A stretch of DNA of 50,286 nucleotides from a virus. Its lineage: Duplodnaviria > Caudoviricetes. How positions within the stretch are numbered: the first letter of the stretch is position 1; each line of letters begins with the position of its first letter. Shown here one piece after another: positions 1 to 50,286 of the stretch. The notes beneath the pieces were generated by a model that did no database searches, was not told where the DNA came from, and saw nothing but the letters and a program-made list of their open reading frames with translations. Where the stretch lies: IMG/VR virus record IMGVR_UViG_3300020043_006108, positions 1-50,286 of that record. The stretch is one strand, 5' to 3'. Both the position numbers and the translations under genes were made by a program.

Positions 1-94
1 AATGCGGCAACACATTTCCAACCTGAAGCAAGAAAAAAGACTTGAAATGCAGGGCGGAATGCAGCAATCTTAAAAATCTAAACACTTACAAACG

Positions 95-295
95 ATGAAA
101 AACATCTATCTACTCATTGAAGAGGACAAAGAAACCGGCGAAGGCTTTGTGAGGGGCCAAACAGCCGACGAAAACAAAGGGCTTGACTGGGCCAAACAAA
201 ATGCCAGAAAAGAAAAGTCATTCACCTCGACAGAAACAGGCTTTGCAACCAAAACAAAAGCCTTTGATGTAATCGACAAAAGCGACCTGCAATGA
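95..295 (+). CDS. Hypothetical protein, allele of 48443-48643
   Basis: Near-colinear with the 48443-48643 product (LIEE.K.TGEGFVRGQT.D..KGLDWAK.NA.K...F..T.TGFATK..AFDVI.KS.L). Confidence 0.8.
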   Translation: MKNIYLLIEEDKETGEGFVRGQTADENKGLDWAKQNARKEKSFTSTETGFATKTKAFDVIDKSDLQ

Positions 296-528
296 CCGAA
301 ACAGAAGAAAAACGCCCGCCGGGTCGCCCCCCTAAAGAGGGGTTAAAGCGCACCTATGACCGAACCCCGTCGATAAGATCAGACCACGCTGATCATTTGA
401 AGCACAAGAAACTAAGCCCATATATCGACCTTGGCTTAGAGGTTGCAATAGCAGCCATCGAACAAGGTCAGGAAGCCGCCATTAAGGCGGTAAACGATTA
501 CTTTAAAAACCTGGACAATGGAAAGTAA
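292..528 (+). CDS. Small putative DNA-binding protein (positional counterpart of 48640-48861)
   Basis: ATGA overlap with the upstream gene; N-terminal RPPGRPPK; shares S.R.DH and EA.I.A motifs with 48640-48861. Confidence 0.6.
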   Translation: MTETEEKRPPGRPPKEGLKRTYDRTPSIRSDHADHLKHKKLSPYIDLGLEVAIAAIEQGQEAAIKAVNDYFKNLDNGK

Positions 529-739
529 CGCGAAACAACTCGAAAATAAACAAGTGATTGTGACCGATATAGACGCGCTTATTGCGCATATCAAAGGGAT
601 GGAAGCCGACAAGGCAAAACTGCTCATTGCCCTCAAGGTCACAACCGCCACTTTGAAAAGAGTGGATTGGCTGGGGTCAAAAAGGGTGATAAATGAAGCG
701 CTTGAAATTATAAATGAAATCGAAAATTCAAAACCATGA
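518..739 (+). CDS. Hypothetical protein
   Basis: Operon packing; N-terminal half resembles 48858-49118. Confidence 0.65.
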   Translation: MESNAKQLENKQVIVTDIDALIAHIKGMEADKAKLLIALKVTTATLKRVDWLGSKRVINEALEIINEIENSKP

Positions 740-966
740 AAAAGGTAAAGATTACAGGATTTAGCACCAACCCGCGATGCGGGATAGCCGGGCGAACAGA
801 GTTGGTTAAAAAGGCTTTTTTAGAGGACGGCCTGGCATTTCCAATATTAGGCAGGGTAGATAAATCACAGGACGATCTTTTTATAGATGGCGATCAATGT
901 GGTCATCCCTGGGCGGCTTCTGCTTTTGTTTACCATGAAATTCCAGAAAAAAGTTTGCCGGAATAA
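736..966 (+). CDS. Hypothetical protein
   Basis: ATGA overlap with the preceding ORF. Confidence 0.6.
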   Translation: MKKVKITGFSTNPRCGIAGRTELVKKAFLEDGLAFPILGRVDKSQDDLFIDGDQCGHPWAASAFVYHEIPEKSLPE

Positions 967-977
967 AATAGTTTCAT

Positions 978-985
978 TATCTTTG
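978..985 (+). promoter_or_regulatory. Bacteroidota -7 promoter box (TATCTTTG)
   Basis: Matches TAnnTTTG; the same box precedes the homologous leader at 49151. Confidence 0.65.
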
Positions 986-988
986 TTC

Positions 989-1141
989 TGCCCAAAGGGG
1001 CCGCCGTCTGGTAAACGGTTGTAATTAGATTCACAATATTTTCAACGAATGCCCTTGATCGGGGCGGGTTTGTAGGGTGTGAATCCCCTACTTTATTGGC
1101 ATACCAACGCCGCCCCTCCGATCAAGGGCATTTCCATTTTT
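989..1141 (+). ncRNA. Structured leader RNA (C4/CI-like antisense or attenuator), copy A
   Basis: 5' hairpin CCGT-CTGGTAA-ACGG; long stem AATGCCCTTGATCGG/CCGATCAAGGGCATT enclosing GTAGGG/CCCTAC and GGC-ATACCAAC-GCC hairpins, then a U-rich tail. Conserved at 49162-49315 with a different-sequence inner hairpin. Confidence 0.7.
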
Positions 1142-1148
1142 AGTCGGT

Positions 1149-1625
1149 ATGAAAAACATAAGTATCGCAAAAGGTCAGATAGTTGTTGATAAAACAACAG
1201 GGTGCAGGGGCACTGTCTTGGAAGTCGTCGGAGACATGGTTCGCGTTCACAGCAAAGAAAACAGTATGCGCACAAGCGGTGACGGGTACCCGTGTCCAAT
1301 CGAGTACACAACATCCGCCCTGGATTTCACAGTAGAGTTTTCTGAACTAACAGACTACACTCCATATCCGTGGCACAGGAAAAACATTGTCTGCAAAACA
1401 GAATTTGGAAACGAGGCAGAACACTGGGTGCTTGGTGCTGACGGAACGGAATTGGCGTGTTGCGACAACTTCCACGATGCCGACCTTATGGCGTCGTCTA
1501 TTGATCTGCTTATTGCGGCAAAGGCGGCGCTTGCAGCACTGTCACAAAACGCCATATTCCCCGCCGACATAACCGCCGCGAAAAAGTGGCTATCGGACGC
1601 AATCGCCAAAGCCGAAACCGTTTAA
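1149..1625 (+). CDS. Hypothetical protein downstream of leader RNA A
   Basis: 158 aa ORF; C-terminal ~40 aa similar to the C-terminus of 48858-49118. Confidence 0.75.
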   Translation: MKNISIAKGQIVVDKTTGCRGTVLEVVGDMVRVHSKENSMRTSGDGYPCPIEYTTSALDFTVEFSELTDYTPYPWHRKNIVCKTEFGNEAEHWVLGADGTELACCDNFHDADLMASSIDLLIAAKAALAALSQNAIFPADITAAKKWLSDAIAKAETV

Positions 1626-1644
1626 CTCACACTCACTTTGCACT

Positions 1645-2469
1645 ATGTCAGGACAAATACACCGCCGCAAAAAGAACAAAGATTTTGTCATTTTAGACAC
1701 TCATTGCCTCCGAAATCCGGCGCTAAAATGGGATGCAAAAGGGCTTCATTCGTACCTTATGCAGTTGCCGGATGACTGGAAAATCAACATTTCAGACCTT
1801 ACAAACAGAAGTAAAGACGGAACCGAAGGGACTTCCACGCCGATGAACGCGCTAATAAAAGCGGGTTACGTGAAAAGAATTAAGGTTTTAGGTGAAAGGG
1901 GGCGGTTTGCTGGATATGATTACGAGGTTTTTGAGCATCCGCAAGCACAGGAAGTACAGCCGGAACCGCAACCCGAAATAGACACCACCGTAACCGGCTT
2001 TTCCGTACACGGTAAAACCGTAAACGGGGAATCCGTAAACGGGAAACCCGGTACTAATAAGGATGAAGAGAGTAAGGATGAAGGGTACATATATAAAGCG
2101 CACACGCAAGAAAACGAATTACCGCCTCCCAAAAGCCCAAAAATAGAAACAGCCGACGAAGCCCGTACCGCAATCAACGCCTGGCTAAACGACGGCAACG
2201 AGGAAACGGTAAAACTTTGGTATTCAGAGTTGAAAATAAACTACAACCGGGGCGAATTTAAAACCGTGCTGATAAAGTTTTGCTCCAACTACATGACTTC
2301 CTCCGATGAAGGATTTGTTCAAAGATTCCAAAAAGACCCGGTGAAGTTTTTCCGCAATCGGTTTCAAATATTTTTACCAACGTGCCGGGGTTTTGACGCG
2401 AAGCAATCAACTAAACCGGCACCATCACAAAACGGGGCGGTTTACACGCCACCGGCAAAACGATTTTGA
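1645..2469 (+). CDS. Phage replication initiator (N-terminal HTH-like domain, internal iterons), variant A
   Basis: AKGLHSYLMQLPDDWKIN..DL..RSKDG...L..AGY is typical of phage Rep N-termini; iterons lie mid-gene; DnaB is just downstream. Confidence 0.8.
   Translation: MSGQIHRRKKNKDFVILDTHCLRNPALKWDAKGLHSYLMQLPDDWKINISDLTNRSKDGTEGTSTPMNALIKAGYVKRIKVLGERGRFAGYDYEVFEHPQAQEVQPEPQPEIDTTVTGFSVHGKTVNGESVNGKPGTNKDEESKDEGYIYKAHTQENELPPPKSPKIETADEARTAINAWLNDGNEETVKLWYSELKINYNRGEFKTVLIKFCSNYMTSSDEGFVQRFQKDPVKFFRNRFQIFLPTCRGFDAKQSTKPAPSQNGAVYTPPAKRF
1988..2042. repeat. Four iterons, consensus CCGTA(A/C)(A/C)CGG, at a 15-bp period (putative origin A)
   Basis: CCGTAACCGG 1988, CCGTACACGG 2003, CCGTAAACGG 2018, CCGTAAACGG 2033; a purine/A-rich tract follows. 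Confidence 0.75.
2170..2290. repeat. 121-nt exact repeat of the window end (50166-50286)
   Basis: Base-by-base identity; near-identity extends back to ~2130/50126. Confidence 0.9.
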
Positions 2470-2472
2470 AAG

Positions 2473-2646
2473 ATGGAAAAATTGTATCTCGTATTCGTGG
2501 GCGGAAAACTTGCGCCATGGGAACTTCGGAATAAATGGGGGAGCCTTGTTAGGCGCAGGAAAAGAGCGTGGAGCCTAACAAAATGGGCAGATACAAACGG
2601 ATATACCGTAGAGATAAACTACAACCCGAAATACGAAACGCAATGA
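2473..2646 (+). CDS. Small hypothetical protein, 57 aa (MEKLYLVFVGGK...YETQ; not in ORF track)
   Basis: Fills the rep-dnaB gap; its TGA overlaps the ATG at 2643. Confidence 0.55.
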   Translation: MEKLYLVFVGGKLAPWELRNKWGSLVRRRKRAWSLTKWADTNGYTVEINYNPKYETQ

Positions 2647-4073
2647 CCCACCCATACGCAAAAGTCCAACCCCAGGCAATCCCACTCGAACAAGCCGTAC
2701 TTGGTGCGCTTATGCTCGACCGTGAAGCCGTGTTACAGGTTGTTGATCTGCTAAGCCCGGAGAGTTTCTATTTGGATTCTCACCAACTGATTTACAAAGC
2801 AATCGTTTCGCTTTTCAACAGATCGGAGCCGGTTGATTTACTGACCGTCACGGAAGAGTTGAAAAAGTCGGGCGATCTTGAAAAGGTCGGGAATGCTTAC
2901 TACCTGATTGAGTTGTCAAATCAAGTAGCCAGTTCGGCGAATATTGAATATCACTCCCGGATCATTCAGGAAAAGTGGATGCAAAGGAGGCTGATAGAAA
3001 CCGGGAGTATCATTTTGCGGGATGGTTTTTCAGACGAAATAGACGTGTTTGAGCAGATTGAAGCCGCCGAAAAATCCATCTACGAAATCACAGCCGGAAC
3101 GAACAAGAAGGACGCAAAATCGGCAAAAGACATAAGCCGGAAGGTTTTACGGAACATCGAAGCAGCGGTAAAGAAAAGAGAATCGGGAGGCGTTACGGGT
3201 GTGCCTACGGGGTTGAGCGATATAGACCAAAAAACGGGCGGGTTGCAAAATTCGGATTTGATAATTATTGCAGCCAGGCCCGGCATGGGAAAAACTGGAC
3301 TTGCAATGTCAATAGCACTAAGGGCGGCCCAACAGGATAGCGCCGTCGGTATTTTCTCCCTGGAAATGTCTGAAACGCAGTTAATGGCCCGATTGATCGG
3401 CGGCGAAAGCGGGGTTTCTTCCAACCGCATGATGAGCGGCGATGTAAAGGAATACGAATGGGGGCAATTACAAACCACAATAGAGGGGTTTGATAGCCTG
3501 AAACTTTACATTGACGATACGGCAGCCATATCCGTTACCGCGTTAAGAGCAAAGGCCCGAAGGATGAAAATGAAGTACAATATTTCGCTGGTAATTGTAG
3601 ACTATTTGCAGTTAATGAAGTCCAGCGAAAAAGGAGGAAACAGAGAGCAGGAAATTTCCCGGATCAGTCAGGGGCTAAAGGCGCTTGCTAAAGAATTGGA
3701 CATTCCTGTTATTGCGCTGTCTCAACTTTCCAGAGCGGTCGAAACAAGGGGCGGAAGCAAGCGACCCCAACTGTCAGACCTTCGTGAGAGCGGTAGTATT
3801 GAGCAGGACGCGGATATAGTAGCGTTTATTTACCGCCCCGAATATTATCAGATTTTAGAAGATGAAAATGGAAGAAGCCTAAAAGGTATCGCAGAGATCA
3901 TTTTTGCAAAACACAGGAACGGCGGGATTGGAACGGTTGAGGTTGAATTTGAAGAACAGTTTGCAAGGTTCTCTGACATTAAAACCGGGCAATTCCCAAC
4001 CACAGCGCCCTATTCTCCATCGGCGGGGATAACGGCAAACCGCAGAGAAAACGATGAGGATATACCGTTTTGA
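2643..4073 (+). CDS. dnaB: Replicative DNA helicase DnaB
   Basis: PQAIPLEQAVLGALM N-domain, Walker A AARPGMGKT, FSLEMS, IVDYLQLM, ALSQLSR, SDLRESGSIEQDAD, KHRNG. Start moved to ATG 2643. Confidence 0.97.
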   Translation: MTHPYAKVQPQAIPLEQAVLGALMLDREAVLQVVDLLSPESFYLDSHQLIYKAIVSLFNRSEPVDLLTVTEELKKSGDLEKVGNAYYLIELSNQVASSANIEYHSRIIQEKWMQRRLIETGSIILRDGFSDEIDVFEQIEAAEKSIYEITAGTNKKDAKSAKDISRKVLRNIEAAVKKRESGGVTGVPTGLSDIDQKTGGLQNSDLIIIAARPGMGKTGLAMSIALRAAQQDSAVGIFSLEMSETQLMARLIGGESGVSSNRMMSGDVKEYEWGQLQTTIEGFDSLKLYIDDTAAISVTALRAKARRMKMKYNISLVIVDYLQLMKSSEKGGNREQEISRISQGLKALAKELDIPVIALSQLSRAVETRGGSKRPQLSDLRESGSIEQDADIVAFIYRPEYYQILEDENGRSLKGIAEIIFAKHRNGGIGTVEVEFEEQFARFSDIKTGQFPTTAPYSPSAGITANRRENDEDIPF

Positions 4074-4090
4074 AAATACTTTCACAAATA

Positions 4091-4122
4091 CTTGCACGGT
4101 AATATTTTGCCGCTTACCTTTG
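4091..4122 (+). promoter_or_regulatory. Promoter CTTGCACGGTA...TACCTTTG
   Basis: Same 11-mer and the same 20-nt TTG-to-TAnnTTTG spacing as 43363 and 43862. Confidence 0.7.
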
Positions 4123-4138
4123 ACGAAAATCCGAAACA

Positions 4139-4342
4139 ATGACATGCAAGCAATTCACCGAATTAAAACCCGGAACTCATTTTTGGGGCAAATTTGAAGG
4201 CGGAATGGCCGTATTTTTTAAAGATTGCTACAACTGCATTTATATATGTGGTGGATGGGAAGGATCATTTCATTGCGACAAAATAGAATTTGTTTCCATC
4301 ATCGAAAACCCAAACCCTGAAACCGAAACGTATTACAAATAA
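4139..4342 (+). CDS. Hypothetical protein
   Basis: Follows the promoter at 4091-4122. Confidence 0.65.
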   Translation: MTCKQFTELKPGTHFWGKFEGGMAVFFKDCYNCIYICGGWEGSFHCDKIEFVSIIENPNPETETYYK

Positions 4343-4353
4343 AATTAAACAAG

Positions 4354-6585
4354 ATGAATGAGTACGAGCAATTCATTGCAACCAAGAAAAAGCACTTTTT
4401 AGCGTCCGGTTTTGACGTTGAAAATTCAGACCTGAACAAAAACCTTTTTGATTTTCAGCAGTACGTTGTAAAGACCGCAATCAAAAAAGGAAAGTATGCA
4501 ATCTTCGCCGATTGCGGATTAGGGAAAACCCTTATGCAATTAGAGTTTGCAAATCAGGTTTCCCAAAAAACGGGAAAGCCGGTTCTGATACTTTGTCCCC
4601 TGGCGGTTGCCGGGCAGACAAAACAAGAGGCGCTTCGTTTCGGGATAGGCCCCATTTGGAGTTATGACCCGGCGAGAATGAATGGCAATCCAATTCAGCC
4701 CAAAATCTACATTTCCAATTACGATCAACTCGAAAACATCGACACGGAAAAATTTTCCGGCGTTGTGCTTGACGAATCGAGCGTACTGAAGAACTTTGAA
4801 GGCAAGACCCGAACCGCGATCATTGAAGCGTTTGCAAACACTCCTTACAAACTCGCTTGCACGGCTACGCCATCGCCAAACGACCCAATGGAATTAGGTA
4901 ATCACTCCGAATTTCTGAACGTAATGAGCCGCAATGAAATGCTGGCAATGTACTTTGTCCACGACGGCGGCGATACTTCAAAATGGAGGCTGAAAGGCCA
5001 CGCAGCGCAGCCGTTTTGGGATTGGGTTTCTGAATGGGCGGTGATGTTTTCCAATCCTTCCGACATTGGATTTTCTGCCGATGGGTACGTCCTTCCCGGT
5101 TTAAATTTACTGGATCGTCAAATTGTGACCGGCGGAAGAAATAACGGGAAACTGTTCAATGACGTACACGTATCGGCAACGGACTTCAACGCTGAACTTC
5201 GCCTTACCAAAGTAGAAAGACTTTCCGAAGTGGTTGGTATTGTAAATGATTCAGACGAAAACTTTATCATTTGGATTAAGCAAGATGAGGAAGGCGATTA
5301 CCTGAAAAAATTAATCCCCGACGCTATCGAGGTGCGGGGCAGTCACTCACAGGAATTTAAAGAAAGGCATCTTTTGGGATTTGCTAAAGGCGAATTTCGG
5401 GTACTGATTACCAAAACCAAAATTGCGCAGTTCGGGCTGAACTATCAAAACTGCCGCAACCAAGTATTTGCATCATTAGACTTTTCCTTTGAGGGGCTTT
5501 ACCAGGCAATCCGCAGATCGTACCGTTTTGGCCAAAAAAACGAGGTTAATATCTACATGATCACAACCGACACCATGCAAAACGTGGTGCAGTCCATCCA
5601 AAGAAAACAGGATCAATTTGAAAAAATGCAAACGGCAATGAGTAAAGCCGTAAACCTTAACCGCGCAAACAAACAAAAAATGGAACGCCAATTTGAAGAA
5701 TACAAAACCGAAAATTGCACCGTTCAATTGGGCGACTGCGTCAGGTTGATTGAAAACGTAAAAGATGAATCGGTAGGGCTTACGGTTTTCAGCCCGCCAT
5801 TTGCAGAACTTTATACCTATTCCGACCAGGTAGAGGATATGGGTAACAGTAAAGACTATAACGAATTTATGTTTGCGTTTTCGTTCCTCGTTAAAAACCT
5901 CTTCCGGGCAACTATTACAGGCAGAAACGTTGTGGTTCACTGCATGGATTTGCCAATCCAAAAAGGCAAGGAGGGCGTCATTGCGCTGAGGGATTTTTCT
6001 GGCATGATTATCAAAGCGTTTGCCGATGCCGGGTTTGTTTATCACTCCCGCGTTACATTATGGAAAAACCCCGTTACTGAAATGCAAAGAACAAACGCCC
6101 TGGGTCTACTTCATAAGCAAATCAAAAAGAATGCTGCAATGTCACGGGTTGGGATACCCGATTATCTTTTGGTTTTCAGGAAAGACGGTGACGCGGTTAG
6201 CCCTGTAACGCACCAAGATACCGACCCATCAAAACCAGATTATCTGCCTGTTAATTTGTGGCAGAAATACGCTTCTCCCGTCTGGATGGACATTGACTAC
6301 GGAGACACGTTGAACGTTCGCCAGGCGCGTGAAGAAGAAGACGAAAAACACATCTGCCCATTACAGTTGGGAACAATCGAACGAGCCATACACCTTTGGA
6401 GCAACGAGAATGATTTAGTTTTAGATCCGTTCGGAGGGATCGGAAGCACGGGATTTAAAGCGCTGCAAATGAAAAGACGTGCATTGATGTTCGAGTTAAA
6501 GAAATCGTACTTTGATGTCAATGTAAGAAACTGCAAAGCAGCGGAAGCAAAGAACAGCCAGGCGGTTTTGGAATTTAGTTTTTAG
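4354..6585 (+). CDS. SNF2/SF2 helicase-like domain fused to a beta-class N4-C/N6-A DNA methyltransferase
   Basis: ADCGLGKT, LDESS, TATP and QAIRRSYRFGQ helicase motifs; C-terminal FSPPF (motif IV) precedes VLDPFGGIGST (SAM binding). Confidence 0.85.
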   Translation: MNEYEQFIATKKKHFLASGFDVENSDLNKNLFDFQQYVVKTAIKKGKYAIFADCGLGKTLMQLEFANQVSQKTGKPVLILCPLAVAGQTKQEALRFGIGPIWSYDPARMNGNPIQPKIYISNYDQLENIDTEKFSGVVLDESSVLKNFEGKTRTAIIEAFANTPYKLACTATPSPNDPMELGNHSEFLNVMSRNEMLAMYFVHDGGDTSKWRLKGHAAQPFWDWVSEWAVMFSNPSDIGFSADGYVLPGLNLLDRQIVTGGRNNGKLFNDVHVSATDFNAELRLTKVERLSEVVGIVNDSDENFIIWIKQDEEGDYLKKLIPDAIEVRGSHSQEFKERHLLGFAKGEFRVLITKTKIAQFGLNYQNCRNQVFASLDFSFEGLYQAIRRSYRFGQKNEVNIYMITTDTMQNVVQSIQRKQDQFEKMQTAMSKAVNLNRANKQKMERQFEEYKTENCTVQLGDCVRLIENVKDESVGLTVFSPPFAELYTYSDQVEDMGNSKDYNEFMFAFSFLVKNLFRATITGRNVVVHCMDLPIQKGKEGVIALRDFSGMIIKAFADAGFVYHSRVTLWKNPVTEMQRTNALGLLHKQIKKNAAMSRVGIPDYLLVFRKDGDAVSPVTHQDTDPSKPDYLPVNLWQKYASPVWMDIDYGDTLNVRQAREEEDEKHICPLQLGTIERAIHLWSNENDLVLDPFGGIGSTGFKALQMKRRALMFELKKSYFDVNVRNCKAAEAKNSQAVLEFSF

Positions 6586-6602
6586 TGTTTACATTTACAC
6601 CA

Positions 6603-6685
6603 CAATCGTACGAGGATTGATAAGAAATGGTGCCGCGCTTTCCTTGTAACTCGTGCTTGCAGGGTTTGTGCGGCACTTAAATTTT
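6603..6685 (+). promoter_or_regulatory. Kissing-loop leader element (loops GTACGAG / CTCGTGC)
   Basis: CAATC-GTACGAG-GATTG hairpin, then a GTGCCGCGC..GTGCGGCAC stem enclosing CCTTGTAA-CTCGTGC-TTGCAGGG; near-consensus -7 box TACATTTA at 6590. Confidence 0.55.
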
Positions 6686-6690
6686 AAAGG

Positions 6691-7068
6691 ATGCCCGACA
6701 TAACAATGTGTTCCAACCAAGAATGCCCACAGGCCGATAACTGTTGGCGCTTCGGATGCCCACCGTCGGCACGGAATCAATATTATCAGGACTTCCAACC
6801 AAAGCAAGACGACGACGATGGTTTTATGTGCGACTTTTTTATTGAATACCCGCCACTGCCTGAAATCACACCACAGCGCGCCTTGTCTCACCAATGCGGA
6901 GAAATAGGAACGCTTACGACTGAAATAATGGCGCTGCACTGGTTTAGGTTGTACAACGACCAACTGCCGCCCGAAGAAATCCAGATCGTTAAAAACCTGC
7001 TTTCCAATATTGCAATCCGGGTTTCGGACGCGATAAGGATGTGCGGGGAAATTGAAAAAATGAAATGA
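6691..7068 (+). CDS. Hypothetical protein with Cys-rich N-terminus
   Basis: PDITMC...CP....C.RF motif seen in small phage proteins. Confidence 0.7.
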   Translation: MPDITMCSNQECPQADNCWRFGCPPSARNQYYQDFQPKQDDDDGFMCDFFIEYPPLPEITPQRALSHQCGEIGTLTTEIMALHWFRLYNDQLPPEEIQIVKNLLSNIAIRVSDAIRMCGEIEKMK

Positions 7069-7505
7069 GCGCCCATCTGTACATCGGAATTGATCCGGAC
7101 GTTGACAAATCCGGTTTTGCGGTCTGGAACAAACCGGCACAAAAATTTGAGAGCATTGAGGCGCTTGGCCTGGCAGAAATTATGTCTTTTTTTCAGGTTA
7201 TGAAAATCAGTATTGAAATCGTGGTCATCGAGGCCGGGTACATGAACAAAGGCAATCGCCACACCTTCAAAGGCCAAACAGTAGCCGCCGCCGCAAAGAC
7301 CGGGGAAAATGTAGGAAGAAATCACCAACGCGGCATGGATATTGTCGAGATATTGGAATGGATGAAAATACCGTACCGGCTACAAAAACCGATAACGCCG
7401 AACAAGTGGAAAGACGACGCGGCGTACTTCAAAACGATAACGGGCTGGCACGGGAAAACAAACCCGGAAAAAAGAGATGCGGCAATGCTGGTTTATGGCA
7501 TGTAG
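7065..7505 (+). CDS. RuvC-like Holliday junction resolvase
   Basis: YIGIDPD..KSG, VVIEAG and RDAAML acidic residues of the RNase H/RuvC fold. Confidence 0.8.
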   Translation: MSAHLYIGIDPDVDKSGFAVWNKPAQKFESIEALGLAEIMSFFQVMKISIEIVVIEAGYMNKGNRHTFKGQTVAAAAKTGENVGRNHQRGMDIVEILEWMKIPYRLQKPITPNKWKDDAAYFKTITGWHGKTNPEKRDAAMLVYGM

Positions 7506-7542
7506 CCGCCAAAGAATGAATAAAGGTTTTTTAGACTATTGC

Positions 7543-7571
7543 CCCGGAGAAGTAATTTACCGGGTATTTTT
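7543..7571 (+). terminator. Possible intrinsic terminator
   Basis: CCCGG..CCGGG hairpin followed by TATTTTT. Confidence 0.4.
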
Positions 7572-7766
7572 CAAACATTGTTCTTGGGGTTATCAAAAGC
7601 GGGGTCAACCTCCGGCGAAAAGTCAAAGGGGGTTGACACTTTAAATTAAACAAAAATGACAAACCGAAACTACAAATATTCCGCTCAGGTCGTTTTTATA
7701 TGCCTGATTGCCGGGATAATGCTTATCTTAGTCACCGCGTTACAAGCGCATGGAATTTTACCAAGA

Positions 7767-7936
7767 TGAGATATTTGATAACACAGGGGCAATTTTTCCC
7801 GCCGTTTTTCACCGACAATTTCGACCCCGAAAACCACTGGCAGGAACACGTTGATATGGTTGTGTATGATCTTAATTGCAGCCTATACACAATTGACGGA
7901 AAAGCGTGGGAACCGATAGCAATAGACGGACTATGA
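7767..7936 (+). CDS. Small hypothetical protein (MRYLITQG..., start approximate)
   Basis: Internal ATG of the 7700-7936 ORF, coupled to the neighbouring ORFs. Confidence 0.5.
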
Positions 7937-8163
7937 AAAAGGCCACAACCGTAACCCCATCCTCACTTTTCAAGCCGAATGAAAGGTTTATTCAAACTAC
8001 CTTTGTACGGGTGTGCAGAAAGAAGCACGATTTAACCGTCGAACAATCCGAACGGGTTTTTGAATCCGCTAAAGCAACCGGCGTTTTGAAACACGTTAGC
8101 ACATGGGGAGCGATTGCGGGCATTCCGATTTACGTTGCAAATCTTGGAACGATAACGATTTAA
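7933..8163 (+). CDS. Hypothetical protein (MKKATTV...)
   Basis: ATGA overlap with the upstream ORF. Confidence 0.6.
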   Translation: MKKATTVTPSSLFKPNERFIQTTFVRVCRKKHDLTVEQSERVFESAKATGVLKHVSTWGAIAGIPIYVANLGTITI

Positions 8164-8176
8164 AAAGAAAGGGATC

Positions 8177-8455
8177 ATGAACCTTTGCGAAAGACATCAA
8201 ATGATGCACGATATAGGCCGGACTTTTGAGGTGCATCCATACTACCCGGTTTCCCAAAATCGATGCGTGGTATGTAGTCCGCCGATTAAGGTGTCCCGCT
8301 CTCTCAGAAAATACCTTTGGCGAAAAAGGCGCAATCTGGCAACGCGGCGGCGCAAAACAGACGTATCTCCACTGCTTGATGTTTATTTGTGCGGAGAGAT
8401 AAGCCGAATTTCTGAAATACTGAATAACAAACACTACCAAAGAGGGCAAGTATGA
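8177..8455 (+). CDS. Hypothetical basic protein
   Basis: Operon packing; ATGA overlap with the next gene. Confidence 0.55.
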   Translation: MNLCERHQMMHDIGRTFEVHPYYPVSQNRCVVCSPPIKVSRSLRKYLWRKRRNLATRRRKTDVSPLLDVYLCGEISRISEILNNKHYQRGQV

Positions 8456-9102
8456 ACCCTTACGAACTCGCACTTGCCCTCGTCGCCTACCTAAAACAGC
8501 GCGGCTACCGTTGGTCTGAAATAACAGGCCATAAAAACCTGATCTACATTGAAGGGGCAACCCTTTACGCCGGTCAGGTAACGCCCAACTTCGACAACCC
8601 TGACGGGTGGAACGATTTACGGATTGTGCTGGAATTTACCATTGAAGGCGTTCCGTTCATTTCGCATATCGCAAAAGCAACGTGTGAGCCTGGCACAAGC
8701 GCAACAAACTCCAAAGAGGCGCTAAAAAACGGGGGCGTAGCAAGTTTACAGTTGATTCAGTATCGGGAGGCAGCAATGATGGGTTTTCATAAAATCAAAA
8801 CGCACCCGGCGCTTGTTCAGTCAGGTGAAATCTTGGTTTATAGAGACGCAAACCGCGACCAAAAGAGAACGGGAGATCCGATTTATCCGGCTTACGGAAT
8901 CAACCACCACTCGACAAGCCCGATCTTCACCGGCGAAAAAGTTGGGATGTACAGCATGGGGTGTTGTGTGGGCTGGAATTGGACAAAACATCTGGAATTT
9001 ATCGCGTTAATGAAAACAGACCCCCGCTACGTTGAGAACAATCTTTTTAAATGGGACTTCGCGCTGATAGATAGCGCGAAGTTGAAAAATCAGATGGTAT
9101 GA
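8452..9102 (+). CDS. Putative endolysin with a YkuD/L,D-transpeptidase-like His...Ser-x-Gly-Cys motif
   Basis: WND...T..PG, H..ALVQ, VYRD.N.D, GINHH...YSMGC. Confidence 0.55.
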   Translation: MNPYELALALVAYLKQRGYRWSEITGHKNLIYIEGATLYAGQVTPNFDNPDGWNDLRIVLEFTIEGVPFISHIAKATCEPGTSATNSKEALKNGGVASLQLIQYREAAMMGFHKIKTHPALVQSGEILVYRDANRDQKRTGDPIYPAYGINHHSTSPIFTGEKVGMYSMGCCVGWNWTKHLEFIALMKTDPRYVENNLFKWDFALIDSAKLKNQMV

Positions 9103-9284
9103 AAGAAGAAAATATTGAAAAACTTGGTCTGCTTATCGACAAACTCGAAAACCTAATCCAGGCAATGACCATGCCGCTTCCTGATTCTATTCATATGCAA
9201 GGCATCAAACCCGCATTGCCCGAAATACTAAACGAGGTAAAAGCCGTTTATCTTGACGAGGGCGGAGAGGATTGGTGGGATTAA
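9099..9284 (+). CDS. Hypothetical protein
   Basis: ATGA overlap with the upstream gene. Confidence 0.6.
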   Translation: MKEENIEKLGLLIDKLENLIQAMTMPLPDSIHMQGIKPALPEILNEVKAVYLDEGGEDWWD

Positions 9285-9369
9285 AAACAACCGCCCGGCA
9301 TGGTTGAGCGAAGCACACGCCGAAAGGGAAGTGTTCAAAAGCCTAAACCGGACAGGATTTAAAATAGCA

Positions 9370-10056
9370 ATGAACGAACTAAAGCAGTTTGACTACAATG
9401 AGGACTTTTTCGCACCTGCCCTGACAGGCAGACGCGCAATGCAGGGCAGCCGGTATGTCAAACCGCCGAAATGCAAAGACGTCCCCGAAAGGCTTTTGAA
9501 GTACCGAAACGCCGAACAACTGGCAAAGGACTTGAAACCAGAAAAAGGAATGCGGGTTTTTGTGATGTTGGATGGCTCGTTCATTGCAGGTGATTTTATC
9601 GAGGCGTTTTGCGTGGAACATAATTTGCATGTAAAGCAAATGACGATTTCTACCTTATCTTTGTCTCAGAACAACGTGGACAGCCTGAAAAACCTTTTGG
9701 ATGGCGGATATGTTGATGAATTGAATTTGATCGTTTCCGACTACTTCTTTTCGCATGAGCGGCATGGTTTGATTCCGTACATGTATGAACTGCTGGATAA
9801 GGATAACAAATTTCAGTTAGCAGTAGCAGGAACACATTGCAAGTTGACAATGATAGAAACGCACTGCGGTTTGAAAATAATCATGCACGGAAGCGCTAAT
9901 CTTCGCAGTTCTGGGAATATTGAGCATATTTGCATTGAAGAAAACGAAGCGCTTTTTGGCTTCAACCAAGAAATCCAAAGCGCAATCATTGATAAATACA
10001 AAACTATAAACAAGTCCGTAAGGCACGAAACACTATGGCAAGCGGTTCAAAAGTAA
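9370..10056 (+). CDS. Phospholipase D-superfamily (single HKD-like motif) protein
   Basis: THCKLTMIE...HGSANLRSSGNIE matches the HxK...GSxN...N.E PLD motif; the ATG at 9370 is preferred over the track start. Confidence 0.75.
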   Translation: MNELKQFDYNEDFFAPALTGRRAMQGSRYVKPPKCKDVPERLLKYRNAEQLAKDLKPEKGMRVFVMLDGSFIAGDFIEAFCVEHNLHVKQMTISTLSLSQNNVDSLKNLLDGGYVDELNLIVSDYFFSHERHGLIPYMYELLDKDNKFQLAVAGTHCKLTMIETHCGLKIIMHGSANLRSSGNIEHICIEENEALFGFNQEIQSAIIDKYKTINKSVRHETLWQAVQK

Positions 10057-10208
10057 AAAAAGGCAGCAATGTTCGGCAGTTGCGGTCAAATCGTACGGCA
10101 GCGAGAACAAGAGCACCTCAAAGGTCTGCACAGTCTACAATAGACCGAGCGAACGCAGGATTCAGAAGCGATGGCCTATTAAGGCAGCAGCGTAGATCAC
10201 GCGGATAA
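10035..10208 (+). CDS. Small Arg/Lys-rich peptide 1, 57 aa (MASGSKVKKGSNVRQLRSNRTAAR...RRSRG; not in ORF track)
   Basis: Translated by hand; AAACACTATGGC start context; paralog at 10351. Confidence 0.65.
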   Translation: MASGSKVKKGSNVRQLRSNRTAARTRAPQRSAQSTIDRANAGFRSDGLLRQQRRSRG

Positions 10209-10224
10209 CAGCAACAAAACAGCA

Positions 10225-10308
10225 ATGGGATTTAAAAAAGGAGAAGTTCCGCCAGGTTCAAAGCCTTTTGAAAAAGGAGAATCAGGAGATACAAAGTGCA
10301 ATCATTGA
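10225..10308 (+). pseudogene. Truncated terS 5' fragment joined to a second copy of the PLD gene 3' end
   Basis: MGFKKGEVPPGSKPFEKGESG versus TerS MGFKKGNKVGKTFQPGETG; from 10280 another frame reads NQEIQSAIIEKYKTINKAIRHETLWQQVQK*. Confidence 0.7.
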
Positions 10309-10350
10309 AAAGTACAAAACCATCAACAAGGCAATAAGACACGAAACACT

Positions 10351-10479
10351 ATGGCAGCAGGTTCAAAAGTAAAGAAAGGCAACAGCGCAAAGAAGTTGCG
10401 AAGTAACACAACAGCGGCCCGCGCCCGCGCTGGATTACGCAGTTTGGAAACCGGAAGAACGGCGGATGTGCCGTTCTAA
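10351..10479 (+). CDS. Small Arg/Lys-rich peptide 2, 42 aa (MAAGSKVKKGNSAKKLRSNTTAAR...ADVPF; not in ORF track)
   Basis: Translated by hand; the first ~24 aa are similar to peptide 1. Confidence 0.65.
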   Translation: MAAGSKVKKGNSAKKLRSNTTAARARAGLRSLETGRTADVPF

Positions 10480-10505
10480 GGCTATCAGACACAAAACAGA
10501 CGTGA

Positions 10506-10925
10506 ATGGGGTTTAAAAAAGGAAATAAAGTTGGAAAAACATTCCAGCCCGGCGAAACCGGAAACCCTGACGGGCGGCCCGTTGGGGCTATTACTTTTAA
10601 GTCAATCGCCGAACGGCTTTTGGATGGCAAAATCAATATTGAGCAAGCGGGAGAGATGAGGCAGATAACGCGTCGGGAAAAAATGATACTCAATATCATA
10701 AATGACGCGGTAAATGATGAAGACCCAGCAACGCGGCTAAAGGCAGTCGCCTACCTGGTAGAGAGAACCGAGGGCAAAGTAGCCGACAAGGTGGATATGA
10801 CCAGCAACGGCGAAACGCTCATCCCCCAGCAGACCACCATCTTAGAAATTAAATACCGGGGCGAACACGGCCCTATCGAATTAACTTCGAGTAAGCAGCC
10901 GAAAGAAACGCCGAAAGCAGAATAG
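10506..10925 (+). CDS. terS: Terminase small subunit (DUF5681-like N-terminus)
   Basis: FQPGETGNPDGRPVG motif and ERTEGK...KVDMTSNGE tail; upstream of TerL. Confidence 0.75.
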   Translation: MGFKKGNKVGKTFQPGETGNPDGRPVGAITFKSIAERLLDGKINIEQAGEMRQITRREKMILNIINDAVNDEDPATRLKAVAYLVERTEGKVADKVDMTSNGETLIPQQTTILEIKYRGEHGPIELTSSKQPKETPKAE

Positions 10926-11193
10926 TGAGCGAGATGTAGGAGATCCAGCGCAGCGGGCAGCCGAACGGATTGAGCATATTGAACGCCCCGAAACCCCAAA
11001 GCGCAATTTGCCCGGAAGCGCATTTTGGACAGTAGCCCAAAGGGTAGGCTAATTTGGGATGGGTTGCCTTTAATTTGTCCAGCCAATCGCCGTAAAAGTC
11101 AAAGATCGCATTCGGTTGAATGAGAATATCCGAAAGGGTCACGGCGAAAACGGCGATCTGGAATATTTGCAGGAAATCCGTTAGTGTTAGCAT
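10873..11193 (-). CDS. Small membrane protein with CxxC (DUF1360-like)
   Basis: Hydrophobic helices and LGYCPKC; likely start MLTLTDFL. Confidence 0.6.
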   Translation of the reverse strand: MLTLTDFLQIFQIAVFAVTLSDILIQPNAIFDFYGDWLDKLKATHPKLAYPLGYCPKCASGQIALWGFGAFNMLNPFGCPLRWISYISLTILLSAFLSAAYSKLIR

Positions 11194-11762
11194 ATAGCCT
11201 CCCGCGTTACCACATTCGGAATAGCGCACCCGTTTTTCAAAACGTAACTCACCTGAAAGTCAAAGGCGAAGTATTCAAACGGCAGCATCAAATATTGCGT
11301 TTCCGCTTCGTCATACGTGTACTTTGAAAACAGTTCAGGGCTTCGCGGCGCTTCTCTGTCAGGCGTAACCCGAATGAAAGACACCGGCGGAACGTCATCA
11401 TGCTTACCCTGCAACGCCGAAACACACGCGGCCATCATTGCGCCTACATCGGGAGGGGAAAGTTTGGCAGTGTTCAACCACACGATCAAGCGAAGCCGTG
11501 CGGAATACTGGAAGCCCCGACCGCCGGACATTTCATCTGCCTTTTGGTTTTCCAGCACTTCAAAATATGAAATGCCTGTTTCGGTTGTTGCGGGGGTTAA
11601 CCACACGTAGCCGTTTTTCTTTTCAGGGTTCGGGAATGCTGGCAGGGTTTTAATTTTCCCATCAACGTTGAGTTTTTGCGCACGGGCAACACCGGCAACG
11701 GTTGAGAGAAATTCCTGGCATTCGAGTTTTTGGGCGAGGGTGTTTGCTACTGTGTCGATCAT
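11187..11762 (-). CDS. Putative tail completion/terminator-like protein
   Basis: 191 aa alpha/beta ORF in a cassette with the tail-chaperone-like pair; function inferred only. Confidence 0.45.
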   Translation of the reverse strand: MIDTVANTLAQKLECQEFLSTVAGVARAQKLNVDGKIKTLPAFPNPEKKNGYVWLTPATTETGISYFEVLENQKADEMSGGRGFQYSARLRLIVWLNTAKLSPPDVGAMMAACVSALQGKHDDVPPVSFIRVTPDREAPRSPELFSKYTYDEAETQYLMLPFEYFAFDFQVSYVLKNGCAIPNVVTREAIC

Positions 11763-11866
11763 GGCGTTTTACCTTCTTTGGTTGCAAGTATAATCATGCG
11801 CACAAGGGTGATTATTGACACAATGATGCCAATTGAAAATAAAAGTGCTTTGATTAGGTCGATCAT
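11759..11866 (-). CDS. 35 aa single-TM peptide (MIDLIKALLFSIGIIVSIITLVRMIILATKEGKTP; not in ORF track)
   Basis: ATGA overlaps at both ends. Confidence 0.55.
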   Translation of the reverse strand: MIDLIKALLFSIGIIVSIITLVRMIILATKEGKTP

Positions 11867-12162
11867 GCTTTCGGTTTATTTTTAGCCTGCACCTCTTCCA
11901 GTACCGCGAAGAACTCGAAAATGTCCAGTTTGTTAAGTTCGGTATAATTCAACCCCGGAGATATAACAGCCATTTTGAGTTTAACCCATGCGCTTTCTAT
12001 GTCCTGAATCATATTTACGGTGTATTTTAGCGGCGGCGCTTCTACCTGGCCGATCCTTCGCCGCCCTGGTCGCTCCTGATCTGCGTGGAAGTACTGAGGA
12101 AATCTATGCCCAAGTCTTTGAAATAGCGACGAACAAAAAGCCTCGCACAATTCAAAAAAAAA
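11863..12162 (-). CDS. Putative -1 frameshift extension (gpGT-like) of the 12042-12545 product
   Basis: The -1 frame is open from the U9 run; C-terminal YTELNKLDIFEFFAVL resembles gpT-type segments. Confidence 0.5.
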   Translation of the reverse strand, partial: FFFELCEAFCSSLFQRLGHRFPQYFHADQERPGRRRIGQVEAPPLKYTVNMIQDIESAWVKLKMAVISPGLNYTELNKLDIFEFFAVLEEVQAKNKPKA

Positions 12163-12545
12163 GCATCGTCTACGCTTGACCAATCGGCAACCTTTTCCTG
12201 TGCTTCCGCTTCGCTCCACGTTTCCCGGTTCTCACTTGGTGAACAGACAAACAAAGTACACAGTTTGAATATAGGGTGCATCTGTCCACTAAGGATACGG
12301 GAAACCCCATTTTGCAGGTTGTGTAGTTTAACCGAAACGTCCGCAAACTTCGATTTGTTTTGCAGTTCGTACGCCTCTAAAATCTCACTTTTGAACCCAG
12401 ATACGGAAAGGCCGTGTTGAATTTCGATCATGCAAATTTCCAGCATGGGAAAGCGGCCCGTCCCCACTGTTGGGTAAATTATGTACTCTTTTCCGCTCGC
12501 AGTCTTGAAACTATTGGCGTTTAAATCTGGCAAAATCAAATCCAT
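12042..12545 (-). CDS. Putative tail assembly chaperone (gpG-like)
   Basis: 167 aa with slippery GCT TTT TTT TTG near the 3' end and an overlapping -1 ORF. Confidence 0.55.
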   Translation of the reverse strand: MDLILPDLNANSFKTASGKEYIIYPTVGTGRFPMLEICMIEIQHGLSVSGFKSEILEAYELQNKSKFADVSVKLHNLQNGVSRILSGQMHPIFKLCTLFVCSPSENRETWSEAEAQEKVADWSSVDDAFFLNCARLFVRRYFKDLGIDFLSTSTQIRSDQGGEGSAR

Positions 12546-12579
12546 ACGAAAGTTTTTGGCTTATTCTTTGTTGTGAGAG

Positions 12580-12599
12580 CAAATATAATGCTATTTTTG
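12580..12599. promoter_or_regulatory. Divergent -7 boxes (TATATTTG on the - strand; TATTTTTG on the + strand)
   Basis: Both match TAnnTTTG within the 62-bp divergent intergenic region. Confidence 0.5.
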
Positions 12600-12607
12600 T
12601 TGGAATT

Positions 12608-14038
12608 ATGGGGGGAGTAGGGTTTAAGTTATCGGCACCGCAGGAATACGTCCTAACCTCGACAAAGGAGATAAACCTATTTTTGGCAGGCGTGGGCAGC
12701 GGGAAGACCCATTTAGGCGGTCTGATTTCAGGTAGTTACATCCAAAAATTCCCGCACATTCGCGGGTTTATCGGAGCAAATACCTATAATCAGTTGAATA
12801 CCTCAACCATGCTACGCATACGGGAGGTTTGGAAAGAGTTGTTTAACTGGGAAGCAGATCGGGATTATGTGGTAGGCAAACAACCCCCAAAAGGCTTCTC
12901 AATGGAGGGCCACAACTTCGACCGATACGACGGCATTGTATCATTCAAAAACGGGGCGATTGTTTTTATTGGCTCCCTGGACAACGCGAAAGCCCACGAC
13001 GGGAAAGAGTTTGGCTGGGCGATACTTGACGAAACAAAGGACACGAGAGAGCAGGACGTTAAAGAGGTGATCTTAACCCGGATGCGCCAAACGGGGATGG
13101 ATTTTCAAGGCAAGGGGTTTAACCCGCTTTACATTCTCACCTCTCCTGCAAAAGTGCAATGGCTAAACGAGTGGTTTGAGTTGGATGAATACCGGGCGGA
13201 AATTGAAGGAAGTATTTATTCAGAGAACACATTTTTTGCAAAAGAGCAGAAAAACAAGTGCATAGCGATTTCCAGCACGTATCACAATCAGATCAATCTG
13301 CCGGAAGGGTACATTGACCGGATAAAGGACAACAACCCCGACGAACGGGCAAAGGCATTGATTTACGCCAACCCGTTCACAAAGACCGGCGGCGAGTTTT
13401 ACAGTTCATTCAGCGCAGCCCGCCACGTCGGCAGAGTGGAATACAAACCGGAACTACCTATTCACGTCTCTTTTGACCAGAATGTGGTTCCGTATATTAC
13501 GGCAACTTTGTGGCAGGTTGAACAATCAGAAAAGGGATGGGATTTGCGGAACTTTGACGAATTTTGCCTACCGAATCCAAATAATACGAGCGAGAGGCTT
13601 TGTGAGGCGATAATAGCGAAATACGGGGACAGGTGCAAGAGTATGTTTTTCTACGGGGATGCAAGCGGTCACAGCAGGTCAACGAAAAGCGAGGAAACAG
13701 ACTATCAGATTGTCGAAAGGATGCTGAGAAAATGGTTGCACCACGGAAGCGACCGAACCGAAAGAAAGAACCCGCCCGTTATAAAGCGCCGGGATTTTAT
13801 CAACAATATTTTTGAAGGGAAAACGAGGTGGAGGATATTGATTGATGAGACTTGCAAAAAGATGGTGGTTGACATGACCTACATAAAGCAAGACCCCAAC
13901 GGAAAGAAATGGAAAGAAAAGGTGAAGGATGAAATAAGCGGGCAGACATACGAGAAGTACGGACACGCCAGCGATTCACTGGATTACATGATTTGTGAGG
14001 TTGCCGCGTCCGATTTTGAAAGGTTTTGCGAGGGATAA
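12608..14038 (+). CDS. terL: Terminase large subunit
   Basis: Walker A AGVGSGKT, Walker B AILDE, nuclease-domain SFDQN, YGDASG and HASDSLDY. Confidence 0.93.
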   Translation: MGGVGFKLSAPQEYVLTSTKEINLFLAGVGSGKTHLGGLISGSYIQKFPHIRGFIGANTYNQLNTSTMLRIREVWKELFNWEADRDYVVGKQPPKGFSMEGHNFDRYDGIVSFKNGAIVFIGSLDNAKAHDGKEFGWAILDETKDTREQDVKEVILTRMRQTGMDFQGKGFNPLYILTSPAKVQWLNEWFELDEYRAEIEGSIYSENTFFAKEQKNKCIAISSTYHNQINLPEGYIDRIKDNNPDERAKALIYANPFTKTGGEFYSSFSAARHVGRVEYKPELPIHVSFDQNVVPYITATLWQVEQSEKGWDLRNFDEFCLPNPNNTSERLCEAIIAKYGDRCKSMFFYGDASGHSRSTKSEETDYQIVERMLRKWLHHGSDRTERKNPPVIKRRDFINNIFEGKTRWRILIDETCKKMVVDMTYIKQDPNGKKWKEKVKDEISGQTYEKYGHASDSLDYMICEVAASDFERFCEG

Positions 14039-15855
14039 AACAAACAAACACATTGAACAAAGAACAGGCACTACAACGACTGATTCAGGTCGTATCCAAA
14101 GGCGCAAAGCACCCCTGGTACGAAAGAACAACTGAATTAGCCGATCTTTACCGCAAACTCGTTACGGGTGACGGTCTGGATAAACTACTCCGGCAGTTTG
14201 TTCAACGTGAATCAGCCGATGCATTCAAAGAGCGGGTGAAACTCACTCAGCACGTAGTGACCACAGTCACAAAGAACATTATGGACGTGTTCTACAAAGT
14301 GCCACGATCCAACTACCAAAGAATTTTAGAGCATTTAGGGGATAACTCCGAACGGATGACCGCCGAACTGGAAGGGGTCATGTCTACGTTTTGGGGTGTT
14401 CGTAATTTGGATGAATACGTGCAAACCCGTTGGCTGGAAATGAACGCGACCGACCCGAACGGGTTTGTTGTTGTGGAGTTTAAGCCGTTCGACAACCAAA
14501 GAGAACGGGCGAAGCCGTACCCTTACGAGGTGACAAGTCACGAAGCGGTTGATTACAAGTACGAAAACAACGTGCTGCAATACCTGACTGTCAAAACCTC
14601 GTTTTCTCTTCCGATCAATCAAAAGAAAGACAAGGTGGGCGATAATTACGCGCTCTACCTTCAGAACGAAACCCTGAATTTGCAGGAAATCGACCCGGCA
14701 ACCGTGACCACTTCGTTGATTGAAAATCAATTCGTTCCTACCGAAAACGGCCAATATCTTCTTTCCAATAAAAGGGTTTACTTTCTCACTGAATCTATTC
14801 CGCACAACGCCGGAAGGGTACCCGCCAAACCCGTTGGTTATTTGCGGGATGCGTGGACAAACGGACAAACATTTGTCTCGCCTTACGATAGCGCAGTACC
14901 ACTTCTTTTGAAGTCGGTAAAGGTTAACAGTGAGTTGGATATTGTAATGTCTCAACAGGCATTTCCGCACAGACTACAGTATATGCCTATTTGTAAGGCA
15001 GATGGGTGTAAAAGTGGATACCTGCTCAATGGCGAGACGTGCGGTACATGCAAGGGCACGGGGCATGATTCCATCACGTCGGCAATGGATGTGATTTACT
15101 TTTCCATGCCTAAAGATGCTGCCGATATAATCGACCTGGAAAAGATTTTGGTTTTCAAAGGCCCGCCAATTGAAGTAGTGCAATTCCAAAAAGACTACGT
15201 TACCGATCTGACGGCAGGATGCAAAGCCGTTGTGTTCAATTCGGAATCGTTCAGTAAAATGCAGATTTCCGGCACGGCCACGGGTGAACTACTCGACCGG
15301 GATAACGTACAAGACACCCTGTATTCATGCGCCAAAGGATTCGCAGATACATGGGTTTTTTACGTGTGGATGACGGCAGATTTTGCCGATCTCTCAAAAG
15401 GCTTAAATGCGAAGTTGGTTTTCTCTAAAGACTTCCAACTCAAAAATATGTCCGAACTGATTTCAGATTTGGAAGCGGCCAAACGTTCAGAGGTAGGCCC
15501 GGCAGTTATTCAACATATCAGTAACGACATTGCCCGCTTGATGTATTCCGAAGACCCGAAGCAGTACAACGAATGGTGGGTGAAAGAATCCTTCAACCCT
15601 TTTAGCGGAATGAGCGCCGATATGATTGCCCTGGCTCTTTCAGATCCGGCGGTACCACAGAAATACAAAACCCGCTACCTGATGCTGGGGGTGATTTTCT
15701 CCGAACTGGAAAACGAGGTGGAGGGATTCTATCAATTCAAAAAAACAGAACAGGCGCGGCTGATTGACGAAAAGGTTATGTCTTACATGAATGAAACCAA
15801 GCCGGTAGCCCCGGCGATTACTTTGCCGATAAATACACCTGCAAATGCAAATTAA
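14026..15855 (+). CDS. Portal protein with an inserted Cys4 zinc finger (start possibly TTG 14053)
   Basis: About 600 aa directly after TerL and before the minor head gene; CKADGC...CGTCKGTG insert. Confidence 0.8.
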   Translation: MRGIKQTNTLNKEQALQRLIQVVSKGAKHPWYERTTELADLYRKLVTGDGLDKLLRQFVQRESADAFKERVKLTQHVVTTVTKNIMDVFYKVPRSNYQRILEHLGDNSERMTAELEGVMSTFWGVRNLDEYVQTRWLEMNATDPNGFVVVEFKPFDNQRERAKPYPYEVTSHEAVDYKYENNVLQYLTVKTSFSLPINQKKDKVGDNYALYLQNETLNLQEIDPATVTTSLIENQFVPTENGQYLLSNKRVYFLTESIPHNAGRVPAKPVGYLRDAWTNGQTFVSPYDSAVPLLLKSVKVNSELDIVMSQQAFPHRLQYMPICKADGCKSGYLLNGETCGTCKGTGHDSITSAMDVIYFSMPKDAADIIDLEKILVFKGPPIEVVQFQKDYVTDLTAGCKAVVFNSESFSKMQISGTATGELLDRDNVQDTLYSCAKGFADTWVFYVWMTADFADLSKGLNAKLVFSKDFQLKNMSELISDLEAAKRSEVGPAVIQHISNDIARLMYSEDPKQYNEWWVKESFNPFSGMSADMIALALSDPAVPQKYKTRYLMLGVIFSELENEVEGFYQFKKTEQARLIDEKVMSYMNETKPVAPAITLPINTPANAN

Positions 15856-16120
15856 AAGATTCGTACAAAAGCCGCCAATAATTCACGTTGTGCAGTATGA
15901 TATTGCCAATGGGCGAGATATTCAGAATTGGACAAACGGAAGATTTGTTGAGTGCGAAGTGTTGGAGCCGACAGAAAACAATCCGAGCGGCGCGTTTTTG
16001 TACCACAAAAGAGGCAATGTAAGGGCACTGCCCGGAGACTGGATTTACAAGTCCGGTGACTTTTCCGATGTTGTGGGCGAAGACTGGTTGCTTAATAATC
16101 ACTATCTTTTGCAGGAATGA
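15845..16120 (+). CDS. Phage hypothetical protein (PGDWI motif)
   Basis: The A.PGDWI motif recurs in phage proteins. Confidence 0.7.
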   Translation: MQIKRFVQKPPIIHVVQYDIANGRDIQNWTNGRFVECEVLEPTENNPSGAFLYHKRGNVRALPGDWIYKSGDFSDVVGEDWLLNNHYLLQE

Positions 16121-17022
16121 CAATTGAGGAAATCCTAAAATACATCCAATCGTGGTCAGTCCGATTTGAAAACCGGCTAACCGAATTGGTTGATTCGCTG
16201 GACACTCGTTTGCAGGGTGCGCAAAGGGAACTCGTAAAACGGTTTTTGGAAGCGCTTAATGATATGTTTGAAACGGAAGGAAAGAACCTGAAAAAGTCTA
16301 CCCGGAACATTCAGGCTTTGGGGAAATTTAACCGCCTGTTTAATAAGTGGGAACGTGAAATGATTGGCGGCGAATTGGCCCTATTTACAACGGAACTTTT
16401 AGAGGTTGGCGGTTTGACAATTGGTTACTATGAGGCGACAGATACACACGCAAAAGCGGCGGCAATTCAAAAGTCACTGGACTTGCTTCGTGCTGTGATC
16501 GGGATTGACAAAGACGGGGTTTTGATCGAAGGCGGGTACCTATCAAATTTGGGAAATACGCAGGTGGTCAGGGATGAATTAAGGCAGTACGTTGTTCAAT
16601 CCATCGTGACAAAAAAGAGCCTTTCGGATTTTCAAAAGGGGTTCAAAGGTTTGGTGGAAGGAAACCCGGATACAGACGGGGCGCTGCAAAGGTATTGGAG
16701 ACAATATTCGTACGATTCGTATAACATGGCGCATGAGGTCGTAAATTCCAGCATGGCAGATGAATTGAAACTAAAATACTTCATTTATCAGGGTTCTGTA
16801 ATTCCGACCACGCGACAATTTTGCAGGAAGAGGGCGGGAAAGGTTTTCAGCACAGCAGAGGCGGCAAGGTGGAAATCAGACCCCGATTTGATTGATAAAA
16901 AAACGGCAGCAAGTTACAACCCGCTTTTGGAGCGAGGTAGATGGAATTGCAGACATTTCCTTTCATATATTTCGGATGAATTGGCCGCTCAATTGCGACC
17001 TGATATAAAAAACAAAACATGA
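16117..17022 (+). CDS. Minor head/morphogenesis protein (SPP1 gp7/Mu F-like)
   Basis: Post-portal position; YQGSVIPTTRQFC and GRWNCRH motifs. Confidence 0.75.
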   Translation: MTIEEILKYIQSWSVRFENRLTELVDSLDTRLQGAQRELVKRFLEALNDMFETEGKNLKKSTRNIQALGKFNRLFNKWEREMIGGELALFTTELLEVGGLTIGYYEATDTHAKAAAIQKSLDLLRAVIGIDKDGVLIEGGYLSNLGNTQVVRDELRQYVVQSIVTKKSLSDFQKGFKGLVEGNPDTDGALQRYWRQYSYDSYNMAHEVVNSSMADELKLKYFIYQGSVIPTTRQFCRKRAGKVFSTAEAARWKSDPDLIDKKTAASYNPLLERGRWNCRHFLSYISDELAAQLRPDIKNKT

Positions 17023-17252
17023 TCGAACAAGAATTAACATTCGGACAAAAGGCCGTCGGCCTCACATTTAACCCATCCAATAACGCCGAAGTAGATGCGG
17101 CAAAACGGTTTTATGCCGCCATTATCGACCAGATGCACAACCTGCGCAGCACAACCGAAAGCGCAGAAGTAAAGCGAATGTGCAGCGTGGCGATCACAGA
17201 GGCGCAAGGCGCTCAAATGTGGGCGGTTAAGGCAATCACATGGAAGGACTAA
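17019..17252 (+). CDS. Acb2/Tad1-like cyclic-nucleotide sponge candidate
   Basis: Helical hairpin ending R.CSVAITEAQGAQMWAVKAITW; V..TFNPS....VD..K N-terminus. Confidence 0.6.
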   Translation: MIEQELTFGQKAVGLTFNPSNNAEVDAAKRFYAAIIDQMHNLRSTTESAEVKRMCSVAITEAQGAQMWAVKAITWKD

Positions 17253-17256
17253 GCAA

Positions 17257-17625
17257 ATGAGCGACACCATAACAGTAACCGACAACCACGCCCAATTAGA
17301 TTGGACTTTCAAACGGGGTGATACCTTTTTGGAAGAGTTCGCTATTGAGGAAGAAAACGTGGATACGGGAGAAATGGAACCTGTTGATCTTGACGGCTCT
17401 ACCTTTTCCGCTCCTATCGTGGACAATCGCGGCACGGTACTGGCAACGCTCACGTTGGGTTCAGGCATTACCGTTTTCGGAGACGACAACAATAAGTTGA
17501 GACTTCACGTAGTTGCCGCAACGACCGCCGGATGGACTGCCAGTTGCCCCGTTACGCTTACTTTGGTTTGGACGCGCCCGACGACACCCGTAATTGTGAA
17601 AACTATAATTGTGGCTAAATTATGA
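17257..17625 (+). CDS. Virion Ig-like/BppU-N-like protein
   Basis: RGDTF...PVDLDGSTF beta-rich pattern. Confidence 0.55.
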   Translation: MSDTITVTDNHAQLDWTFKRGDTFLEEFAIEEENVDTGEMEPVDLDGSTFSAPIVDNRGTVLATLTLGSGITVFGDDNNKLRLHVVAATTAGWTASCPVTLTLVWTRPTTPVIVKTIIVAKL

Positions 17626-17858
17626 GTTGCGAACAAGTTTTGCGGATGTCGAAGCCTCAATTGATTTTGCGGTTTCCGAAGTGCTTTTCTCCGACACCGG
17701 CGGATTTCAAGGCCTATTTTGATTCGCTTCCAGCCTGCTTGAATGATACCGATGCGCGGGATAACTTCAATCTTGACACACACGATTTATATTGGTTTGC
17801 CGAATTAACGGACACCGGAATTTATGACGTACTAAAAAGGGTTTCGCCACTCACATGA
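17622..17858 (+). CDS. Hypothetical protein
   Basis: ATGA overlaps on both sides. Confidence 0.65.
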
Positions 17859-20800
17859 AAAAATTACTATTCCTTTTGCTTCTCATCCCGTTTTTAGGGA
17901 CCTCGCAAGGAACATTTACGGCTCCGGTTGGCTATAATACCGGGGCGCCTACTGCCGCGCCTTCGGGTGTTGGCACGCGCTGGCGTTTTGACCTGCTGAC
18001 AGGCAAAAAATACACCTGGAATCCAGACGCGGTGGCATGGGATGAAGACCCGCGCGGCATAGATCAGATTTCGGGATGCTCGGCACCGATGTACACGCCT
18101 GGTTATAATCAGTCCACGTTCGCGGTAAATTCATGCTCCACACCTGAACTATACCAATATTATTCGAGCGCATGGCACTGTCTGAATTGTGGCGGCGGTA
18201 GTACCGGGCCGCAAGGTCCTCCAGGCCCAAGTGGTCCCACAGGCGCAACAGGCCCGCAAGGCCCGATTGGGTTAACGGGCCCGGCTGGCGATACAGGCGC
18301 GACAGGTCCGCAAGGTCCGATTGGGTTAACCGGTCCTACAGGTGCGACAGGTCCACAAGGCCCGATTGGGTTAACCGGTCCTACAGGTGCGACAGGTCCG
18401 CAAGGCCCGATTGGTTTGACCGGTCCTACAGGTGCAGCCGGCGCGACAGGTCCGCAAGGCCCGATTGGTTTAACAGGCGATACAGGCGCGACAGGTCCGC
18501 AAGGCCCGATTGGTTTAACCGGTCCTACAGGTGCTACAGGTCCGCAAGGTCCGATTGGGTTAACCGGCCCCGCAGGTGCAACGGGTGCTACAGGCCCGCA
18601 AGGCTTGACCGGCGATACGGGCGCTACGGGCCCGCAAGGCCCCATTGGATTGACCGGCCCCGCAGGCCCGCAAGGTCCGGCAGGCACTTCAGGCTCCTAT
18701 ACCGCCGGTTCGGGCATTACGATCACCGGAGCCGCGCCTGACATTACAATAAGCGCGGATGACAATAGCCCGACCAACGAACTACAAACCCTTTCCATTG
18801 ACGGCAACGATTTGACGCTGAGTGATGGGGGTGGTACGGTAACACTTCCTTCCAGTGTCGGCGGCGGGTCGATTCAAATGGATAACTACAGGCTGCCCGC
18901 CACGAATGCGAAAATCCCTGCAACGGGGCTTAACGCTAACGAATCAGTTGCTAATTATAATTTCGCTGCAATCAACCCAAATCAATATAAGTTTTCATCT
19001 GCCCCATACGGCACGGGAAACACAGATTACGGCGGCTGGCTGGCAAATGGTACATCGGGCGATAGTGTTGCGGTATCCGCGCCGTTTTGGGTTGTGATTG
19101 GAGACAGTCAAGCAGAAGGCTATCCGGGGCGGCATGGGCGGCTGCATAGCGACGGGTCCGGTGTTGTTAATCTGAATCTTGCTGACCTGCCTGGGCAGTT
19201 GTCGTACACCTTAGCACGCCTTACTAATATGAGGTGGTACAATCATGGCATCGGGGGCGAAACATCTACACAAGTATGGGCAAGATGGAGGCGCGATGCC
19301 CTAGCCGAAACCTTCAATCCTGGAGACGGGAAAGGGTCGAAGACGCTGCAACGTCGCCCTTTCGGTGTGGTAGTTGTGGTAGGCGTTAACGATTTTTTTG
19401 GAGGCGCTACGCATGTTGCTGTCGTTGAGTCTAATTTACTCCGCATGGCTCGTTCTGCACGTGATAATGGTATGCAGTGCGTGTTTCTTAATTGCCCAGG
19501 ACAAGAAGTCGCAACTGCAACTCAAGTAAGGCAGATTGATTCGCTCAATGTTTTTTTTGCAGGCGGCGAATTGCAGGCGCTTGGCGCAGCGGTAGTAGAT
19601 TATAATGCCTGGTGGCGCGATGCAAGTTACAATGACAACATTCACGGCAACGCATTGATAACGGATGATACTCACCCCTCGCAAGATGGATATGACTCGC
19701 TCGCTGTCTATGTTTTCAAGTCTGCGAAACTGCCTGTACTTGATTCAGTTACGGTTTTTTCTGAAATATCTCCCGCTGGTTTTTCCGGATTTTCCCGACC
19801 TACAGGAATTACAATTCAGGGGAGGTCGTATACATTGACCGGCGCAGCCTCAACCGTTCCGATCATATCGCATCGTTTCCTTAGTGATTCGATTTGGTTA
19901 AAAATCAACTCATCCGCAAATGTTTCCGGCACTTCTTGTTCTGGCTTTTCACACATATTGTGGCACGTCAAAAATGATACGACTGGACTTGCTACACGCC
20001 GACCTGAAAGATACCAAGGCTTCCAAGGCGGCGGTGCTGAAATTACAGGCGGCGGGGGTGCCGGGCAGTTTGCTTATTTCACAGGTTCAGGTTACTTCGA
20101 TAACCAAACCGTATCAAGTTCTGGACTATTTCGGTTTAAGGGCAATAATAACATTTTTCTTTTCACAGGCATCGGGGCAGACCCATTGACGACGGGGCAG
20201 AACAATAATAATTTCGGTAATGGGGCGGGCCTTGTTATGACCGCAGCGTCTAACAACAACAATTTCGGTAATGGCGCGGGGGCTGCAATGACAACAGGAA
20301 CCAACTGTAACAATTTTGGAGAACTTGCGGGTAATAAAATAACTACGGCAAGCGGTAATAATAATTTTGGGCCAAGCGCTGGCGCTTCACTTATTGGAGG
20401 TTCAAGCAATAACAACTTTGGAGTAAGAGCTGGATGGGCCGGTGTTTCTTGCGTTGGCGTTAATAATTTCGGCTATGAAGCCGGGTTAAACAGTACGGCC
20501 AACTTCGTTACTAACATAGGGTATCAAGCCGGACTAGGTAATACTAGCGGCGTAGACGTAATAAACATAGGCACACAAGCGGGGAATACAACAACAACCG
20601 GCTCCAATCTGATAATGATAGGCCGCACCGCGCAAGCGAGTAGCGCGTCTGCTTCTAACGAGTTAAATTTCGGCAATATTCTTTTTGGAACAGGCGTAAC
20701 ACCTACTCGCGCTACCGGCTTGTCGTCTGGGAAAATTGGCATAGGTACGCCCGCTCCGGCAGCATCTTCGATCCTGGACTTAACATCTACGACAGCCGGG

Positions 20801-20953
20801 CTGCTGCCGCCCCGAATGACCACCGCCCAAAGAAACGCAATAGCAAGCCCCGCAACCGGGCTCACGCTTTACTGTACAGACTGTACGGCAACAGATACAA
20901 GCACAGGGGTTATGCAAACGTATAACGGCGCAAACTGGAAAAACAACTGGTAA
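17855..20953 (+). CDS. Fibre/adhesin-like protein: signal peptide, collagen repeat, SGNH hydrolase, Asn/Gly repeats
   Basis: [17 protein letters not shown]|Q; Gly-X-Y tract; GDSQ..GIGG..GVND..DDTHP; NNNFG repeats; C-terminal [19 protein letters not shown] domain. Confidence 0.85.
18202..18690 (+). repeat. Collagen-like coding repeat (unit ~[15 protein letters not shown], 45 nt)
   Basis: About 10 imperfect tandem copies. Confidence 0.9.
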
Positions 20954-21513
20954 TGGGAAAACTACTCTGCATACTCGCTTCCTTACTCGCTTGCCTTTCG
21001 CTGAACGCGCAAAACCCATGCGCAGGCTGTTGGGGTAAAAACGACACGTCCGCAACCCTCACAACACAGGACAAAAAAACGCTTCGCCTGTACTCCAAAC
21101 TGCAATGGTACGACTTTTCAACCTATCGCTTTAAGGGCAGCGGTAAACGCGCCGTGTGGATTTCGTATGCAATTGCCGGTATTCTGCACGGCGGGCGCGA
21201 AGCGTACCACGCCGAACCAACGGCGTTTGAAAAGCGATTCAATGCAGCGCCTCAATCATGGTTTGGCAGTGAACAATGGAAGCGCCAATACTACAACCGT
21301 GACCCCGAAAACATGCCGCACAAGCCAAATATATGGAACCCCCTGAGGGACTATTACCACTTTTCAGGCACAGGAACCAAATACCTGTTGATTGGTGGCG
21401 CGGTAACTATTGGAGCGAGTAAGCAGCCGACAAAATACAAGATCGTTGACACGCTGATAGCCTTCGCAGGATTCAGCGCAACCGCATCACTGACATACAC
21501 CCTGCTTCGATGA
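20953..21513 (+). CDS. Signal-peptide-bearing membrane-associated protein
   Basis: LACLSLNA|Q; WFG..QWKR.Y.N.DP...DYYHF; hydrophobic C-terminus. Confidence 0.75.
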   Translation: MGKLLCILASLLACLSLNAQNPCAGCWGKNDTSATLTTQDKKTLRLYSKLQWYDFSTYRFKGSGKRAVWISYAIAGILHGGREAYHAEPTAFEKRFNAAPQSWFGSEQWKRQYYNRDPENMPHKPNIWNPLRDYYHFSGTGTKYLLIGGAVTIGASKQPTKYKIVDTLIAFAGFSATASLTYTLLR

Positions 21514-21776
21514 AAGCGCAGCACTGGACATTGATACTGCTTTCCATCCTGATTGCGCTTATGGTGGCGGGATGGGGCCGCGTTGTCGAGTGGTGGGCCG
21601 ATATGTCGCCCGCATGGAAAGTTGGCGTGTTCCTGTTTTGTTGGTCGCTGGCAATCCTGATCGGGTTTAGAAACGGGCTATACTACGCGCTTGCAGCGGT
21701 TATTGCTGGAGTGGTTTTCATATTTGCGCAAATCTGGATTGTGGGCAATAAAATGATGGATGAATGGGAGCAATAA
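21510..21776 (+). CDS. Small 3-TM membrane protein
   Basis: Three hydrophobic segments; ATGA overlap. Confidence 0.7.
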   Translation: MKAQHWTLILLSILIALMVAGWGRVVEWWADMSPAWKVGVFLFCWSLAILIGFRNGLYYALAAVIAGVVFIFAQIWIVGNKMMDEWEQ

Positions 21777-22198
21777 CAGGAACAAACGGGACAGTAACGA
21801 GAACTTTTACCTGTGCGCAGTACGCGCTTTTGGGCGGTTCTTTGCCCTCCGGGTTTACGATAACCGAAAACACTTGTGGTATTTACCTGAATCTTTTACG
21901 CAGCCCGTTTGCATCGTTTGGATTGGAGTTGTCAGGTACTGCACTGCCGGGATCGTGGTACACATACGAAGCGGTTATAGCACTTGACAAGGTAGAAATA
22001 CCAACGGACGTGTTCACGCTACCCTCAAAGCCTGATAATGTGATGGTGATCGTAAGGCGGCAAAACTACCACCCCGACGTTCCGGGAGATGAGCGGGATT
22101 TTTTAGTCAACACAGTGGGCAATAGTATTGATTTTCACGTAAGCGGAACAAAGCCAAGCCTGAACGGCCAAACCGCGTATATAAGAGTGTTCAAATGA
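21764..22198 (+). CDS. Hypothetical beta-rich virion-region protein
   Basis: Operon packing. Confidence 0.7.
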   Translation: MGAITGTNGTVTRTFTCAQYALLGGSLPSGFTITENTCGIYLNLLRSPFASFGLELSGTALPGSWYTYEAVIALDKVEIPTDVFTLPSKPDNVMVIVRRQNYHPDVPGDERDFLVNTVGNSIDFHVSGTKPSLNGQTAYIRVFK

Positions 22199-24678
22199 GG
22201 TTCATTTATCTTTTATTTCTCCTTCCATTTACCGCGTCGGCACAGTGCGACCCGGAAGGTATTTTGCTGGAATTGCAGGCAACAACCGACCTTAACGGGT
22301 TGCTTTTCGGCGAAACGGGCTGTATTGAGGCGGTAACGATTGGAAGCCCGCTGACATTCACGGGCGGAACGCTGGATATCACTACCGGCAACCTGACGGC
22401 AGGAAGCACAAAGATTGCTGTAACGGGCGGCACTGGCGCAGTAATCGGTTCGGGTTCGACGGTTGATGTGGTTCCGGGAAACATCCTACTTTCAACATTG
22501 GGCGGAACGTTGAATTTGTCGCAGATCAACCAGGGCGGGGCAACGCTTAACCAGGTAATGCAGTGGAACGGTACAACGTGGGCACCGGCAACAGCTACAG
22601 CAACAACCGACCTTACCTTTTCCGGCGCATCATCCCCTGTCACGCTTAATTCATCCACCGGGACGGACGTGACGCACACGGCAGGCACCGGCATTTCGCT
22701 GACCGGCACTTCGTCAAACATGACAATCACCAACACCCTGCCGGACGTGACCGTTTCGCTGACTGGGGCAGGCATCAACGCCGTCACCGGAACCTACCCG
22801 AATTTCACCATCACTGGAACAGAAGCCGATGGTAGTGTAAGCAACGAAGGGTCGCTGACCGTAGGGGCCGGAACTTCTACAACTTCGATCATCAACAGCA
22901 ACACGTCAGGCTCTACCGGCGTAACCATAACGGCAGGCAGCGGCCTTACGATCAGCGAAACGGGCAACGTTATTACCCTGGCAAACAGCGCGCCCGATCA
23001 AACAGTCAGCATCACAGGTGCGGGCATCAACGCAGTGACCGGCACTTACCCTAACTTTACCATTACCGGCACTGAAGTAGACGGATCGGTGACGAACGAG
23101 GCGCAAACATTATCTACGTCCGGTACCACGTCCGGCATTCTAACGCTTTCAACGGCGGGCGGCGCGGGCGGTGGCACGGCGACAATCGCAGCCGGTACAG
23201 GTATAACCGTAGCACAGTCGGCAGGTACTATCACAATCACAAATTCAAGCCCTGCAACGGGTTCGGGTACCGTGACAAGTGTAGGGCTTACCATGCCTTC
23301 CGGTTTTTCGGTCGGCTCTTCACCCGTCACAACATCGGGAACAATCGCCGTCACAACTACCCTGAACGGCCCTTTGCGCGGCAATGGATCGGGATTCACA
23401 ACGGGTAATACCTCGCTCACATCGGAGGTTTCCGGCATTCTGCCTATTGCGAACGGCGGCACCAATTTGTCTGCACTTGGTACTGCAAATCAACTACTCC
23501 GGGTTAATTCAGGCGCAACGGCACTGGAATACTTCACGCCTTCTTTCCTGACCGGCAACCAGACCATCACACTAAGCGGCGATGTAACCGGATCGGGTAC
23601 AACAGCGATCACAACAACCATTGCCAACAACGCGGTCACGGTCGCAAAAATGCAGACACTTGCCGGGCTTTCCGTGTTGGGCAGATCGGCGAACTCGACA
23701 GGCAACATGGCCGCGATAACCGGCACGGCAGCAAACCAGTATTTGCGGGTCAATTCGGGCGGTACGGCGCTGGAATGGGGGACAATTACCGCTGTGACAG
23801 GATCGGGCGCGGCGGGGCAGGGAACGTACTGGACTGGAACGAATACGGTTGCAGGTAGTGCCGCATACTTGGTTGACGTGACCAATGGCAGAATCCAGTT
23901 AAACACAACCGGGTCGGCAGTAACACCAACCGCGCATTATGAGGCAAGGGTCACATCTGGTACAAATGATGAAATGTTCCGGTTTGTCGGCAACGTGGCG
24001 GAGGTTTTGGGAATACTCCGAAACGACAGGAATGTATCGGGGGCAGGGTCGTCTGTATTTGAGGCGCAGGTTGGCGGCGCGAATGCCGGAGACCCATACA
24101 CGCGCTACACGGTAAACGGGCTTAATCAATGGGTTGTCGGTATAGATAACAGCGATGGCGATGCATTTCGCATACTAAACCAGGCGAATCCATCAAGCGG
24201 ATCTGTTGGAGGCGAGGGCGTCAGGATTCAGACCGGCGTCACGACAAAGGTGGGCATAAATAAAACCGCAGCCATTGAAGTAATGGATGTGGGCGGGAAC
24301 GTCCGGGGTGAGATGTTTAAAAACGTTTCCACAACCGGCGCAATCGGCACGTACACAACCGGCGCGGGGGCTGGATCGGGCGCGTCAATTAATGCAGGAA
24401 ACTCGCTATGGTTTGGCAATGGCGGGTTTGTCACATTCACAACTGGATCATCCCCGACGGCGAATGCAACAGTAATAACCATGACGCCAGTTTCCACGCA
24501 CGACATATTGCAGGGGGCTATCGATGTTTTTCCGCGCAACCAGGCAGCCGCAGACGCGGTAATATCAAGCACGTTTTATGGCTCGGTAGATATTTCAGGT
24601 GTTGTCACAATCACGTATCGCGGCACTCTTGCCGCAGGTACATATTCACTCAATATTTTATTACTTGGAAGAGGATGA
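22195..24678 (+). CDS. Gly/Thr-rich fibre-like protein with signal peptide
   Basis: MRFIYLLFLLPFTASA|Q; GTVTSVGL and LPIANGGT fibre motifs; internal duplication PD.TVS.TGAGINAVTGTYPNFTITGTE.DGSV.NE. Confidence 0.85.
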   Translation: MRFIYLLFLLPFTASAQCDPEGILLELQATTDLNGLLFGETGCIEAVTIGSPLTFTGGTLDITTGNLTAGSTKIAVTGGTGAVIGSGSTVDVVPGNILLSTLGGTLNLSQINQGGATLNQVMQWNGTTWAPATATATTDLTFSGASSPVTLNSSTGTDVTHTAGTGISLTGTSSNMTITNTLPDVTVSLTGAGINAVTGTYPNFTITGTEADGSVSNEGSLTVGAGTSTTSIINSNTSGSTGVTITAGSGLTISETGNVITLANSAPDQTVSITGAGINAVTGTYPNFTITGTEVDGSVTNEAQTLSTSGTTSGILTLSTAGGAGGGTATIAAGTGITVAQSAGTITITNSSPATGSGTVTSVGLTMPSGFSVGSSPVTTSGTIAVTTTLNGPLRGNGSGFTTGNTSLTSEVSGILPIANGGTNLSALGTANQLLRVNSGATALEYFTPSFLTGNQTITLSGDVTGSGTTAITTTIANNAVTVAKMQTLAGLSVLGRSANSTGNMAAITGTAANQYLRVNSGGTALEWGTITAVTGSGAAGQGTYWTGTNTVAGSAAYLVDVTNGRIQLNTTGSAVTPTAHYEARVTSGTNDEMFRFVGNVAEVLGILRNDRNVSGAGSSVFEAQVGGANAGDPYTRYTVNGLNQWVVGIDNSDGDAFRILNQANPSSGSVGGEGVRIQTGVTTKVGINKTAAIEVMDVGGNVRGEMFKNVSTTGAIGTYTTGAGAGSGASINAGNSLWFGNGGFVTFTTGSSPTANATVITMTPVSTHDILQGAIDVFPRNQAAADAVISSTFYGSVDISGVVTITYRGTLAAGTYSLNILLLGRG

Positions 24679-24989
24679 TAACAGTAGCAGACGGCCCAAT
24701 CGTAACGGGCATTACAGACGACGCAAAACGCACGTTCGATGCCGACACGGTGACGTATGAATGTGAATTGAACGGTGAAACGGGGAACCTGACCGCGTTC
24801 GTGTCATTCATCGACGTGGACGGAAAGAACCTGATTCGCTATCGCGGCCCCGAATACGGGCCAACCGATATAACAATGGGTTCCGAATCGGTCACAAATC
24901 CAAATACCATTTTTCGTAGGGAGTTGGAAAAGGCCGTGAAGTCGTACCTGGAAACCGCAAACCCAACCGCAACATTCACAATCGTATGA
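24675..24989 (+). CDS. Hypothetical protein (MITVADGP...)
   Basis: Start reassigned to the ATGA overlap at 24675. Confidence 0.7.
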   Translation: MITVADGPIVTGITDDAKRTFDADTVTYECELNGETGNLTAFVSFIDVDGKNLIRYRGPEYGPTDITMGSESVTNPNTIFRRELEKAVKSYLETANPTATFTIV

Positions 24990-25300
24990 AAAAAACAGCC
25001 AAAACCTTTTTACTGCTTCTATTATCCGCACCCTGTTTTTCGCAGGTCACGTACATAGTTGAGCGATTGAAACCGGATAGTATTTTTCTGACTGAAAAGA
25101 TTATATCCCCTATTCAGGGGAGTCCACGGCAACAGGAAATCAGCACTTCGGTACTACTGAAAAGCGAATCAGACCTACAAAAAGTATTGGACGGATTGAT
25201 TTCCGAAGGAGAAAAAGCGGCGCAGGAATTTCAGCAAATCCAGGCGCGTACACAGATGATTTTGAACAAAGCGAACGCCGCGAAGAAAGTAAAGCAATGA
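24986..25300 (+). CDS. Signal-peptide-bearing coiled-coil protein
   Basis: TFLLLLLSAPCFS|Q; helical C-terminus. Confidence 0.7.
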   Translation: MKKTAKTFLLLLLSAPCFSQVTYIVERLKPDSIFLTEKIISPIQGSPRQQEISTSVLLKSESDLQKVLDGLISEGEKAAQEFQQIQARTQMILNKANAAKKVKQ

Positions 25301-25566
25301 AGCATCAACAGCACGTCCTTTTCTTACACGAAATCATCCGACGAAACGCATCTACACAAATGATGTTTGCATTCGTTCGGGGGGTGCTTTCGTGCAACCC
25401 TGACATGAAAATACCGGACGCGCTCAGGAAGTTTGAAACGGAATTTGGAATCGAGGATTTTGCGCTAAACTCCGCCGTGAGAACCTATTACAAAATGCTC
25501 GATGAATACCTAAACCAAAAACGAATATTCAATGACAAAACTAAAAGCGACGAACGCCGACGGTAG
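25297..25566 (+). CDS. Hypothetical protein, possible HTH regulator
   Basis: IPDALRKFETEFGIED...SAVRTYYKM helical pattern. Confidence 0.55.
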   Translation: MKHQQHVLFLHEIIRRNASTQMMFAFVRGVLSCNPDMKIPDALRKFETEFGIEDFALNSAVRTYYKMLDEYLNQKRIFNDKTKSDERRR

Positions 25567-25723
25567 AACTGGCGCGTTCACCCAAAAGCAATGGGATGCG
25601 ATGGGGAAAGATAAGGCCGGTTGGTCTTTGGATTCTGTTGATCCACCCGAAGAGGTTGTGAAAGACCTGAAAGAAAAACAACTCAAACGCGAATACAAAA
25701 AACATGACAAAACTAAAAATTAA
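25532..25723 (+). CDS. Small hypothetical protein (MTKLK family 1)
   Basis: Resembles the next ORF. Confidence 0.6.
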   Translation: MTKLKATNADGRTGAFTQKQWDAMGKDKAGWSLDSVDPPEEVVKDLKEKQLKREYKKHDKTKN

Positions 25724-25877
25724 GTACCTGCCCACCGGAGACATTTCCGAAGTAACCCCCGAACGTTGGGAGCGAATCAAAAACGGCGACTTCAAAGCCA
25801 ACTTCCAATTGATCGAAGCGCCGGTTGTTCCAAAAGAGGTTTCGGAAAGCCTGAAATCCAAAACAAACATTGCCTAA
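25704..25877 (+). CDS. Small hypothetical protein, 57 aa (MTKLKIKYLPTGD...TNIA; not in ORF track)
   Basis: First 15 nt identical to 25532 (ATGACAAAACTAAAA); T...W and P.EV motifs shared. Confidence 0.6.
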   Translation: MTKLKIKYLPTGDISEVTPERWERIKNGDFKANFQLIEAPVVPKEVSESLKSKTNIA

Positions 25878-25914
25878 AATTCATGTGCTACGGCACGAAA
25901 AAGCATCATTTTTG
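25871..25914 (+). promoter_or_regulatory. Putative late promoter TGCCTAAAATT-N25-CATTTTTG
   Basis: Same 11-mer at the same spacing as 35345-35388. Confidence 0.45.
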
Positions 25915-25916
25915 CT

Positions 25917-26819
25917 ATGACAGATAGAGAACTGTTACTTGCGTATTTAGGGGTTACGTTAAACCTCTCCCCTGACAGCATTGCGGAATCGCTGTATAAA
26001 AAATCCGATGACGGCACACAAACCGACGAAATCCAGGAAGGCGCTTTAGAGGCTTTAAAATCCCTCGACAAAGAGCGCATTACGAAGATCAAGCCCGACA
26101 CAAAAACATTCTTTGACAACGGCTACAAAAAAGCACAGGTCGAAATTTCGGAGAAATACGAAAAGATGATCCGTGAAAAGACCGGCGTTGACGACAATGA
26201 TTTAAAGGGCGAAGAACTTCTTTTGGCAGGGCTTGAAAAGGTCGCTAAACCAAAACTGGAAGACGATAAGGTTAAACTGCACCCCCTGTTTATTTCGAGA
26301 GAAAAGGAACTTCTCAAACTTGCGGAAGACCTGAAAGCGGAAGGCGTGAATGCGCTGGAAGATTTCAAAAGTCAGCAGAAAGCGCAAGAGGCCAGAAACC
26401 GCGCAAAAGAACGGGCATGGAGCATAGTAGAGGGGATGACCCCGATCATGCCAAAAGACCCGGAAATTGCAAGAGTGAGAAAAGAGGACTACTTAAGGGA
26501 GTTTGACGCCTACGATATTGAAGAGCCTGAAAAGGATGTATTTATTCCTATTCAGGGGGGGAAAAGAGTAGAAAACGAACAATTTCACGCGGTAGACTTC
26601 GACGCGCTCGCAAGGGAAAAGGCGCGGAAGCGGTTTGAGTTTCCGGTTCAAGAACCGAAAGGAAACGGCGGTAACCAAAATCAACCCGGACAACAACGAA
26701 CAGCGCCGGTCGGAAAGTGGGCAAGCAAAACAGAATTTGAGGATGCCTACTTCAAAGAAACCGACCGCGAAGTAAAGAGCAAAATGGCCGAAGAGTATTA
26801 CGGCTCTAACCTGAAATAA
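25917..26819 (+). CDS. Capsid scaffolding protein
   Basis: Charged coiled-coil protein with a G-rich linker, immediately before the capsid gene. Confidence 0.7.
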   Translation: MTDRELLLAYLGVTLNLSPDSIAESLYKKSDDGTQTDEIQEGALEALKSLDKERITKIKPDTKTFFDNGYKKAQVEISEKYEKMIREKTGVDDNDLKGEELLLAGLEKVAKPKLEDDKVKLHPLFISREKELLKLAEDLKAEGVNALEDFKSQQKAQEARNRAKERAWSIVEGMTPIMPKDPEIARVRKEDYLREFDAYDIEEPEKDVFIPIQGGKRVENEQFHAVDFDALAREKARKRFEFPVQEPKGNGGNQNQPGQQRTAPVGKWASKTEFEDAYFKETDREVKSKMAEEYYGSNLK

Positions 26820-26860
26820 GGAAGGGCGGTAAGGCGGAGGCGAAACAACAAACAAACACT

Positions 26861-27877
26861 ATGGCTATCACAGCATCCGTTTTACCGCTCCTTTTGGAGA
26901 GAATTGGCGGCGTTTGGCCCGACAATCAAAACAACGCCGATTTACTGGCAAATGTCGAAACCCTCAACGCGATTTACGAAAATCAGACTTCGCGTATCGA
27001 CACGATCATTTCAAACGAAAAAGACCGGGACGTTAAGGTAACGTGGGTGAAAGCCTGCCCCCCTACGCCGGTCGATTGCGTGGATTCCTGCACATTCGCC
27101 GGTACGGAAGCGGCCACCGATTCCAAAACATACGCTTTGAGCGTGTGCAAACAGGACGAGTTTAAGGTGGATATTGACGGCTGGTACAACAACGAATTTG
27201 AAGCCACCGACGCAACCGCCCGCCTTATGATGGCCTCCTTTGTAGGTTTTGCAGAACAGGCCGCACAGTACGCGGTAGGTCGCCTGAATGCCTATGCGGG
27301 AACAAACCTGTACAGCAACCGCAACGAGTGGAATATTGACGGAACAAATACCGAAATTCCGGCCCAGTATTGGGACTCTTCGCTTTTCGGAAAAATGCTC
27401 CGTGCTGCAAAGAAAAACAAACTGATGATGCCGTACCTTCTTTCGGGCGAACTGCTTGACCAGGAGTTTTTCATGTACCGCACAAGCCAGGCGAACGGCG
27501 AAGGCAAGGGCGATGCAAACCGTATCAATACGATGCGTACCTACTTCGACCTGTTCAACATCGACGAAGTCAACGACCCGGACTATGTGGCCTACATGAT
27601 TGCAAAAGGCGCCGTTGCCTTTGCATCCAAAGGCTACTACGATACCCGCCCGGAAGAAATCGGAGGCCGCGATGCGCACACCCGATTCTCTATTGCGAAT
27701 CCGTTTTTTCCGCCTCAGATCATCGACGTGCAAAAAACCACGCAATGCTCCGGCGGCCACACATACGAGCATTACAAAATGAAATCAAAATACGACGTGT
27801 TCCAAAACCCATTGGGTTGCGTAGCGGGAACAACCGGCGTTCTCAAGTTCACCCAAACACCTGCAAACGTAGTATAA
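26861..27877 (+). CDS. Major capsid protein
   Basis: 338 aa after the scaffold; A-rich leader AAACAAACACT-ATG; a terminator follows the next gene. Confidence 0.75.
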   Translation: MAITASVLPLLLERIGGVWPDNQNNADLLANVETLNAIYENQTSRIDTIISNEKDRDVKVTWVKACPPTPVDCVDSCTFAGTEAATDSKTYALSVCKQDEFKVDIDGWYNNEFEATDATARLMMASFVGFAEQAAQYAVGRLNAYAGTNLYSNRNEWNIDGTNTEIPAQYWDSSLFGKMLRAAKKNKLMMPYLLSGELLDQEFFMYRTSQANGEGKGDANRINTMRTYFDLFNIDEVNDPDYVAYMIAKGAVAFASKGYYDTRPEEIGGRDAHTRFSIANPFFPPQIIDVQKTTQCSGGHTYEHYKMKSKYDVFQNPLGCVAGTTGVLKFTQTPANVV

Positions 27878-27881
27878 CAAC

Positions 27882-28382
27882 ATGAAAAATATTCTTTTCC
27901 TTATTTTCGGCCTGATTGGCCTTTTTGCAGTCGGATCGGCCTTCGACAGCCCTAACGCGCAGGGTGCCGCCCAAAGCGAAGATGATTACGCGGTTGTAGG
28001 CGGGAACGTTCAGTACAACTTTCGTCTGGACACAATCACAAACACAGAACTGGACACAATTCCGCTGGGAAAGCCCAACTCTAACAACATTGTTGCCAGT
28101 CCGGTAAATTTCATGTCGCTGTACACCTACGATATTGCGGTTCTCCGAACGAGCATTTCCGGTACGCACAACGTGAAAGTCTATCTTGACAGATCGTTGA
28201 CGACCACGACAGGCACCGCAACGGACTGGTTTACGATAGACAGCACATCAGCAACTACCGCCACACCGGCAATTATGCGAAGTACAGACGCAACCGGGGC
28301 AAAGTACCGGCTAAGAATTAAGGGTACCGGGACGCAATCCAGTTCATACAAAATCTGGACTTTGTGGAAGAAGAAGAACTGA
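27882..28382 (+). CDS. Capsid-adjacent beta-rich protein with N-terminal signal/TM segment
   Basis: MKNILFLIFGLIGLFAVGSA; W.TID and KYRLRI.GTGT beta-sandwich-like pattern. Confidence 0.75.
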   Translation: MKNILFLIFGLIGLFAVGSAFDSPNAQGAAQSEDDYAVVGGNVQYNFRLDTITNTELDTIPLGKPNSNNIVASPVNFMSLYTYDIAVLRTSISGTHNVKVYLDRSLTTTTGTATDWFTIDSTSATTATPAIMRSTDATGAKYRLRIKGTGTQSSSYKIWTLWKKKN

Positions 28383-28402
28383 ACAGGTAAACAAAAAAGG
28401 CT

Positions 28403-28440
28403 AACAGCCGGGGCGGGGCAACTGTCCCGGCTGTTTTATT
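28403..28440 (+). terminator. Intrinsic terminator
   Basis: AACAGCCGGG..CCCGGCTGTT followed by TTATT. Confidence 0.8.
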
Positions 28441-28448
28441 TCTATCAC

Positions 28449-29555
28449 ATGGCTTGTTACGATAACATCATAGGTTTATCCCGTGCCGATTGTCCATGCA
28501 TTGACACCGCACCCGGCGAAGGTTTCGACACGTCCTTATCAGGGCTTTACATGACCGACCTAACCCCGCTGGACAACCTGGAAGGACTGGAAGAGTGCGG
28601 CGTAGGTTCCGTGTGGGATATGCTGGAAAAGTCGAGAGAAGAAGCGGTTAAGATATTCGTTGCGGATACGAACGCAATGCTTATGAATACCTTTTCGTCT
28701 CGCAGGGAGAACTTTAAAGGCCAAATTGGTGAGGCGGTCGGAAGGGAAACGCTCGAAACCTCCAATAGTTACGCGGGCATCAGATTGGCTTTTAATCCTA
28801 TGCGCGGAGGCCGGATTAAAATAACCAAAATTGGAACTCTGTTTTCCGGGGCCGGTACTTTGACACTGAAGATTCACAACGCCCTAAACGTGCAGGTGTG
28901 GACGGGAGACGTAACGATCTCAAACGGTTGGACATTGAACACGCTGGAAACAGCGATTACGCTGCCGACCTTTGTGGAGTTTTCAAACACGCATGAATAC
29001 TTTTTGACCTACACTTACAACCCATCCAATAAGCCCAAACTGAACAAGATCAACTGCGGATGCGGGGGCTTTGTGCCGTGGTACGATCTTTCAAATCCGA
29101 TGTGGAGAAATCAGCATTCAGGCGGGAGGGCGTGGGCCGGTTGGATGATGTGCGGAGGATGGACGGGGAACACGCTTACGGACTTCGACCAGGCAACCGG
29201 CAATGACGGTACGATAATGAACGGGCTTGCGCTTCAAATCGAATTAGGGTGCGATATAGGGCAGGTTCTTTGCAATGGAACCTTAGATTTTGAAACCGAC
29301 CCTTTTGCAATGTCGATTGCCCACGCAATCAGGTACAAAGCGGATTCAATCATGCTTCAAAAACTGTTAGGTTCCACGGATTTAACCCGCTCCAATACAA
29401 TCAACCGGGAATACTACAAAGAGCGCAGAGGGGAAATGACGGGCCGATATAACAAGATGATTGACTATATCACACAATCCGCTTCGCTTCAAAATATCGA
29501 CTGCCTGACCTGCAAAGACCCGCATGGAATGATTGTAAAACCTGTATTGACGTGA
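28449..29555 (+). CDS. Virion structural protein (head-tail adaptor candidate)
   Basis: Lies between the capsid and neck genes; Cys-containing ends. Confidence 0.55.
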   Translation: MACYDNIIGLSRADCPCIDTAPGEGFDTSLSGLYMTDLTPLDNLEGLEECGVGSVWDMLEKSREEAVKIFVADTNAMLMNTFSSRRENFKGQIGEAVGRETLETSNSYAGIRLAFNPMRGGRIKITKIGTLFSGAGTLTLKIHNALNVQVWTGDVTISNGWTLNTLETAITLPTFVEFSNTHEYFLTYTYNPSNKPKLNKINCGCGGFVPWYDLSNPMWRNQHSGGRAWAGWMMCGGWTGNTLTDFDQATGNDGTIMNGLALQIELGCDIGQVLCNGTLDFETDPFAMSIAHAIRYKADSIMLQKLLGSTDLTRSNTINREYYKERRGEMTGRYNKMIDYITQSASLQNIDCLTCKDPHGMIVKPVLT

Positions 29556-30091
29556 CCATTGACGAACTGACAAACCGACTAACCAGGGGGCTGCAAAGGC
29601 TGGATTCTGAATTGGAGGCGCAGGTTTCCAAAGCCGGGGCCGACATTGTGGCGCTCGTTTCTAATAGGGTAATTCAGGAAGGAAAGAACGCGGAAGGAAA
29701 CAAGTTTTCGGACTATTCAAACACTGAAATACCCGCTTTTTTCTACTTCAATAAAAGTCGCAACGCATCGGGTGAGGCAGCGGTCAGGAAGAAAGCAAAG
29801 GACAAAGAGAAGATTTCATACAAAGAATTTCGGGGGTTGAATAACCTGAATGAATCGCCTAAAAATTTCGAGTTTACCGGAAGTATGTGGAGGGGTTTTG
29901 GGGTGACAAAAATAGAAAGAACGCCGAACGGGGCAACCCTCACCATCGGCGGAAAGAATCAGGATAGTGAAAGTAAAATAACGTGGAACTCCGAAAAAGA
30001 AAAAGTGCCGATCATCAAACCTTCGGCGCAGGAAATCCAGATTGTAAAAACGAATCTTCAAACGTGGGCAAACTCGCTATTTAATGGCTGA
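29552..30091 (+). CDS. Neck/virion morphogenesis protein (gpS/HK97 gp10-like)
   Basis: RVIQEGKNAEG..F..YS and NFEFTGSMW motifs. Confidence 0.6.
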   Translation: MTIDELTNRLTRGLQRLDSELEAQVSKAGADIVALVSNRVIQEGKNAEGNKFSDYSNTEIPAFFYFNKSRNASGEAAVRKKAKDKEKISYKEFRGLNNLNESPKNFEFTGSMWRGFGVTKIERTPNGATLTIGGKNQDSESKITWNSEKEKVPIIKPSAQEIQIVKTNLQTWANSLFNG

Positions 30092-32879
30092 AAAAGTAGA
30101 ATTAGACGTTGATTTAAGAAACCTCATTAACGAGGTAATTACACTGCGTTCCGAACTTGGCAAGGTTGGAACGAGTGTAGATAATGCGTTTAATTCAGAA
30201 TCGGCCAAAGGCGTAGCGGATGCCGTAAACGATCTACAAAAGGAGTATGCCGACCTAAAAAAGAGTGCCGACGTTCTGAAAACATCCCTAAAGGGCGCTA
30301 CCGACCCAACTGCAATAAAACTATATGCCCGGTCAATTGCCGAGTTGGAATTAGGAATGAAGCAACTCGAAACGGCGGGCAAAAAGGCGGGTATTTCCCT
30401 AAAGGACGTAAACAAACAGGCCAATACAGGAAAAGAGGTTTTTGAAGGGCTTTTTGGATCTTTCGCTAAAGCGGCGCTGATTTTAGGCGCTATTGACGTT
30501 GTTAAGAAGTTTGTCATATCGGCTGTTGACCTGGCGGAAAGCACCACAAAGGCCGCACGATCATTTGAAGCGTTTACGGGTAGCGCAGATAAGGCAAAAT
30601 CAATTGTTGCCGACCTCACGGGGTTTGCGAATCAGAAATTACTAAACACGCAGGATGTTTTAGATGCCGGTAAAGGGCTTTTGGCGTTTGGGGAAAACTC
30701 CGAAAATCTCGTTCCCGTACTTAGTAGAATCGCAGACATTGGAGCGGCCACGGGTAAGAATTTCAACGAACTGACCACTATCTACGGAAAGGCCAGAACG
30801 TCGGGCGTTTTATACGCCGAGGATATTAACCAATTGGTAGATGCTGGCATTCCGATTATCCAGGAATTTGCCAAACAAATGGGCGTTTCAAACGACCAGG
30901 TGAAAAAGTTGGCATCGGAGGGCAAAATCTCTTTTGAGGAACTCCAATTGGCGTTTTTCAACCTCACCAAAGAAGGCTCAAAATTTGCAGGACAGGCGCA
31001 ACTTGACGCGCAAACCGTCGGGGGTGCATGGCGGGGTTTAAAAAGCGATTTGCAGCCGGTAGTAGAAGAAATTGGCGGCTTCTTCAGTAATCTGTTTCAA
31101 CTCACCATCTTTAAAGCGCGGGGTTTTATTGCGGACATAAAAGCGCTATTTGGGAAGGGAGAAAAGATAACCCTTAATGCGGATTTGGCCGATAAGGCTG
31201 CTTTGGATGCCGATAGAAGAGACTATGAGGCGGCATTGAACGAACAAGAGAAACTGACCAAAGAGGCGGCAAAGCGCCGCGCCGAACTTAATAAGAAAAG
31301 TTCGGGCGATGCCTCAAAACTCGCAAAAGAATTTGAGCAAGCCAAAATAAACGCCCTGAAAGACGGCGAACAAAAAGAGATTGCAATAGAGGATTTGAGG
31401 TACAAAGAACTGCTAAAGCAGTTACGGAAATTCCACCTCGATACCACACAAGCCGAAGAGCATCACCAAACCAATCTGCTTCAAATAACGGCCAAATACG
31501 GGATTGAAAAAGAGTTAAAGCAACGCGCAGAATTGGAAAAACTACGCGCCGCTCGTGGAGAGTTTGAGAAGGAGCAGAACAAAGAAAGATTCGATGCGGG
31601 CAAAAAGAATCTTGATGAGATTAAGAATTTACAGGATTCCGAGATTGACCTGACAGAGCAGAATTTCAAAAACTTCATTTCTATTTTAGAGGCCAACGGA
31701 ACCGACAAAGCAAAAATCGAAGAGGCGCAATTCAACTTCGATAACATCATAAAAGAAAAAAGACTCCAAACTGAAATAGAATTTCAGGAAGGGCTTTTGG
31801 CGCTGATCGGAGACGGCGACGCAAATCAAACCGCTTTAATAAAAAACCAAATCGCCAAACTAAGGGCGCAATTGGATGGGCTGAGCATTGGCCCGGCGGC
31901 AAAAGAAGCGCCTAAAAAGAAATCGGCGCAAACCCTGGCTGACCTGTTCGGGATTGACGACGAATTTAAAGACCTGTTTAATAAGTCGATTAGCCAATTA
32001 GAGGAGGGGTTGAATCGCCTGACGGATGCAAGGGTAGAAGCAGCACAGGCGGCAGTAAAAGCGGCAGACGATGAAATTGATGCGGCAGAAAGAAAGGTTG
32101 ATAAAGCACAGGAAGCGCTCGACAGGGAAATTGAAATTGCTCAATTAGGTTTTGCTTCAGATGTAGATTTGCGAAACCAGCAACTTGCACAAGCGGAAGC
32201 GCAGGAAGCACTTGCAAAAGCCCAAAGAGAAAAGGCTTTGGCGGAACAAAAGAAGGCGCAAAAACTTCAATTGGTTTCGGATGCCACCGCACAGGCTTCC
32301 AATATTGCCGTATCTGTTTCCAATCTTATTAAGTCGTGGTCAACCCTTCCTTTCGGACTTGGCTTATTGGCGGCGTTCGCACAGGCGGCGAGTATCATTG
32401 CTCTTTTTGGAGGGATTAAAGCGAAATCAAGAGCAATAGCGGCACAAGCAAAGCACGGTATTACGGGCGAAATTGGAGAAAAGGGTATTGTGGCCGGGCC
32501 GTCGCACGATAACGGAGGCGTTCCTTTGGAGGTTGAGGGCGGTGAGTTTGTTTACCAAGACGGGAAACGAATTTCCGTTGTAAAAAAGTCAGCAACAAAA
32601 ACGCACTTCGATCTTTTGCAGGCAATCAACCGGGATGATCGGCCTTCTATGCTTCGGTATGTGGAAAAACTCACAGGGGGCATTTCAAGGGCCACGGACG
32701 GCAGTCAATCCGCAGGCGTGGGAACGAGCGACAAAGAAACGCACCGGCTATTGACAGAAAATAACCGACTTCAAAAGAAGATGGTCGAAATGAAGGAAGA
32801 TGAGTTGAAATACATCGACATGGGTAGTTATGTTCTTGTAAAAGGAAAGAACAAGGAATTTAAGATGAAAAAAGGATGA
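30084..32879 (+). CDS. Tail tape measure protein
   Basis: Tape-measure domain (L..IYGKARTSG.L..EDINQL.DAGIPI....AK.MGVS...VKKLASEGKISF), long coiled coil, C-terminal GPSH..GGV..EVEGGE. Confidence 0.9.
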   Translation: MAEKVELDVDLRNLINEVITLRSELGKVGTSVDNAFNSESAKGVADAVNDLQKEYADLKKSADVLKTSLKGATDPTAIKLYARSIAELELGMKQLETAGKKAGISLKDVNKQANTGKEVFEGLFGSFAKAALILGAIDVVKKFVISAVDLAESTTKAARSFEAFTGSADKAKSIVADLTGFANQKLLNTQDVLDAGKGLLAFGENSENLVPVLSRIADIGAATGKNFNELTTIYGKARTSGVLYAEDINQLVDAGIPIIQEFAKQMGVSNDQVKKLASEGKISFEELQLAFFNLTKEGSKFAGQAQLDAQTVGGAWRGLKSDLQPVVEEIGGFFSNLFQLTIFKARGFIADIKALFGKGEKITLNADLADKAALDADRRDYEAALNEQEKLTKEAAKRRAELNKKSSGDASKLAKEFEQAKINALKDGEQKEIAIEDLRYKELLKQLRKFHLDTTQAEEHHQTNLLQITAKYGIEKELKQRAELEKLRAARGEFEKEQNKERFDAGKKNLDEIKNLQDSEIDLTEQNFKNFISILEANGTDKAKIEEAQFNFDNIIKEKRLQTEIEFQEGLLALIGDGDANQTALIKNQIAKLRAQLDGLSIGPAAKEAPKKKSAQTLADLFGIDDEFKDLFNKSISQLEEGLNRLTDARVEAAQAAVKAADDEIDAAERKVDKAQEALDREIEIAQLGFASDVDLRNQQLAQAEAQEALAKAQREKALAEQKKAQKLQLVSDATAQASNIAVSVSNLIKSWSTLPFGLGLLAAFAQAASIIALFGGIKAKSRAIAAQAKHGITGEIGEKGIVAGPSHDNGGVPLEVEGGEFVYQDGKRISVVKKSATKTHFDLLQAINRDDRPSMLRYVEKLTGGISRATDGSQSAGVGTSDKETHRLLTENNRLQKKMVEMKEDELKYIDMGSYVLVKGKNKEFKMKKG

Positions 32880-34465
32880 GCCGAACCCGCGTAAAAATAT
32901 CATCTGATTCAATCGACGAAACAGAAATCTCCCCTATTTGGTTAGGTGAGTTTACCCGGTCAATTGTCCGGGATCGGGTGTATTATGAGCATGAATTAAA
33001 AGACGATTTGACCTTAACGGGCGACGATTTTGCTTTAATAAATGATCTGGAAAATCCCTGTGAGAAGGTTTTGGTGATTGTCGAAAGACTATGCGGCGAA
33101 GACTGGAATGAGTATTGGAGGGGGTCTTTTACTAAATTCGACACACAAAGAGACTTCGGGGGCATCAAAGTGCCGCAGTGCCTTTTAACCGCAAAAATAA
33201 AACCGGAAAACGCTTATACGTGCCTACAATTGGAATGGGATGACGAAATAAACTTTCATTCCGCATCGGCTGTGATTTCCGTAAAATCCACCGCAGGCAC
33301 TTATGAAATTTTGGGTAGTTGCACTTTTTGTACGGACACCTTAGACCCCGATCCGTGTGATGATTTGGTAGTTTCTGGTGAGGCGTGTTTAGAGTATCAA
33401 AACATTGCAGCAGACCCGCTTTGCGCCGGGGGTTACAGGGCAACATTTTCTTACCACAGGGTTATTGGGGTCGGGACACCAACAGAACCACCGCCATACG
33501 ATACCGGATGGACGCACCTTTCGGGAAACGATTGGTGGAAATGCCCCGATGATGAAAAAATACAAATCGGTGTTTTGGGGAACGGTCGAAGATTCGATGA
33601 CACGTTGGAATATATTTTGGCCCAAACCGGCTGCGGGTTAACCCTTCGCTCTCACTTCTTTGGAATAAACGCAACGCATGATGCCCCGCCGGATAACCTT
33701 GCTTATGACTACGCGACAGAAAACTACCAGGACATAACAATACATCAGAAGTCGGATGTAAAAAGACCCGACAGCACAAACCCGTCTTTGTCACAGGTTT
33801 GGAAGATGAAACTAAAGGACGTTCTTGACGACCTTCAGAACTTGCAACTTTTTTACAAGATCGACGGGACTGATTTAATTTTAGAGCACATCTCCTATTT
33901 TGACTCAAGCGCCGGGGCCGACTATACTGCAACCCCGATGAAATTGGCGCTTGAATACAATGCCGAAACACCTAAAAGAGAGTTGTTTAAATTTTGCGAC
34001 CCGGACGTTTCCCCATTATTCGCAGGGTTTCCAATAACCTACAATTGCGGAAACGGGGACAAGGAGCGAAGGATGAAACTATTCAATTTTGACGTGCCTT
34101 TTATTGTCGATCCGTTGAATCAGGACAAGGTTTCAGACGATCAATTTGTTTTGATCTGCAACAAGATCATTGAAGGGGAGTATATTATAATTGACAAAAA
34201 CTACCCCTTGAGGTGGTACAACATACACGCCAATTTATTCATGCACTACCGGCCCTTCATTTCGGGAACAATGAATGATGAGGCAACGACTTTTTTATCT
34301 ACTCAAAAGATGCAAAAGCAGCCTGAATTTGAAGTTGGCTTATGTTGTGATGAAGACTTTGATGCTACCAAATACATAACCACAAGATTAGGGCAAGGAA
34401 GGATTATGAACTCCGTGGAGAACATCAAAAAAGACAAATTAACCCTACAATTAAACTACGACTAA
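32876..34465 (+). CDS. Tail tip/hub protein candidate
   Basis: 529 aa directly after the tape measure gene. Confidence 0.6.
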   Translation: MSRTRVKISSDSIDETEISPIWLGEFTRSIVRDRVYYEHELKDDLTLTGDDFALINDLENPCEKVLVIVERLCGEDWNEYWRGSFTKFDTQRDFGGIKVPQCLLTAKIKPENAYTCLQLEWDDEINFHSASAVISVKSTAGTYEILGSCTFCTDTLDPDPCDDLVVSGEACLEYQNIAADPLCAGGYRATFSYHRVIGVGTPTEPPPYDTGWTHLSGNDWWKCPDDEKIQIGVLGNGRRFDDTLEYILAQTGCGLTLRSHFFGINATHDAPPDNLAYDYATENYQDITIHQKSDVKRPDSTNPSLSQVWKMKLKDVLDDLQNLQLFYKIDGTDLILEHISYFDSSAGADYTATPMKLALEYNAETPKRELFKFCDPDVSPLFAGFPITYNCGNGDKERRMKLFNFDVPFIVDPLNQDKVSDDQFVLICNKIIEGEYIIIDKNYPLRWYNIHANLFMHYRPFISGTMNDEATTFLSTQKMQKQPEFEVGLCCDEDFDATKYITTRLGQGRIMNSVENIKKDKLTLQLNYD

Positions 34466-35341
34466 ATGAGCAAGTACGGCCCAACGTATCTCCCGCAACC
34501 CCTGGCATTTTACCGGGAACTGACTTCGGGGGATAGAAGATACCAAAGCAGGAATTTAAGCCAGTGTTCCGGGGGTACTACATGGAGACTGACCATAGTA
34601 GGCGACTTCGATGATCCGCAGTTTCAATTTCCGCGTTTTGACCTGAAAATGAATTATGAATCCAGCGGGGTAACAGACTTCTTTTTGCGGTCGGTTGATG
34701 GGGTAACGAACGTCTCTTTGAATACGTCCTATTTTAGCGTAGCGTCTTTGGGGCTGGATTCGGAAGACGTGGAATGGTGGGCGATAACATTCAGCGGAAC
34801 TCCGATAGATTCCGCGCTCGATTCTATCCCGGAAAAAGAGTTTTATTTAACTGTGGAAGACGGGGCAAATGTGTGGTATAGTGAGACTTTTTGGTTTGCC
34901 GACGAAAGCACTGAGAACAGTTCCTTCCCTGAATCCTGCGGATCGGAGGGCTGGCTAAAAATCAGTTACTCAAATTCGGGGTGTATTATCAGTAATACTT
35001 TTTACAATGACGGGCCGTCTTTTGAGGTGTTTATTCCTGCCGATTTAGCGCAGCCAAATTACCTATACAAGCCCGATCCCTTGGATGACGGGGACGGCGG
35101 CACCCTGTACACTTTCAAGAGACTTGACAAGCGTTGGGAGTTTTACATAACCGCTCCCGAATACATGGCAGATGCCTTGACGGCTATTCAGATGTTCGCA
35201 AACGTCTCACTTACTTTCGTTGGAAATGATGTGATTATTTGCAGAGACGTAGAAGTCGGGGTTGACTGGATAAATGCCTGTGAGGCCAAAATCAAATTTA
35301 CATTCAGTGCTGAATTTCTGGCAAAGACGGCCTGTTGCTAA
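34466..35341 (+). CDS. Tail/baseplate protein candidate
   Basis: Acidic, beta-rich ORF in the tail module. Confidence 0.55.
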   Translation: MSKYGPTYLPQPLAFYRELTSGDRRYQSRNLSQCSGGTTWRLTIVGDFDDPQFQFPRFDLKMNYESSGVTDFFLRSVDGVTNVSLNTSYFSVASLGLDSEDVEWWAITFSGTPIDSALDSIPEKEFYLTVEDGANVWYSETFWFADESTENSSFPESCGSEGWLKISYSNSGCIISNTFYNDGPSFEVFIPADLAQPNYLYKPDPLDDGDGGTLYTFKRLDKRWEFYITAPEYMADALTAIQMFANVSLTFVGNDVIICRDVEVGVDWINACEAKIKFTFSAEFLAKTACC

Positions 35342-35344
35342 AAA

Positions 35345-35388
35345 TGCCTAAAATTAACGGATAGCGAGGGTTTTAGGCCCTAATTTTG
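35345..35388 (+). promoter_or_regulatory. Putative late promoter TGCCTAAAATT-N25-TAATTTTG
   Basis: TAnnTTTG box plus the upstream 11-mer shared with 25871. Confidence 0.5.
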
Positions 35389-35411
35389 AAACAAACAAGT
35401 AAACAAACACT

Positions 35412-35969
35412 ATGGCTATTTGCGTAACCACCATGCCCGCCGCCGGTGCGGATTTATGTAACTTCAATCTACATTTTGGCAGGATTGACGCTTTTTTATA
35501 TACCCGTGCAGAGGCGACCGACGTGCTGGATGACGCTACCGACGCGGCAGAGTGGGCAGACCGGATAAGCAACTCCTCGGCCCTTACGGCATCCGGTACG
35601 CCAGCGCCTATTCGTTACCATTACGTTATCGGAGAGTGGCCGCTACCCGAACGGACGGAAATCGAAGTAAGCGCAGGCCGCACTTCTTACAGCGCCGCAA
35701 AGCACTCCCTTACTCTGGATATTGACGACACGGGTACAACCAACACCGCGCTACTGGCAACCGAACAAGCCACCACAAAACGCCGTCGCGTCTGGATTAT
35801 CGCAGACGGTCAATTGCATGGCGGTGCAAGCGGCTACCTGATGGACGTAACCTATTTGGGCCTCATCATTCCACGGGTAAAAACTGAAAAGCAAATCATC
35901 CAGGTCGGTTTGAAGTACGAAGGAAACCAAACCGCACCTATTACGTCCGTCGTGCCCATCTTCTCATAA
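35412..35969 (+). CDS. Major tail tube protein candidate
   Basis: 185 aa, beta-rich; start context AAACAAACACTATGGCTAT is identical to that of the capsid gene. Confidence 0.6.
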   Translation: MAICVTTMPAAGADLCNFNLHFGRIDAFLYTRAEATDVLDDATDAAEWADRISNSSALTASGTPAPIRYHYVIGEWPLPERTEIEVSAGRTSYSAAKHSLTLDIDDTGTTNTALLATEQATTKRRRVWIIADGQLHGGASGYLMDVTYLGLIIPRVKTEKQIIQVGLKYEGNQTAPITSVVPIFS

Positions 35970-35970
35970 A

Positions 35971-36258
35971 ATGGTAAATACAGAGTGGACTATTAAGCAA
36001 ATAATGCGTTCACCTGTTGCACTTGTTTTTCTGGGGTTTCTGCTTACAGTTATCGCTGTGCTGTGCAGGGTGATTATGATTCAAGACAATAAAATTGACC
36101 GACAACAAACACAGTTGATTGTATGCAAAGAGGAAGCGGCCCTAATTATCGGGCAACAAAAGGACGAGTACATAAAAATGCTCATCAAGTTCCGTTCGGA
36201 GCAGGATTCCACCCGGTCAATGATCGGGAGGCTGAACGAAAAAAGAAAAAGAAAATGA
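35971..36258 (+). CDS. TM plus coiled-coil protein (holin/spanin-like)
   Basis: One N-terminal TM segment followed by a coiled coil. Confidence 0.55.
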   Translation: MVNTEWTIKQIMRSPVALVFLGFLLTVIAVLCRVIMIQDNKIDRQQTQLIVCKEEAALIIGQQKDEYIKMLIKFRSEQDSTRSMIGRLNEKRKRK

Positions 36259-36560
36259 GGTTATTGTTACTCTTTTTCCCGCTTTGCCTGATTGTGGCGG
36301 CTTTTGTCGTTCCGGTGAAAAATGCCGGTTCGGGCGTTTACGACATTGTGAACGACATGCACAACATGAACCGCAGCGATAGCGCCGAACTCCTTTGCAG
36401 GTCAATCGAGCAACACAACGATTTGATTTTGGTCGAAGTCAAAAACGCACAAGTAAAGAACAGTATTTCAAAATACAAGGCGATGAAAGACCCTCAAACA
36501 ATCGAGGTTATCAACGCCCTGGGTAAATCACAATACATAAAAAAGGATTCAATACAATGA
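36255..36560 (+). CDS. Membrane-anchored/exported protein (MRLLLLFFPLC...)
   Basis: Start reassigned to the ATGA overlap; hydrophobic N-terminus. Confidence 0.6.
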   Translation: MRLLLLFFPLCLIVAAFVVPVKNAGSGVYDIVNDMHNMNRSDSAELLCRSIEQHNDLILVEVKNAQVKNSISKYKAMKDPQTIEVINALGKSQYIKKDSIQ

Positions 36561-37048
36561 AAGCCGTAACAACAAAAAAGTTTGACACCAAGTCGCCCGG
36601 ATTCCTTTACTCCAGCATTGTAGCCGTTTTGACCGTCTTCGCCGTATCGGGCGTATCGTTTCCTAAAACGGTGGACGTTCTTGGCATGGAGATCACCACC
36701 TCGTTAAGCGCCGGGGGCATTTACGCCATTTTTGGCGTAGTGCTGACCTCTGTTGCGTTCCCGATTTACAACTATTTCAAAGGCGGCGGCTCCCTCACAT
36801 TGGCGGGCGTGTTCGGGAAAAGTTCTACATGGATCGCTTTGGGCGGCGCTATTCTTTCCGCGCTGCAAACGGCCAACTTTTCGCTTCCCGATGGAACGGT
36901 TGAGCAGATCGTTGGCGCGGTAAAAGTGCGCGATTGGATGGGGCTTGTTTCTATCCTGGCACTCACAGTGGGCAATACGCTGATCCGGTGGATAAAAGAC
37001 CGGCAGGCAGCGAACAAAATCAACGAACTGCTCACACCTGTTGAGTAG
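36557..37048 (+). CDS. Multi-TM holin-like protein made of two similar halves
   Basis: KS..(TM)..P...I....(TM)..K pattern repeated twice. Confidence 0.55.
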   Translation: MKAVTTKKFDTKSPGFLYSSIVAVLTVFAVSGVSFPKTVDVLGMEITTSLSAGGIYAIFGVVLTSVAFPIYNYFKGGGSLTLAGVFGKSSTWIALGGAILSALQTANFSLPDGTVEQIVGAVKVRDWMGLVSILALTVGNTLIRWIKDRQAANKINELLTPVE

Positions 37049-37062
37049 GGAAAGTGAAAAAC

Positions 37063-37099
37063 AAAGCCCCTTTCTGACTTGTTCGGGGAGGGGCTTTTT
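37063..37099 (+). terminator. Intrinsic terminator
   Basis: AAAGCCCC..GGGGCTTTTT. Confidence 0.75.
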
Positions 37100-37110
37100 A
37101 AATTTCAAGA

Positions 37111-38466
37111 ATGAAAAAGACCATAACCATAACCATACCGGCGCAAACCTTTGAGGTTGAAATAGATATTGGCGGGGTGAATCCACCAACAGACCCGCCC
37201 GTTGATCCACCTGCGCCACCGATAAATTCCGGATTTAAAGTAGGCGCAAATGGGTTTCCGTGGTCGCCTATGCGCCTATTTACAGATGCGGGGTTAAACT
37301 GGATACGGTGCTATTTTGCTTCGGGGTGGGCATGGAGGTCCAAAGGACTACACATTCAACCCCTTTATCAGGCATCTACCCCGGAAGCGTGGGGAATGGA
37401 TGACTACCTACAAAAAGCAAAAGACGCGGGGAAAACTGTTCTTTGGTGCAACCATCAATGTCCGGAATGGTATCGGAACACCGGCAGGACGGATGGCAAT
37501 AATGATTTTGCGCCCATCCCGGCGGGCGCAAAACGAGACGACCCGAAATCGTTTAAAGATTATGCTTCTTACCTTTTCCAGATAGCCGCCCGCTATGGCT
37601 CTGTAAAATATCCTGATTCTGTTTTGCAAACAGACCCGGAAAGCCGTTGGAATGGCGATTTAACGGAAAAGAAATCCGGCTTGAATCTTTTGAAGTACAT
37701 GGAAGTTTGGAACGAACGGAAGTTTTGGCTAAAAGGAACGGAAGCCTACATAGAGCCGGAAACACTTGCAGCAATGATGTCGGCGTGTTACGACGGTCAC
37801 GAAGGAACAATGGGGCCGGGCGTTGGGATATTGACAGCAGACCCGAACATGATAGTAGTAATGCCAGGATTGGAGGATTTTGATTTTGAAACGGTTGCTT
37901 TGATGGATGATTGGTTTGTCAAAAACCGCAAGGATAAAAAATGGCCCTGCAAAATTGCCCAACTTCATCATTACAGCAATCGTAAGCAAAAGGAAAGACA
38001 GTTCCCGCAGGACTGGGAGAATAGCGGCGGTTGCCCGCCATCGGAAGATAAAAACTTTGTGAGCGCAAAAGAGATGGCCTCTATTTTCAAAAGCAAAGGA
38101 TTGCCGCTTTGGATAGGAGAATTTGGATACGACACAAAGCCCCCGTCTCAAATGCACATTGTAGGCAAGAATGGAAAAAGCGACGAACAAGCGCAATCGG
38201 ATGCGCTTATCGAAACGATTAAGAAATACAAAGAATACGGTGTTGATGCTGTTTTCATTTTCAATATTCACGACGATTTAGGCGCTGCCGACGGCGGGCA
38301 GTTTGAAACGTCTGGCATTTATTCAAGTCAGGCAACAGGATACAAGCCCAAACCGGCAGCGTCCGCGCTTAAAGCATACCTATCGCCTCCGGCCTCCAAG
38401 TCTGTTGGCATGGCGGTTGCAAATCCGTCAACTAAAAATGCAAATTTTAAGCGACCATTTAAATAA
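37111..38466 (+). CDS. Clan GH-A glycoside hydrolase (GH5/GH39-like TIM barrel)
   Basis: EVWNE (acid/base), HHYS, WIGEFGY (nucleophile); Pro-rich N-terminal linker. Confidence 0.8.
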   Translation: MKKTITITIPAQTFEVEIDIGGVNPPTDPPVDPPAPPINSGFKVGANGFPWSPMRLFTDAGLNWIRCYFASGWAWRSKGLHIQPLYQASTPEAWGMDDYLQKAKDAGKTVLWCNHQCPEWYRNTGRTDGNNDFAPIPAGAKRDDPKSFKDYASYLFQIAARYGSVKYPDSVLQTDPESRWNGDLTEKKSGLNLLKYMEVWNERKFWLKGTEAYIEPETLAAMMSACYDGHEGTMGPGVGILTADPNMIVVMPGLEDFDFETVALMDDWFVKNRKDKKWPCKIAQLHHYSNRKQKERQFPQDWENSGGCPPSEDKNFVSAKEMASIFKSKGLPLWIGEFGYDTKPPSQMHIVGKNGKSDEQAQSDALIETIKKYKEYGVDAVFIFNIHDDLGAADGGQFETSGIYSSQATGYKPKPAASALKAYLSPPASKSVGMAVANPSTKNANFKRPFK

Positions 38467-38496
38467 TAAAGATAAGGTTTTCGGCTTTTCATTTTT

Positions 38497-38535
38497 CGGG
38501 GCTGCTCTCACATTGAGGCAGCCCCGTTTTTATTT
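38497..38535. terminator. Terminator between convergent blocks
   Basis: CGGGGCTGC..GCAGCCCCG followed by TTTTT. Confidence 0.8.
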
Positions 38536-38731
38536 CCAAACTACCGATTAAAAGCAGGGCGGCGGGGCGATTGGCTCTATTTGCCGGGTGGAATCCCGTA
38601 CGATGCCCTCTTTCCCCGCTCAGGCCCATTCCAAGGCAGCCCCGTTTTTGTTAATCTTCATTTTTGCAAGCCCCTCTTTAAAAAACGGAACGGCATCTTT
38701 TTTTAATCTGAATTTTTTCATGGGTGCGTTT

Positions 38732-38917
38732 TTAAAATGGCAAAATGTCGTTTCGGATAACGAGCGGTTTTTTCAATTCGCTAACGTTTTTTGAATCGTA
38801 GAGAGTGAATGGAACGGAAGTAAGCAGCGACATTTGCTGTGTTGCCTGTTTTTCTCCAGATGCAAGTATAAAGGCAAAATGTCCGTCTACACTGTCTTTG
38901 AATTTGTAGATTCTCAT
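38732..38917 (-). CDS. Hypothetical protein
   Basis: ATGA overlap with the HNH gene. Confidence 0.6.
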   Translation of the reverse strand: MRIYKFKDSVDGHFAFILASGEKQATQQMSLLTSVPFTLYDSKNVSELKKPLVIRNDILPF

Positions 38918-39573
38918 CGTTTATGTTTTTCGCGTTTCGATTTCCCTTCCTCGTTTCGGGTTAGAAAATCCTTAACCTGATCTGTTGGCCGGGTTTCTGT
39001 TTTTGCGCCGAATCTGCCAGCGCCGTACCCGGTTAGCCAACATTGGTACTTGTCGGGGTTGAACATTATAACGTCTTCTGTGATGGGTGCTTTGATGCTA
39101 TTCAGCCTGGCATATTCCCCAAAGTGTAAAGTTGCCGCATCGTTATAGGCCAGAGCAGCAGACCTTGCATCTGTATACAAGCCTAAGTGCATGTGCCTGC
39201 CGCCAACCCAGATAGAAGCCCGCCATTTTTTTAGATTTTTGTTCCATTGAACACCCTTGTACCCGGTTTTGTTCTTTTTAGACAAGCCCATGTTTCTTGA
39301 ATTTTCCGCATGCGTTGCCGCCCTTAGGTTTTCTCTTCTATTGTCAAGCGGGTCTCCATTTATGTGATCTACAAGCACTTTCGGGTCTGTAATATCCATT
39401 ATTTGCCTATGCATAAGCAAAAGGCGGCTGTTTGGGCCTCTCCTTTCCGCTCTAAATTTTTCTTTAATACCAAAACCGCACCTTGACGCGCACCACTTGA
39501 ATTTAATAAGAGTTTCATAATCGTCATCGTCTACAAGTGCGACCTTTCCGCGAGTGAGATTTATCTGCTTCAT
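38914..39573 (-). CDS. HNH endonuclease with AP2 DNA-binding domain
   Basis: ALVDDDDYE, VDHINGDPLDNRRENLR...N, TGYKGV.W...KWRASI..HLG.Y...A..AYN.AA..HFGEYARLN. Confidence 0.92.
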   Translation of the reverse strand: MKQINLTRGKVALVDDDDYETLIKFKWCASRCGFGIKEKFRAERRGPNSRLLLMHRQIMDITDPKVLVDHINGDPLDNRRENLRAATHAENSRNMGLSKKNKTGYKGVQWNKNLKKWRASIWVGGRHMHLGLYTDARSAALAYNDAATLHFGEYARLNSIKAPITEDVIMFNPDKYQCWLTGYGAGRFGAKTETRPTDQVKDFLTRNEEGKSKREKHKR

Positions 39574-39685
39574 AAAAAACGAATGCGCCAATCAAAAACC
39601 GGCGTGTACAAGACGCGGGCAATGAATGGCGCAATTTATCTTTTCCGGTCTTGTACCCCGGCTGCCGATTGGCTATACGAAGATA
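39574..39685 (-). promoter_or_regulatory. Promoter-like box (TATCTTCG) plus kissing-loop leader (GTACAAG / CTTGTAC)
   Basis: On the - strand: CCGG-GGTACAAGA-CCGG hairpin; GCGCCATTCA..TGATTGGCGC stem enclosing GCGT-CTTGTAC-ACGC; U-run just before the ATG. Confidence 0.6.
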
Positions 39686-39689
39686 GCGA

Positions 39690-40127
39690 TTATTTTAATA
39701 ACCCCCAAACAAAAAGAGCACCGTAATAAAAAAAGCACCCGTTCAAAATCCACAGCAAACACATGAAAACGAGCGCAAACGGTACAGCGATTATCCAATA
39801 TGTTTCTGTGTGCCCCTGACCCTTGTAAAAGTCTGCCCTGAGCGGTCTGATTTGATCGTGAAACCATTGCTCCAGAGCATAGGCAAAAAATGTCGGCACA
39901 AAGAAAACGGGTATCGGGATTCCTGGCATATCATTGTTCACGCTTTTTTGCCGCTTGCCTATTCCTGAATGCGTACCCGTGTATCCATATTTGCAAAAGA
40001 TAATGAACGGGAAATTTATCATTAGATAGTTTATTCCGAAGCCAAAAAACGGGCTTATTTTCGGGGGCGCGAACGGCTTTTTGTGGGCGGGCGACTTTCG
40101 GTATTTACGCTTCATTACCACCCCCAT
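39690..40127 (-). CDS. Membrane protein
   Basis: Several hydrophobic segments; start uncertain. Confidence 0.55.
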   Translation of the reverse strand: MGVVMKRKYRKSPAHKKPFAPPKISPFFGFGINYLMINFPFIIFCKYGYTGTHSGIGKRQKSVNNDMPGIPIPVFFVPTFFAYALEQWFHDQIRPLRADFYKGQGHTETYWIIAVPFALVFMCLLWILNGCFFYYGALFVWGLLK

Positions 40128-40402
40128 TTTTTGTGCATATCACTTGCCCACTGACGCTTCCCGTCCTCCTTTATCTTTTCCGTCGCTTCCCGCCTCTTAT
40201 TATAGGTTTCCACTTCCAGCCGTTTCACCTCTTGCCGATAGGCCATTTCTGAATCCTCTCGCTCTTTTCTCCGTCTTTCAGATTCAAGATAAGCCTTTGT
40301 ATACTCGTCGTTTCTTCTCTCTACGTTGACCGCCACCATTAAATTGTGCCATTCGTCGGCGCTCATTCCGGGCCTATACATCCTATCAAAAACGGTTGTC
40401 AT
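40115..40402 (-). CDS. Charged coiled-coil hypothetical protein
   Basis: Leftward operon packing. Confidence 0.65.
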   Translation of the reverse strand: MTTVFDRMYRPGMSADEWHNLMVAVNVERRNDEYTKAYLESERRRKEREDSEMAYRQEVKRLEVETYNKRREATEKIKEDGKRQWASDMHKKWGW

Positions 40403-40863
40403 ATTCCATTGTTTTGCCCACCATTTCCCTGGTAGTTATTTTGATAATAATTATTTATAACCGTTGGCCCTGATTTTGGCCGGTACTCCGAACCCGAACC
40501 GCCTCCCGAAAACGCCGAAACTACAAGCATCGCAAGAAAAAACACAACCGCTGCAACGACCGCGACCGCAATATACGGAGCAGCAAACGCAATGATAGTA
40601 GCCCCGTTTGTGATAACAACAGCGCACCCGGTAATTACCGGAGCGGCAATTAAAACGCGCTTCAATTCCACGCTCACCACCTTTTCGCTTTGCGGAATTT
40701 CCGCAGGCTTTGGAGGCGGAACGTACGGAACCGCCGGGCGCGTTTTGATAACTTGGTACTGCGCATAAACGGAATCCGGGGACATAGGGCCGCGCTGGAT
40801 AACCGGAAATTCCGTAACCATTGCGTTCTCCATGTCTTTTTTCAGGTTGTCAAATTCCGTCAT
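40399..40863 (-). CDS. 2-TM membrane protein
   Basis: Hydrophobic hairpin and an N/Q/G-rich tail. Confidence 0.7.
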   Translation of the reverse strand: MTEFDNLKKDMENAMVTEFPVIQRGPMSPDSVYAQYQVIKTRPAVPYVPPPKPAEIPQSEKVVSVELKRVLIAAPVITGCAVVITNGATIIAFAAPYIAVAVVAAVVFFLAMLVVSAFSGGGSGSEYRPKSGPTVINNYYQNNYQGNGGQNNGI

Positions 40864-41045
40864 TTCATTTCCAGTTTTGAGAATTTATACCCCTGTCTTT
40901 CCGCCACATATTTGTCGTACATCAACAGGGTTTGTTTTGAGTTGTCCGGCTTCTTTTTCGCCACGACGTTGATCGTGACGTGGATGGCAGGGGCGGTTTT
41001 GGGGGCTGGTTTTTTGCGGGGCTTACGGGGTTTCTTTTTTCTCAT
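40860..41045 (-). CDS. Small basic hypothetical protein
   Basis: ATGA overlap. Confidence 0.55.
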   Translation of the reverse strand: MRKKKPRKPRKKPAPKTAPAIHVTINVVAKKKPDNSKQTLLMYDKYVAERQGYKFSKLEMK

Positions 41046-41256
41046 TAAAAATAGCGTCTATTTCTTCGCAATCAGAGGGTGAAAAATACGAGCCCATTGT
41101 GCGCCGAATCTTATCCCACTCCTTTTTTGTTAACCCCATGCTTTCACATAGAGACTTTATGTCAAACCCCTTCTTAGCGTGAAAGAATCCAACAAACTGG
41201 CTTTCTGCGTATTCTATTTGGGTCTTTTCAATTTCTAAGTCAGTCATATCCTTCAA
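41023..41256 (-). CDS. Hypothetical protein
   Basis: Operon packing; start uncertain. Confidence 0.6.
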   Translation of the reverse strand: MKDMTDLEIEKTQIEYAESQFVGFFHAKKGFDIKSLCESMGLTKKEWDKIRRTMGSYFSPSDCEEIDAIFNEKKETP

Positions 41257-41750
41257 TTTTGATTGTTTGCCTGTCCCGCAAACTGCTCCTTTGCAGCCGC
41301 TTCGTTATACCCCGCCTTCTCTTTACGCCACATTTCCCGGCGCTTCGTCACATTCTGATTAACCAGGTCTTTCCACATTGAAAAATCGCGGGTTGGAAAC
41401 ATCGGATCGGCAGAATAAACGTATTCCCAAATGTCGGTTTCTGGATTCAGAAAAACGTTACCATGCTCAACCAGTTTGGCGCGGGCATTTGCAGCGCGGG
41501 TAGTTACGCCGTAATCCTCCGGGTCATCCATCACGTATTCGATAGGCTCCGAAACCGTTGCCCAGAACATCGCTTTGCCGTCGGCTATTTTGCGGCGCTG
41601 CATGATAATGTAGGCCACAAACAGCGCGGAAAAAAGAATCGCTACCAATATCGTGTTCATCATATTTTTGTTGTTTACCCTACCCCTACCCTGATTTACC
41701 CCGGGTTTTTGGAGGTTTTCGGCGGTGGGGGAGGGGTTAAGTTTCATCAA
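41253..41750 (-). CDS. Single-TM hypothetical protein (start possibly ~41663)
   Basis: ILVAILFSALFVAYII TM segment. Confidence 0.6.
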   Translation of the reverse strand: MMKLNPSPTAENLQKPGVNQGRGRVNNKNMMNTILVAILFSALFVAYIIMQRRKIADGKAMFWATVSEPIEYVMDDPEDYGVTTRAANARAKLVEHGNVFLNPETDIWEYVYSADPMFPTRDFSMWKDLVNQNVTKRREMWRKEKAGYNEAAAKEQFAGQANNQN

Positions 41751-41928
41751 AAGAATCTAACTCCCAAACCGGCTGGTCTGGCATACTATCAACGTATTGC
41801 ATTACGAGGTCGCGTTTTTCGATTTCAGATAGAAGCGCCCACTCTTCATCGGTTGCGCCGATGTCGGATAGTGTTATTGTCAAAGACCTATCGCGTTCGC
41901 TAACGCTAATTTTTACACTGATTTTCAT
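41737..41928 (-). CDS. Small acidic phage protein
   Basis: L.DIG.TDEEW..L...EK pattern. Confidence 0.65.
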   Translation of the reverse strand: MKISVKISVSERDRSLTITLSDIGATDEEWALLSEIEKRDLVMQYVDSMPDQPVWELDSFDET

Positions 41929-41931
41929 AAT

Positions 41932-42348
41932 CTAAAAACTTGGTTTATCAATTAAATACTCCCGAAAAGCAGCCAACACATTCTTGGCCGTGTTCGGCGT
42001 AATGCCCTGGAAATCGTCGCCGCTCGAATTTGCCGCTAAATCCTGCTTGTTGCAAAACGGCATCTTTGAGAAATACGCTTTACACGCTGCGTATGCCGGG
42101 TTTTCCGGGTCTAATCCTCTTGCTTGCAAGCCTTTTTTGTCTAAGTCCGTCAGGTGTTCCGGTATTTCTACGTTTGTCCTGCCAAACTCGAAAGTGTTGG
42201 TTTCTGGGTTGACCAGCACCGCCCCGCTGCGTTTTGTATCTACGTTTACCGTTCCGTTCCAGTTATGCGGGGCGGACTGCGCGGCGTAGCGTTTGGGGTC
42301 GGGCGGCGGGCCGGTGAAGATGTTGAGTAGGTTGGAGAGGGCGGTCAT
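41932..42348 (-). CDS. Hypothetical protein
   Basis: Leftward operon packing. Confidence 0.7.
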   Translation of the reverse strand: MTALSNLLNIFTGPPPDPKRYAAQSAPHNWNGTVNVDTKRSGAVLVNPETNTFEFGRTNVEIPEHLTDLDKKGLQARGLDPENPAYAACKAYFSKMPFCNKQDLAANSSGDDFQGITPNTAKNVLAAFREYLIDKPSF

Positions 42349-42351
42349 TGT

Positions 42352-42597
42352 TTATTTTGGCGGTTCAGGTAGTGGCATCCAGTGGGTAACGTCTTCTATG
42401 CTCCATCCAGCGGGATCGTTATCGTCGTCGCCAACAACACAAAGCCCCACTTCGTCTTGCAAAATACAATGCCTTATCCACCATCCATGATTTGTTGGCA
42501 CGGCGGCGATAAATTCCTTGTCTCCGTCTACCGTTGCGACCCATCCAATCGGGGATTGGTCTATAAGCGGTCGGTTGTCTACTGAAATCCACTCCAT
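42352..42597 (-). CDS. DUF551-family phage protein
   Basis: MEWISV..RP ... VTHWMPLPEPPK. Confidence 0.85.
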   Translation of the reverse strand: MEWISVDNRPLIDQSPIGWVATVDGDKEFIAAVPTNHGWWIRHCILQDEVGLCVVGDDDNDPAGWSIEDVTHWMPLPEPPK

Positions 42598-42598
42598 A

Positions 42599-43255
42599 TT
42601 ATTTGCTTTTATTCAATTGAAGATAAGCCGCGTAAAACACCCCGGCAGCAATCAGGGCCATAAAAACCGATAATGTTCGGGCGGTTGCATACGTTCCTGA
42701 ATTGCAAAAATCAGTCACAAGGCCCAGGAACCGTGTCGGGTATCCATCCGAACCAAACCGCGTTAACCCTCCGTAAATCCGCATCACATTGCAGAAGCAT
42801 TCGTATGCTATCATCAAAAGCGTGAGCGACTTCACAAAAAAACCGCGAAGGCCGATCAGGATAAAGGCGAAGGGCGAAAGCGAAAAGACGGCGGTTAGCA
42901 TGATGCCCGAATAGAAGCCGGTTAGATCACCTGTAACGCTGTACATATTTTGAATAGAGGCGATAGCGGGAGCAGCCATTAAGCCGTAAAGCAAAAACGG
43001 CTGCTTTAATTTACCCGACGAGCAACCTTTGTCACCCGCCGGGTTTGGTGTGCGCTTCATGATACTTTTTCCACTCATCTCTGTTTCCGTATTCTTTACG
43101 CTTCCGCTTTTTCTTTCCTTCGATATGGCAGAAAGTTGTTCCGTTGTCAATTCCGAATCAGCGGCAAACGGAATTCCGGGGAAATTTTTTTTCCACCGCT
43201 TCGCAATACACGAAACGGATTTTCCTTCACTTCCTGCGATGTCGATTGCTGTCAT
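42599..43255 (-). CDS. Multi-TM membrane protein with HTH-like N-terminus (MTAIDIAG...)
   Basis: Start reassigned to ATG 43255, downstream of the -7 box at 43291-43298; four hydrophobic helices. Confidence 0.65.
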   Translation of the reverse strand: MTAIDIAGSEGKSVSCIAKRWKKNFPGIPFAADSELTTEQLSAISKERKSGSVKNTETEMSGKSIMKRTPNPAGDKGCSSGKLKQPFLLYGLMAAPAIASIQNMYSVTGDLTGFYSGIMLTAVFSLSPFAFILIGLRGFFVKSLTLLMIAYECFCNVMRIYGGLTRFGSDGYPTRFLGLVTDFCNSGTYATARTLSVFMALIAAGVFYAAYLQLNKSK

Positions 43256-43290
43256 TTTTCCGTCGGAATTCCTTTGCTTTTTCCGTTGGG

Positions 43291-43298
43291 CAAATGTA
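43291..43298 (-). promoter_or_regulatory. Leftward -7 box TACATTTG
   Basis: Consensus match at the divergent early switch region. Confidence 0.55.
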
Positions 43299-43362
43299 AT
43301 GTGTTTCACTTCACACTTACAAGCGCTTGGAAAAATAAAAATGAAAAATATTTCATCAATTG

Positions 43363-43394
43363 CTTGCACGGTATTAATACGGGTTGTATCTTTG
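43363..43394 (+). promoter_or_regulatory. Promoter CTTGCACGGTA...TATCTTTG
   Basis: Shared motif and spacing with 4091 and 43862. Confidence 0.7.
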
Positions 43395-43447
43395 AACCAA
43401 CAAAGCGCAACAATAACGCGGCGCTGAAAATTAAAAAAGTTAGCAAC

Positions 43448-43738
43448 ATGAAAAACTTCTTTGAATCTGACCAGTACACAGAATTTTGCGTAGGAAATGA
43501 GATTTGGGTTCTCGGTAACACGCCGGAAAATATCACAGAAGAAACGCCACATCGATTTGTGGGCCGCGACAACACATGGGGCGACGGAACAGAAGAAGAA
43601 ATGGAATTGCCGATTACAGATGGCCACGGAACCCGCGAGTACGTATCGGGTCGCGTTTATGTCGGCGCGAAACACGAACTGTGTGGCACCACAGCGGAAG
43701 AAAAAATTTCCCGCTTCAATACCTTCAATATCGGCTAA
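43448..43738 (+). CDS. Acidic hypothetical protein (MKNFFESDQY...) in its own promoter-terminator cassette
   Basis: ATG follows the promoter; a terminator follows the ORF. Confidence 0.65.
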   Translation: MKNFFESDQYTEFCVGNEIWVLGNTPENITEETPHRFVGRDNTWGDGTEEEMELPITDGHGTREYVSGRVYVGAKHELCGTTAEEKISRFNTFNIG

Positions 43739-43745
43739 CTTCCAT

Positions 43746-43790
43746 ACCCCGCCCGCTTCCACTACAACAAGGATTTTGGGCGGGGTTTTA
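43746..43790 (+). terminator. Intrinsic terminator
   Basis: ACCCCGCCC..GGGCGGGGT followed by TTT. Confidence 0.65.
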
Positions 43791-43861
43791 TTGCCCAAAA
43801 CATTGATTTTCTACCCTTTGTGTTTCCGTGTGAAAATATTTTCAAAATATATTGGTAATTG

Positions 43862-43893
43862 CTTGCACGGTATTAAAACACCCCGTACATTTG
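43862..43893 (+). promoter_or_regulatory. Promoter CTTGCACGGTA...TACATTTG (main early rightward)
   Basis: Shared motif and spacing with 4091 and 43363. Confidence 0.7.
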
Positions 43894-43921
43894 ACCTATC
43901 ATTCACACAAAAAAGAAGATC

Positions 43922-44119
43922 ATGCCGCCATTTTCTATTGAAAGGATTGCTAACCAATTTGGCGTTTCTGTGGAGCAATTGAAAAAGCAATACTTCAACA
44001 ACGCCTTACAACTTGAAAAAATGTACAAAAAGGCAATTGCAACAGGTAAAAAAGTAAATGGATTTACCGCCGATCAATTAAAAGCATATTGCACCGAATA
44101 CTACAATAAGGCAAAATGA
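43922..44119 (+). CDS. Small hypothetical protein, possible HTH
   Basis: SIERIANQFGVSVEQLKK. Confidence 0.65.
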   Translation: MPPFSIERIANQFGVSVEQLKKQYFNNALQLEKMYKKAIATGKKVNGFTADQLKAYCTEYYNKAK

Positions 44120-44763
44120 AAATAATACTTGGCTGCGAAGAAAGTCAGATCGTTTGCATTGCCCTTAGAAACATGGGGCACGAAGCGTATAGTTGCGACC
44201 TGAAGCCGTGTTCCGGCGGGCATCATGAATGGCATCTGCAAATGGATGTTTTTGCGGCAATAGAAATGTATGATTGGGATATGGGTATTTTCTTCCCTGA
44301 CTGCACCTACCTGACGTGTTCCGCCGAATGGGCATACAAAGCCGGACCTTGCCATCAAAAAGTAAAACCGGGGACCCTTGTCGGTGACGACAGAAAAGCG
44401 GCACGGGTAAAGGCTGCAAATTTTTTCATGGCGCTTTACAACTGCAAAATAAAAAGAGTGGCAATCGAAAACCCGGTTGGCGTAATGAGTAGCATTTTCA
44501 AAAAGCCCGATCAAATTTTCAACCCGTACAACTTTGGCGACGATGCCAGTAAAAAAACCTGCCTTTGGTTAAAGGATTTGCCGCCATTGATTCACACAGG
44601 ATATTGCGCCCCCAGAATGGTTAACGGGCGGCCTCGCTGGTCAAACCAGACGGACAGCGGGCAAAATAATCTATCACCATCTGAAAACCGTGCCGAATTA
44701 CGATCAAAAACATATCCCGGAATTGCACGGGCAATGGCAAGCCAGTGGGGTTCGGCAAAATAA
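44116..44763 (+). CDS. Phage DNA cytosine methyltransferase-like protein
   Basis: ILGCEESQ..AYSCDL, FPDCTYL (catalytic Cys-like), IENPVG, KKTCLWL, RSKTYPGIARAMA.QWG. Confidence 0.75.
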   Translation: MKIILGCEESQIVCIALRNMGHEAYSCDLKPCSGGHHEWHLQMDVFAAIEMYDWDMGIFFPDCTYLTCSAEWAYKAGPCHQKVKPGTLVGDDRKAARVKAANFFMALYNCKIKRVAIENPVGVMSSIFKKPDQIFNPYNFGDDASKKTCLWLKDLPPLIHTGYCAPRMVNGRPRWSNQTDSGQNNLSPSENRAELRSKTYPGIARAMASQWGSAK

Positions 44764-44775
44764 AAACGACCAATC

Positions 44776-45039
44776 ATGCAACACACTTTCCAACACACCG
44801 CCGAACTCGAAATCTTCCCCGAAAACATTGTGGAAGTCGAGTTAACCATCACCTACCAACACACCCCGCCCTCACGCGGTTCACGCGGCGCACATGGCGA
44901 ACCCGAAGAGCCGGACGAACAAGCGGAAATCGAAATTCTTTCCATCGTGGACGCGAACGGCAAAGAGTACCAGCCCTGGCTGGAAGGCATTTCTTTTCAT
45001 TCCCTTTGCTGGGATCACCTTGAAACTGTTGAGCAATGA
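44776..45039 (+). CDS. Hypothetical protein
   Basis: G.RG..G.P.EPDE..EIEI motif seen in phage early proteins. Confidence 0.7.
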   Translation: MQHTFQHTAELEIFPENIVEVELTITYQHTPPSRGSRGAHGEPEEPDEQAEIEILSIVDANGKEYQPWLEGISFHSLCWDHLETVEQ

Positions 45040-45377
45040 AACTCGAAATAGGCCAAAAGGTATTCGTCGAAGTGTTCAGGCACAGGGGCGAAATGGAAAT
45101 AAAAGAGTGTCAAATTACCAGAATTGGCAACAAGTATTTTTACCTGGATAGATACCAGGGCAAAGGTTTTGATAAACAGACCTTAAAATACGCCGATAAG
45201 CAGTACACACAACACAACCTGCAAGGCTATTTGAGCATTCAAGAAATCACAGACCGGCACGAAAAAGCCCATTTGCGCGAAGTTCTTAGAAAGCACTTTG
45301 ACACATGGGGCAACTCAAAAAACAATACACTCGAAGATCTGAAACAGGTATTTGAACTTTTGAAACCTACAATATGA
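45036..45377 (+). CDS. Hypothetical beta-barrel phage protein
   Basis: GQKVFV...ITRIGNKYFY. Confidence 0.7.
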   Translation: MKLEIGQKVFVEVFRHRGEMEIKECQITRIGNKYFYLDRYQGKGFDKQTLKYADKQYTQHNLQGYLSIQEITDRHEKAHLREVLRKHFDTWGNSKNNTLEDLKQVFELLKPTI

Positions 45378-45622
45378 ACATCCCAGAGCAAACATTCGAC
45401 GCCCACTTTGACGCGGGAAAAGCCATCCAAAACAAATCCGGCTACTCCCTCATGCGAATACAGGTATTTGCGCCCCGATGGGAAACGGAGCCTACCATTG
45501 AATTTTGGCTTTTCAACCCAGACGGCGAAAAGATCGGGCAAATAGACGGGAAAGAAAACGAAGCCATTGCCATTGCCGCTTTGGCGGGGATTGAAAACCA
45601 TTATAACGAAAAGGAACAATGA
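45374..45622 (+). CDS. Hypothetical protein
   Basis: ATGA overlaps. Confidence 0.65.
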   Translation: MNIPEQTFDAHFDAGKAIQNKSGYSLMRIQVFAPRWETEPTIEFWLFNPDGEKIGQIDGKENEAIAIAALAGIENHYNEKEQ

Positions 45623-46428
45623 AAAGCGAAATCACAAAACAAGAAGCCGGGATAACCGCAGCGCAAATCGAAACGCTGGCGAAAGCATCCGTAATCCCGG
45701 CGGGGCTGCCCGCTGATGTTTTGCAGGTGTTTATGATAACCTGCAATCAACACGGTCTTTCGCCCTTTAAAAAAGAGATATACCTGATCCCATACAAAGG
45801 GAAATACAGCGCGGTTGTGGGCATCGACGGACTAAGGGCGAAGGCAGCAAGAACGGGAATGCTTGCCGGAAGAGACGACGCAAAATTCGACCTTATGCCG
45901 GACGGCACATTCAAAACAGCCGCACAACTGGCTGCTGTAAACAAAAAGCCTATTTCCTGTACTGTGGCCGTTTACCGCGCCGTTGGTGGAATGCGCTGCC
46001 CGTTCTCCAAAACCGTCCTTTTTTCCGAATACTGCCCGGCGAAGTCTGACGAATGGAGCAAGTGGAATACAATGCCGTTTAACCAAATCGAGAAATGCGC
46101 GGAAGCCGCCGCGCTTCGGATGGCGTTCGCAGATGAAACGGCGGGGTTGCATGTTGAGGAGGAAAGTGCAGCGATGCAAGACATTACCATACAAGCGGCC
46201 GCGCACAACCCGGCAGCAGCAGTAGACGAAAAGGCTTTAGAGGATCGAATTTCAAAGGTTTTCAACAAACACGTCCTTTGGGAAATCTACAATGAAAACC
46301 CGGCGCATAAAACCGACTTCGCCCACATATTCAGCAACCGGCAGGATGAAATAAAATCCATGATCGAAGGCGGGCAAATGACACTGGAAACATGGGAAGC
46401 GAAGCCCGAAAAAACCATTGCAATATGA
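45619..46428 (+). CDS. RecT/Bet-like single-strand annealing protein
   Basis: GLSPFKKEIYLIPY, VGIDGLR..A.RTG, W..MP..QIEKCAEAAALRMAF. Confidence 0.9.
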   Translation: MKSEITKQEAGITAAQIETLAKASVIPAGLPADVLQVFMITCNQHGLSPFKKEIYLIPYKGKYSAVVGIDGLRAKAARTGMLAGRDDAKFDLMPDGTFKTAAQLAAVNKKPISCTVAVYRAVGGMRCPFSKTVLFSEYCPAKSDEWSKWNTMPFNQIEKCAEAAALRMAFADETAGLHVEEESAAMQDITIQAAAHNPAAAVDEKALEDRISKVFNKHVLWEIYNENPAHKTDFAHIFSNRQDEIKSMIEGGQMTLETWEAKPEKTIAI

Positions 46429-47201
46429 ACGCAATAACACACCTTTCGTTCTCCCGTTTGGGCGAATTGGAACACAGCCCTTCGGCACTGAAAAAGTACA
46501 TGGAGGGTTCACGATCCGCAACCGCAGCAATGAACGAAGGCAGCCTTTTAGATTGCCTTTTATTCGAGCCGGAAAAACTGGAAAGCCGCTTTTTGATTAT
46601 CGACAAAGTGAGCAAAGCAACAAAAGAAGGCAAGGCGCTTTTTGCCGACGCACTCGAAAATGCCAACGGTCGCACGATAATGAACCGGGAGCAATACGAC
46701 GAACAAAAGTTTATCTGCACTTGCATCGAAGCCAACGCAACCGTTTTGCACCACGGACTTTTGAGGCGCGACGACACCGACGGTTTTAAATTTCAGGTGC
46801 CAGTAGACTTTTTTTACCACGGATTCAAGCACCGGGGCATCAAAGACGCAGATGGATACGACCGCAACGGAAACCGGGTAATTTGGGACTTAAAAAGAAT
46901 GGCGTCCCGATCCGGCGAAAGTCTTGTTCGGTCGCAGATTCGCATTATGGGCTACGATTTGCAGGCGGCTATTTACTGTTGGCCTTTGGATGAAAAAAAC
47001 GAGCCGGTTAAATATTACATTCTTGCAGTAGATAACGAGGGCTATGTAACACCATTTGAAGTCACACGCGATGCAAGAGAAAAGGCCCGGATACGATGGA
47101 ACAAATTAATTAAAGCCGCTCACCAGATCAATATGGAGCCACACTTATTGGATTCAGGTTGTGAGTTTTGGGCGGGTAGCGAAGGCTTTTTTAATTTTTA
47201 G
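46425..47201 (+). CDS. PD-(D/E)XK exonuclease (RecE/ExoVIII-like)
   Basis: LSFS.L, GS..DCLL.EPE, G..D...IWDLK, GYDLQAAIY; coupled to the RecT-like gene. Confidence 0.8.
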   Translation: MNAITHLSFSRLGELEHSPSALKKYMEGSRSATAAMNEGSLLDCLLFEPEKLESRFLIIDKVSKATKEGKALFADALENANGRTIMNREQYDEQKFICTCIEANATVLHHGLLRRDDTDGFKFQVPVDFFYHGFKHRGIKDADGYDRNGNRVIWDLKRMASRSGESLVRSQIRIMGYDLQAAIYCWPLDEKNEPVKYYILAVDNEGYVTPFEVTRDAREKARIRWNKLIKAAHQINMEPHLLDSGCEFWAGSEGFFNF

Positions 47202-47213
47202 CCCAATAAAGCA

Positions 47214-47498
47214 ATGAAAAAGCAATACCATAAAAACAAAGCCGCGAAAGTAGGCGACAGATGTATTTGCCCATCCTGCAATACTTTGTTCGTAAAGGTT
47301 TCTTATCAGCAGGCATTTTGTAAAATACAAGGCGGCACGGTCTGCAAGGACAAGTACTGGAATACCGTTACACCCGAAAAAAGAAACAACACAACACGAA
47401 TAAGCCCCGCAAACGCAGCATGGAAAAAGCAAATGGAGGATGAAGAAATATTCCATGATGACGATATGGGGTGGGATGCACACAAAAACAGTTTCTAA
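47214..47498 (+). CDS. Small zinc-finger-like protein
   Basis: CPSC...F.K..YQQAFC......CKD.YWN. Confidence 0.75.
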   Translation: MKKQYHKNKAAKVGDRCICPSCNTLFVKVSYQQAFCKIQGGTVCKDKYWNTVTPEKRNNTTRISPANAAWKKQMEDEEIFHDDDMGWDAHKNSF

Positions 47499-47500
47499 TT

Positions 47501-47575
47501 ATGAGCGCAGCGAAATTCGACTTGGAATCTGGGTGTGAGTTTTGGGCGGGTAGCGAAGGGTTTTTTAACTTTTAA
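47501..47575 (+). pseudogene. 24-codon chimera: NinB-like 5' end fused in frame to a second exonuclease 3' end
   Basis: MSAAKFDLESGCEFWAGSEGFFNF* versus MSAKFQIE (47946) and LDSGCEFWAGSEGFFNF* (47148-47201). Confidence 0.7.
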
Positions 47576-47586
47576 ACTGATTAGGA

Positions 47587-47949
47587 ATGACACTGCAAGA
47601 TTTGGCAATTAGCCACCCGTACTATTCGAGTGATAGTAACTACTATTCAAAAGATGCCGCACAAACGCATGAAACGTGGCAGGGGTTTTACGAAGGTGAA
47701 AAGAACTTGGATATCGACCTGAATCTTTGTTTTCGTTTCGATGTGAAGCATGATGAAGAGACAGGTCTTTATTGTGCGTACGTTTTCATTATTCAACAGC
47801 GAAAAGGAATTTACCGACCCGTCACAATTTCTTCAGTCACGGAAGAAGACGTTCCGACAATGATCGAATACCTGCAAAGGCATTACGATAAAATCAAGGA
47901 ACTTTGGCAGCCATTTTCATCGATAAATTCAAGTATGATTGGTTTATGA
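47587..47949 (+). CDS. Hypothetical phage protein
   Basis: HPYY....NYY, D.DLN..FR.D, QRKG and W.PF motifs. Confidence 0.75.
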   Translation: MTLQDLAISHPYYSSDSNYYSKDAAQTHETWQGFYEGEKNLDIDLNLCFRFDVKHDEETGLYCAYVFIIQQRKGIYRPVTISSVTEEDVPTMIEYLQRHYDKIKELWQPFSSINSSMIGL

Positions 47950-48446
47950 GCGCAAAATTCCAAATAGAAAAAATCTCCGGTCAATTCACCCAGCAAAGCC
48001 GCGCCATACTAAAAGAACAATTCTCCGCCCCGCCAGACGGAAAGCACGACGTATTGACCACACCGGCAAGGGGCTACAATCCGAAAAGGTATGCCTTCTA
48101 TTTTGACAGCGTCCTTTGGCAAATCCCGAATGAAGTCGGGCGCTTTTACCTGATTGTCAACCCGTCCACCGGAGAGCAGCGAACACCACGCGATACAACC
48201 GAACTGCACGAATGCATGAAGGCGATTTACAACCCCGTTACGCTGACGGTCGGAAACAAGACGCGGGTAATCGCCGGAACGACAACCGACCTAAACAACA
48301 AGGAGTTTATCGGAGAATTTTTAGAATCAATCATTTCCGATCATTCCGGGCCACCCTACAATATCGAGTTTATTGGCTACGAAGACTGGAAAGAACTTCA
48401 CCGGGCGAACGCCTGGATTAATTTTAAAAACACTTACAAAAAATGA
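47946..48446 (+). CDS. NinB/Orf-like recombination-associated protein
   Basis: FYF..VL..I, ELHE.MK, TT.L..KEF...LE.I; start at the ATGA overlap. Confidence 0.55.
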   Translation: MSAKFQIEKISGQFTQQSRAILKEQFSAPPDGKHDVLTTPARGYNPKRYAFYFDSVLWQIPNEVGRFYLIVNPSTGEQRTPRDTTELHECMKAIYNPVTLTVGNKTRVIAGTTTDLNNKEFIGEFLESIISDHSGPPYNIEFIGYEDWKELHRANAWINFKNTYKK

Positions 48447-48643
48447 AAGACGTTTTTGCATTGATCGAAGAAAACAAATTAACCGGCGAAGGCTTTGTAA
48501 GGGGCCAAACAACCGATGGGCAAAAAGGACTGGATTGGGCAAAAGAAAACGCCCAAAAGTCGGCAGCGTTTGTAAAGACCGGCACCGGCTTTGCAACAAA
48601 AGGAAGCGCATTCGATGTAATCAATAAAAGCGAATTGAAATGA
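48443..48643 (+). CDS. Hypothetical protein, allele of 95-295
   Basis: Near-colinear with 95-295. Confidence 0.8.
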   Translation: MKDVFALIEENKLTGEGFVRGQTTDGQKGLDWAKENAQKSAAFVKTGTGFATKGSAFDVINKSELK

Positions 48644-48861
48644 CAACCGAAAAAGCCAAACCCGGCCCAAAGCCCACAGGGAAAGCCAGAATTTCACGCG
48701 GCATCTCGTTTCGCGCGGATCATTTCGAGTGGCTGGATCAATACGAAGACCGGAGCGCAGTGGTGCAAAAGGCGCTAAGTATTCTCATTCCGCTCGAAGA
48801 AATGCAGGAATGGGAAGCAATCGAAGCAATTAAATCAAACTTTCAAAACCTGAAAAAATGA
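48640..48861 (+). CDS. Putative ribbon-helix-helix DNA-binding protein
   Basis: KPGPKPTGK then ISRGISF-RADHFEWL-RSAVVQKAL. Confidence 0.6.
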   Translation: MTTEKAKPGPKPTGKARISRGISFRADHFEWLDQYEDRSAVVQKALSILIPLEEMQEWEAIEAIKSNFQNLKK

Positions 48862-49118
48862 ACGGTAACGCAAAAGAGATACCGCTTTGGCGTGCAATGC
48901 CTGAACTGATCGAAGCGAAAATTTCCAAACTGGAACAGGGAAAGCACGACCTTTTGAAGCAGGTTGCAGCCAACCACAAGAGCGTAAACACGCCTGAACT
49001 TCTCCACGCCGCCAAATCCGCACTCGAAATCCTGTCAAAGACCGCAATTTTTCCGCAGGACATTGAAGCCGTGCGAAAGATGCTGGCGGAGGTTATAAAA
49101 AAATCTGAAACCGTTTAA
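48858..49118 (+). CDS. Hypothetical protein resembling the 518-739 N-terminus and the 1149-1625 C-terminus
   Basis: Alignment by eye. Confidence 0.7.
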   Translation: MNGNAKEIPLWRAMPELIEAKISKLEQGKHDLLKQVAANHKSVNTPELLHAAKSALEILSKTAIFPQDIEAVRKMLAEVIKKSETV

Positions 49119-49150
49119 AATAAACCCTTTCATTATTAAAAATAACGCAT

Positions 49151-49315
49151 TATCTTTGTCATGCCCAAAGGGGCCGCCGTCTGGTAAACGGTTGTAAAAG
49201 GAAGATTCAATTTTTAAGCAAATGCCCTTGATCGGGGCGGGTTTTCGAGATATTTCCTTTTCTCGATTTATTGGCATACCAACGCCGCCCCTCCGATCAA
49301 GGGCATTTTTATTTT
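49151..49315 (+). ncRNA. Promoter box TATCTTTG plus structured leader RNA, copy B
   Basis: Core identical to 989-1141; the inner hairpin is TCGAGA/TCTCGA instead. Confidence 0.7.
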
Positions 49316-49323
49316 CAGTCGGT

Positions 49324-49662
49324 ATGGCAAATAGTCAATATAAGGCAATGATTAAGGATATTAATCAAGAGCGTAAAGAGTTTTACCGCAATGGCAAATC
49401 CGCACTTTACACCGATTGCGGGATGACTTACACACGCTTTATCCCGGAGTTTCAAAAGTGGATAGCGTTCAGAAACCCTAAAAAACATTTCCATAAAGAA
49501 TTTCGGGATTACTGCGAATTTTACGGCGAACGAATAGACAAGCCCTCCGTGAGGGACTTTTGCGAGTTTCACTACTTTGATTTTTCAATGCCCGAAAACT
49601 CCTGCGAGTTTTGCCCGGATGGCGACGCGCTGACAAAATATTTTCAAGACGAAAGACTATAA
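49324..49662 (+). CDS. Hypothetical protein downstream of leader RNA B
   Basis: AGTCGGTATG start context identical to 1149. Confidence 0.65.
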   Translation: MANSQYKAMIKDINQERKEFYRNGKSALYTDCGMTYTRFIPEFQKWIAFRNPKKHFHKEFRDYCEFYGERIDKPSVRDFCEFHYFDFSMPENSCEFCPDGDALTKYFQDERL

Positions 49663-49667
49663 ATTTC

Positions 49668-50286
49668 ATGTCCGACCTTTCCTTTACCCACATCTATGAA
49701 GGCGCAAGAGCAGCGCTCAACCTTTCCCGCGACAAATACGCGCTTTGCAATTATATCCAAACTTGGAGTACATACCCTGGTCGATGTCCCGGATTTTGCG
49801 ATAGAACACAGGCGCAAATGGCCGAATTTATCGGCATCACAGACCGGGGCATCCGGAAGATGTTGCAAAGCCTGGAGGCGGAAGATTTGATAGAAAAACA
49901 CCCGACGAACGGCCTTTGCAGGATTACGAAAAAATGGTTTAATGCCGTTGCTTTCGAGAAAAAAAAGGAGGAACAAGGTTCCGCACAACCCGGAACAAAG
50001 TTCCTACCTATTAGGAACAAAGTTCCGCATCAACAGGAACAAAGTTCCGCACACAAAGAGAAGTTAAAAGAAGTTAAAGAAGAAAAGATATATATACAGC
50101 CGACGGAAGAAAAACAACAACCCCCTAAAAGCCCAAAAATCGAAACAGCCGACGAAGCCCGTACGGCAATCAACGCCTGGCTAAACGACGGCAACGAGGA
50201 AACGGTAAAACTTTGGTATTCAGAGTTGAAAATAAACTACAACCGGGGCGAATTTAAAACCGTGCTGATAAAGTTTTGCTCCAACT
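49668..50286 (+). CDS. Replication initiator variant B (runs off the window end; not in ORF track)
   Basis: MSDLSFTHIYEGAR...TQAQMAEFIGITDRGIRKMLQSLEAEDLIEK (winged HTH-like), then PPKSPKIETADEAR... identical to variant A. Confidence 0.85.
   Translation, partial: MSDLSFTHIYEGARAALNLSRDKYALCNYIQTWSTYPGRCPGFCDRTQAQMAEFIGITDRGIRKMLQSLEAEDLIEKHPTNGLCRITKKWFNAVAFEKKKEEQGSAQPGTKFLPIRNKVPHQQEQSSAHKEKLKEVKEEKIYIQPTEEKQQPPKSPKIETADEARTAINAWLNDGNEETVKLWYSELKINYNRGEFKTVLIKFCSN
49970..50048. repeat. Four iterons GGAACAA(A/G)GTTCC at a 22-bp period (putative origin B)
   Basis: Copies at 49970, 49992, 50014 and 50036; an A-rich tract follows. Confidence 0.8.

What the first reader, a model, noticed from the sequence alone, without database searches (positions are those of the whole stretch)
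978..49326. Family of four kissing-loop leader RNAs with three loop codes: a candidate RNA-only attenuation/immunity system
Seen: four leaders (989-1141 +, 6603-6685 +, 39574-39673 -, 49162-49315 +) share one layout. Each has a TAnnTTTG-like box, then a small hairpin, a short A/U linker, a long terminator-like stem with a U-rich tail, and an ATG. In each, a loop inside the long stem is complementary to the loop of the 5' hairpin: UGGUA/UACCA (twice), GUACGAG/CUCGUGC and GUACAAG/CUUGUAC. The stem sequences are unrelated between the three types, so the architecture is conserved rather than the sequence. Known: P1/P7 C4 RNA and P4 CI RNA control termination or translation by pairing with sites in their own leader. 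Inference: cis pairing gives readthrough, while accumulated short RNA pairing in trans restores termination. This would give protein-free autoregulation or superinfection immunity in a phage with no recognisable repressor. The 6603 and 39574 loops are similar enough to cross-talk.
Basis: partly seen in the sequence, partly recalled or inferred. Interest (0 to 1): 0.85.

Follow-up and report, generated by a model that had tools for sequence, protein, structure and literature searches.

The report
Pseudoknotted leader-terminator RNAs of Bacteroidota phages
This wastewater phage carries at least five small RNA elements in which sequence ahead of, or inside, a transcription terminator base-pairs with loops buried in that terminator; the design recurs with different pairing 'codes' in related phages, including cultured Flavobacterium phages, and probably gates early and replication genes.

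Summary
All four leaders exist at the stated places: a TAnnTTTG-type box, a 5' hairpin, an A/U linker, a long terminator-like stem with a U tail, then ATG. The loop complementarity is real. Alone, the 5-bp match in the 989 and 49162 leaders is at chance level. However, homologues in related phages keep the pairing with other letters. Three things were missed:
- A second, stronger pairing (6-9 bp) joins the linker to the other inner hairpin loop, so these two leaders form a double pseudoknot on a three-way junction.
- A fifth element lies at 38644-38550 (minus strand), at an operon end.
- The same architecture occurs in other sequence families, including cultured Flavobacterium columnare phages.

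Cognate pairing beats non-cognate and shuffled controls, and an independent genome set replicated the enrichment. In one orthologous pair the pairing cassette is 57% identical while flanking third codon positions are 88% identical and the scaffold is 98% identical. There is no Rfam match, including C4-type families.

Function is inferred: conditional leader terminators whose completion depends on leader-specific long-range pairing. Trans-acting RNA immunity is untested. No usable RNA-end data were found.

The parts
978..985 (+). L1 TAnnTTTG-type promoter box. Identity with L4 begins here.
990..1001 (+). L1 P0 hairpin: 4 bp with a 4-nt loop.
   Evidence: Two of its four pairs are compensated in relative L096 (helix 1).
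1004..1018 (+). L1 5' hairpin H1, loop 1008-1014. Partner a (1009-1013) pairs with 1102-1106.
   Evidence: 5 bp, -5.6 kcal/mol
1028..1035 (+). L1 linker segment b. It pairs with the hairpin A loop 1078-1085 (8 bp).
   Evidence: -9.6 kcal/mol, helix 4
1047..1133 (+). L1 terminator-like stem P1 (arms 1047-1069 and 1112-1133). It encloses a three-way junction of hairpin A (1072-1091) and hairpin B (1098-1111).
   Evidence: -50.4 kcal/mol
1137..1151 (+). L1 U run (1137-1141) and the ATG at 1149 of a 158-aa ORF. A DnaD-like loader and DnaB follow.
6567..6597 (+). L2 -33-type TTTG (6567-6570), a 19-nt spacer, and a TAnnTTT-type box (6590-6597).
6603..6619 (+). L2 5' hairpin: 5-bp stem, 7-nt loop 6608-6614.
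6629..6677 (+). L2 terminator-like stem (arms 6629-6638 and 6668-6677) with inner hairpin 6642-6664. The 7-nt inner loop 6650-6656 pairs with 6608-6614.
   Evidence: kiss -8.5; stem -28.9 kcal/mol. Near-identical relative L033 turns the G.U into a Watson-Crick pair.
6678..6693 (+). L2 A/U tail and the ATG at 6691 of a 125-aa ORF. A RusA-like resolvase follows.
39574..39709 (-). L3, read on the minus strand. -33-type TTTG 39709-39706; box 39685-39678; H1 39661-39645; P1 arms 39633-39623 and 39594-39584; inner hairpin 39616-39602 (loop 39612-39606); U run 39579-39574. The ATG at 39573 starts an HNH-AP2 endonuclease gene. An alternative long hairpin spans 39673-39585.
38550..38644 (-). Fifth element, not in the finding. 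P1 38644-38639 with 38560-38555; arm 1 38637-38624 (loop 38633-38628); arm 2 38619-38562 (apical loop 38594-38589). The two 6-nt loops are fully complementary. U run 38553-38550. There is no promoter box, and it lies at the end of the minus-strand operon.
   Evidence: G.U pairs exist only on the minus strand.
49151..49158 (+). L4 TAnnTTTG-type box.
49163..49191 (+). L4 P0 (49163-49174) and H1 (49177-49191, loop 49181-49187). Partner a (49182-49186) pairs with 49277-49281.
49196..49204 (+). L4 linker segment b. It pairs with 49253-49261 in the hairpin A loop (9 bp including one G.U).
49220..49308 (+). L4 P1 (arms 49220-49242 and 49287-49308) enclosing hairpin A (49245-49266) and hairpin B (49273-49286).
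   Evidence: -47.8 kcal/mol
49309..49326 (+). L4 U tail and the ATG at 49324 of a 112-aa ORF. A replication-initiator-like gene follows.

Best explanation
These are cis-folding, pseudoknotted leader-terminator RNAs. They act as transcription attenuators at the heads of the phage's replication and middle operons.

Each leader is transcribed from its own Bacteroidota-type promoter. The 5' partner (a hairpin loop, and in the L1/L4 family also a linker segment) is made first. Next come the 5' arm of a long terminator stem and one or two inner hairpins, whose loops carry the complementary code. The 3' arm and U tract come last.

Because both partners exist before the 3' arm, the long-range helices can form first. 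They then close a ring that contains the 5' arm of the stem. A stem of 10-22 bp cannot easily wind to its base inside such a ring, so polymerase reads through into the genes. If the pairing is prevented or is too slow, the terminator completes and a short RNA is released.

In the operon-end element (38644-38550) both kissing hairpins lie inside the closing stem. There the same contact should help a weak 6-bp stem to close and terminate.

Shown: the structures, the pairings, their covariation, their positions, and the fast evolution of the pairing cassette. Inferred: that they terminate at all, the direction of the pairing's effect, and what modulates it.
For: Structure and pairing:
- In the L1/L4 family (10 members), the linker matches its own hairpin A loop by 5-9 bp in 10 of 10 members and by 6 or more in 9 of 10. 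Among the 90 non-cognate pairs, 13% reach 6.
- The summed cognate score is 67.5. Permuted partners average 46.7, and 0 of 100,000 permutations reach the observed value. For the H1 loop with the hairpin B loop the sum is 55.0 against 42.4 (11 of 100,000). Loop shuffles reach the observed sum in 0 of 2,000 for both.
- Counted by the tool on 4 close members, 5 of 8 linker-loop pairs and 5 of 6 hairpin A stem pairs change on both sides.
- In a second family (two paralogues in record G001, plus L022 and L021), 4 of 6 kissing pairs and 10 of 13 stem pairs change on both sides. The alignment was fitted to the nested helices only.

Enrichment:
- 5 of 19 sites against 3.1% of non-cognate pairs.
- Replicated in new genomes: 3 of 8 against 1.8%.

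Specificity within the window: every cognate pair scores highest in its row.

Strand: G.U pairs and U tails fit only the gene strand.

Need for read-through: only 13-30 nt separate the stem from the ATG, and DnaB, a helicase loader and other replication genes lie behind the leaders. The tails match the canonical U-rich form.

Precedents for termination set by structure rather than by sequence overlap:
- The terminator-embedded HMP-PP aptamer (PMC6478431, abstract).
- Structures upstream of terminators that suppress termination (bioRxiv 10.64898/2026.06.17.733018, abstract and section 7).

Fast evolution of the code: between the window's L4 and its orthologue L143 the scaffold is 120/122 identical and the flank 429/465. 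Third codon positions are 126/144 identical, but linker plus hairpin A only 26/46 (Fisher p = 2e-5 against third positions).
Against: - There is no RNA evidence. The runs gave scattered low-depth contigs and no raw reads, so starts, ends and termination are unshown.
- The direction of the effect is not fixed by sequence. In L014 the closing stem is only 5-7 bp around an 18-nt loop, so pairing should help rather than hinder it.
- L3 has a more stable alternative long hairpin (-41.5 kcal/mol) in which the 'kissing' letters are part of one continuous helix followed by its own U run.
- The ring argument is my own reasoning and was not computed.
- The 'tug-of-war' effect needs a short spacer (section 7 of that preprint), whereas these linkers are 9-38 nt.
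- An unrecognised protein antiterminator cannot be excluded. Many ORFs have no family.
- In Flavobacterium phage FCOV-S2 the 5 differences from FCV-1 are not compensatory. One shortens the kiss from 8 to 7 bp, and others weaken stems.
- The inside-versus-outside contrast rests on a single operon-end element.
Confidence: 0.45

Rival explanations
1. The default state is termination. The long-range pairings are only tertiary braces that make a compact, nuclease-resistant terminated RNA or 3' end. Read-through into the genes is supplied by an unrecognised protein antiterminator (N-, Q- or p7-like), giving a temporal cascade.
For: - The terminators are very stable on their own: -50.4, -47.8, -28.9 and -23.5 kcal/mol.
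- The operon-end element uses the same contact where termination is wanted.
- L014 seems to need the pairing to close its stem.
- A promoter, a short leader and a strong terminator is the layout of lambda's late promoter and its 6S RNA (recalled, not tested).
- Many early ORFs have no family.
Against: - No antiterminator family was found in the 56 ORFs scanned.
- A brace explains covariation, but it does not explain why the cassette evolves faster than third codon positions.
- It does not explain why paralogues in one genome carry different codes on one scaffold.
- A local promoter in front of a constitutive terminator would then serve only to make the short RNA.
Confidence: 0.25
2. This is the reader's idea of a trans-acting, RNA-only immunity or exclusion code. 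Released leader RNA, or a processed part of it, pairs with the nascent leader of the same code on the same or an incoming genome and flips the terminator decision. The hypervariable cassette sets specificity, as the complementary segments do in P1/P7 C4 heteroimmunity (recalled).
For: - The cassette is 26/46 identical against 126/144 at third codon positions, inside a 120/122 scaffold.
- Paralogues carry different codes.
- No protein repressor was found.
- One-way cross-pairing is possible between L2 and L3, and between the L4 linker and the L1 hairpin A loop (6 bp).
Against: - In the released RNA both partners sit on the same molecule and would occupy each other.
- No processing signal was found.
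- No further target sites exist above chance: 7-mers occur about as often as expected.
- There is no match to the C4-type Rfam families.
- No short-RNA data exist.
- No integrase was seen in this phage, so a resident state is not evident, although two relatives are classed as proviruses.
Confidence: 0.15
3. The complementary loops pair between molecules, hand in hand. The leader RNAs then form dimers or rings, as in phi29 pRNA (recalled) or the ROOL and GOLLD cages. Covariation cannot distinguish intramolecular from intermolecular contacts.
For: - In ROOL, a kissing loop first read as a tertiary contact from covariation proved to be intermolecular (bioRxiv 10.1101/2024.12.08.627333, passages).
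- A three-way junction with two free complementary loops is the pRNA layout (recalled).
Against: - There are five elements per genome, each just ahead of an ATG or at an operon end, not one dedicated gene.
- The linkers are long enough for cis contact. Tethers of 10-23 nt follow segment b (read).
- In the double form the order a, b, b', a' is nested, as expected for one folded molecule.
- There is no Rfam pRNA match.
Confidence: 0.05
4. The feature works at the DNA level, as an origin, a recombination or module-boundary repeat, or a protein operator. Alternatively the matches are chance.
For: - L1 and L4 flank a roughly 1.9-kb segment that is absent from relative L065, and they precede paralogous replication-initiator genes.
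- The linker is A/T rich and the stem is a long inverted repeat.
Against: - G.U pairs work only on the gene strand.
- The elements examined lie on the strand of the adjoining genes.
- U tails follow only on that strand in most elements.
- Covariation of loop letters with unpaired partners tens of bases away fits RNA.
- Permutation and shuffle controls exclude chance.
Confidence: 0.03

Closest known systems
P1/P7 C4 antisense RNA and P4 CI RNA (phage immunity RNAs; properties recalled)
   Same: Both are small phage RNAs made from the leader they control. Two short complementary segment pairs decide termination or translation. A few compensated letter changes set specificity between related phages.
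   Different: There is no match to the Rfam C4, c4-2 or c4-a1b1 models. Here the loop partners sit inside a terminator stem and pair with upstream leader sequence, not with sites over a downstream ribosome-binding site. No processing and no trans action has been shown. The host phylum and promoter type differ.
Terminator-embedded aptamer of the HMP-PP riboswitch, and 'tug-of-war' antitermination
   Same: The decision element lies inside, or directly next to, an otherwise classic intrinsic terminator, with no alternative antiterminator helix that shares sequence with it (PMC6478431, abstract; bioRxiv 10.64898/2026.06.17.733018, abstract and section 7).
   Different: The 'ligand' here is another part of the same RNA, with letters that differ from element to element. 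No conserved small-molecule pocket is evident. The spacers are longer than those that work in the tug-of-war constructs.
phi29 pRNA (recalled); ROOL and GOLLD phage RNAs
   Same: These are phage-encoded RNAs whose loop-loop complementarity is conserved while the letters change. pRNA has a three-way junction.
   Different: Those contacts are intermolecular and build rings or cages from a single dedicated gene. Here there are several elements per genome in leader or operon-end positions, each with a terminator tail, and none matches Rfam.
Lambda late promoter, 6S RNA and terminator with Q; HK022 put RNA (recalled)
   Same: A promoter is followed within about 100-200 nt by a strong terminator in front of essential genes. 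put RNAs occur as two diverged copies behind two promoters.
   Different: No Q-like or N-like protein was found. Those systems have no known loop-to-terminator-interior pairing.
Purine-riboswitch-type three-way junction with kissing loops (recalled)
   Same: The operon-end element has two arms whose 6-nt loops are fully complementary, closed by a short P1.
   Different: P1 is followed directly by a U tract. There is no conserved junction core and no Rfam hit.

Membership tests
Intrinsic (Rho-independent) terminator | A G+C-rich stem directly followed by a U-rich tract on the transcribed strand | tested here: met
   Stems of -23.5 to -50.4 kcal/mol, with U runs 0-4 nt after the stem in L1, L3, L4 and the fifth element. 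L2's tail is A/U mixed and weaker.
Intrinsic (Rho-independent) terminator | RNA 3' ends at the U tract | tested here: inconclusive
   Four runs were laid. Three gave contigs only, and the raw-read run gave 0 reads, so no ends were seen.
Intrinsic (Rho-independent) terminator | A simple hairpin with a small loop | tested here: not met
   The interiors are 18-60 nt with one or two inner hairpins. The simple scanner (loop 3-8) does not call them.
C4-type phage immunity RNA (Rfam C4, c4-2, c4-a1b1) | A match to the covariance models | tested here: not met
   No hit at gathering score or at E up to 10 over the whole window. Focused scans of L2, of L3 with the fifth element, and of two 1-kb loci holding L1-type elements also gave none.
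C4-type phage immunity RNA (Rfam C4, c4-2, c4-a1b1) | Complementary target segments over the ribosome-binding site of a downstream gene | tested here: not met
   The partners lie in the 5' leader, upstream of the stem. No extra sites above chance were found elsewhere in the window.
C4-type phage immunity RNA (Rfam C4, c4-2, c4-a1b1) | Processing to a short RNA that acts in trans | not testable with these tools
   This needs small-RNA sequencing and genetics.
RNA pseudoknot or kissing-loop tertiary contact | Complementarity kept through changes on both sides among homologues, above controls | tested here: met
   See, and for the non-cognate controls.
phi29-type pRNA (Rfam) | A match to the covariance model; a single gene near a genome end in a phi29-like phage | tested here: not met
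   No Rfam hit. There are five elements spread over a siphovirus-like genome with a tape measure protein.
Riboswitch | A conserved ligand-binding core shared by all members, tied to a metabolic gene set | tested here: not met
   The families share architecture but no sequence. Downstream genes encode replication, helicase, HNH and unknown functions.
Q-type late-operon leader (promoter, short RNA, terminator) | A Q-like antiterminator gene upstream | tested here: inconclusive
   None was recognised among 56 ORFs, but many ORFs have no family.

The most novel reading that the evidence does not exclude
The pairing cassette is an address code in an RNA-only switch. Each leader reads its own code in cis to pass its terminator. 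RNA of the same code from a resident or competing genome can jam it in trans. Related phages would then escape one another by changing both halves of the code together, a protein-free exclusion or immunity system. This would explain why the cassette evolves faster than silent sites inside a nearly invariant scaffold.
Probability: 0.15. Interest if true: 0.9.

Novelty: new variant of a known kind. Interest (0 to 1): 0.72.

Why it matters
Leader attenuators and RNA pseudoknots are well known. I found no description of a terminator whose inner loops are addressed by upstream leader sequence, with element-specific letters, recurring in sequence-unrelated families.
- It is not in Rfam 15.
- Five full-text searches ran and none listed such a design.
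- A catalogue of 8,495 candidate structured RNAs from IMG/VR exists (PMC10690425, passages). Its tables, which I could not open, may list some of these elements.

If the pairing sets termination, this is a compact, programmable transcription switch native to Bacteroidota, a phylum with few genetic parts.

It would also show how phages with no recognisable repressor or antiterminator time their replication genes.

The design is present in 69 records of cultured Flavobacterium columnare phages, so it can be tested directly.

Tried and rejected
- Loose automatic scans allowing weak hairpins and G.U pairs gave many 5-8-letter matches inside genes. They cannot separate signal from noise. In one search, matches of 6.5 or more occurred in 4 of 43 sites against 3.8% of non-cognate pairs.
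- Greedy ORF picking for intergenic regions mis-called genes and was dropped.
- Rfam gave only sub-threshold noise, for example mir- and snoRNA-type hits.
- The GenBank phage DNA search with L1 and its gene found no match.
- An exact 18-base pattern in viral contigs found nothing.
- A search with the 158-aa protein found one near-identical fragment.
- The viral pattern scan returned 13 stretches, of which 5 were real elements and 8 were G+C-rich coding matches.
Only 3 loci held real elements.
- The genome-contig pattern scan found 0 matches.
- Model R1 found nothing in 11 of 15 related virus records. The one prophage relative, in Flaviaesturariibacter, showed no element in 14 kb.
- Sequencing runs: the phage is common in wastewater and activated-sludge DNA runs. 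The RNA-labelled runs gave only scattered low-depth contigs, and the one raw-read run gave 0 reads. This is no test of expression or of RNA ends.
- The simple promoter and terminator scanner gave counts at shuffle level and cannot see branched stems.
- A search for further targets of the loop letters in the window found chance numbers only.
- The ProQ-C-like protein has no relative in the loci held.
- FCOV-S2 compared with FCV-1 shows 5 differences in the first element, none compensatory, and none in the structured part of the second element.
- A pairing of the H1 5' half with the letters just before the ATG, seen in the L1 and L4 minimum-energy folds, is not kept in L143 or L096 and was dropped.

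Full report
WHAT THE WINDOW IS

The window is one whole IMG/VR virus record of 50,286 bases, rated 97% complete and linear. The genes are those of a tailed phage:
- Structural and packaging genes: terminase, portal, tape measure and tail fibre.
- Recombination and methylation genes: RecT-like, exonuclease and a DNA methylase.
- Replication genes: two replication-initiator/loader-like genes, DnaB and an SNF2-helicase/methylase fusion.
- A RusA-like resolvase and an HNH-AP2 endonuclease.

No integrase, repressor or antiterminator family was found in the 56 ORFs scanned.

The host is inferred to be Bacteroidota, on three grounds:
- The TAnnTTTG-type boxes (consensus recalled).
- A prophage relative in Flaviaesturariibacter amylovorans, a member of Chitinophagaceae (family recalled).
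- Cultured relatives among Flavobacterium columnare phages. The helicase-methylase protein is 52% identical and matches 85 Flavobacterium records.

Near-identical DNA is common in wastewater and activated-sludge runs from 14 studies.

THE OBSERVATION

Each has a box, a small 5' hairpin, an A/U linker, a long stem with a U-rich tail, and an ATG 13-20 nt later. All fold better than shuffles, with z from -3.4 to -4.9.

L1 and L4 are 83% identical copies, and their identity starts exactly at the box. The stated loop complementarities are correct: 5, 5, 7 and 7 bp. In the window's own matrix every cognate pair scores highest in its row. There are two exceptions. One is the code that L1 and L4 share. 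The other is a pair of one-way cross matches: the L2 5' loop with the L3 inner loop, and the L4 linker with the L1 hairpin A loop.

(a) In L1 and L4 the long stem encloses a three-way junction with two hairpins. Its loop is complementary to a segment of the equally variable linker:
- L1: 1028-1035 with 1078-1085, 8 bp.
- L4: 49196-49204 with 49253-49261, 9 bp including one G.U.
The order along the RNA is a, b, then b', a'. This is a nested double pseudoknot.

(b) A fifth element lies on the minus strand at 38644-38550. A 6-bp closing stem is followed by a U run. It encloses two arms whose 6-nt loops are perfectly complementary. It has no promoter box. It sits after the HNH gene and small ORFs, where the minus-strand operon meets the end of the plus-strand late operon. 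The late operon has its own simple terminator at about 38497-38531. The G.U pairs of the fifth element exist only on the minus strand.

RELATIVES AND COVARIATION

The helicase-methylase protein brought in 39 related viral loci. At the position syntenic to L2, several loci carry a leader of the same architecture but with different letters and 6-9 bp of pairing. Near-identical L033 changes L2's single G.U into a Watson-Crick pair.

Pattern scans and a covariance model (R1) gathered ten members of the L1/L4 family from eight loci. All ten keep both contacts.
- Linker with hairpin A loop: 5-9 bp in 10 of 10 members, 6 or more in 9 of 10, and ten different codes. Among 90 non-cognate pairs, 13% reach 6.
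- 5' hairpin loop with hairpin B loop: 5-7 bp in 10 of 10 members, with seven codes.

Permuting the partners gives these results:
- Linker contact: 0 of 100,000 permutations reach the observed sum.
- Loop-loop contact: 11 of 100,000.
- Loop-loop contact in the seven-code subset: 83 of 100,000.
- Shuffling loop letters: 0 of 2,000 for both contacts.

On the four closest members the counting tool finds changes on both sides in 5 of 8 linker-loop pairs and in 5 of 6 hairpin A stem pairs. Support for that contact therefore comes only from the wider family.

A second family (model R2) comprises two paralogues 3 kb apart in a complete 52-kb record, plus L022 and L021. The two paralogues are 82% identical. 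They differ at 4 of 6 positions in each kissing loop, and all four changes are compensated. Over the family, 4 of 6 kissing pairs and 10 of 13 stem pairs change on both sides. That alignment was fitted only to the nested helices.

AGAINST CHANCE

Loose scans show that 5-letter matches, and matches with G.U pairs between weak hairpins, are common. The L1/L4 5-bp match alone would therefore mean little.

I then defined sites without reference to pairing. Each needed a strict box, a stem of at least 7 bp with a U-rich tail, and an ATG-ORF within 45 nt. This gave 19 sites in the window plus 28 non-redundant loci.
- A 5'-hairpin-loop match of 6 or more to the stem interior occurs in 5 of 19, against 3.1% of non-cognate pairs.
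- A whole-leader match of 8 or more occurs in 7 of 19, against 6.2%.

The result replicated in six further whole virus records, counting only sites outside the parts already used: 3 of 8 sites against 1.8%.

CULTURED PHAGES

I folded 14 intergenic regions of Flavobacterium phage FCV-1. Two hold the architecture:
- 35876-35994, with an 8-bp loop-loop match.
- 40347-40456, with a 7-bp match, a strict box and a U8 tail.

The first element is present in 69 phage records, 67 of them at 99% identity or more. The one 96% variant, FCOV-S2, has 5 differences. None is compensatory, and one shortens the kiss to 7 bp.

A FAST-EVOLVING CODE IN A FROZEN SCAFFOLD

L143 is the orthologue of L4 in a related metagenome contig. 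The identities are:
- Flanking genes: 429 of 465 positions (92%).
- Third codon positions of those genes: 126 of 144 (88%).
- Box, P0, H1, stem arms, hairpin B and tail: 120 of 122 (98%).
- Linker plus hairpin A: 26 of 46 (57%).
Fisher p is 2e-5 against third positions and 2e-9 against the flank.

The pairing cassette thus changes faster than near-silent sites while staying complementary. The scaffold is more conserved than the coding flank. Possible causes are diversifying selection, exchange of cassettes, or pressure for paralogues in one cell not to cross-pair.

HOW IT MOST LIKELY WORKS (INFERENCE)

The stems and tails look like canonical terminators. Only 13-30 nt separate them from the first ATG, and essential replication genes follow. 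Read-through must therefore occur and is the likely point of control. No alternative helix shares sequence with the stem arms. The only conserved candidates for control are the long-range contacts.

Both partners are transcribed before the 3' arm. If they pair first, they close a ring that contains the 5' arm. A 3' arm still held by polymerase cannot wind 1-2 turns around a strand inside a closed ring unless the tether wraps back, and tethers of 10-15 nt are too short for 22 bp. That long helices cannot grow from closed loops is known from antisense RNA kissing complexes (recalled). I therefore favour the view that cis pairing hinders completion of the stem and gives read-through.

Two papers show that termination can be set by structure inside or beside a terminator without sequence overlap:
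- The HMP-PP riboswitch (PMC6478431, abstract).
- The 'tug-of-war' designs (bioRxiv 10.64898/2026.06.17.733018, abstract and section 7). Those designs need short spacers.

In the fifth element both partners lie inside the closing stem, so the ring excludes the stem strands. The contact should then help a weak 6-bp stem to close. That fits an operon end, where termination is wanted, but it is a single case.

Several points weigh against this direction of effect:
- L014's short stem should be helped by pairing.
- L3 can instead form one long hairpin that uses the same letters.
- No transcript ends are available.

I put about 0.9 on the structures and contacts being real RNA features. I put about 0.45 on the attenuator-with-pairing-controlled-termination reading.

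COMPARISON WITH KNOWN SYSTEMS

The elements work like leader attenuators, and in their paired codes they resemble the P1/P7 C4 and P4 CI immunity RNAs (recalled). They are not members of those families:
- They match no Rfam model.
- Their targets lie upstream in the same leader, not over a downstream ribosome-binding site.
- No processing and no trans action is shown.

They share conserved-but-recoded loop contacts with phi29 pRNA (recalled) and with ROOL and GOLLD. In ROOL a covarying kissing loop proved to be intermolecular (bioRxiv 10.1101/2024.12.08.627333, passages). An intermolecular reading therefore cannot be excluded from covariation alone.

A survey of IMG/VR reported 8,495 candidate structured RNAs, 1,241 of them with predicted terminators (PMC10690425, passages). 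I could not open its tables, so some of these loci may already be listed there, without this interpretation.

VERDICT

This is a new variant of a known kind: a cis-regulatory leader-terminator RNA. Its unusual features are loop-to-leader addressing, a hypervariable code, and several unrelated sequence families. It is testable in cultured Flavobacterium phages.

Noticed in passing
window 45036-45377 (+): A 113-aa protein matches Pfam Phage_ProQ_C_like (E 2.7e-15). ProQ/FinO proteins bind terminator hairpins and aid RNA-RNA pairing, so this could be a partner of the leaders. No relative was found in the loci held.
   Followed up: partly
window 49324-50286 plus 1-966, flanked by L4 and L1: L4 and L1 are direct repeats around a segment of about 1.9 kb that is absent from metagenome relative L065. 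In L065 the homologue of 47946-49150 joins straight onto an L1-type element and the 1149 gene. Window 50088-50286 is about 92% identical to part of the 1645-2469 loader gene, so the phage carries two paralogous leader + small ORF + initiator modules.
   Followed up: partly
window 38914-39573 (-): An HNH_3 + AP2 endonuclease gene has its own leader (L3) upstream and the fifth element downstream. This looks like a self-contained, possibly mobile, cassette.
   Followed up: no
window 39673-39585 (-): L3 can also fold into one long imperfect hairpin (-41.5 kcal/mol).
   Followed up: partly
window 49205-49210 and 1078-1085: Next to its own partner segment, the L4 linker keeps six letters complementary to the hairpin A loop of L1 (6 bp, -5.3 kcal/mol). 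This is either a remnant of an L1-type code or a possible one-way cross contact.
   Followed up: partly
window 1141-1148 and 49316-49323: The letters just before the ATG are identical in L1 and L4. In the minimum-energy folds they pair with the 5' half of H1. Relatives L143 and L096 do not keep them.
   Followed up: partly
window 4354-6585 (+): This is a fusion of an SNF2/DEAD-type helicase with an N6/N4 DNA methylase. It is conserved at 50-70% identity in 39 viral loci and at 52% in Flavobacterium phages. Each arm of the L1/L4 stem also holds a Dam-type site.
   Followed up: no
window 38497-38531 (+): A plain strong hairpin with a U run ends the long plus-strand late operon. This shows that the phage also uses ordinary terminators.
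   Followed up: no
L004 560-765 and 2431-2600: One relative carries two double-contact elements. In the first, both 5' partners are presented in hairpin loops rather than one in a linker.
   Followed up: partly
records G004 and G005 (relatives): IMG/VR classes two relatives found through the helicase-methylase protein as proviruses. At least part of this phage group is therefore temperate.
   Followed up: no

Follow-up and report, generated by a model that had tools for sequence, protein, structure and literature searches.

A predicted structured RNA with two covarying long-range loop pairings at the entrance to phage replication genes

The window, the whole analysed stretch of 50,286 nucleotides from a virus of the Caudoviricetes (IMG/VR record IMGVR_UViG_3300020043_006108), contains on its + strand an element which, judged from sequence comparison, specifies a structured non-coding RNA of about 155 nt. 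The predicted RNA matches nothing in Rfam 15 and has strong covariation support, including two long-range pairings. Directly supported are the fold, the covariation, the two long-range pairings, a promoter-like box, a U tract, the presence of one copy per genome and the link to replication genes. We lean towards reading the element as a promoter-proximal attenuator or small-RNA cassette that gates the replication operon of Bacteroidota phages, so that expression of the replication genes is probably controlled there. We infer that the box would fire, that the long stem P3 and its U tract would terminate transcription and that read-through would be regulated.

The same architecture is shared by 12 related loci and by the divergent loci L059 and L074. 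From 5′ to 3′ it consists of a −7 box (TAnnTTTG), the hairpins P1 and P2, an A/U-rich linker, the long stem P3 with a three-way junction carrying P4 and P5, and a U tract. Across the family, P3 comprises 21–24 bp and the U tract is separated from the start codon by 10–25 nt. The two copies found in the window, A and B, are composed as follows:

954–985, + strand: copy A, promoter-like region with TTTG (954–957), a 20-nt spacer and TATCTTTG (978–985), fitting the sigma-ABfr consensus
990–1001, + strand: copy A, hairpin P1 (990–993/998–1001, loop AAAG), a helix of the RNAalifold consensus
1004–1018, + strand: copy A, hairpin P2 (1004–1007/1015–1018, loop CUGGUAA at 1008–1014), a covarying stem
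1009–1013, + strand: copy A, UGGUA of the P2 loop, by covariation the predicted 5′ partner in the P2-loop:P5-loop pairing
1019–1046, + strand: copy A, A/U-rich linker with box GATTCACA (1028–1035), an 8-nt perfect complement predicted to pair with the P4 loop
1047–1133, + strand: copy A, long stem P3 (5′ strand 1047–1068, 3′ strand 1113–1133), closing the three-way junction in the folds
1063, 1065 and 1117, + strand: copy A, irregularities of P3 in the fold, a bulged C1065 and a G1063–U1117 wobble
1072–1091, + strand: copy A, hairpin P4 (1072–1077/1086–1091), whose loop UGUGAAUC (1078–1085) is predicted from covariation to pair with the linker box
1098–1111, + strand: copy A, mini-hairpin P5 (GGC 1098–1100/GCC 1109–1111, loop AUACCAAC), from MFE folds
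1102–1106, + strand: copy A, UACCA of the P5 loop, predicted partner of the P2 loop, with five sequence versions
1131–1141, + strand: copy A, U-rich tract TTTCCATTTTT directly 3′ of P3, intrinsic-terminator-like as read from the sequence
49151–49158, + strand: copy B, −7-like box TATCTTTG
49163–49191, + strand: copy B, P1 (49163–49166/49171–49174) and P2 (49177–49180/49188–49191), the same as in copy A
49182–49186, + strand: copy B, UGGUA of the P2 loop
49196–49203, + strand: copy B, linker box AAAAGGAA, an 8-nt complement of its predicted partner, the P4 loop UUCCUUUU (49254–49261)
49220–49308, + strand: copy B, P3 (5′ strand 49220–49241, 3′ strand 49288–49308)
49245–49250/49261–49266, + strand: copy B, P4, enclosed by P3
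49273–49275/49284–49286, + strand: copy B, P5 with UACCA at 49277–49281, enclosed by P3
49306–49326, + strand: copy B, U tract TTTTTATTTT and start codon ATG (49324–49326) of a 112-aa ORF

Copy A folds at −65.2 kcal/mol (z −4.2) and copy B at −65.5 kcal/mol (z −4.8), and none of 200 shuffled sequences folded as well. In the consensus fold of eight distinct sequences 90.9% of 352 cells pair, a proportion that falls to 40.1–56.2% when the 3′ partners are slid by 1–3 columns. Ten pairs are changed on both sides, a count reached by none of 500 shuffles. GCCC/GGGC of P1 is replaced in homologs by GUUC/GAAC, GUUC/GAGC or GCCU/AGGC, and the P2 stem exchanges C-G for U-A in three of the eight sequences. 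In P4, both-side changes are found in five of six pairs; the structure-preserving swap previously noticed in this inner hairpin, from GTAGGG/CCCTAC (copy A) to TCGAGA/TCTCGA (copy B), is borne out, as both versions pair. P3 is invariant at 17 of 21 pairs among the eight close sequences, which is partly a matter of ascertainment since most loci were found via P3 patterns. Its basal six pairs display compensated changes in L059, and the stem of L074 has a wholly different sequence.

The P4 loop and the linker box form a perfect complement of 6–10 nt in 12 of 12 tabulated sequences, which include close relatives and amount to about eight independent versions. The sequence of this pairing differs in each of the eight (copy A/L021, copy B, L011, L008, L024/L035, L001, L059 and L074), and L062 and L064, which share the common architecture only, add two further ones. 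The 8-nt match of copy A was reached in 6 of 2000 leader shuffles and in 2 of 5000 in a separate run, that of copy B in 19 of 2000, and the 7-nt match of L008 in 8 of 5000. For ten of the 12 sequences the observed length was attained by 0–19 of 2000 shuffles, for L001 by 66 of 2000. The second pairing occurs in five versions (UGGUA:UACCA, CUGGU:ACCAG, GGUGU:ACACC, GUGGUU:AACCAC and UGAUAA:UUAUCA), always between the loops of P2 and P5; in single sequences it is not significant in any (139–766 of 2000 shuffles). Comparison of the homologs thus indicates that both the P4-loop:linker-box and the P2-loop:P5-loop pairing covary.

The sigma-ABfr consensus of Bacteroides comprises TTTG near −33 and TAnnTTTG at −7, as given in PMC7366714. 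By sequence, TATCTTTG at 978–985 and 49151–49158 agrees with the −7 element, and 20 nt upstream of the box copy A possesses TTTG; copy B has TTTC. A TA..TTT[GA] box is located 4–5 nt 5′ of the first hairpin in all 12 tabulated sequences. On the + strand of the window, TAnnTTTG outside ORFs is limited to five sites, the copy A box among them. The other intergenic sites lie 16–31 nt before ORF starts; the box of the element lies 171 nt before, the gap being filled by the RNA. The box is situated about 70 nt upstream of P3, and a T-rich tract after P3 is common to all family members. A stem with an immediate U tract, placed between a promoter-like box and a gene, corresponds to the layout of an intrinsic terminator or attenuator. 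Contigs from three RNA-library runs are scattered and of depth 2–4, and one of them (1003–1257) crosses the terminator-like end, while a raw-read run contributed no reads; these data are no evidence on transcription either way. Elsewhere in this phage, ordinary terminators consist of short hairpins such as that at 37064–37100.

When nine RNAs were cut before the 3′ strand of P3, their consensus fold yielded no convincing conserved antiterminator helix; the sole structure was a local hairpin inside the invariant 5′ strand of P3, with no covarying competitor. Neither P1 nor P2 overlaps the strands of the terminator. A leader peptide was rejected, as the AUG with which the 5′ strand of P3 begins is not conserved across members: in copy A it starts a frame of 8 codons, in copy B and L001 it shares the frame of the downstream gene, and L059 lacks it.

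Two further pairings had been proposed in the sequence-only reading. One was a mutually exclusive fold of the 5′ segment GGGGCCGCC with the 3′ arm of P3. This extended duplex (−21.0 kcal/mol) does exist in copies A and B and in L011, but it is retained in only three of nine sequences: it weakens to −13.5 kcal/mol in L021 and to between −9.2 and −13.2 kcal/mol in L008, L024, L035, L001 and L059, and just a UGG(U)/(A)CCA core is left in all of the latter. The other was a pairing of CATACC with GGTATG at the start codon. It is present in both window copies, with 9 of 10 matches in copy B, but the two motifs co-occur in two of nine sequences only; L011 and L021 have CATACC but no GGTATG, L024 and L035 show the reverse, and L008, L001 and L059 lack both motifs. 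The proposal had been made to depend beforehand on GGTATG being kept in homologs, and GGTATG is not conserved.

The claim that the leader occurs twice in the window holds. Copy A (975–1151) and copy B (49148–49326) align with 83% identity over 184 nt, and a 34-nt block (991–1024) and a 23-nt block (1049–1071) each occur exactly twice, while none of 100 shuffles contains either. The surroundings of the copies are colinear as well: 80–296, 975–1151 and 2089–2290 correspond to 48428–48644, 49148–49326 and 50090–50286 with 77–93% identity, so that by sequence the contig ends (80–2290 and 48428–50286) appear to be a diverged terminal redundancy. In the relatives L015, L025 and L002, upstream genes of the B side are joined to an A-type element and to downstream genes of the A side. 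Furthermore, each of the 12 loci gave one forward match, as did a relative of 58 kb that is 87% complete. Because of the colinear ends, the A/B-joined relatives and the single copy per relative, A and B do not appear to be two leaders of a single genome, and the apparent two copies gating two operons are most likely an assembly or haplotype effect. P1, P2, P3 and P5 are the same in copies A, B and L011, whereas nothing is shared in the linker box and in P4. Joins of mosaic type fall within the element in L025, L002 and L021, and its invariant core has differing genes on its flanks.

Searched with cmscan at gathering score, the whole window yielded no match to any Rfam family, C4 included. With E up to 10, region 900–1250 gave four weak matches; the families concerned are unrelated, and none of the four comes near its gathering score. 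No tRNA or tmRNA gene, nor any tRNA-like gene, was detected with ARAGORN. No aptamer class known to Rfam was found in the element; as a riboswitch it would have to be of a new class. Blastn in distant mode (970–1160 against 50,697 phage records) found no match, and a pattern scan of genome contigs returned 14 stretches, none with the element. The element is present in 11 of 39 stretches from a metagenome pattern scan, the other 28 being read as chance or unrelated. A first viral pattern scan found L001 alone; a further one returned 22 stretches, of which L001 and L146 (same contig as L059) are real and the other 20 unrelated sequence. The covariance model R1, built without L059 and L074, had no match in one Saprospiraceae genome or in 151 genomes from the same family. 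Among 82 viral loci anchored on DnaB it retrieved two convincing members, L059 and L074, the 5′ domains of which are misaligned by MAFFT. R1 matches in L085 and in L064 at 12562 were rejected, as they resemble plain terminators. A descriptor scan produced 25 candidates and, beyond known members, L062 and L064; the other candidates are located in L066 (two sites, one of them borderline), L072, L086 and L099. Listings from literature searches turned up no such element, though supplements of structured-RNA surveys might list one.

In the window, the copies are followed by these genes:

1149–1625, + strand: first gene after copy A, 158 aa, without family match
1645–2469: replication initiator after copy A
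2568–4073: DnaB after copy A
49665 to contig end: replication-initiator gene after the 112-aa ORF of copy B

Replication genes are found downstream in every locus long enough to judge, although this context is partly built in for loci L059–L138, which were fetched via DnaB. The replication-initiator gene follows the element directly in L001, L035, L074 and L062; in copy A, copy B and L021 one or two small ORFs lie in between. The initiators fall into different PHROG families, and the small ORFs adjoining the element vary among loci. L059 is an exception, with the element located between dnaB and an SNF2-helicase/methylase gene and not before rep. The idea that the leader gates the operon into rep and dnaB is a fair one, because there is no space for another promoter before the first gene. 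The boxes originally named are not the conserved ones. With regard to the host, the closest DnaB proteins from named cellular organisms are those of Saprospiraceae, Lewinellaceae and other Bacteroidota (56–59% identity), and a Shine-Dalgarno-like 4-mer is present upstream of only four of 67 ORFs. By sequence, the host is probably a Saprospiraceae-like member of the Bacteroidota. Fourteen DNA runs from wastewater, sludge and bioreactors contain at least 80% of the sampled words of 600–2600.

As an attenuator or small-RNA cassette, the element would have to be crossed at P3 and its U tract by polymerases coming from its own promoter or from upstream early genes. Those that pass would express rep, dnaB and later genes, and the terminated product would be a compact small RNA. 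Both apical loops would reach back, the P4 loop to the linker box of 6–10 nt and the P5 loop to kiss the P2 loop, and the two pairings would belong to the decision or to its specificity.

A rather unlikely alternative is a trans-acting, self-specific control RNA that follows the logic of P4 CI, P1 C4 or plasmid countertranscripts. Terminated or processed leader would build up with genome dosage, and its P4 and P5 loops would bind a nascent leader of like type at the linker box and the P2 loop, making termination more likely; Rep expression would be set in this way, with a specificity of its own for each phage type. The pairings are colinear and antiparallel (P2 loop and linker box versus P4 loop and P5 loop), and therefore one RNA could dock on another. 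A, B and L011 differ just in the linker box and P4, as specificity determinants would be expected to, but the A/B difference could equally result from one recombination patch over the linker, the P3 5′ strand and P4. The window has no further instance of the composite target of type A (UGGUA plus box), and that of type B recurs only at two − strand sites unlike the element. For boxes encoded on the same strand within a replication-operon leader, phage P4 provides a precedent (PMC4825925). However, covariation cannot separate intramolecular from intermolecular pairing, no C4 match was found in Rfam, and since the partners reside on one molecule, intramolecular pairing should compete.

With similarly little confidence, the element can be pictured as a self-recognising kissing-loop attenuator serving dosage or incompatibility control of phage replication. 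The P4-loop:box and P5:P2 pairings could form before the 3′ strand of P3 exists; the 5′ strand of P3 would then be held in a closed loop, and the two-turn P3 would come too late, resulting in read-through into rep. Leader RNA left free by previous rounds would, only if of the same type, occupy the box and the P2 loop of the nascent leader, upon which P3 would zip up and transcription would stop. A lock of its own for each phage type would explain why the linker box and P4 differ between the otherwise identical copies A and B. If true, this would be a plasmid-like copy-number or incompatibility device made from same-strand complementarity in a Bacteroidota phage.

We consider it unlikely that the element is an unregulated structure, be it a branched early-operon terminator, a stable 5′ structure or an RNase III-type processing site, whose loop pairings would merely stabilise a compact fold. 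P3 is a near-perfect duplex of 21–24 bp, about two helical turns, a length which suits double-strand-specific processing, and no alternative fold is conserved. The element exceeds the short terminators of this phage, yet is not necessarily a switch. By contrast, the order of box, RNA, terminator and gene sends the box's own transcripts into P3, the 10–25 nt between U tract and start codon leave no promoter room for the replication genes, and two covarying tertiary pairings exceed the needs of a plain terminator.

An element acting at the DNA level, either an origin-associated cruciform or a GATC-containing protein-binding palindrome, is very unlikely. The arms of P3 do form a long inverted repeat with GATC in each arm, the location is within the replication module, and the P3 5′ arm of the window is identical at 20 of 20 nt to that of the divergent L001. 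However, G-U wobbles, found in P3 in seven of eight sequences and also in the P4 stem of both L024 and L035, would turn into C-A mismatches if the element worked as DNA or were read from the opposite strand; the count of G-U versus A-C, 16 versus 13, does not decide the matter, as P1, P5 and the loop–loop ends are partly misaligned in the MAFFT alignment used. The layout of P1, P2, linker and U tract is strand-asymmetric, covariance-model matches scoring 115–177 bits forward versus 26–50 bits reverse, and covarying loop pairings with single-stranded partners fit RNA. Moreover, iteron-like repeats suited to an origin are found elsewhere, within the rep gene at 49969–50048. Still less probable is a C4-like RNA with a CAUACC loop that blocks the start codon GGUAUG and an exclusive fold of the 5′ segment with the P3 3′ arm, a mechanism which can cite, in the window copies, the −21.0 kcal/mol duplex and loop/start pairings of −9.6 and −13.4 kcal/mol but is contradicted by the homologs, in which four sequences hold just one of the two motifs without compensating change, and the lower 14 bp of P3 by the U tract would persist even if the duplex formed.

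Several known systems share parts of this organisation. C4 of phages P1 and P7 is a folded RNA in which two short stretches pair with two boxes of the same transcript; these boxes differ between related phages, and the following gene has its ribosome-binding region overlapped by the target. The element likewise combines two RNA segments with two same-transcript boxes that vary among related phages, but its start-codon pairing is not conserved. Replication control of plasmids (rep of pT181/pIP501; repZ/repA of IncI-alpha/IncB) employs attenuation by antisense RNA, pseudoknots and group-specific kissing loops. Common to these and the element are the rep-gene leader, a terminator or long-range pseudoknot and type-specific loops. 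However, plasmid countertranscripts are encoded on the opposite strand, which makes complementarity automatic, whereas the partners of the element lie on one strand and their complementarity is kept by covariation. The arrangement of promoter, short structured RNA and terminator before the late genes in lambda PR′–6S RNA–tR′ is matched by the promoter-like box, structured RNA and terminator-like end in a phage operon; HK022 put comprises two promoter-proximal, cis-acting hairpins. In contrast to both, the 5′ hairpin loop of the element pairs inside the terminator, replication genes and not late genes follow, and no model matches. With phi29 pRNA, which assembles into a ring on the packaging motor through loop pairing from one molecule to the next, the element shares a long closing helix, a three-way junction and loop complements covarying between phages; it differs in that its loops pair with its own 5′ part, in the U tract at its end and in its place in the replication module.

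According to PMC4825925, CI of satellite phage P4 is an RNA from an untranslated leader that pairs with leader boxes (seqA/seqB/seqC), causing premature termination before the replication genes; the element resembles it in the untranslated leader, the replication genes thereafter and the same-strand boxes. In contrast to CI, its boxes are the upstream linker and P2 loop on the one hand and apical loops inside the terminator stem on the other, it has no conserved downstream box, its end is intrinsic-terminator-like, its host belongs to the Bacteroidota and not to the enterobacteria, and it has no Rfam match. The parallel to C4 and CI that had been drawn from the window thus persists in a leader before replication genes with same-strand complementary boxes, but the boxes that covary are others than those proposed: upstream boxes are present and covary, and the downstream start-codon box of the window is accompanied by its partner in two of nine sequences.

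To our knowledge, only a handful of regulatory RNAs have been described from Bacteroidota and the phages that infect them. The invariant core with its differing flanks marks a module-exchange junction of these mosaic phage genomes, and the hypervariable, self-complementary address at the entry to the replication genes is a candidate for RNA control of phage replication or compatibility.

The leader RNA cassette preceding the replication genes, present as copy A (975–1151) and copy B (49148–49326), comprises the following features in copy A:

954–957 and 978–985, + strand: promoter-like region (TTTG, 20-nt spacer, TATCTTTG)
990–993 / 998–1001, + strand: hairpin P1
1004–1007 / 1015–1018, + strand: hairpin P2, loop CUGGUAA
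1019–1046, + strand: A/U-rich linker
1047–1068 / 1113–1133, + strand: long stem P3 (21 pairs, one bulged C, one G-U pair)
1072–1091, + strand: P4, within the three-way junction of P3
1098–1111, + strand: P5, small, within the same junction
1131–1141, + strand: T-rich tract
1149, + strand: start codon ATG

Of 352 cells in the eight distinct sequences, 90.9% are paired, compared with 40–56% when the partners are slid, and both sides have changed in 10 pairs, a number reached by 0 of 500 shuffles. Covariation is seen in P1, P2 and P4. P3 is invariant within the close set, in part because most loci were found via P3. Two related loci depart from this: the six basal pairs of P3 carry compensated changes in L059, and all 20 pairs differ in L074. 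Without the 3' strand, the 5' strand of P3 (1049–1068) can fold on itself as UGCCCU-UGAUC-GGGGCG, and C1065, bulged in P3, is paired in this local hairpin of the truncated RNAs. A CC(C)-loop-GG(G) hairpin is also found in this strand of L059, L074 and a further locus, L064. The local hairpin may be a kinetic intermediate, and double duty in hairpin and P3 might account for the invariance of the 5' strand. At 37064–37100, between two + strand ORFs, lies a plain short hairpin flanked by A and T runs, weakly matched on both strands by R1, the covariance model built from the element; this is what a plain terminator of the phage looks like, in contrast to the branched P3 of 21–24 bp.

As described in the sequence-only reading, a second copy near 49160–49326 accompanies that at 989–1151. 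A 34-nt block (991–1024) and a 23-nt block (1049–1071) each occur exactly twice in the window, and in 0 of 100 shuffles. Both copies fold with about −65 kcal/mol (z-scores of −4.2 and −4.8 against shuffles), and the reported exchange of the inner hairpin was confirmed, its sequence differing between A and B with pairing kept. The copies are probably not separate leaders but a single locus represented twice, since the window ends are colinear and relatives carry one copy each. The window spans one entire virus record (50,286 bases, classed as linear, 97% complete) with colinear yet diverged ends (80–296 resembles 48428–48644 at 77–79% identity). The element itself is part of this colinear stretch, and the contig end falls within a homology of 92.6% identity between 2089–2290 and 50090–50286. 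In three related loci (L015, L025, L002), genes like 47587–49118 are joined directly to an A-type element, followed by genes like 1149–4073. With filters off, R1 matches only copies A and B in the window; it gives one forward match per locus in 12 related loci and one match in a 58-kb relative (87% complete). The simplest reading of these sequences is a genome of ~48 kb assembled slightly beyond one unit length and across two haplotypes, which would make copies A and B alleles rather than two leaders of one phage; a genuine tandem arrangement, as the record is assembled, may nevertheless exist. The regions 80–2290 and 48428–50286 give the look of a circular or concatemeric genome (77–93% identity between ends), and in the replaced segment of ~2.2 kb at the contig ends both the small ORFs and the replication-initiator gene differ.

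Two long-range pairings, both missed by the sequence-only reading, link the apical hairpins to the 5' part of the RNA. In the first, a linker box is perfectly complementary to the P4 loop.

Linker box:P4 loop pairs in the window copies and in related loci (L handles)
A, L021: GAUUCACA:UGUGAAUC
B: AAAAGGAA:UUCCUUUU
L008: GCCUAAC:GUUAGGC
L024, L035: AAGUCACA:UGUGACUU
L011: GGUAAA(CG)
L001: AAACAA:UUGUUU
L059: AGAAACAA:UUGUUUCU
L074: GGAUACAC:GUGUAUCC

For 10 of 12 tabulated sequences the pairing length is reached by 0–19 of 2000 shuffled leaders; for L001 by 66 of 2000, and for L008, in a separate test, by 8 of 5000. The second pairing joins the P2 and P5 loops in five versions (UGGUA:UACCA, CUGGU:ACCAG, GGUGU:ACACC, GUGGUU:AACCAC, UGAUAA:UUAUCA). 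Each version alone is not significant (139–766 of 2000 shuffles); the same two loops are joined in every case, and L074 shows a compensated G-C to A-U change relative to copy A. Both pairings are colinear and antiparallel, so that they could give a double pseudoknot in a single molecule or else join two molecules.

The alternative fold proposed earlier, pairing the 5' segment with the 3' arm of P3, is present in the window (GGGGCCGCC...UGGUA, −21.0 kcal/mol), but is kept in only 3 of 9 sequences. In other sequences the duplex reaches −9.2 to −13.5 kcal/mol, and outside those three its remnant is the P2:P5 loop-loop core. The suggested pairing of CATACC with GGTATG at the start codon is not conserved, as both motifs occur together in the two window copies only: in L011 and L021 CATACC is retained but the start context differs, in L024 and L035 GGTATG is retained but the loop differs, and three sequences have neither. 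Rather than acting as a pairing partner, the conserved CAGTCGGTATG seems to belong to the 3' end of the cassette.

With respect to strand, R1 scores 115–177 bits on forward and 26–50 bits on reverse matches, and the G-U wobble of P3 occurs in seven of eight sequences; the raw count of G-U versus A-C (16 versus 13) is not decisive. Among named cellular relatives of DnaB, the nearest belong to Saprospiraceae, Lewinellaceae and other Bacteroidota (56–59% identity), and a Shine-Dalgarno-like 4-mer precedes only 4 of 67 ORFs. Every member carries a box, TATCTTT[GA] or TATATTTG, 4–5 nt 5' of the first hairpin, which fits the published Bacteroides promoter consensus (PMC7366714). TAnnTTTG occurs outside ORFs on the + strand at five sites only, three at 16–31 nt before an ORF start and two being the elements. 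A 58-nt promoter-like repeat with a TTG...TAnnTTTG layout is found at 4073–4130, 43345–43402 and 43844–43901 (64–100% identity); one copy lies 24 nt upstream of the ORF at 4139, and the other two lie on either side of the divergent region that separates the − strand block from the + strand early genes.

Pattern scans recovered one viral locus (L001) and 39 metagenome stretches, 11 of them with the element, and 14 stretches of cellular genomes, none with it. Among 82 viral loci anchored on DnaB, R1 detected two members, L059 (49.8 bits) and L074 (28.1 bits), the latter having a long stem of wholly different sequence. No match to R1 was found in 152 Saprospiraceae-family genomes; in Rfam nothing reached the gathering score, the few weak matches under that threshold being to unrelated families, and ARAGORN found nothing. 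A descriptor script identified two more elements of the same architecture, of uncertain homology to the family, in L062 (1351–1490) and L064 (3619–3745). These are without sequence similarity to the element, yet follow the same plan of −7 box, 5' segment, long stem with apical hairpin(s), U tract and gene, and show the same kind of loop pairing, with an apical loop that perfectly complements 8 nt (L062) or 10 nt (L064) of the 5' segment. Elements of this plan may be a class more widely present in phage replication modules. At least 80% of sampled words from 600–2600 are present in 14 DNA runs (wastewater, sludge, bioreactor; several studies); in RNA-library runs, whose labels are mosquito, plant and one coded organism, only scattered fragments occur, at depth 2–4.

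Upstream of the element are early genes (methylase, RecT, exonuclease, small ORFs), and downstream a small ORF, replication initiator, DnaB and SNF2-helicase/methylase. The initiator gene follows directly in L001, L035, L074 and L062, and with one or two small ORFs intervening in copies A and B and L021; the initiators fall into different PHROG families. L059 has the element between dnaB and the SNF2 gene, and in L064 unknown ORFs follow. The gap between U tract and start codon is only 10–25 nt, hence transcription of the replication genes must cross P3. Inside the copy-B initiator gene, the palindromic 14-mer AGGAACAAAGTTCC occurs four times with 22-nt spacing (49969–50048); these repeats resemble the iterons of an internal origin of the lambda-O type, and no repeat as clear was found in the copy-A initiator gene (1645–2469). 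Elsewhere, a 53-nt direct repeat (47148–47200 / 47522–47574, 91% identity) that ends in a hairpin-like, G+C-rich sequence and a run of T flanks a 94-aa ORF (47214–47498). Periodic 9/45-nt repeats, with 12 overlapping copies of a 167-nt unit (18188–18687), lie in a 1032-aa ORF (17855–20953), which probably encodes a repetitive structural or fibre protein.

Comparable systems include C4, plasmid rep attenuators, lambda 6S/tR', HK022 put and phi29 pRNA. The element does not appear to belong to any of these or to P4 CI: no model match was obtained, and the downstream box, a defining trait, lacks conservation. In the literature searched, no description of such an element was found. Closest in logic is P4 CI (PMC4825925).

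On balance, the evidence tilts slightly towards a promoter-proximal attenuator with a compact small RNA as a further product. What is observed is the fold, both long-range pairings, the conservation of box and U tract, and the position; transcription would initiate at the box and terminate at P3, with read-through presumably being regulated. Among truncated RNAs, no conserved antiterminator was found. In otherwise identical copies, linker box and P4 are completely replaced, a pattern that one recombination patch could produce. Taken together with the colinear pairing geometry, this full replacement suggests, at the level of sequence, that the attenuator element may have a specificity function and may act in trans in the manner of P4 CI.
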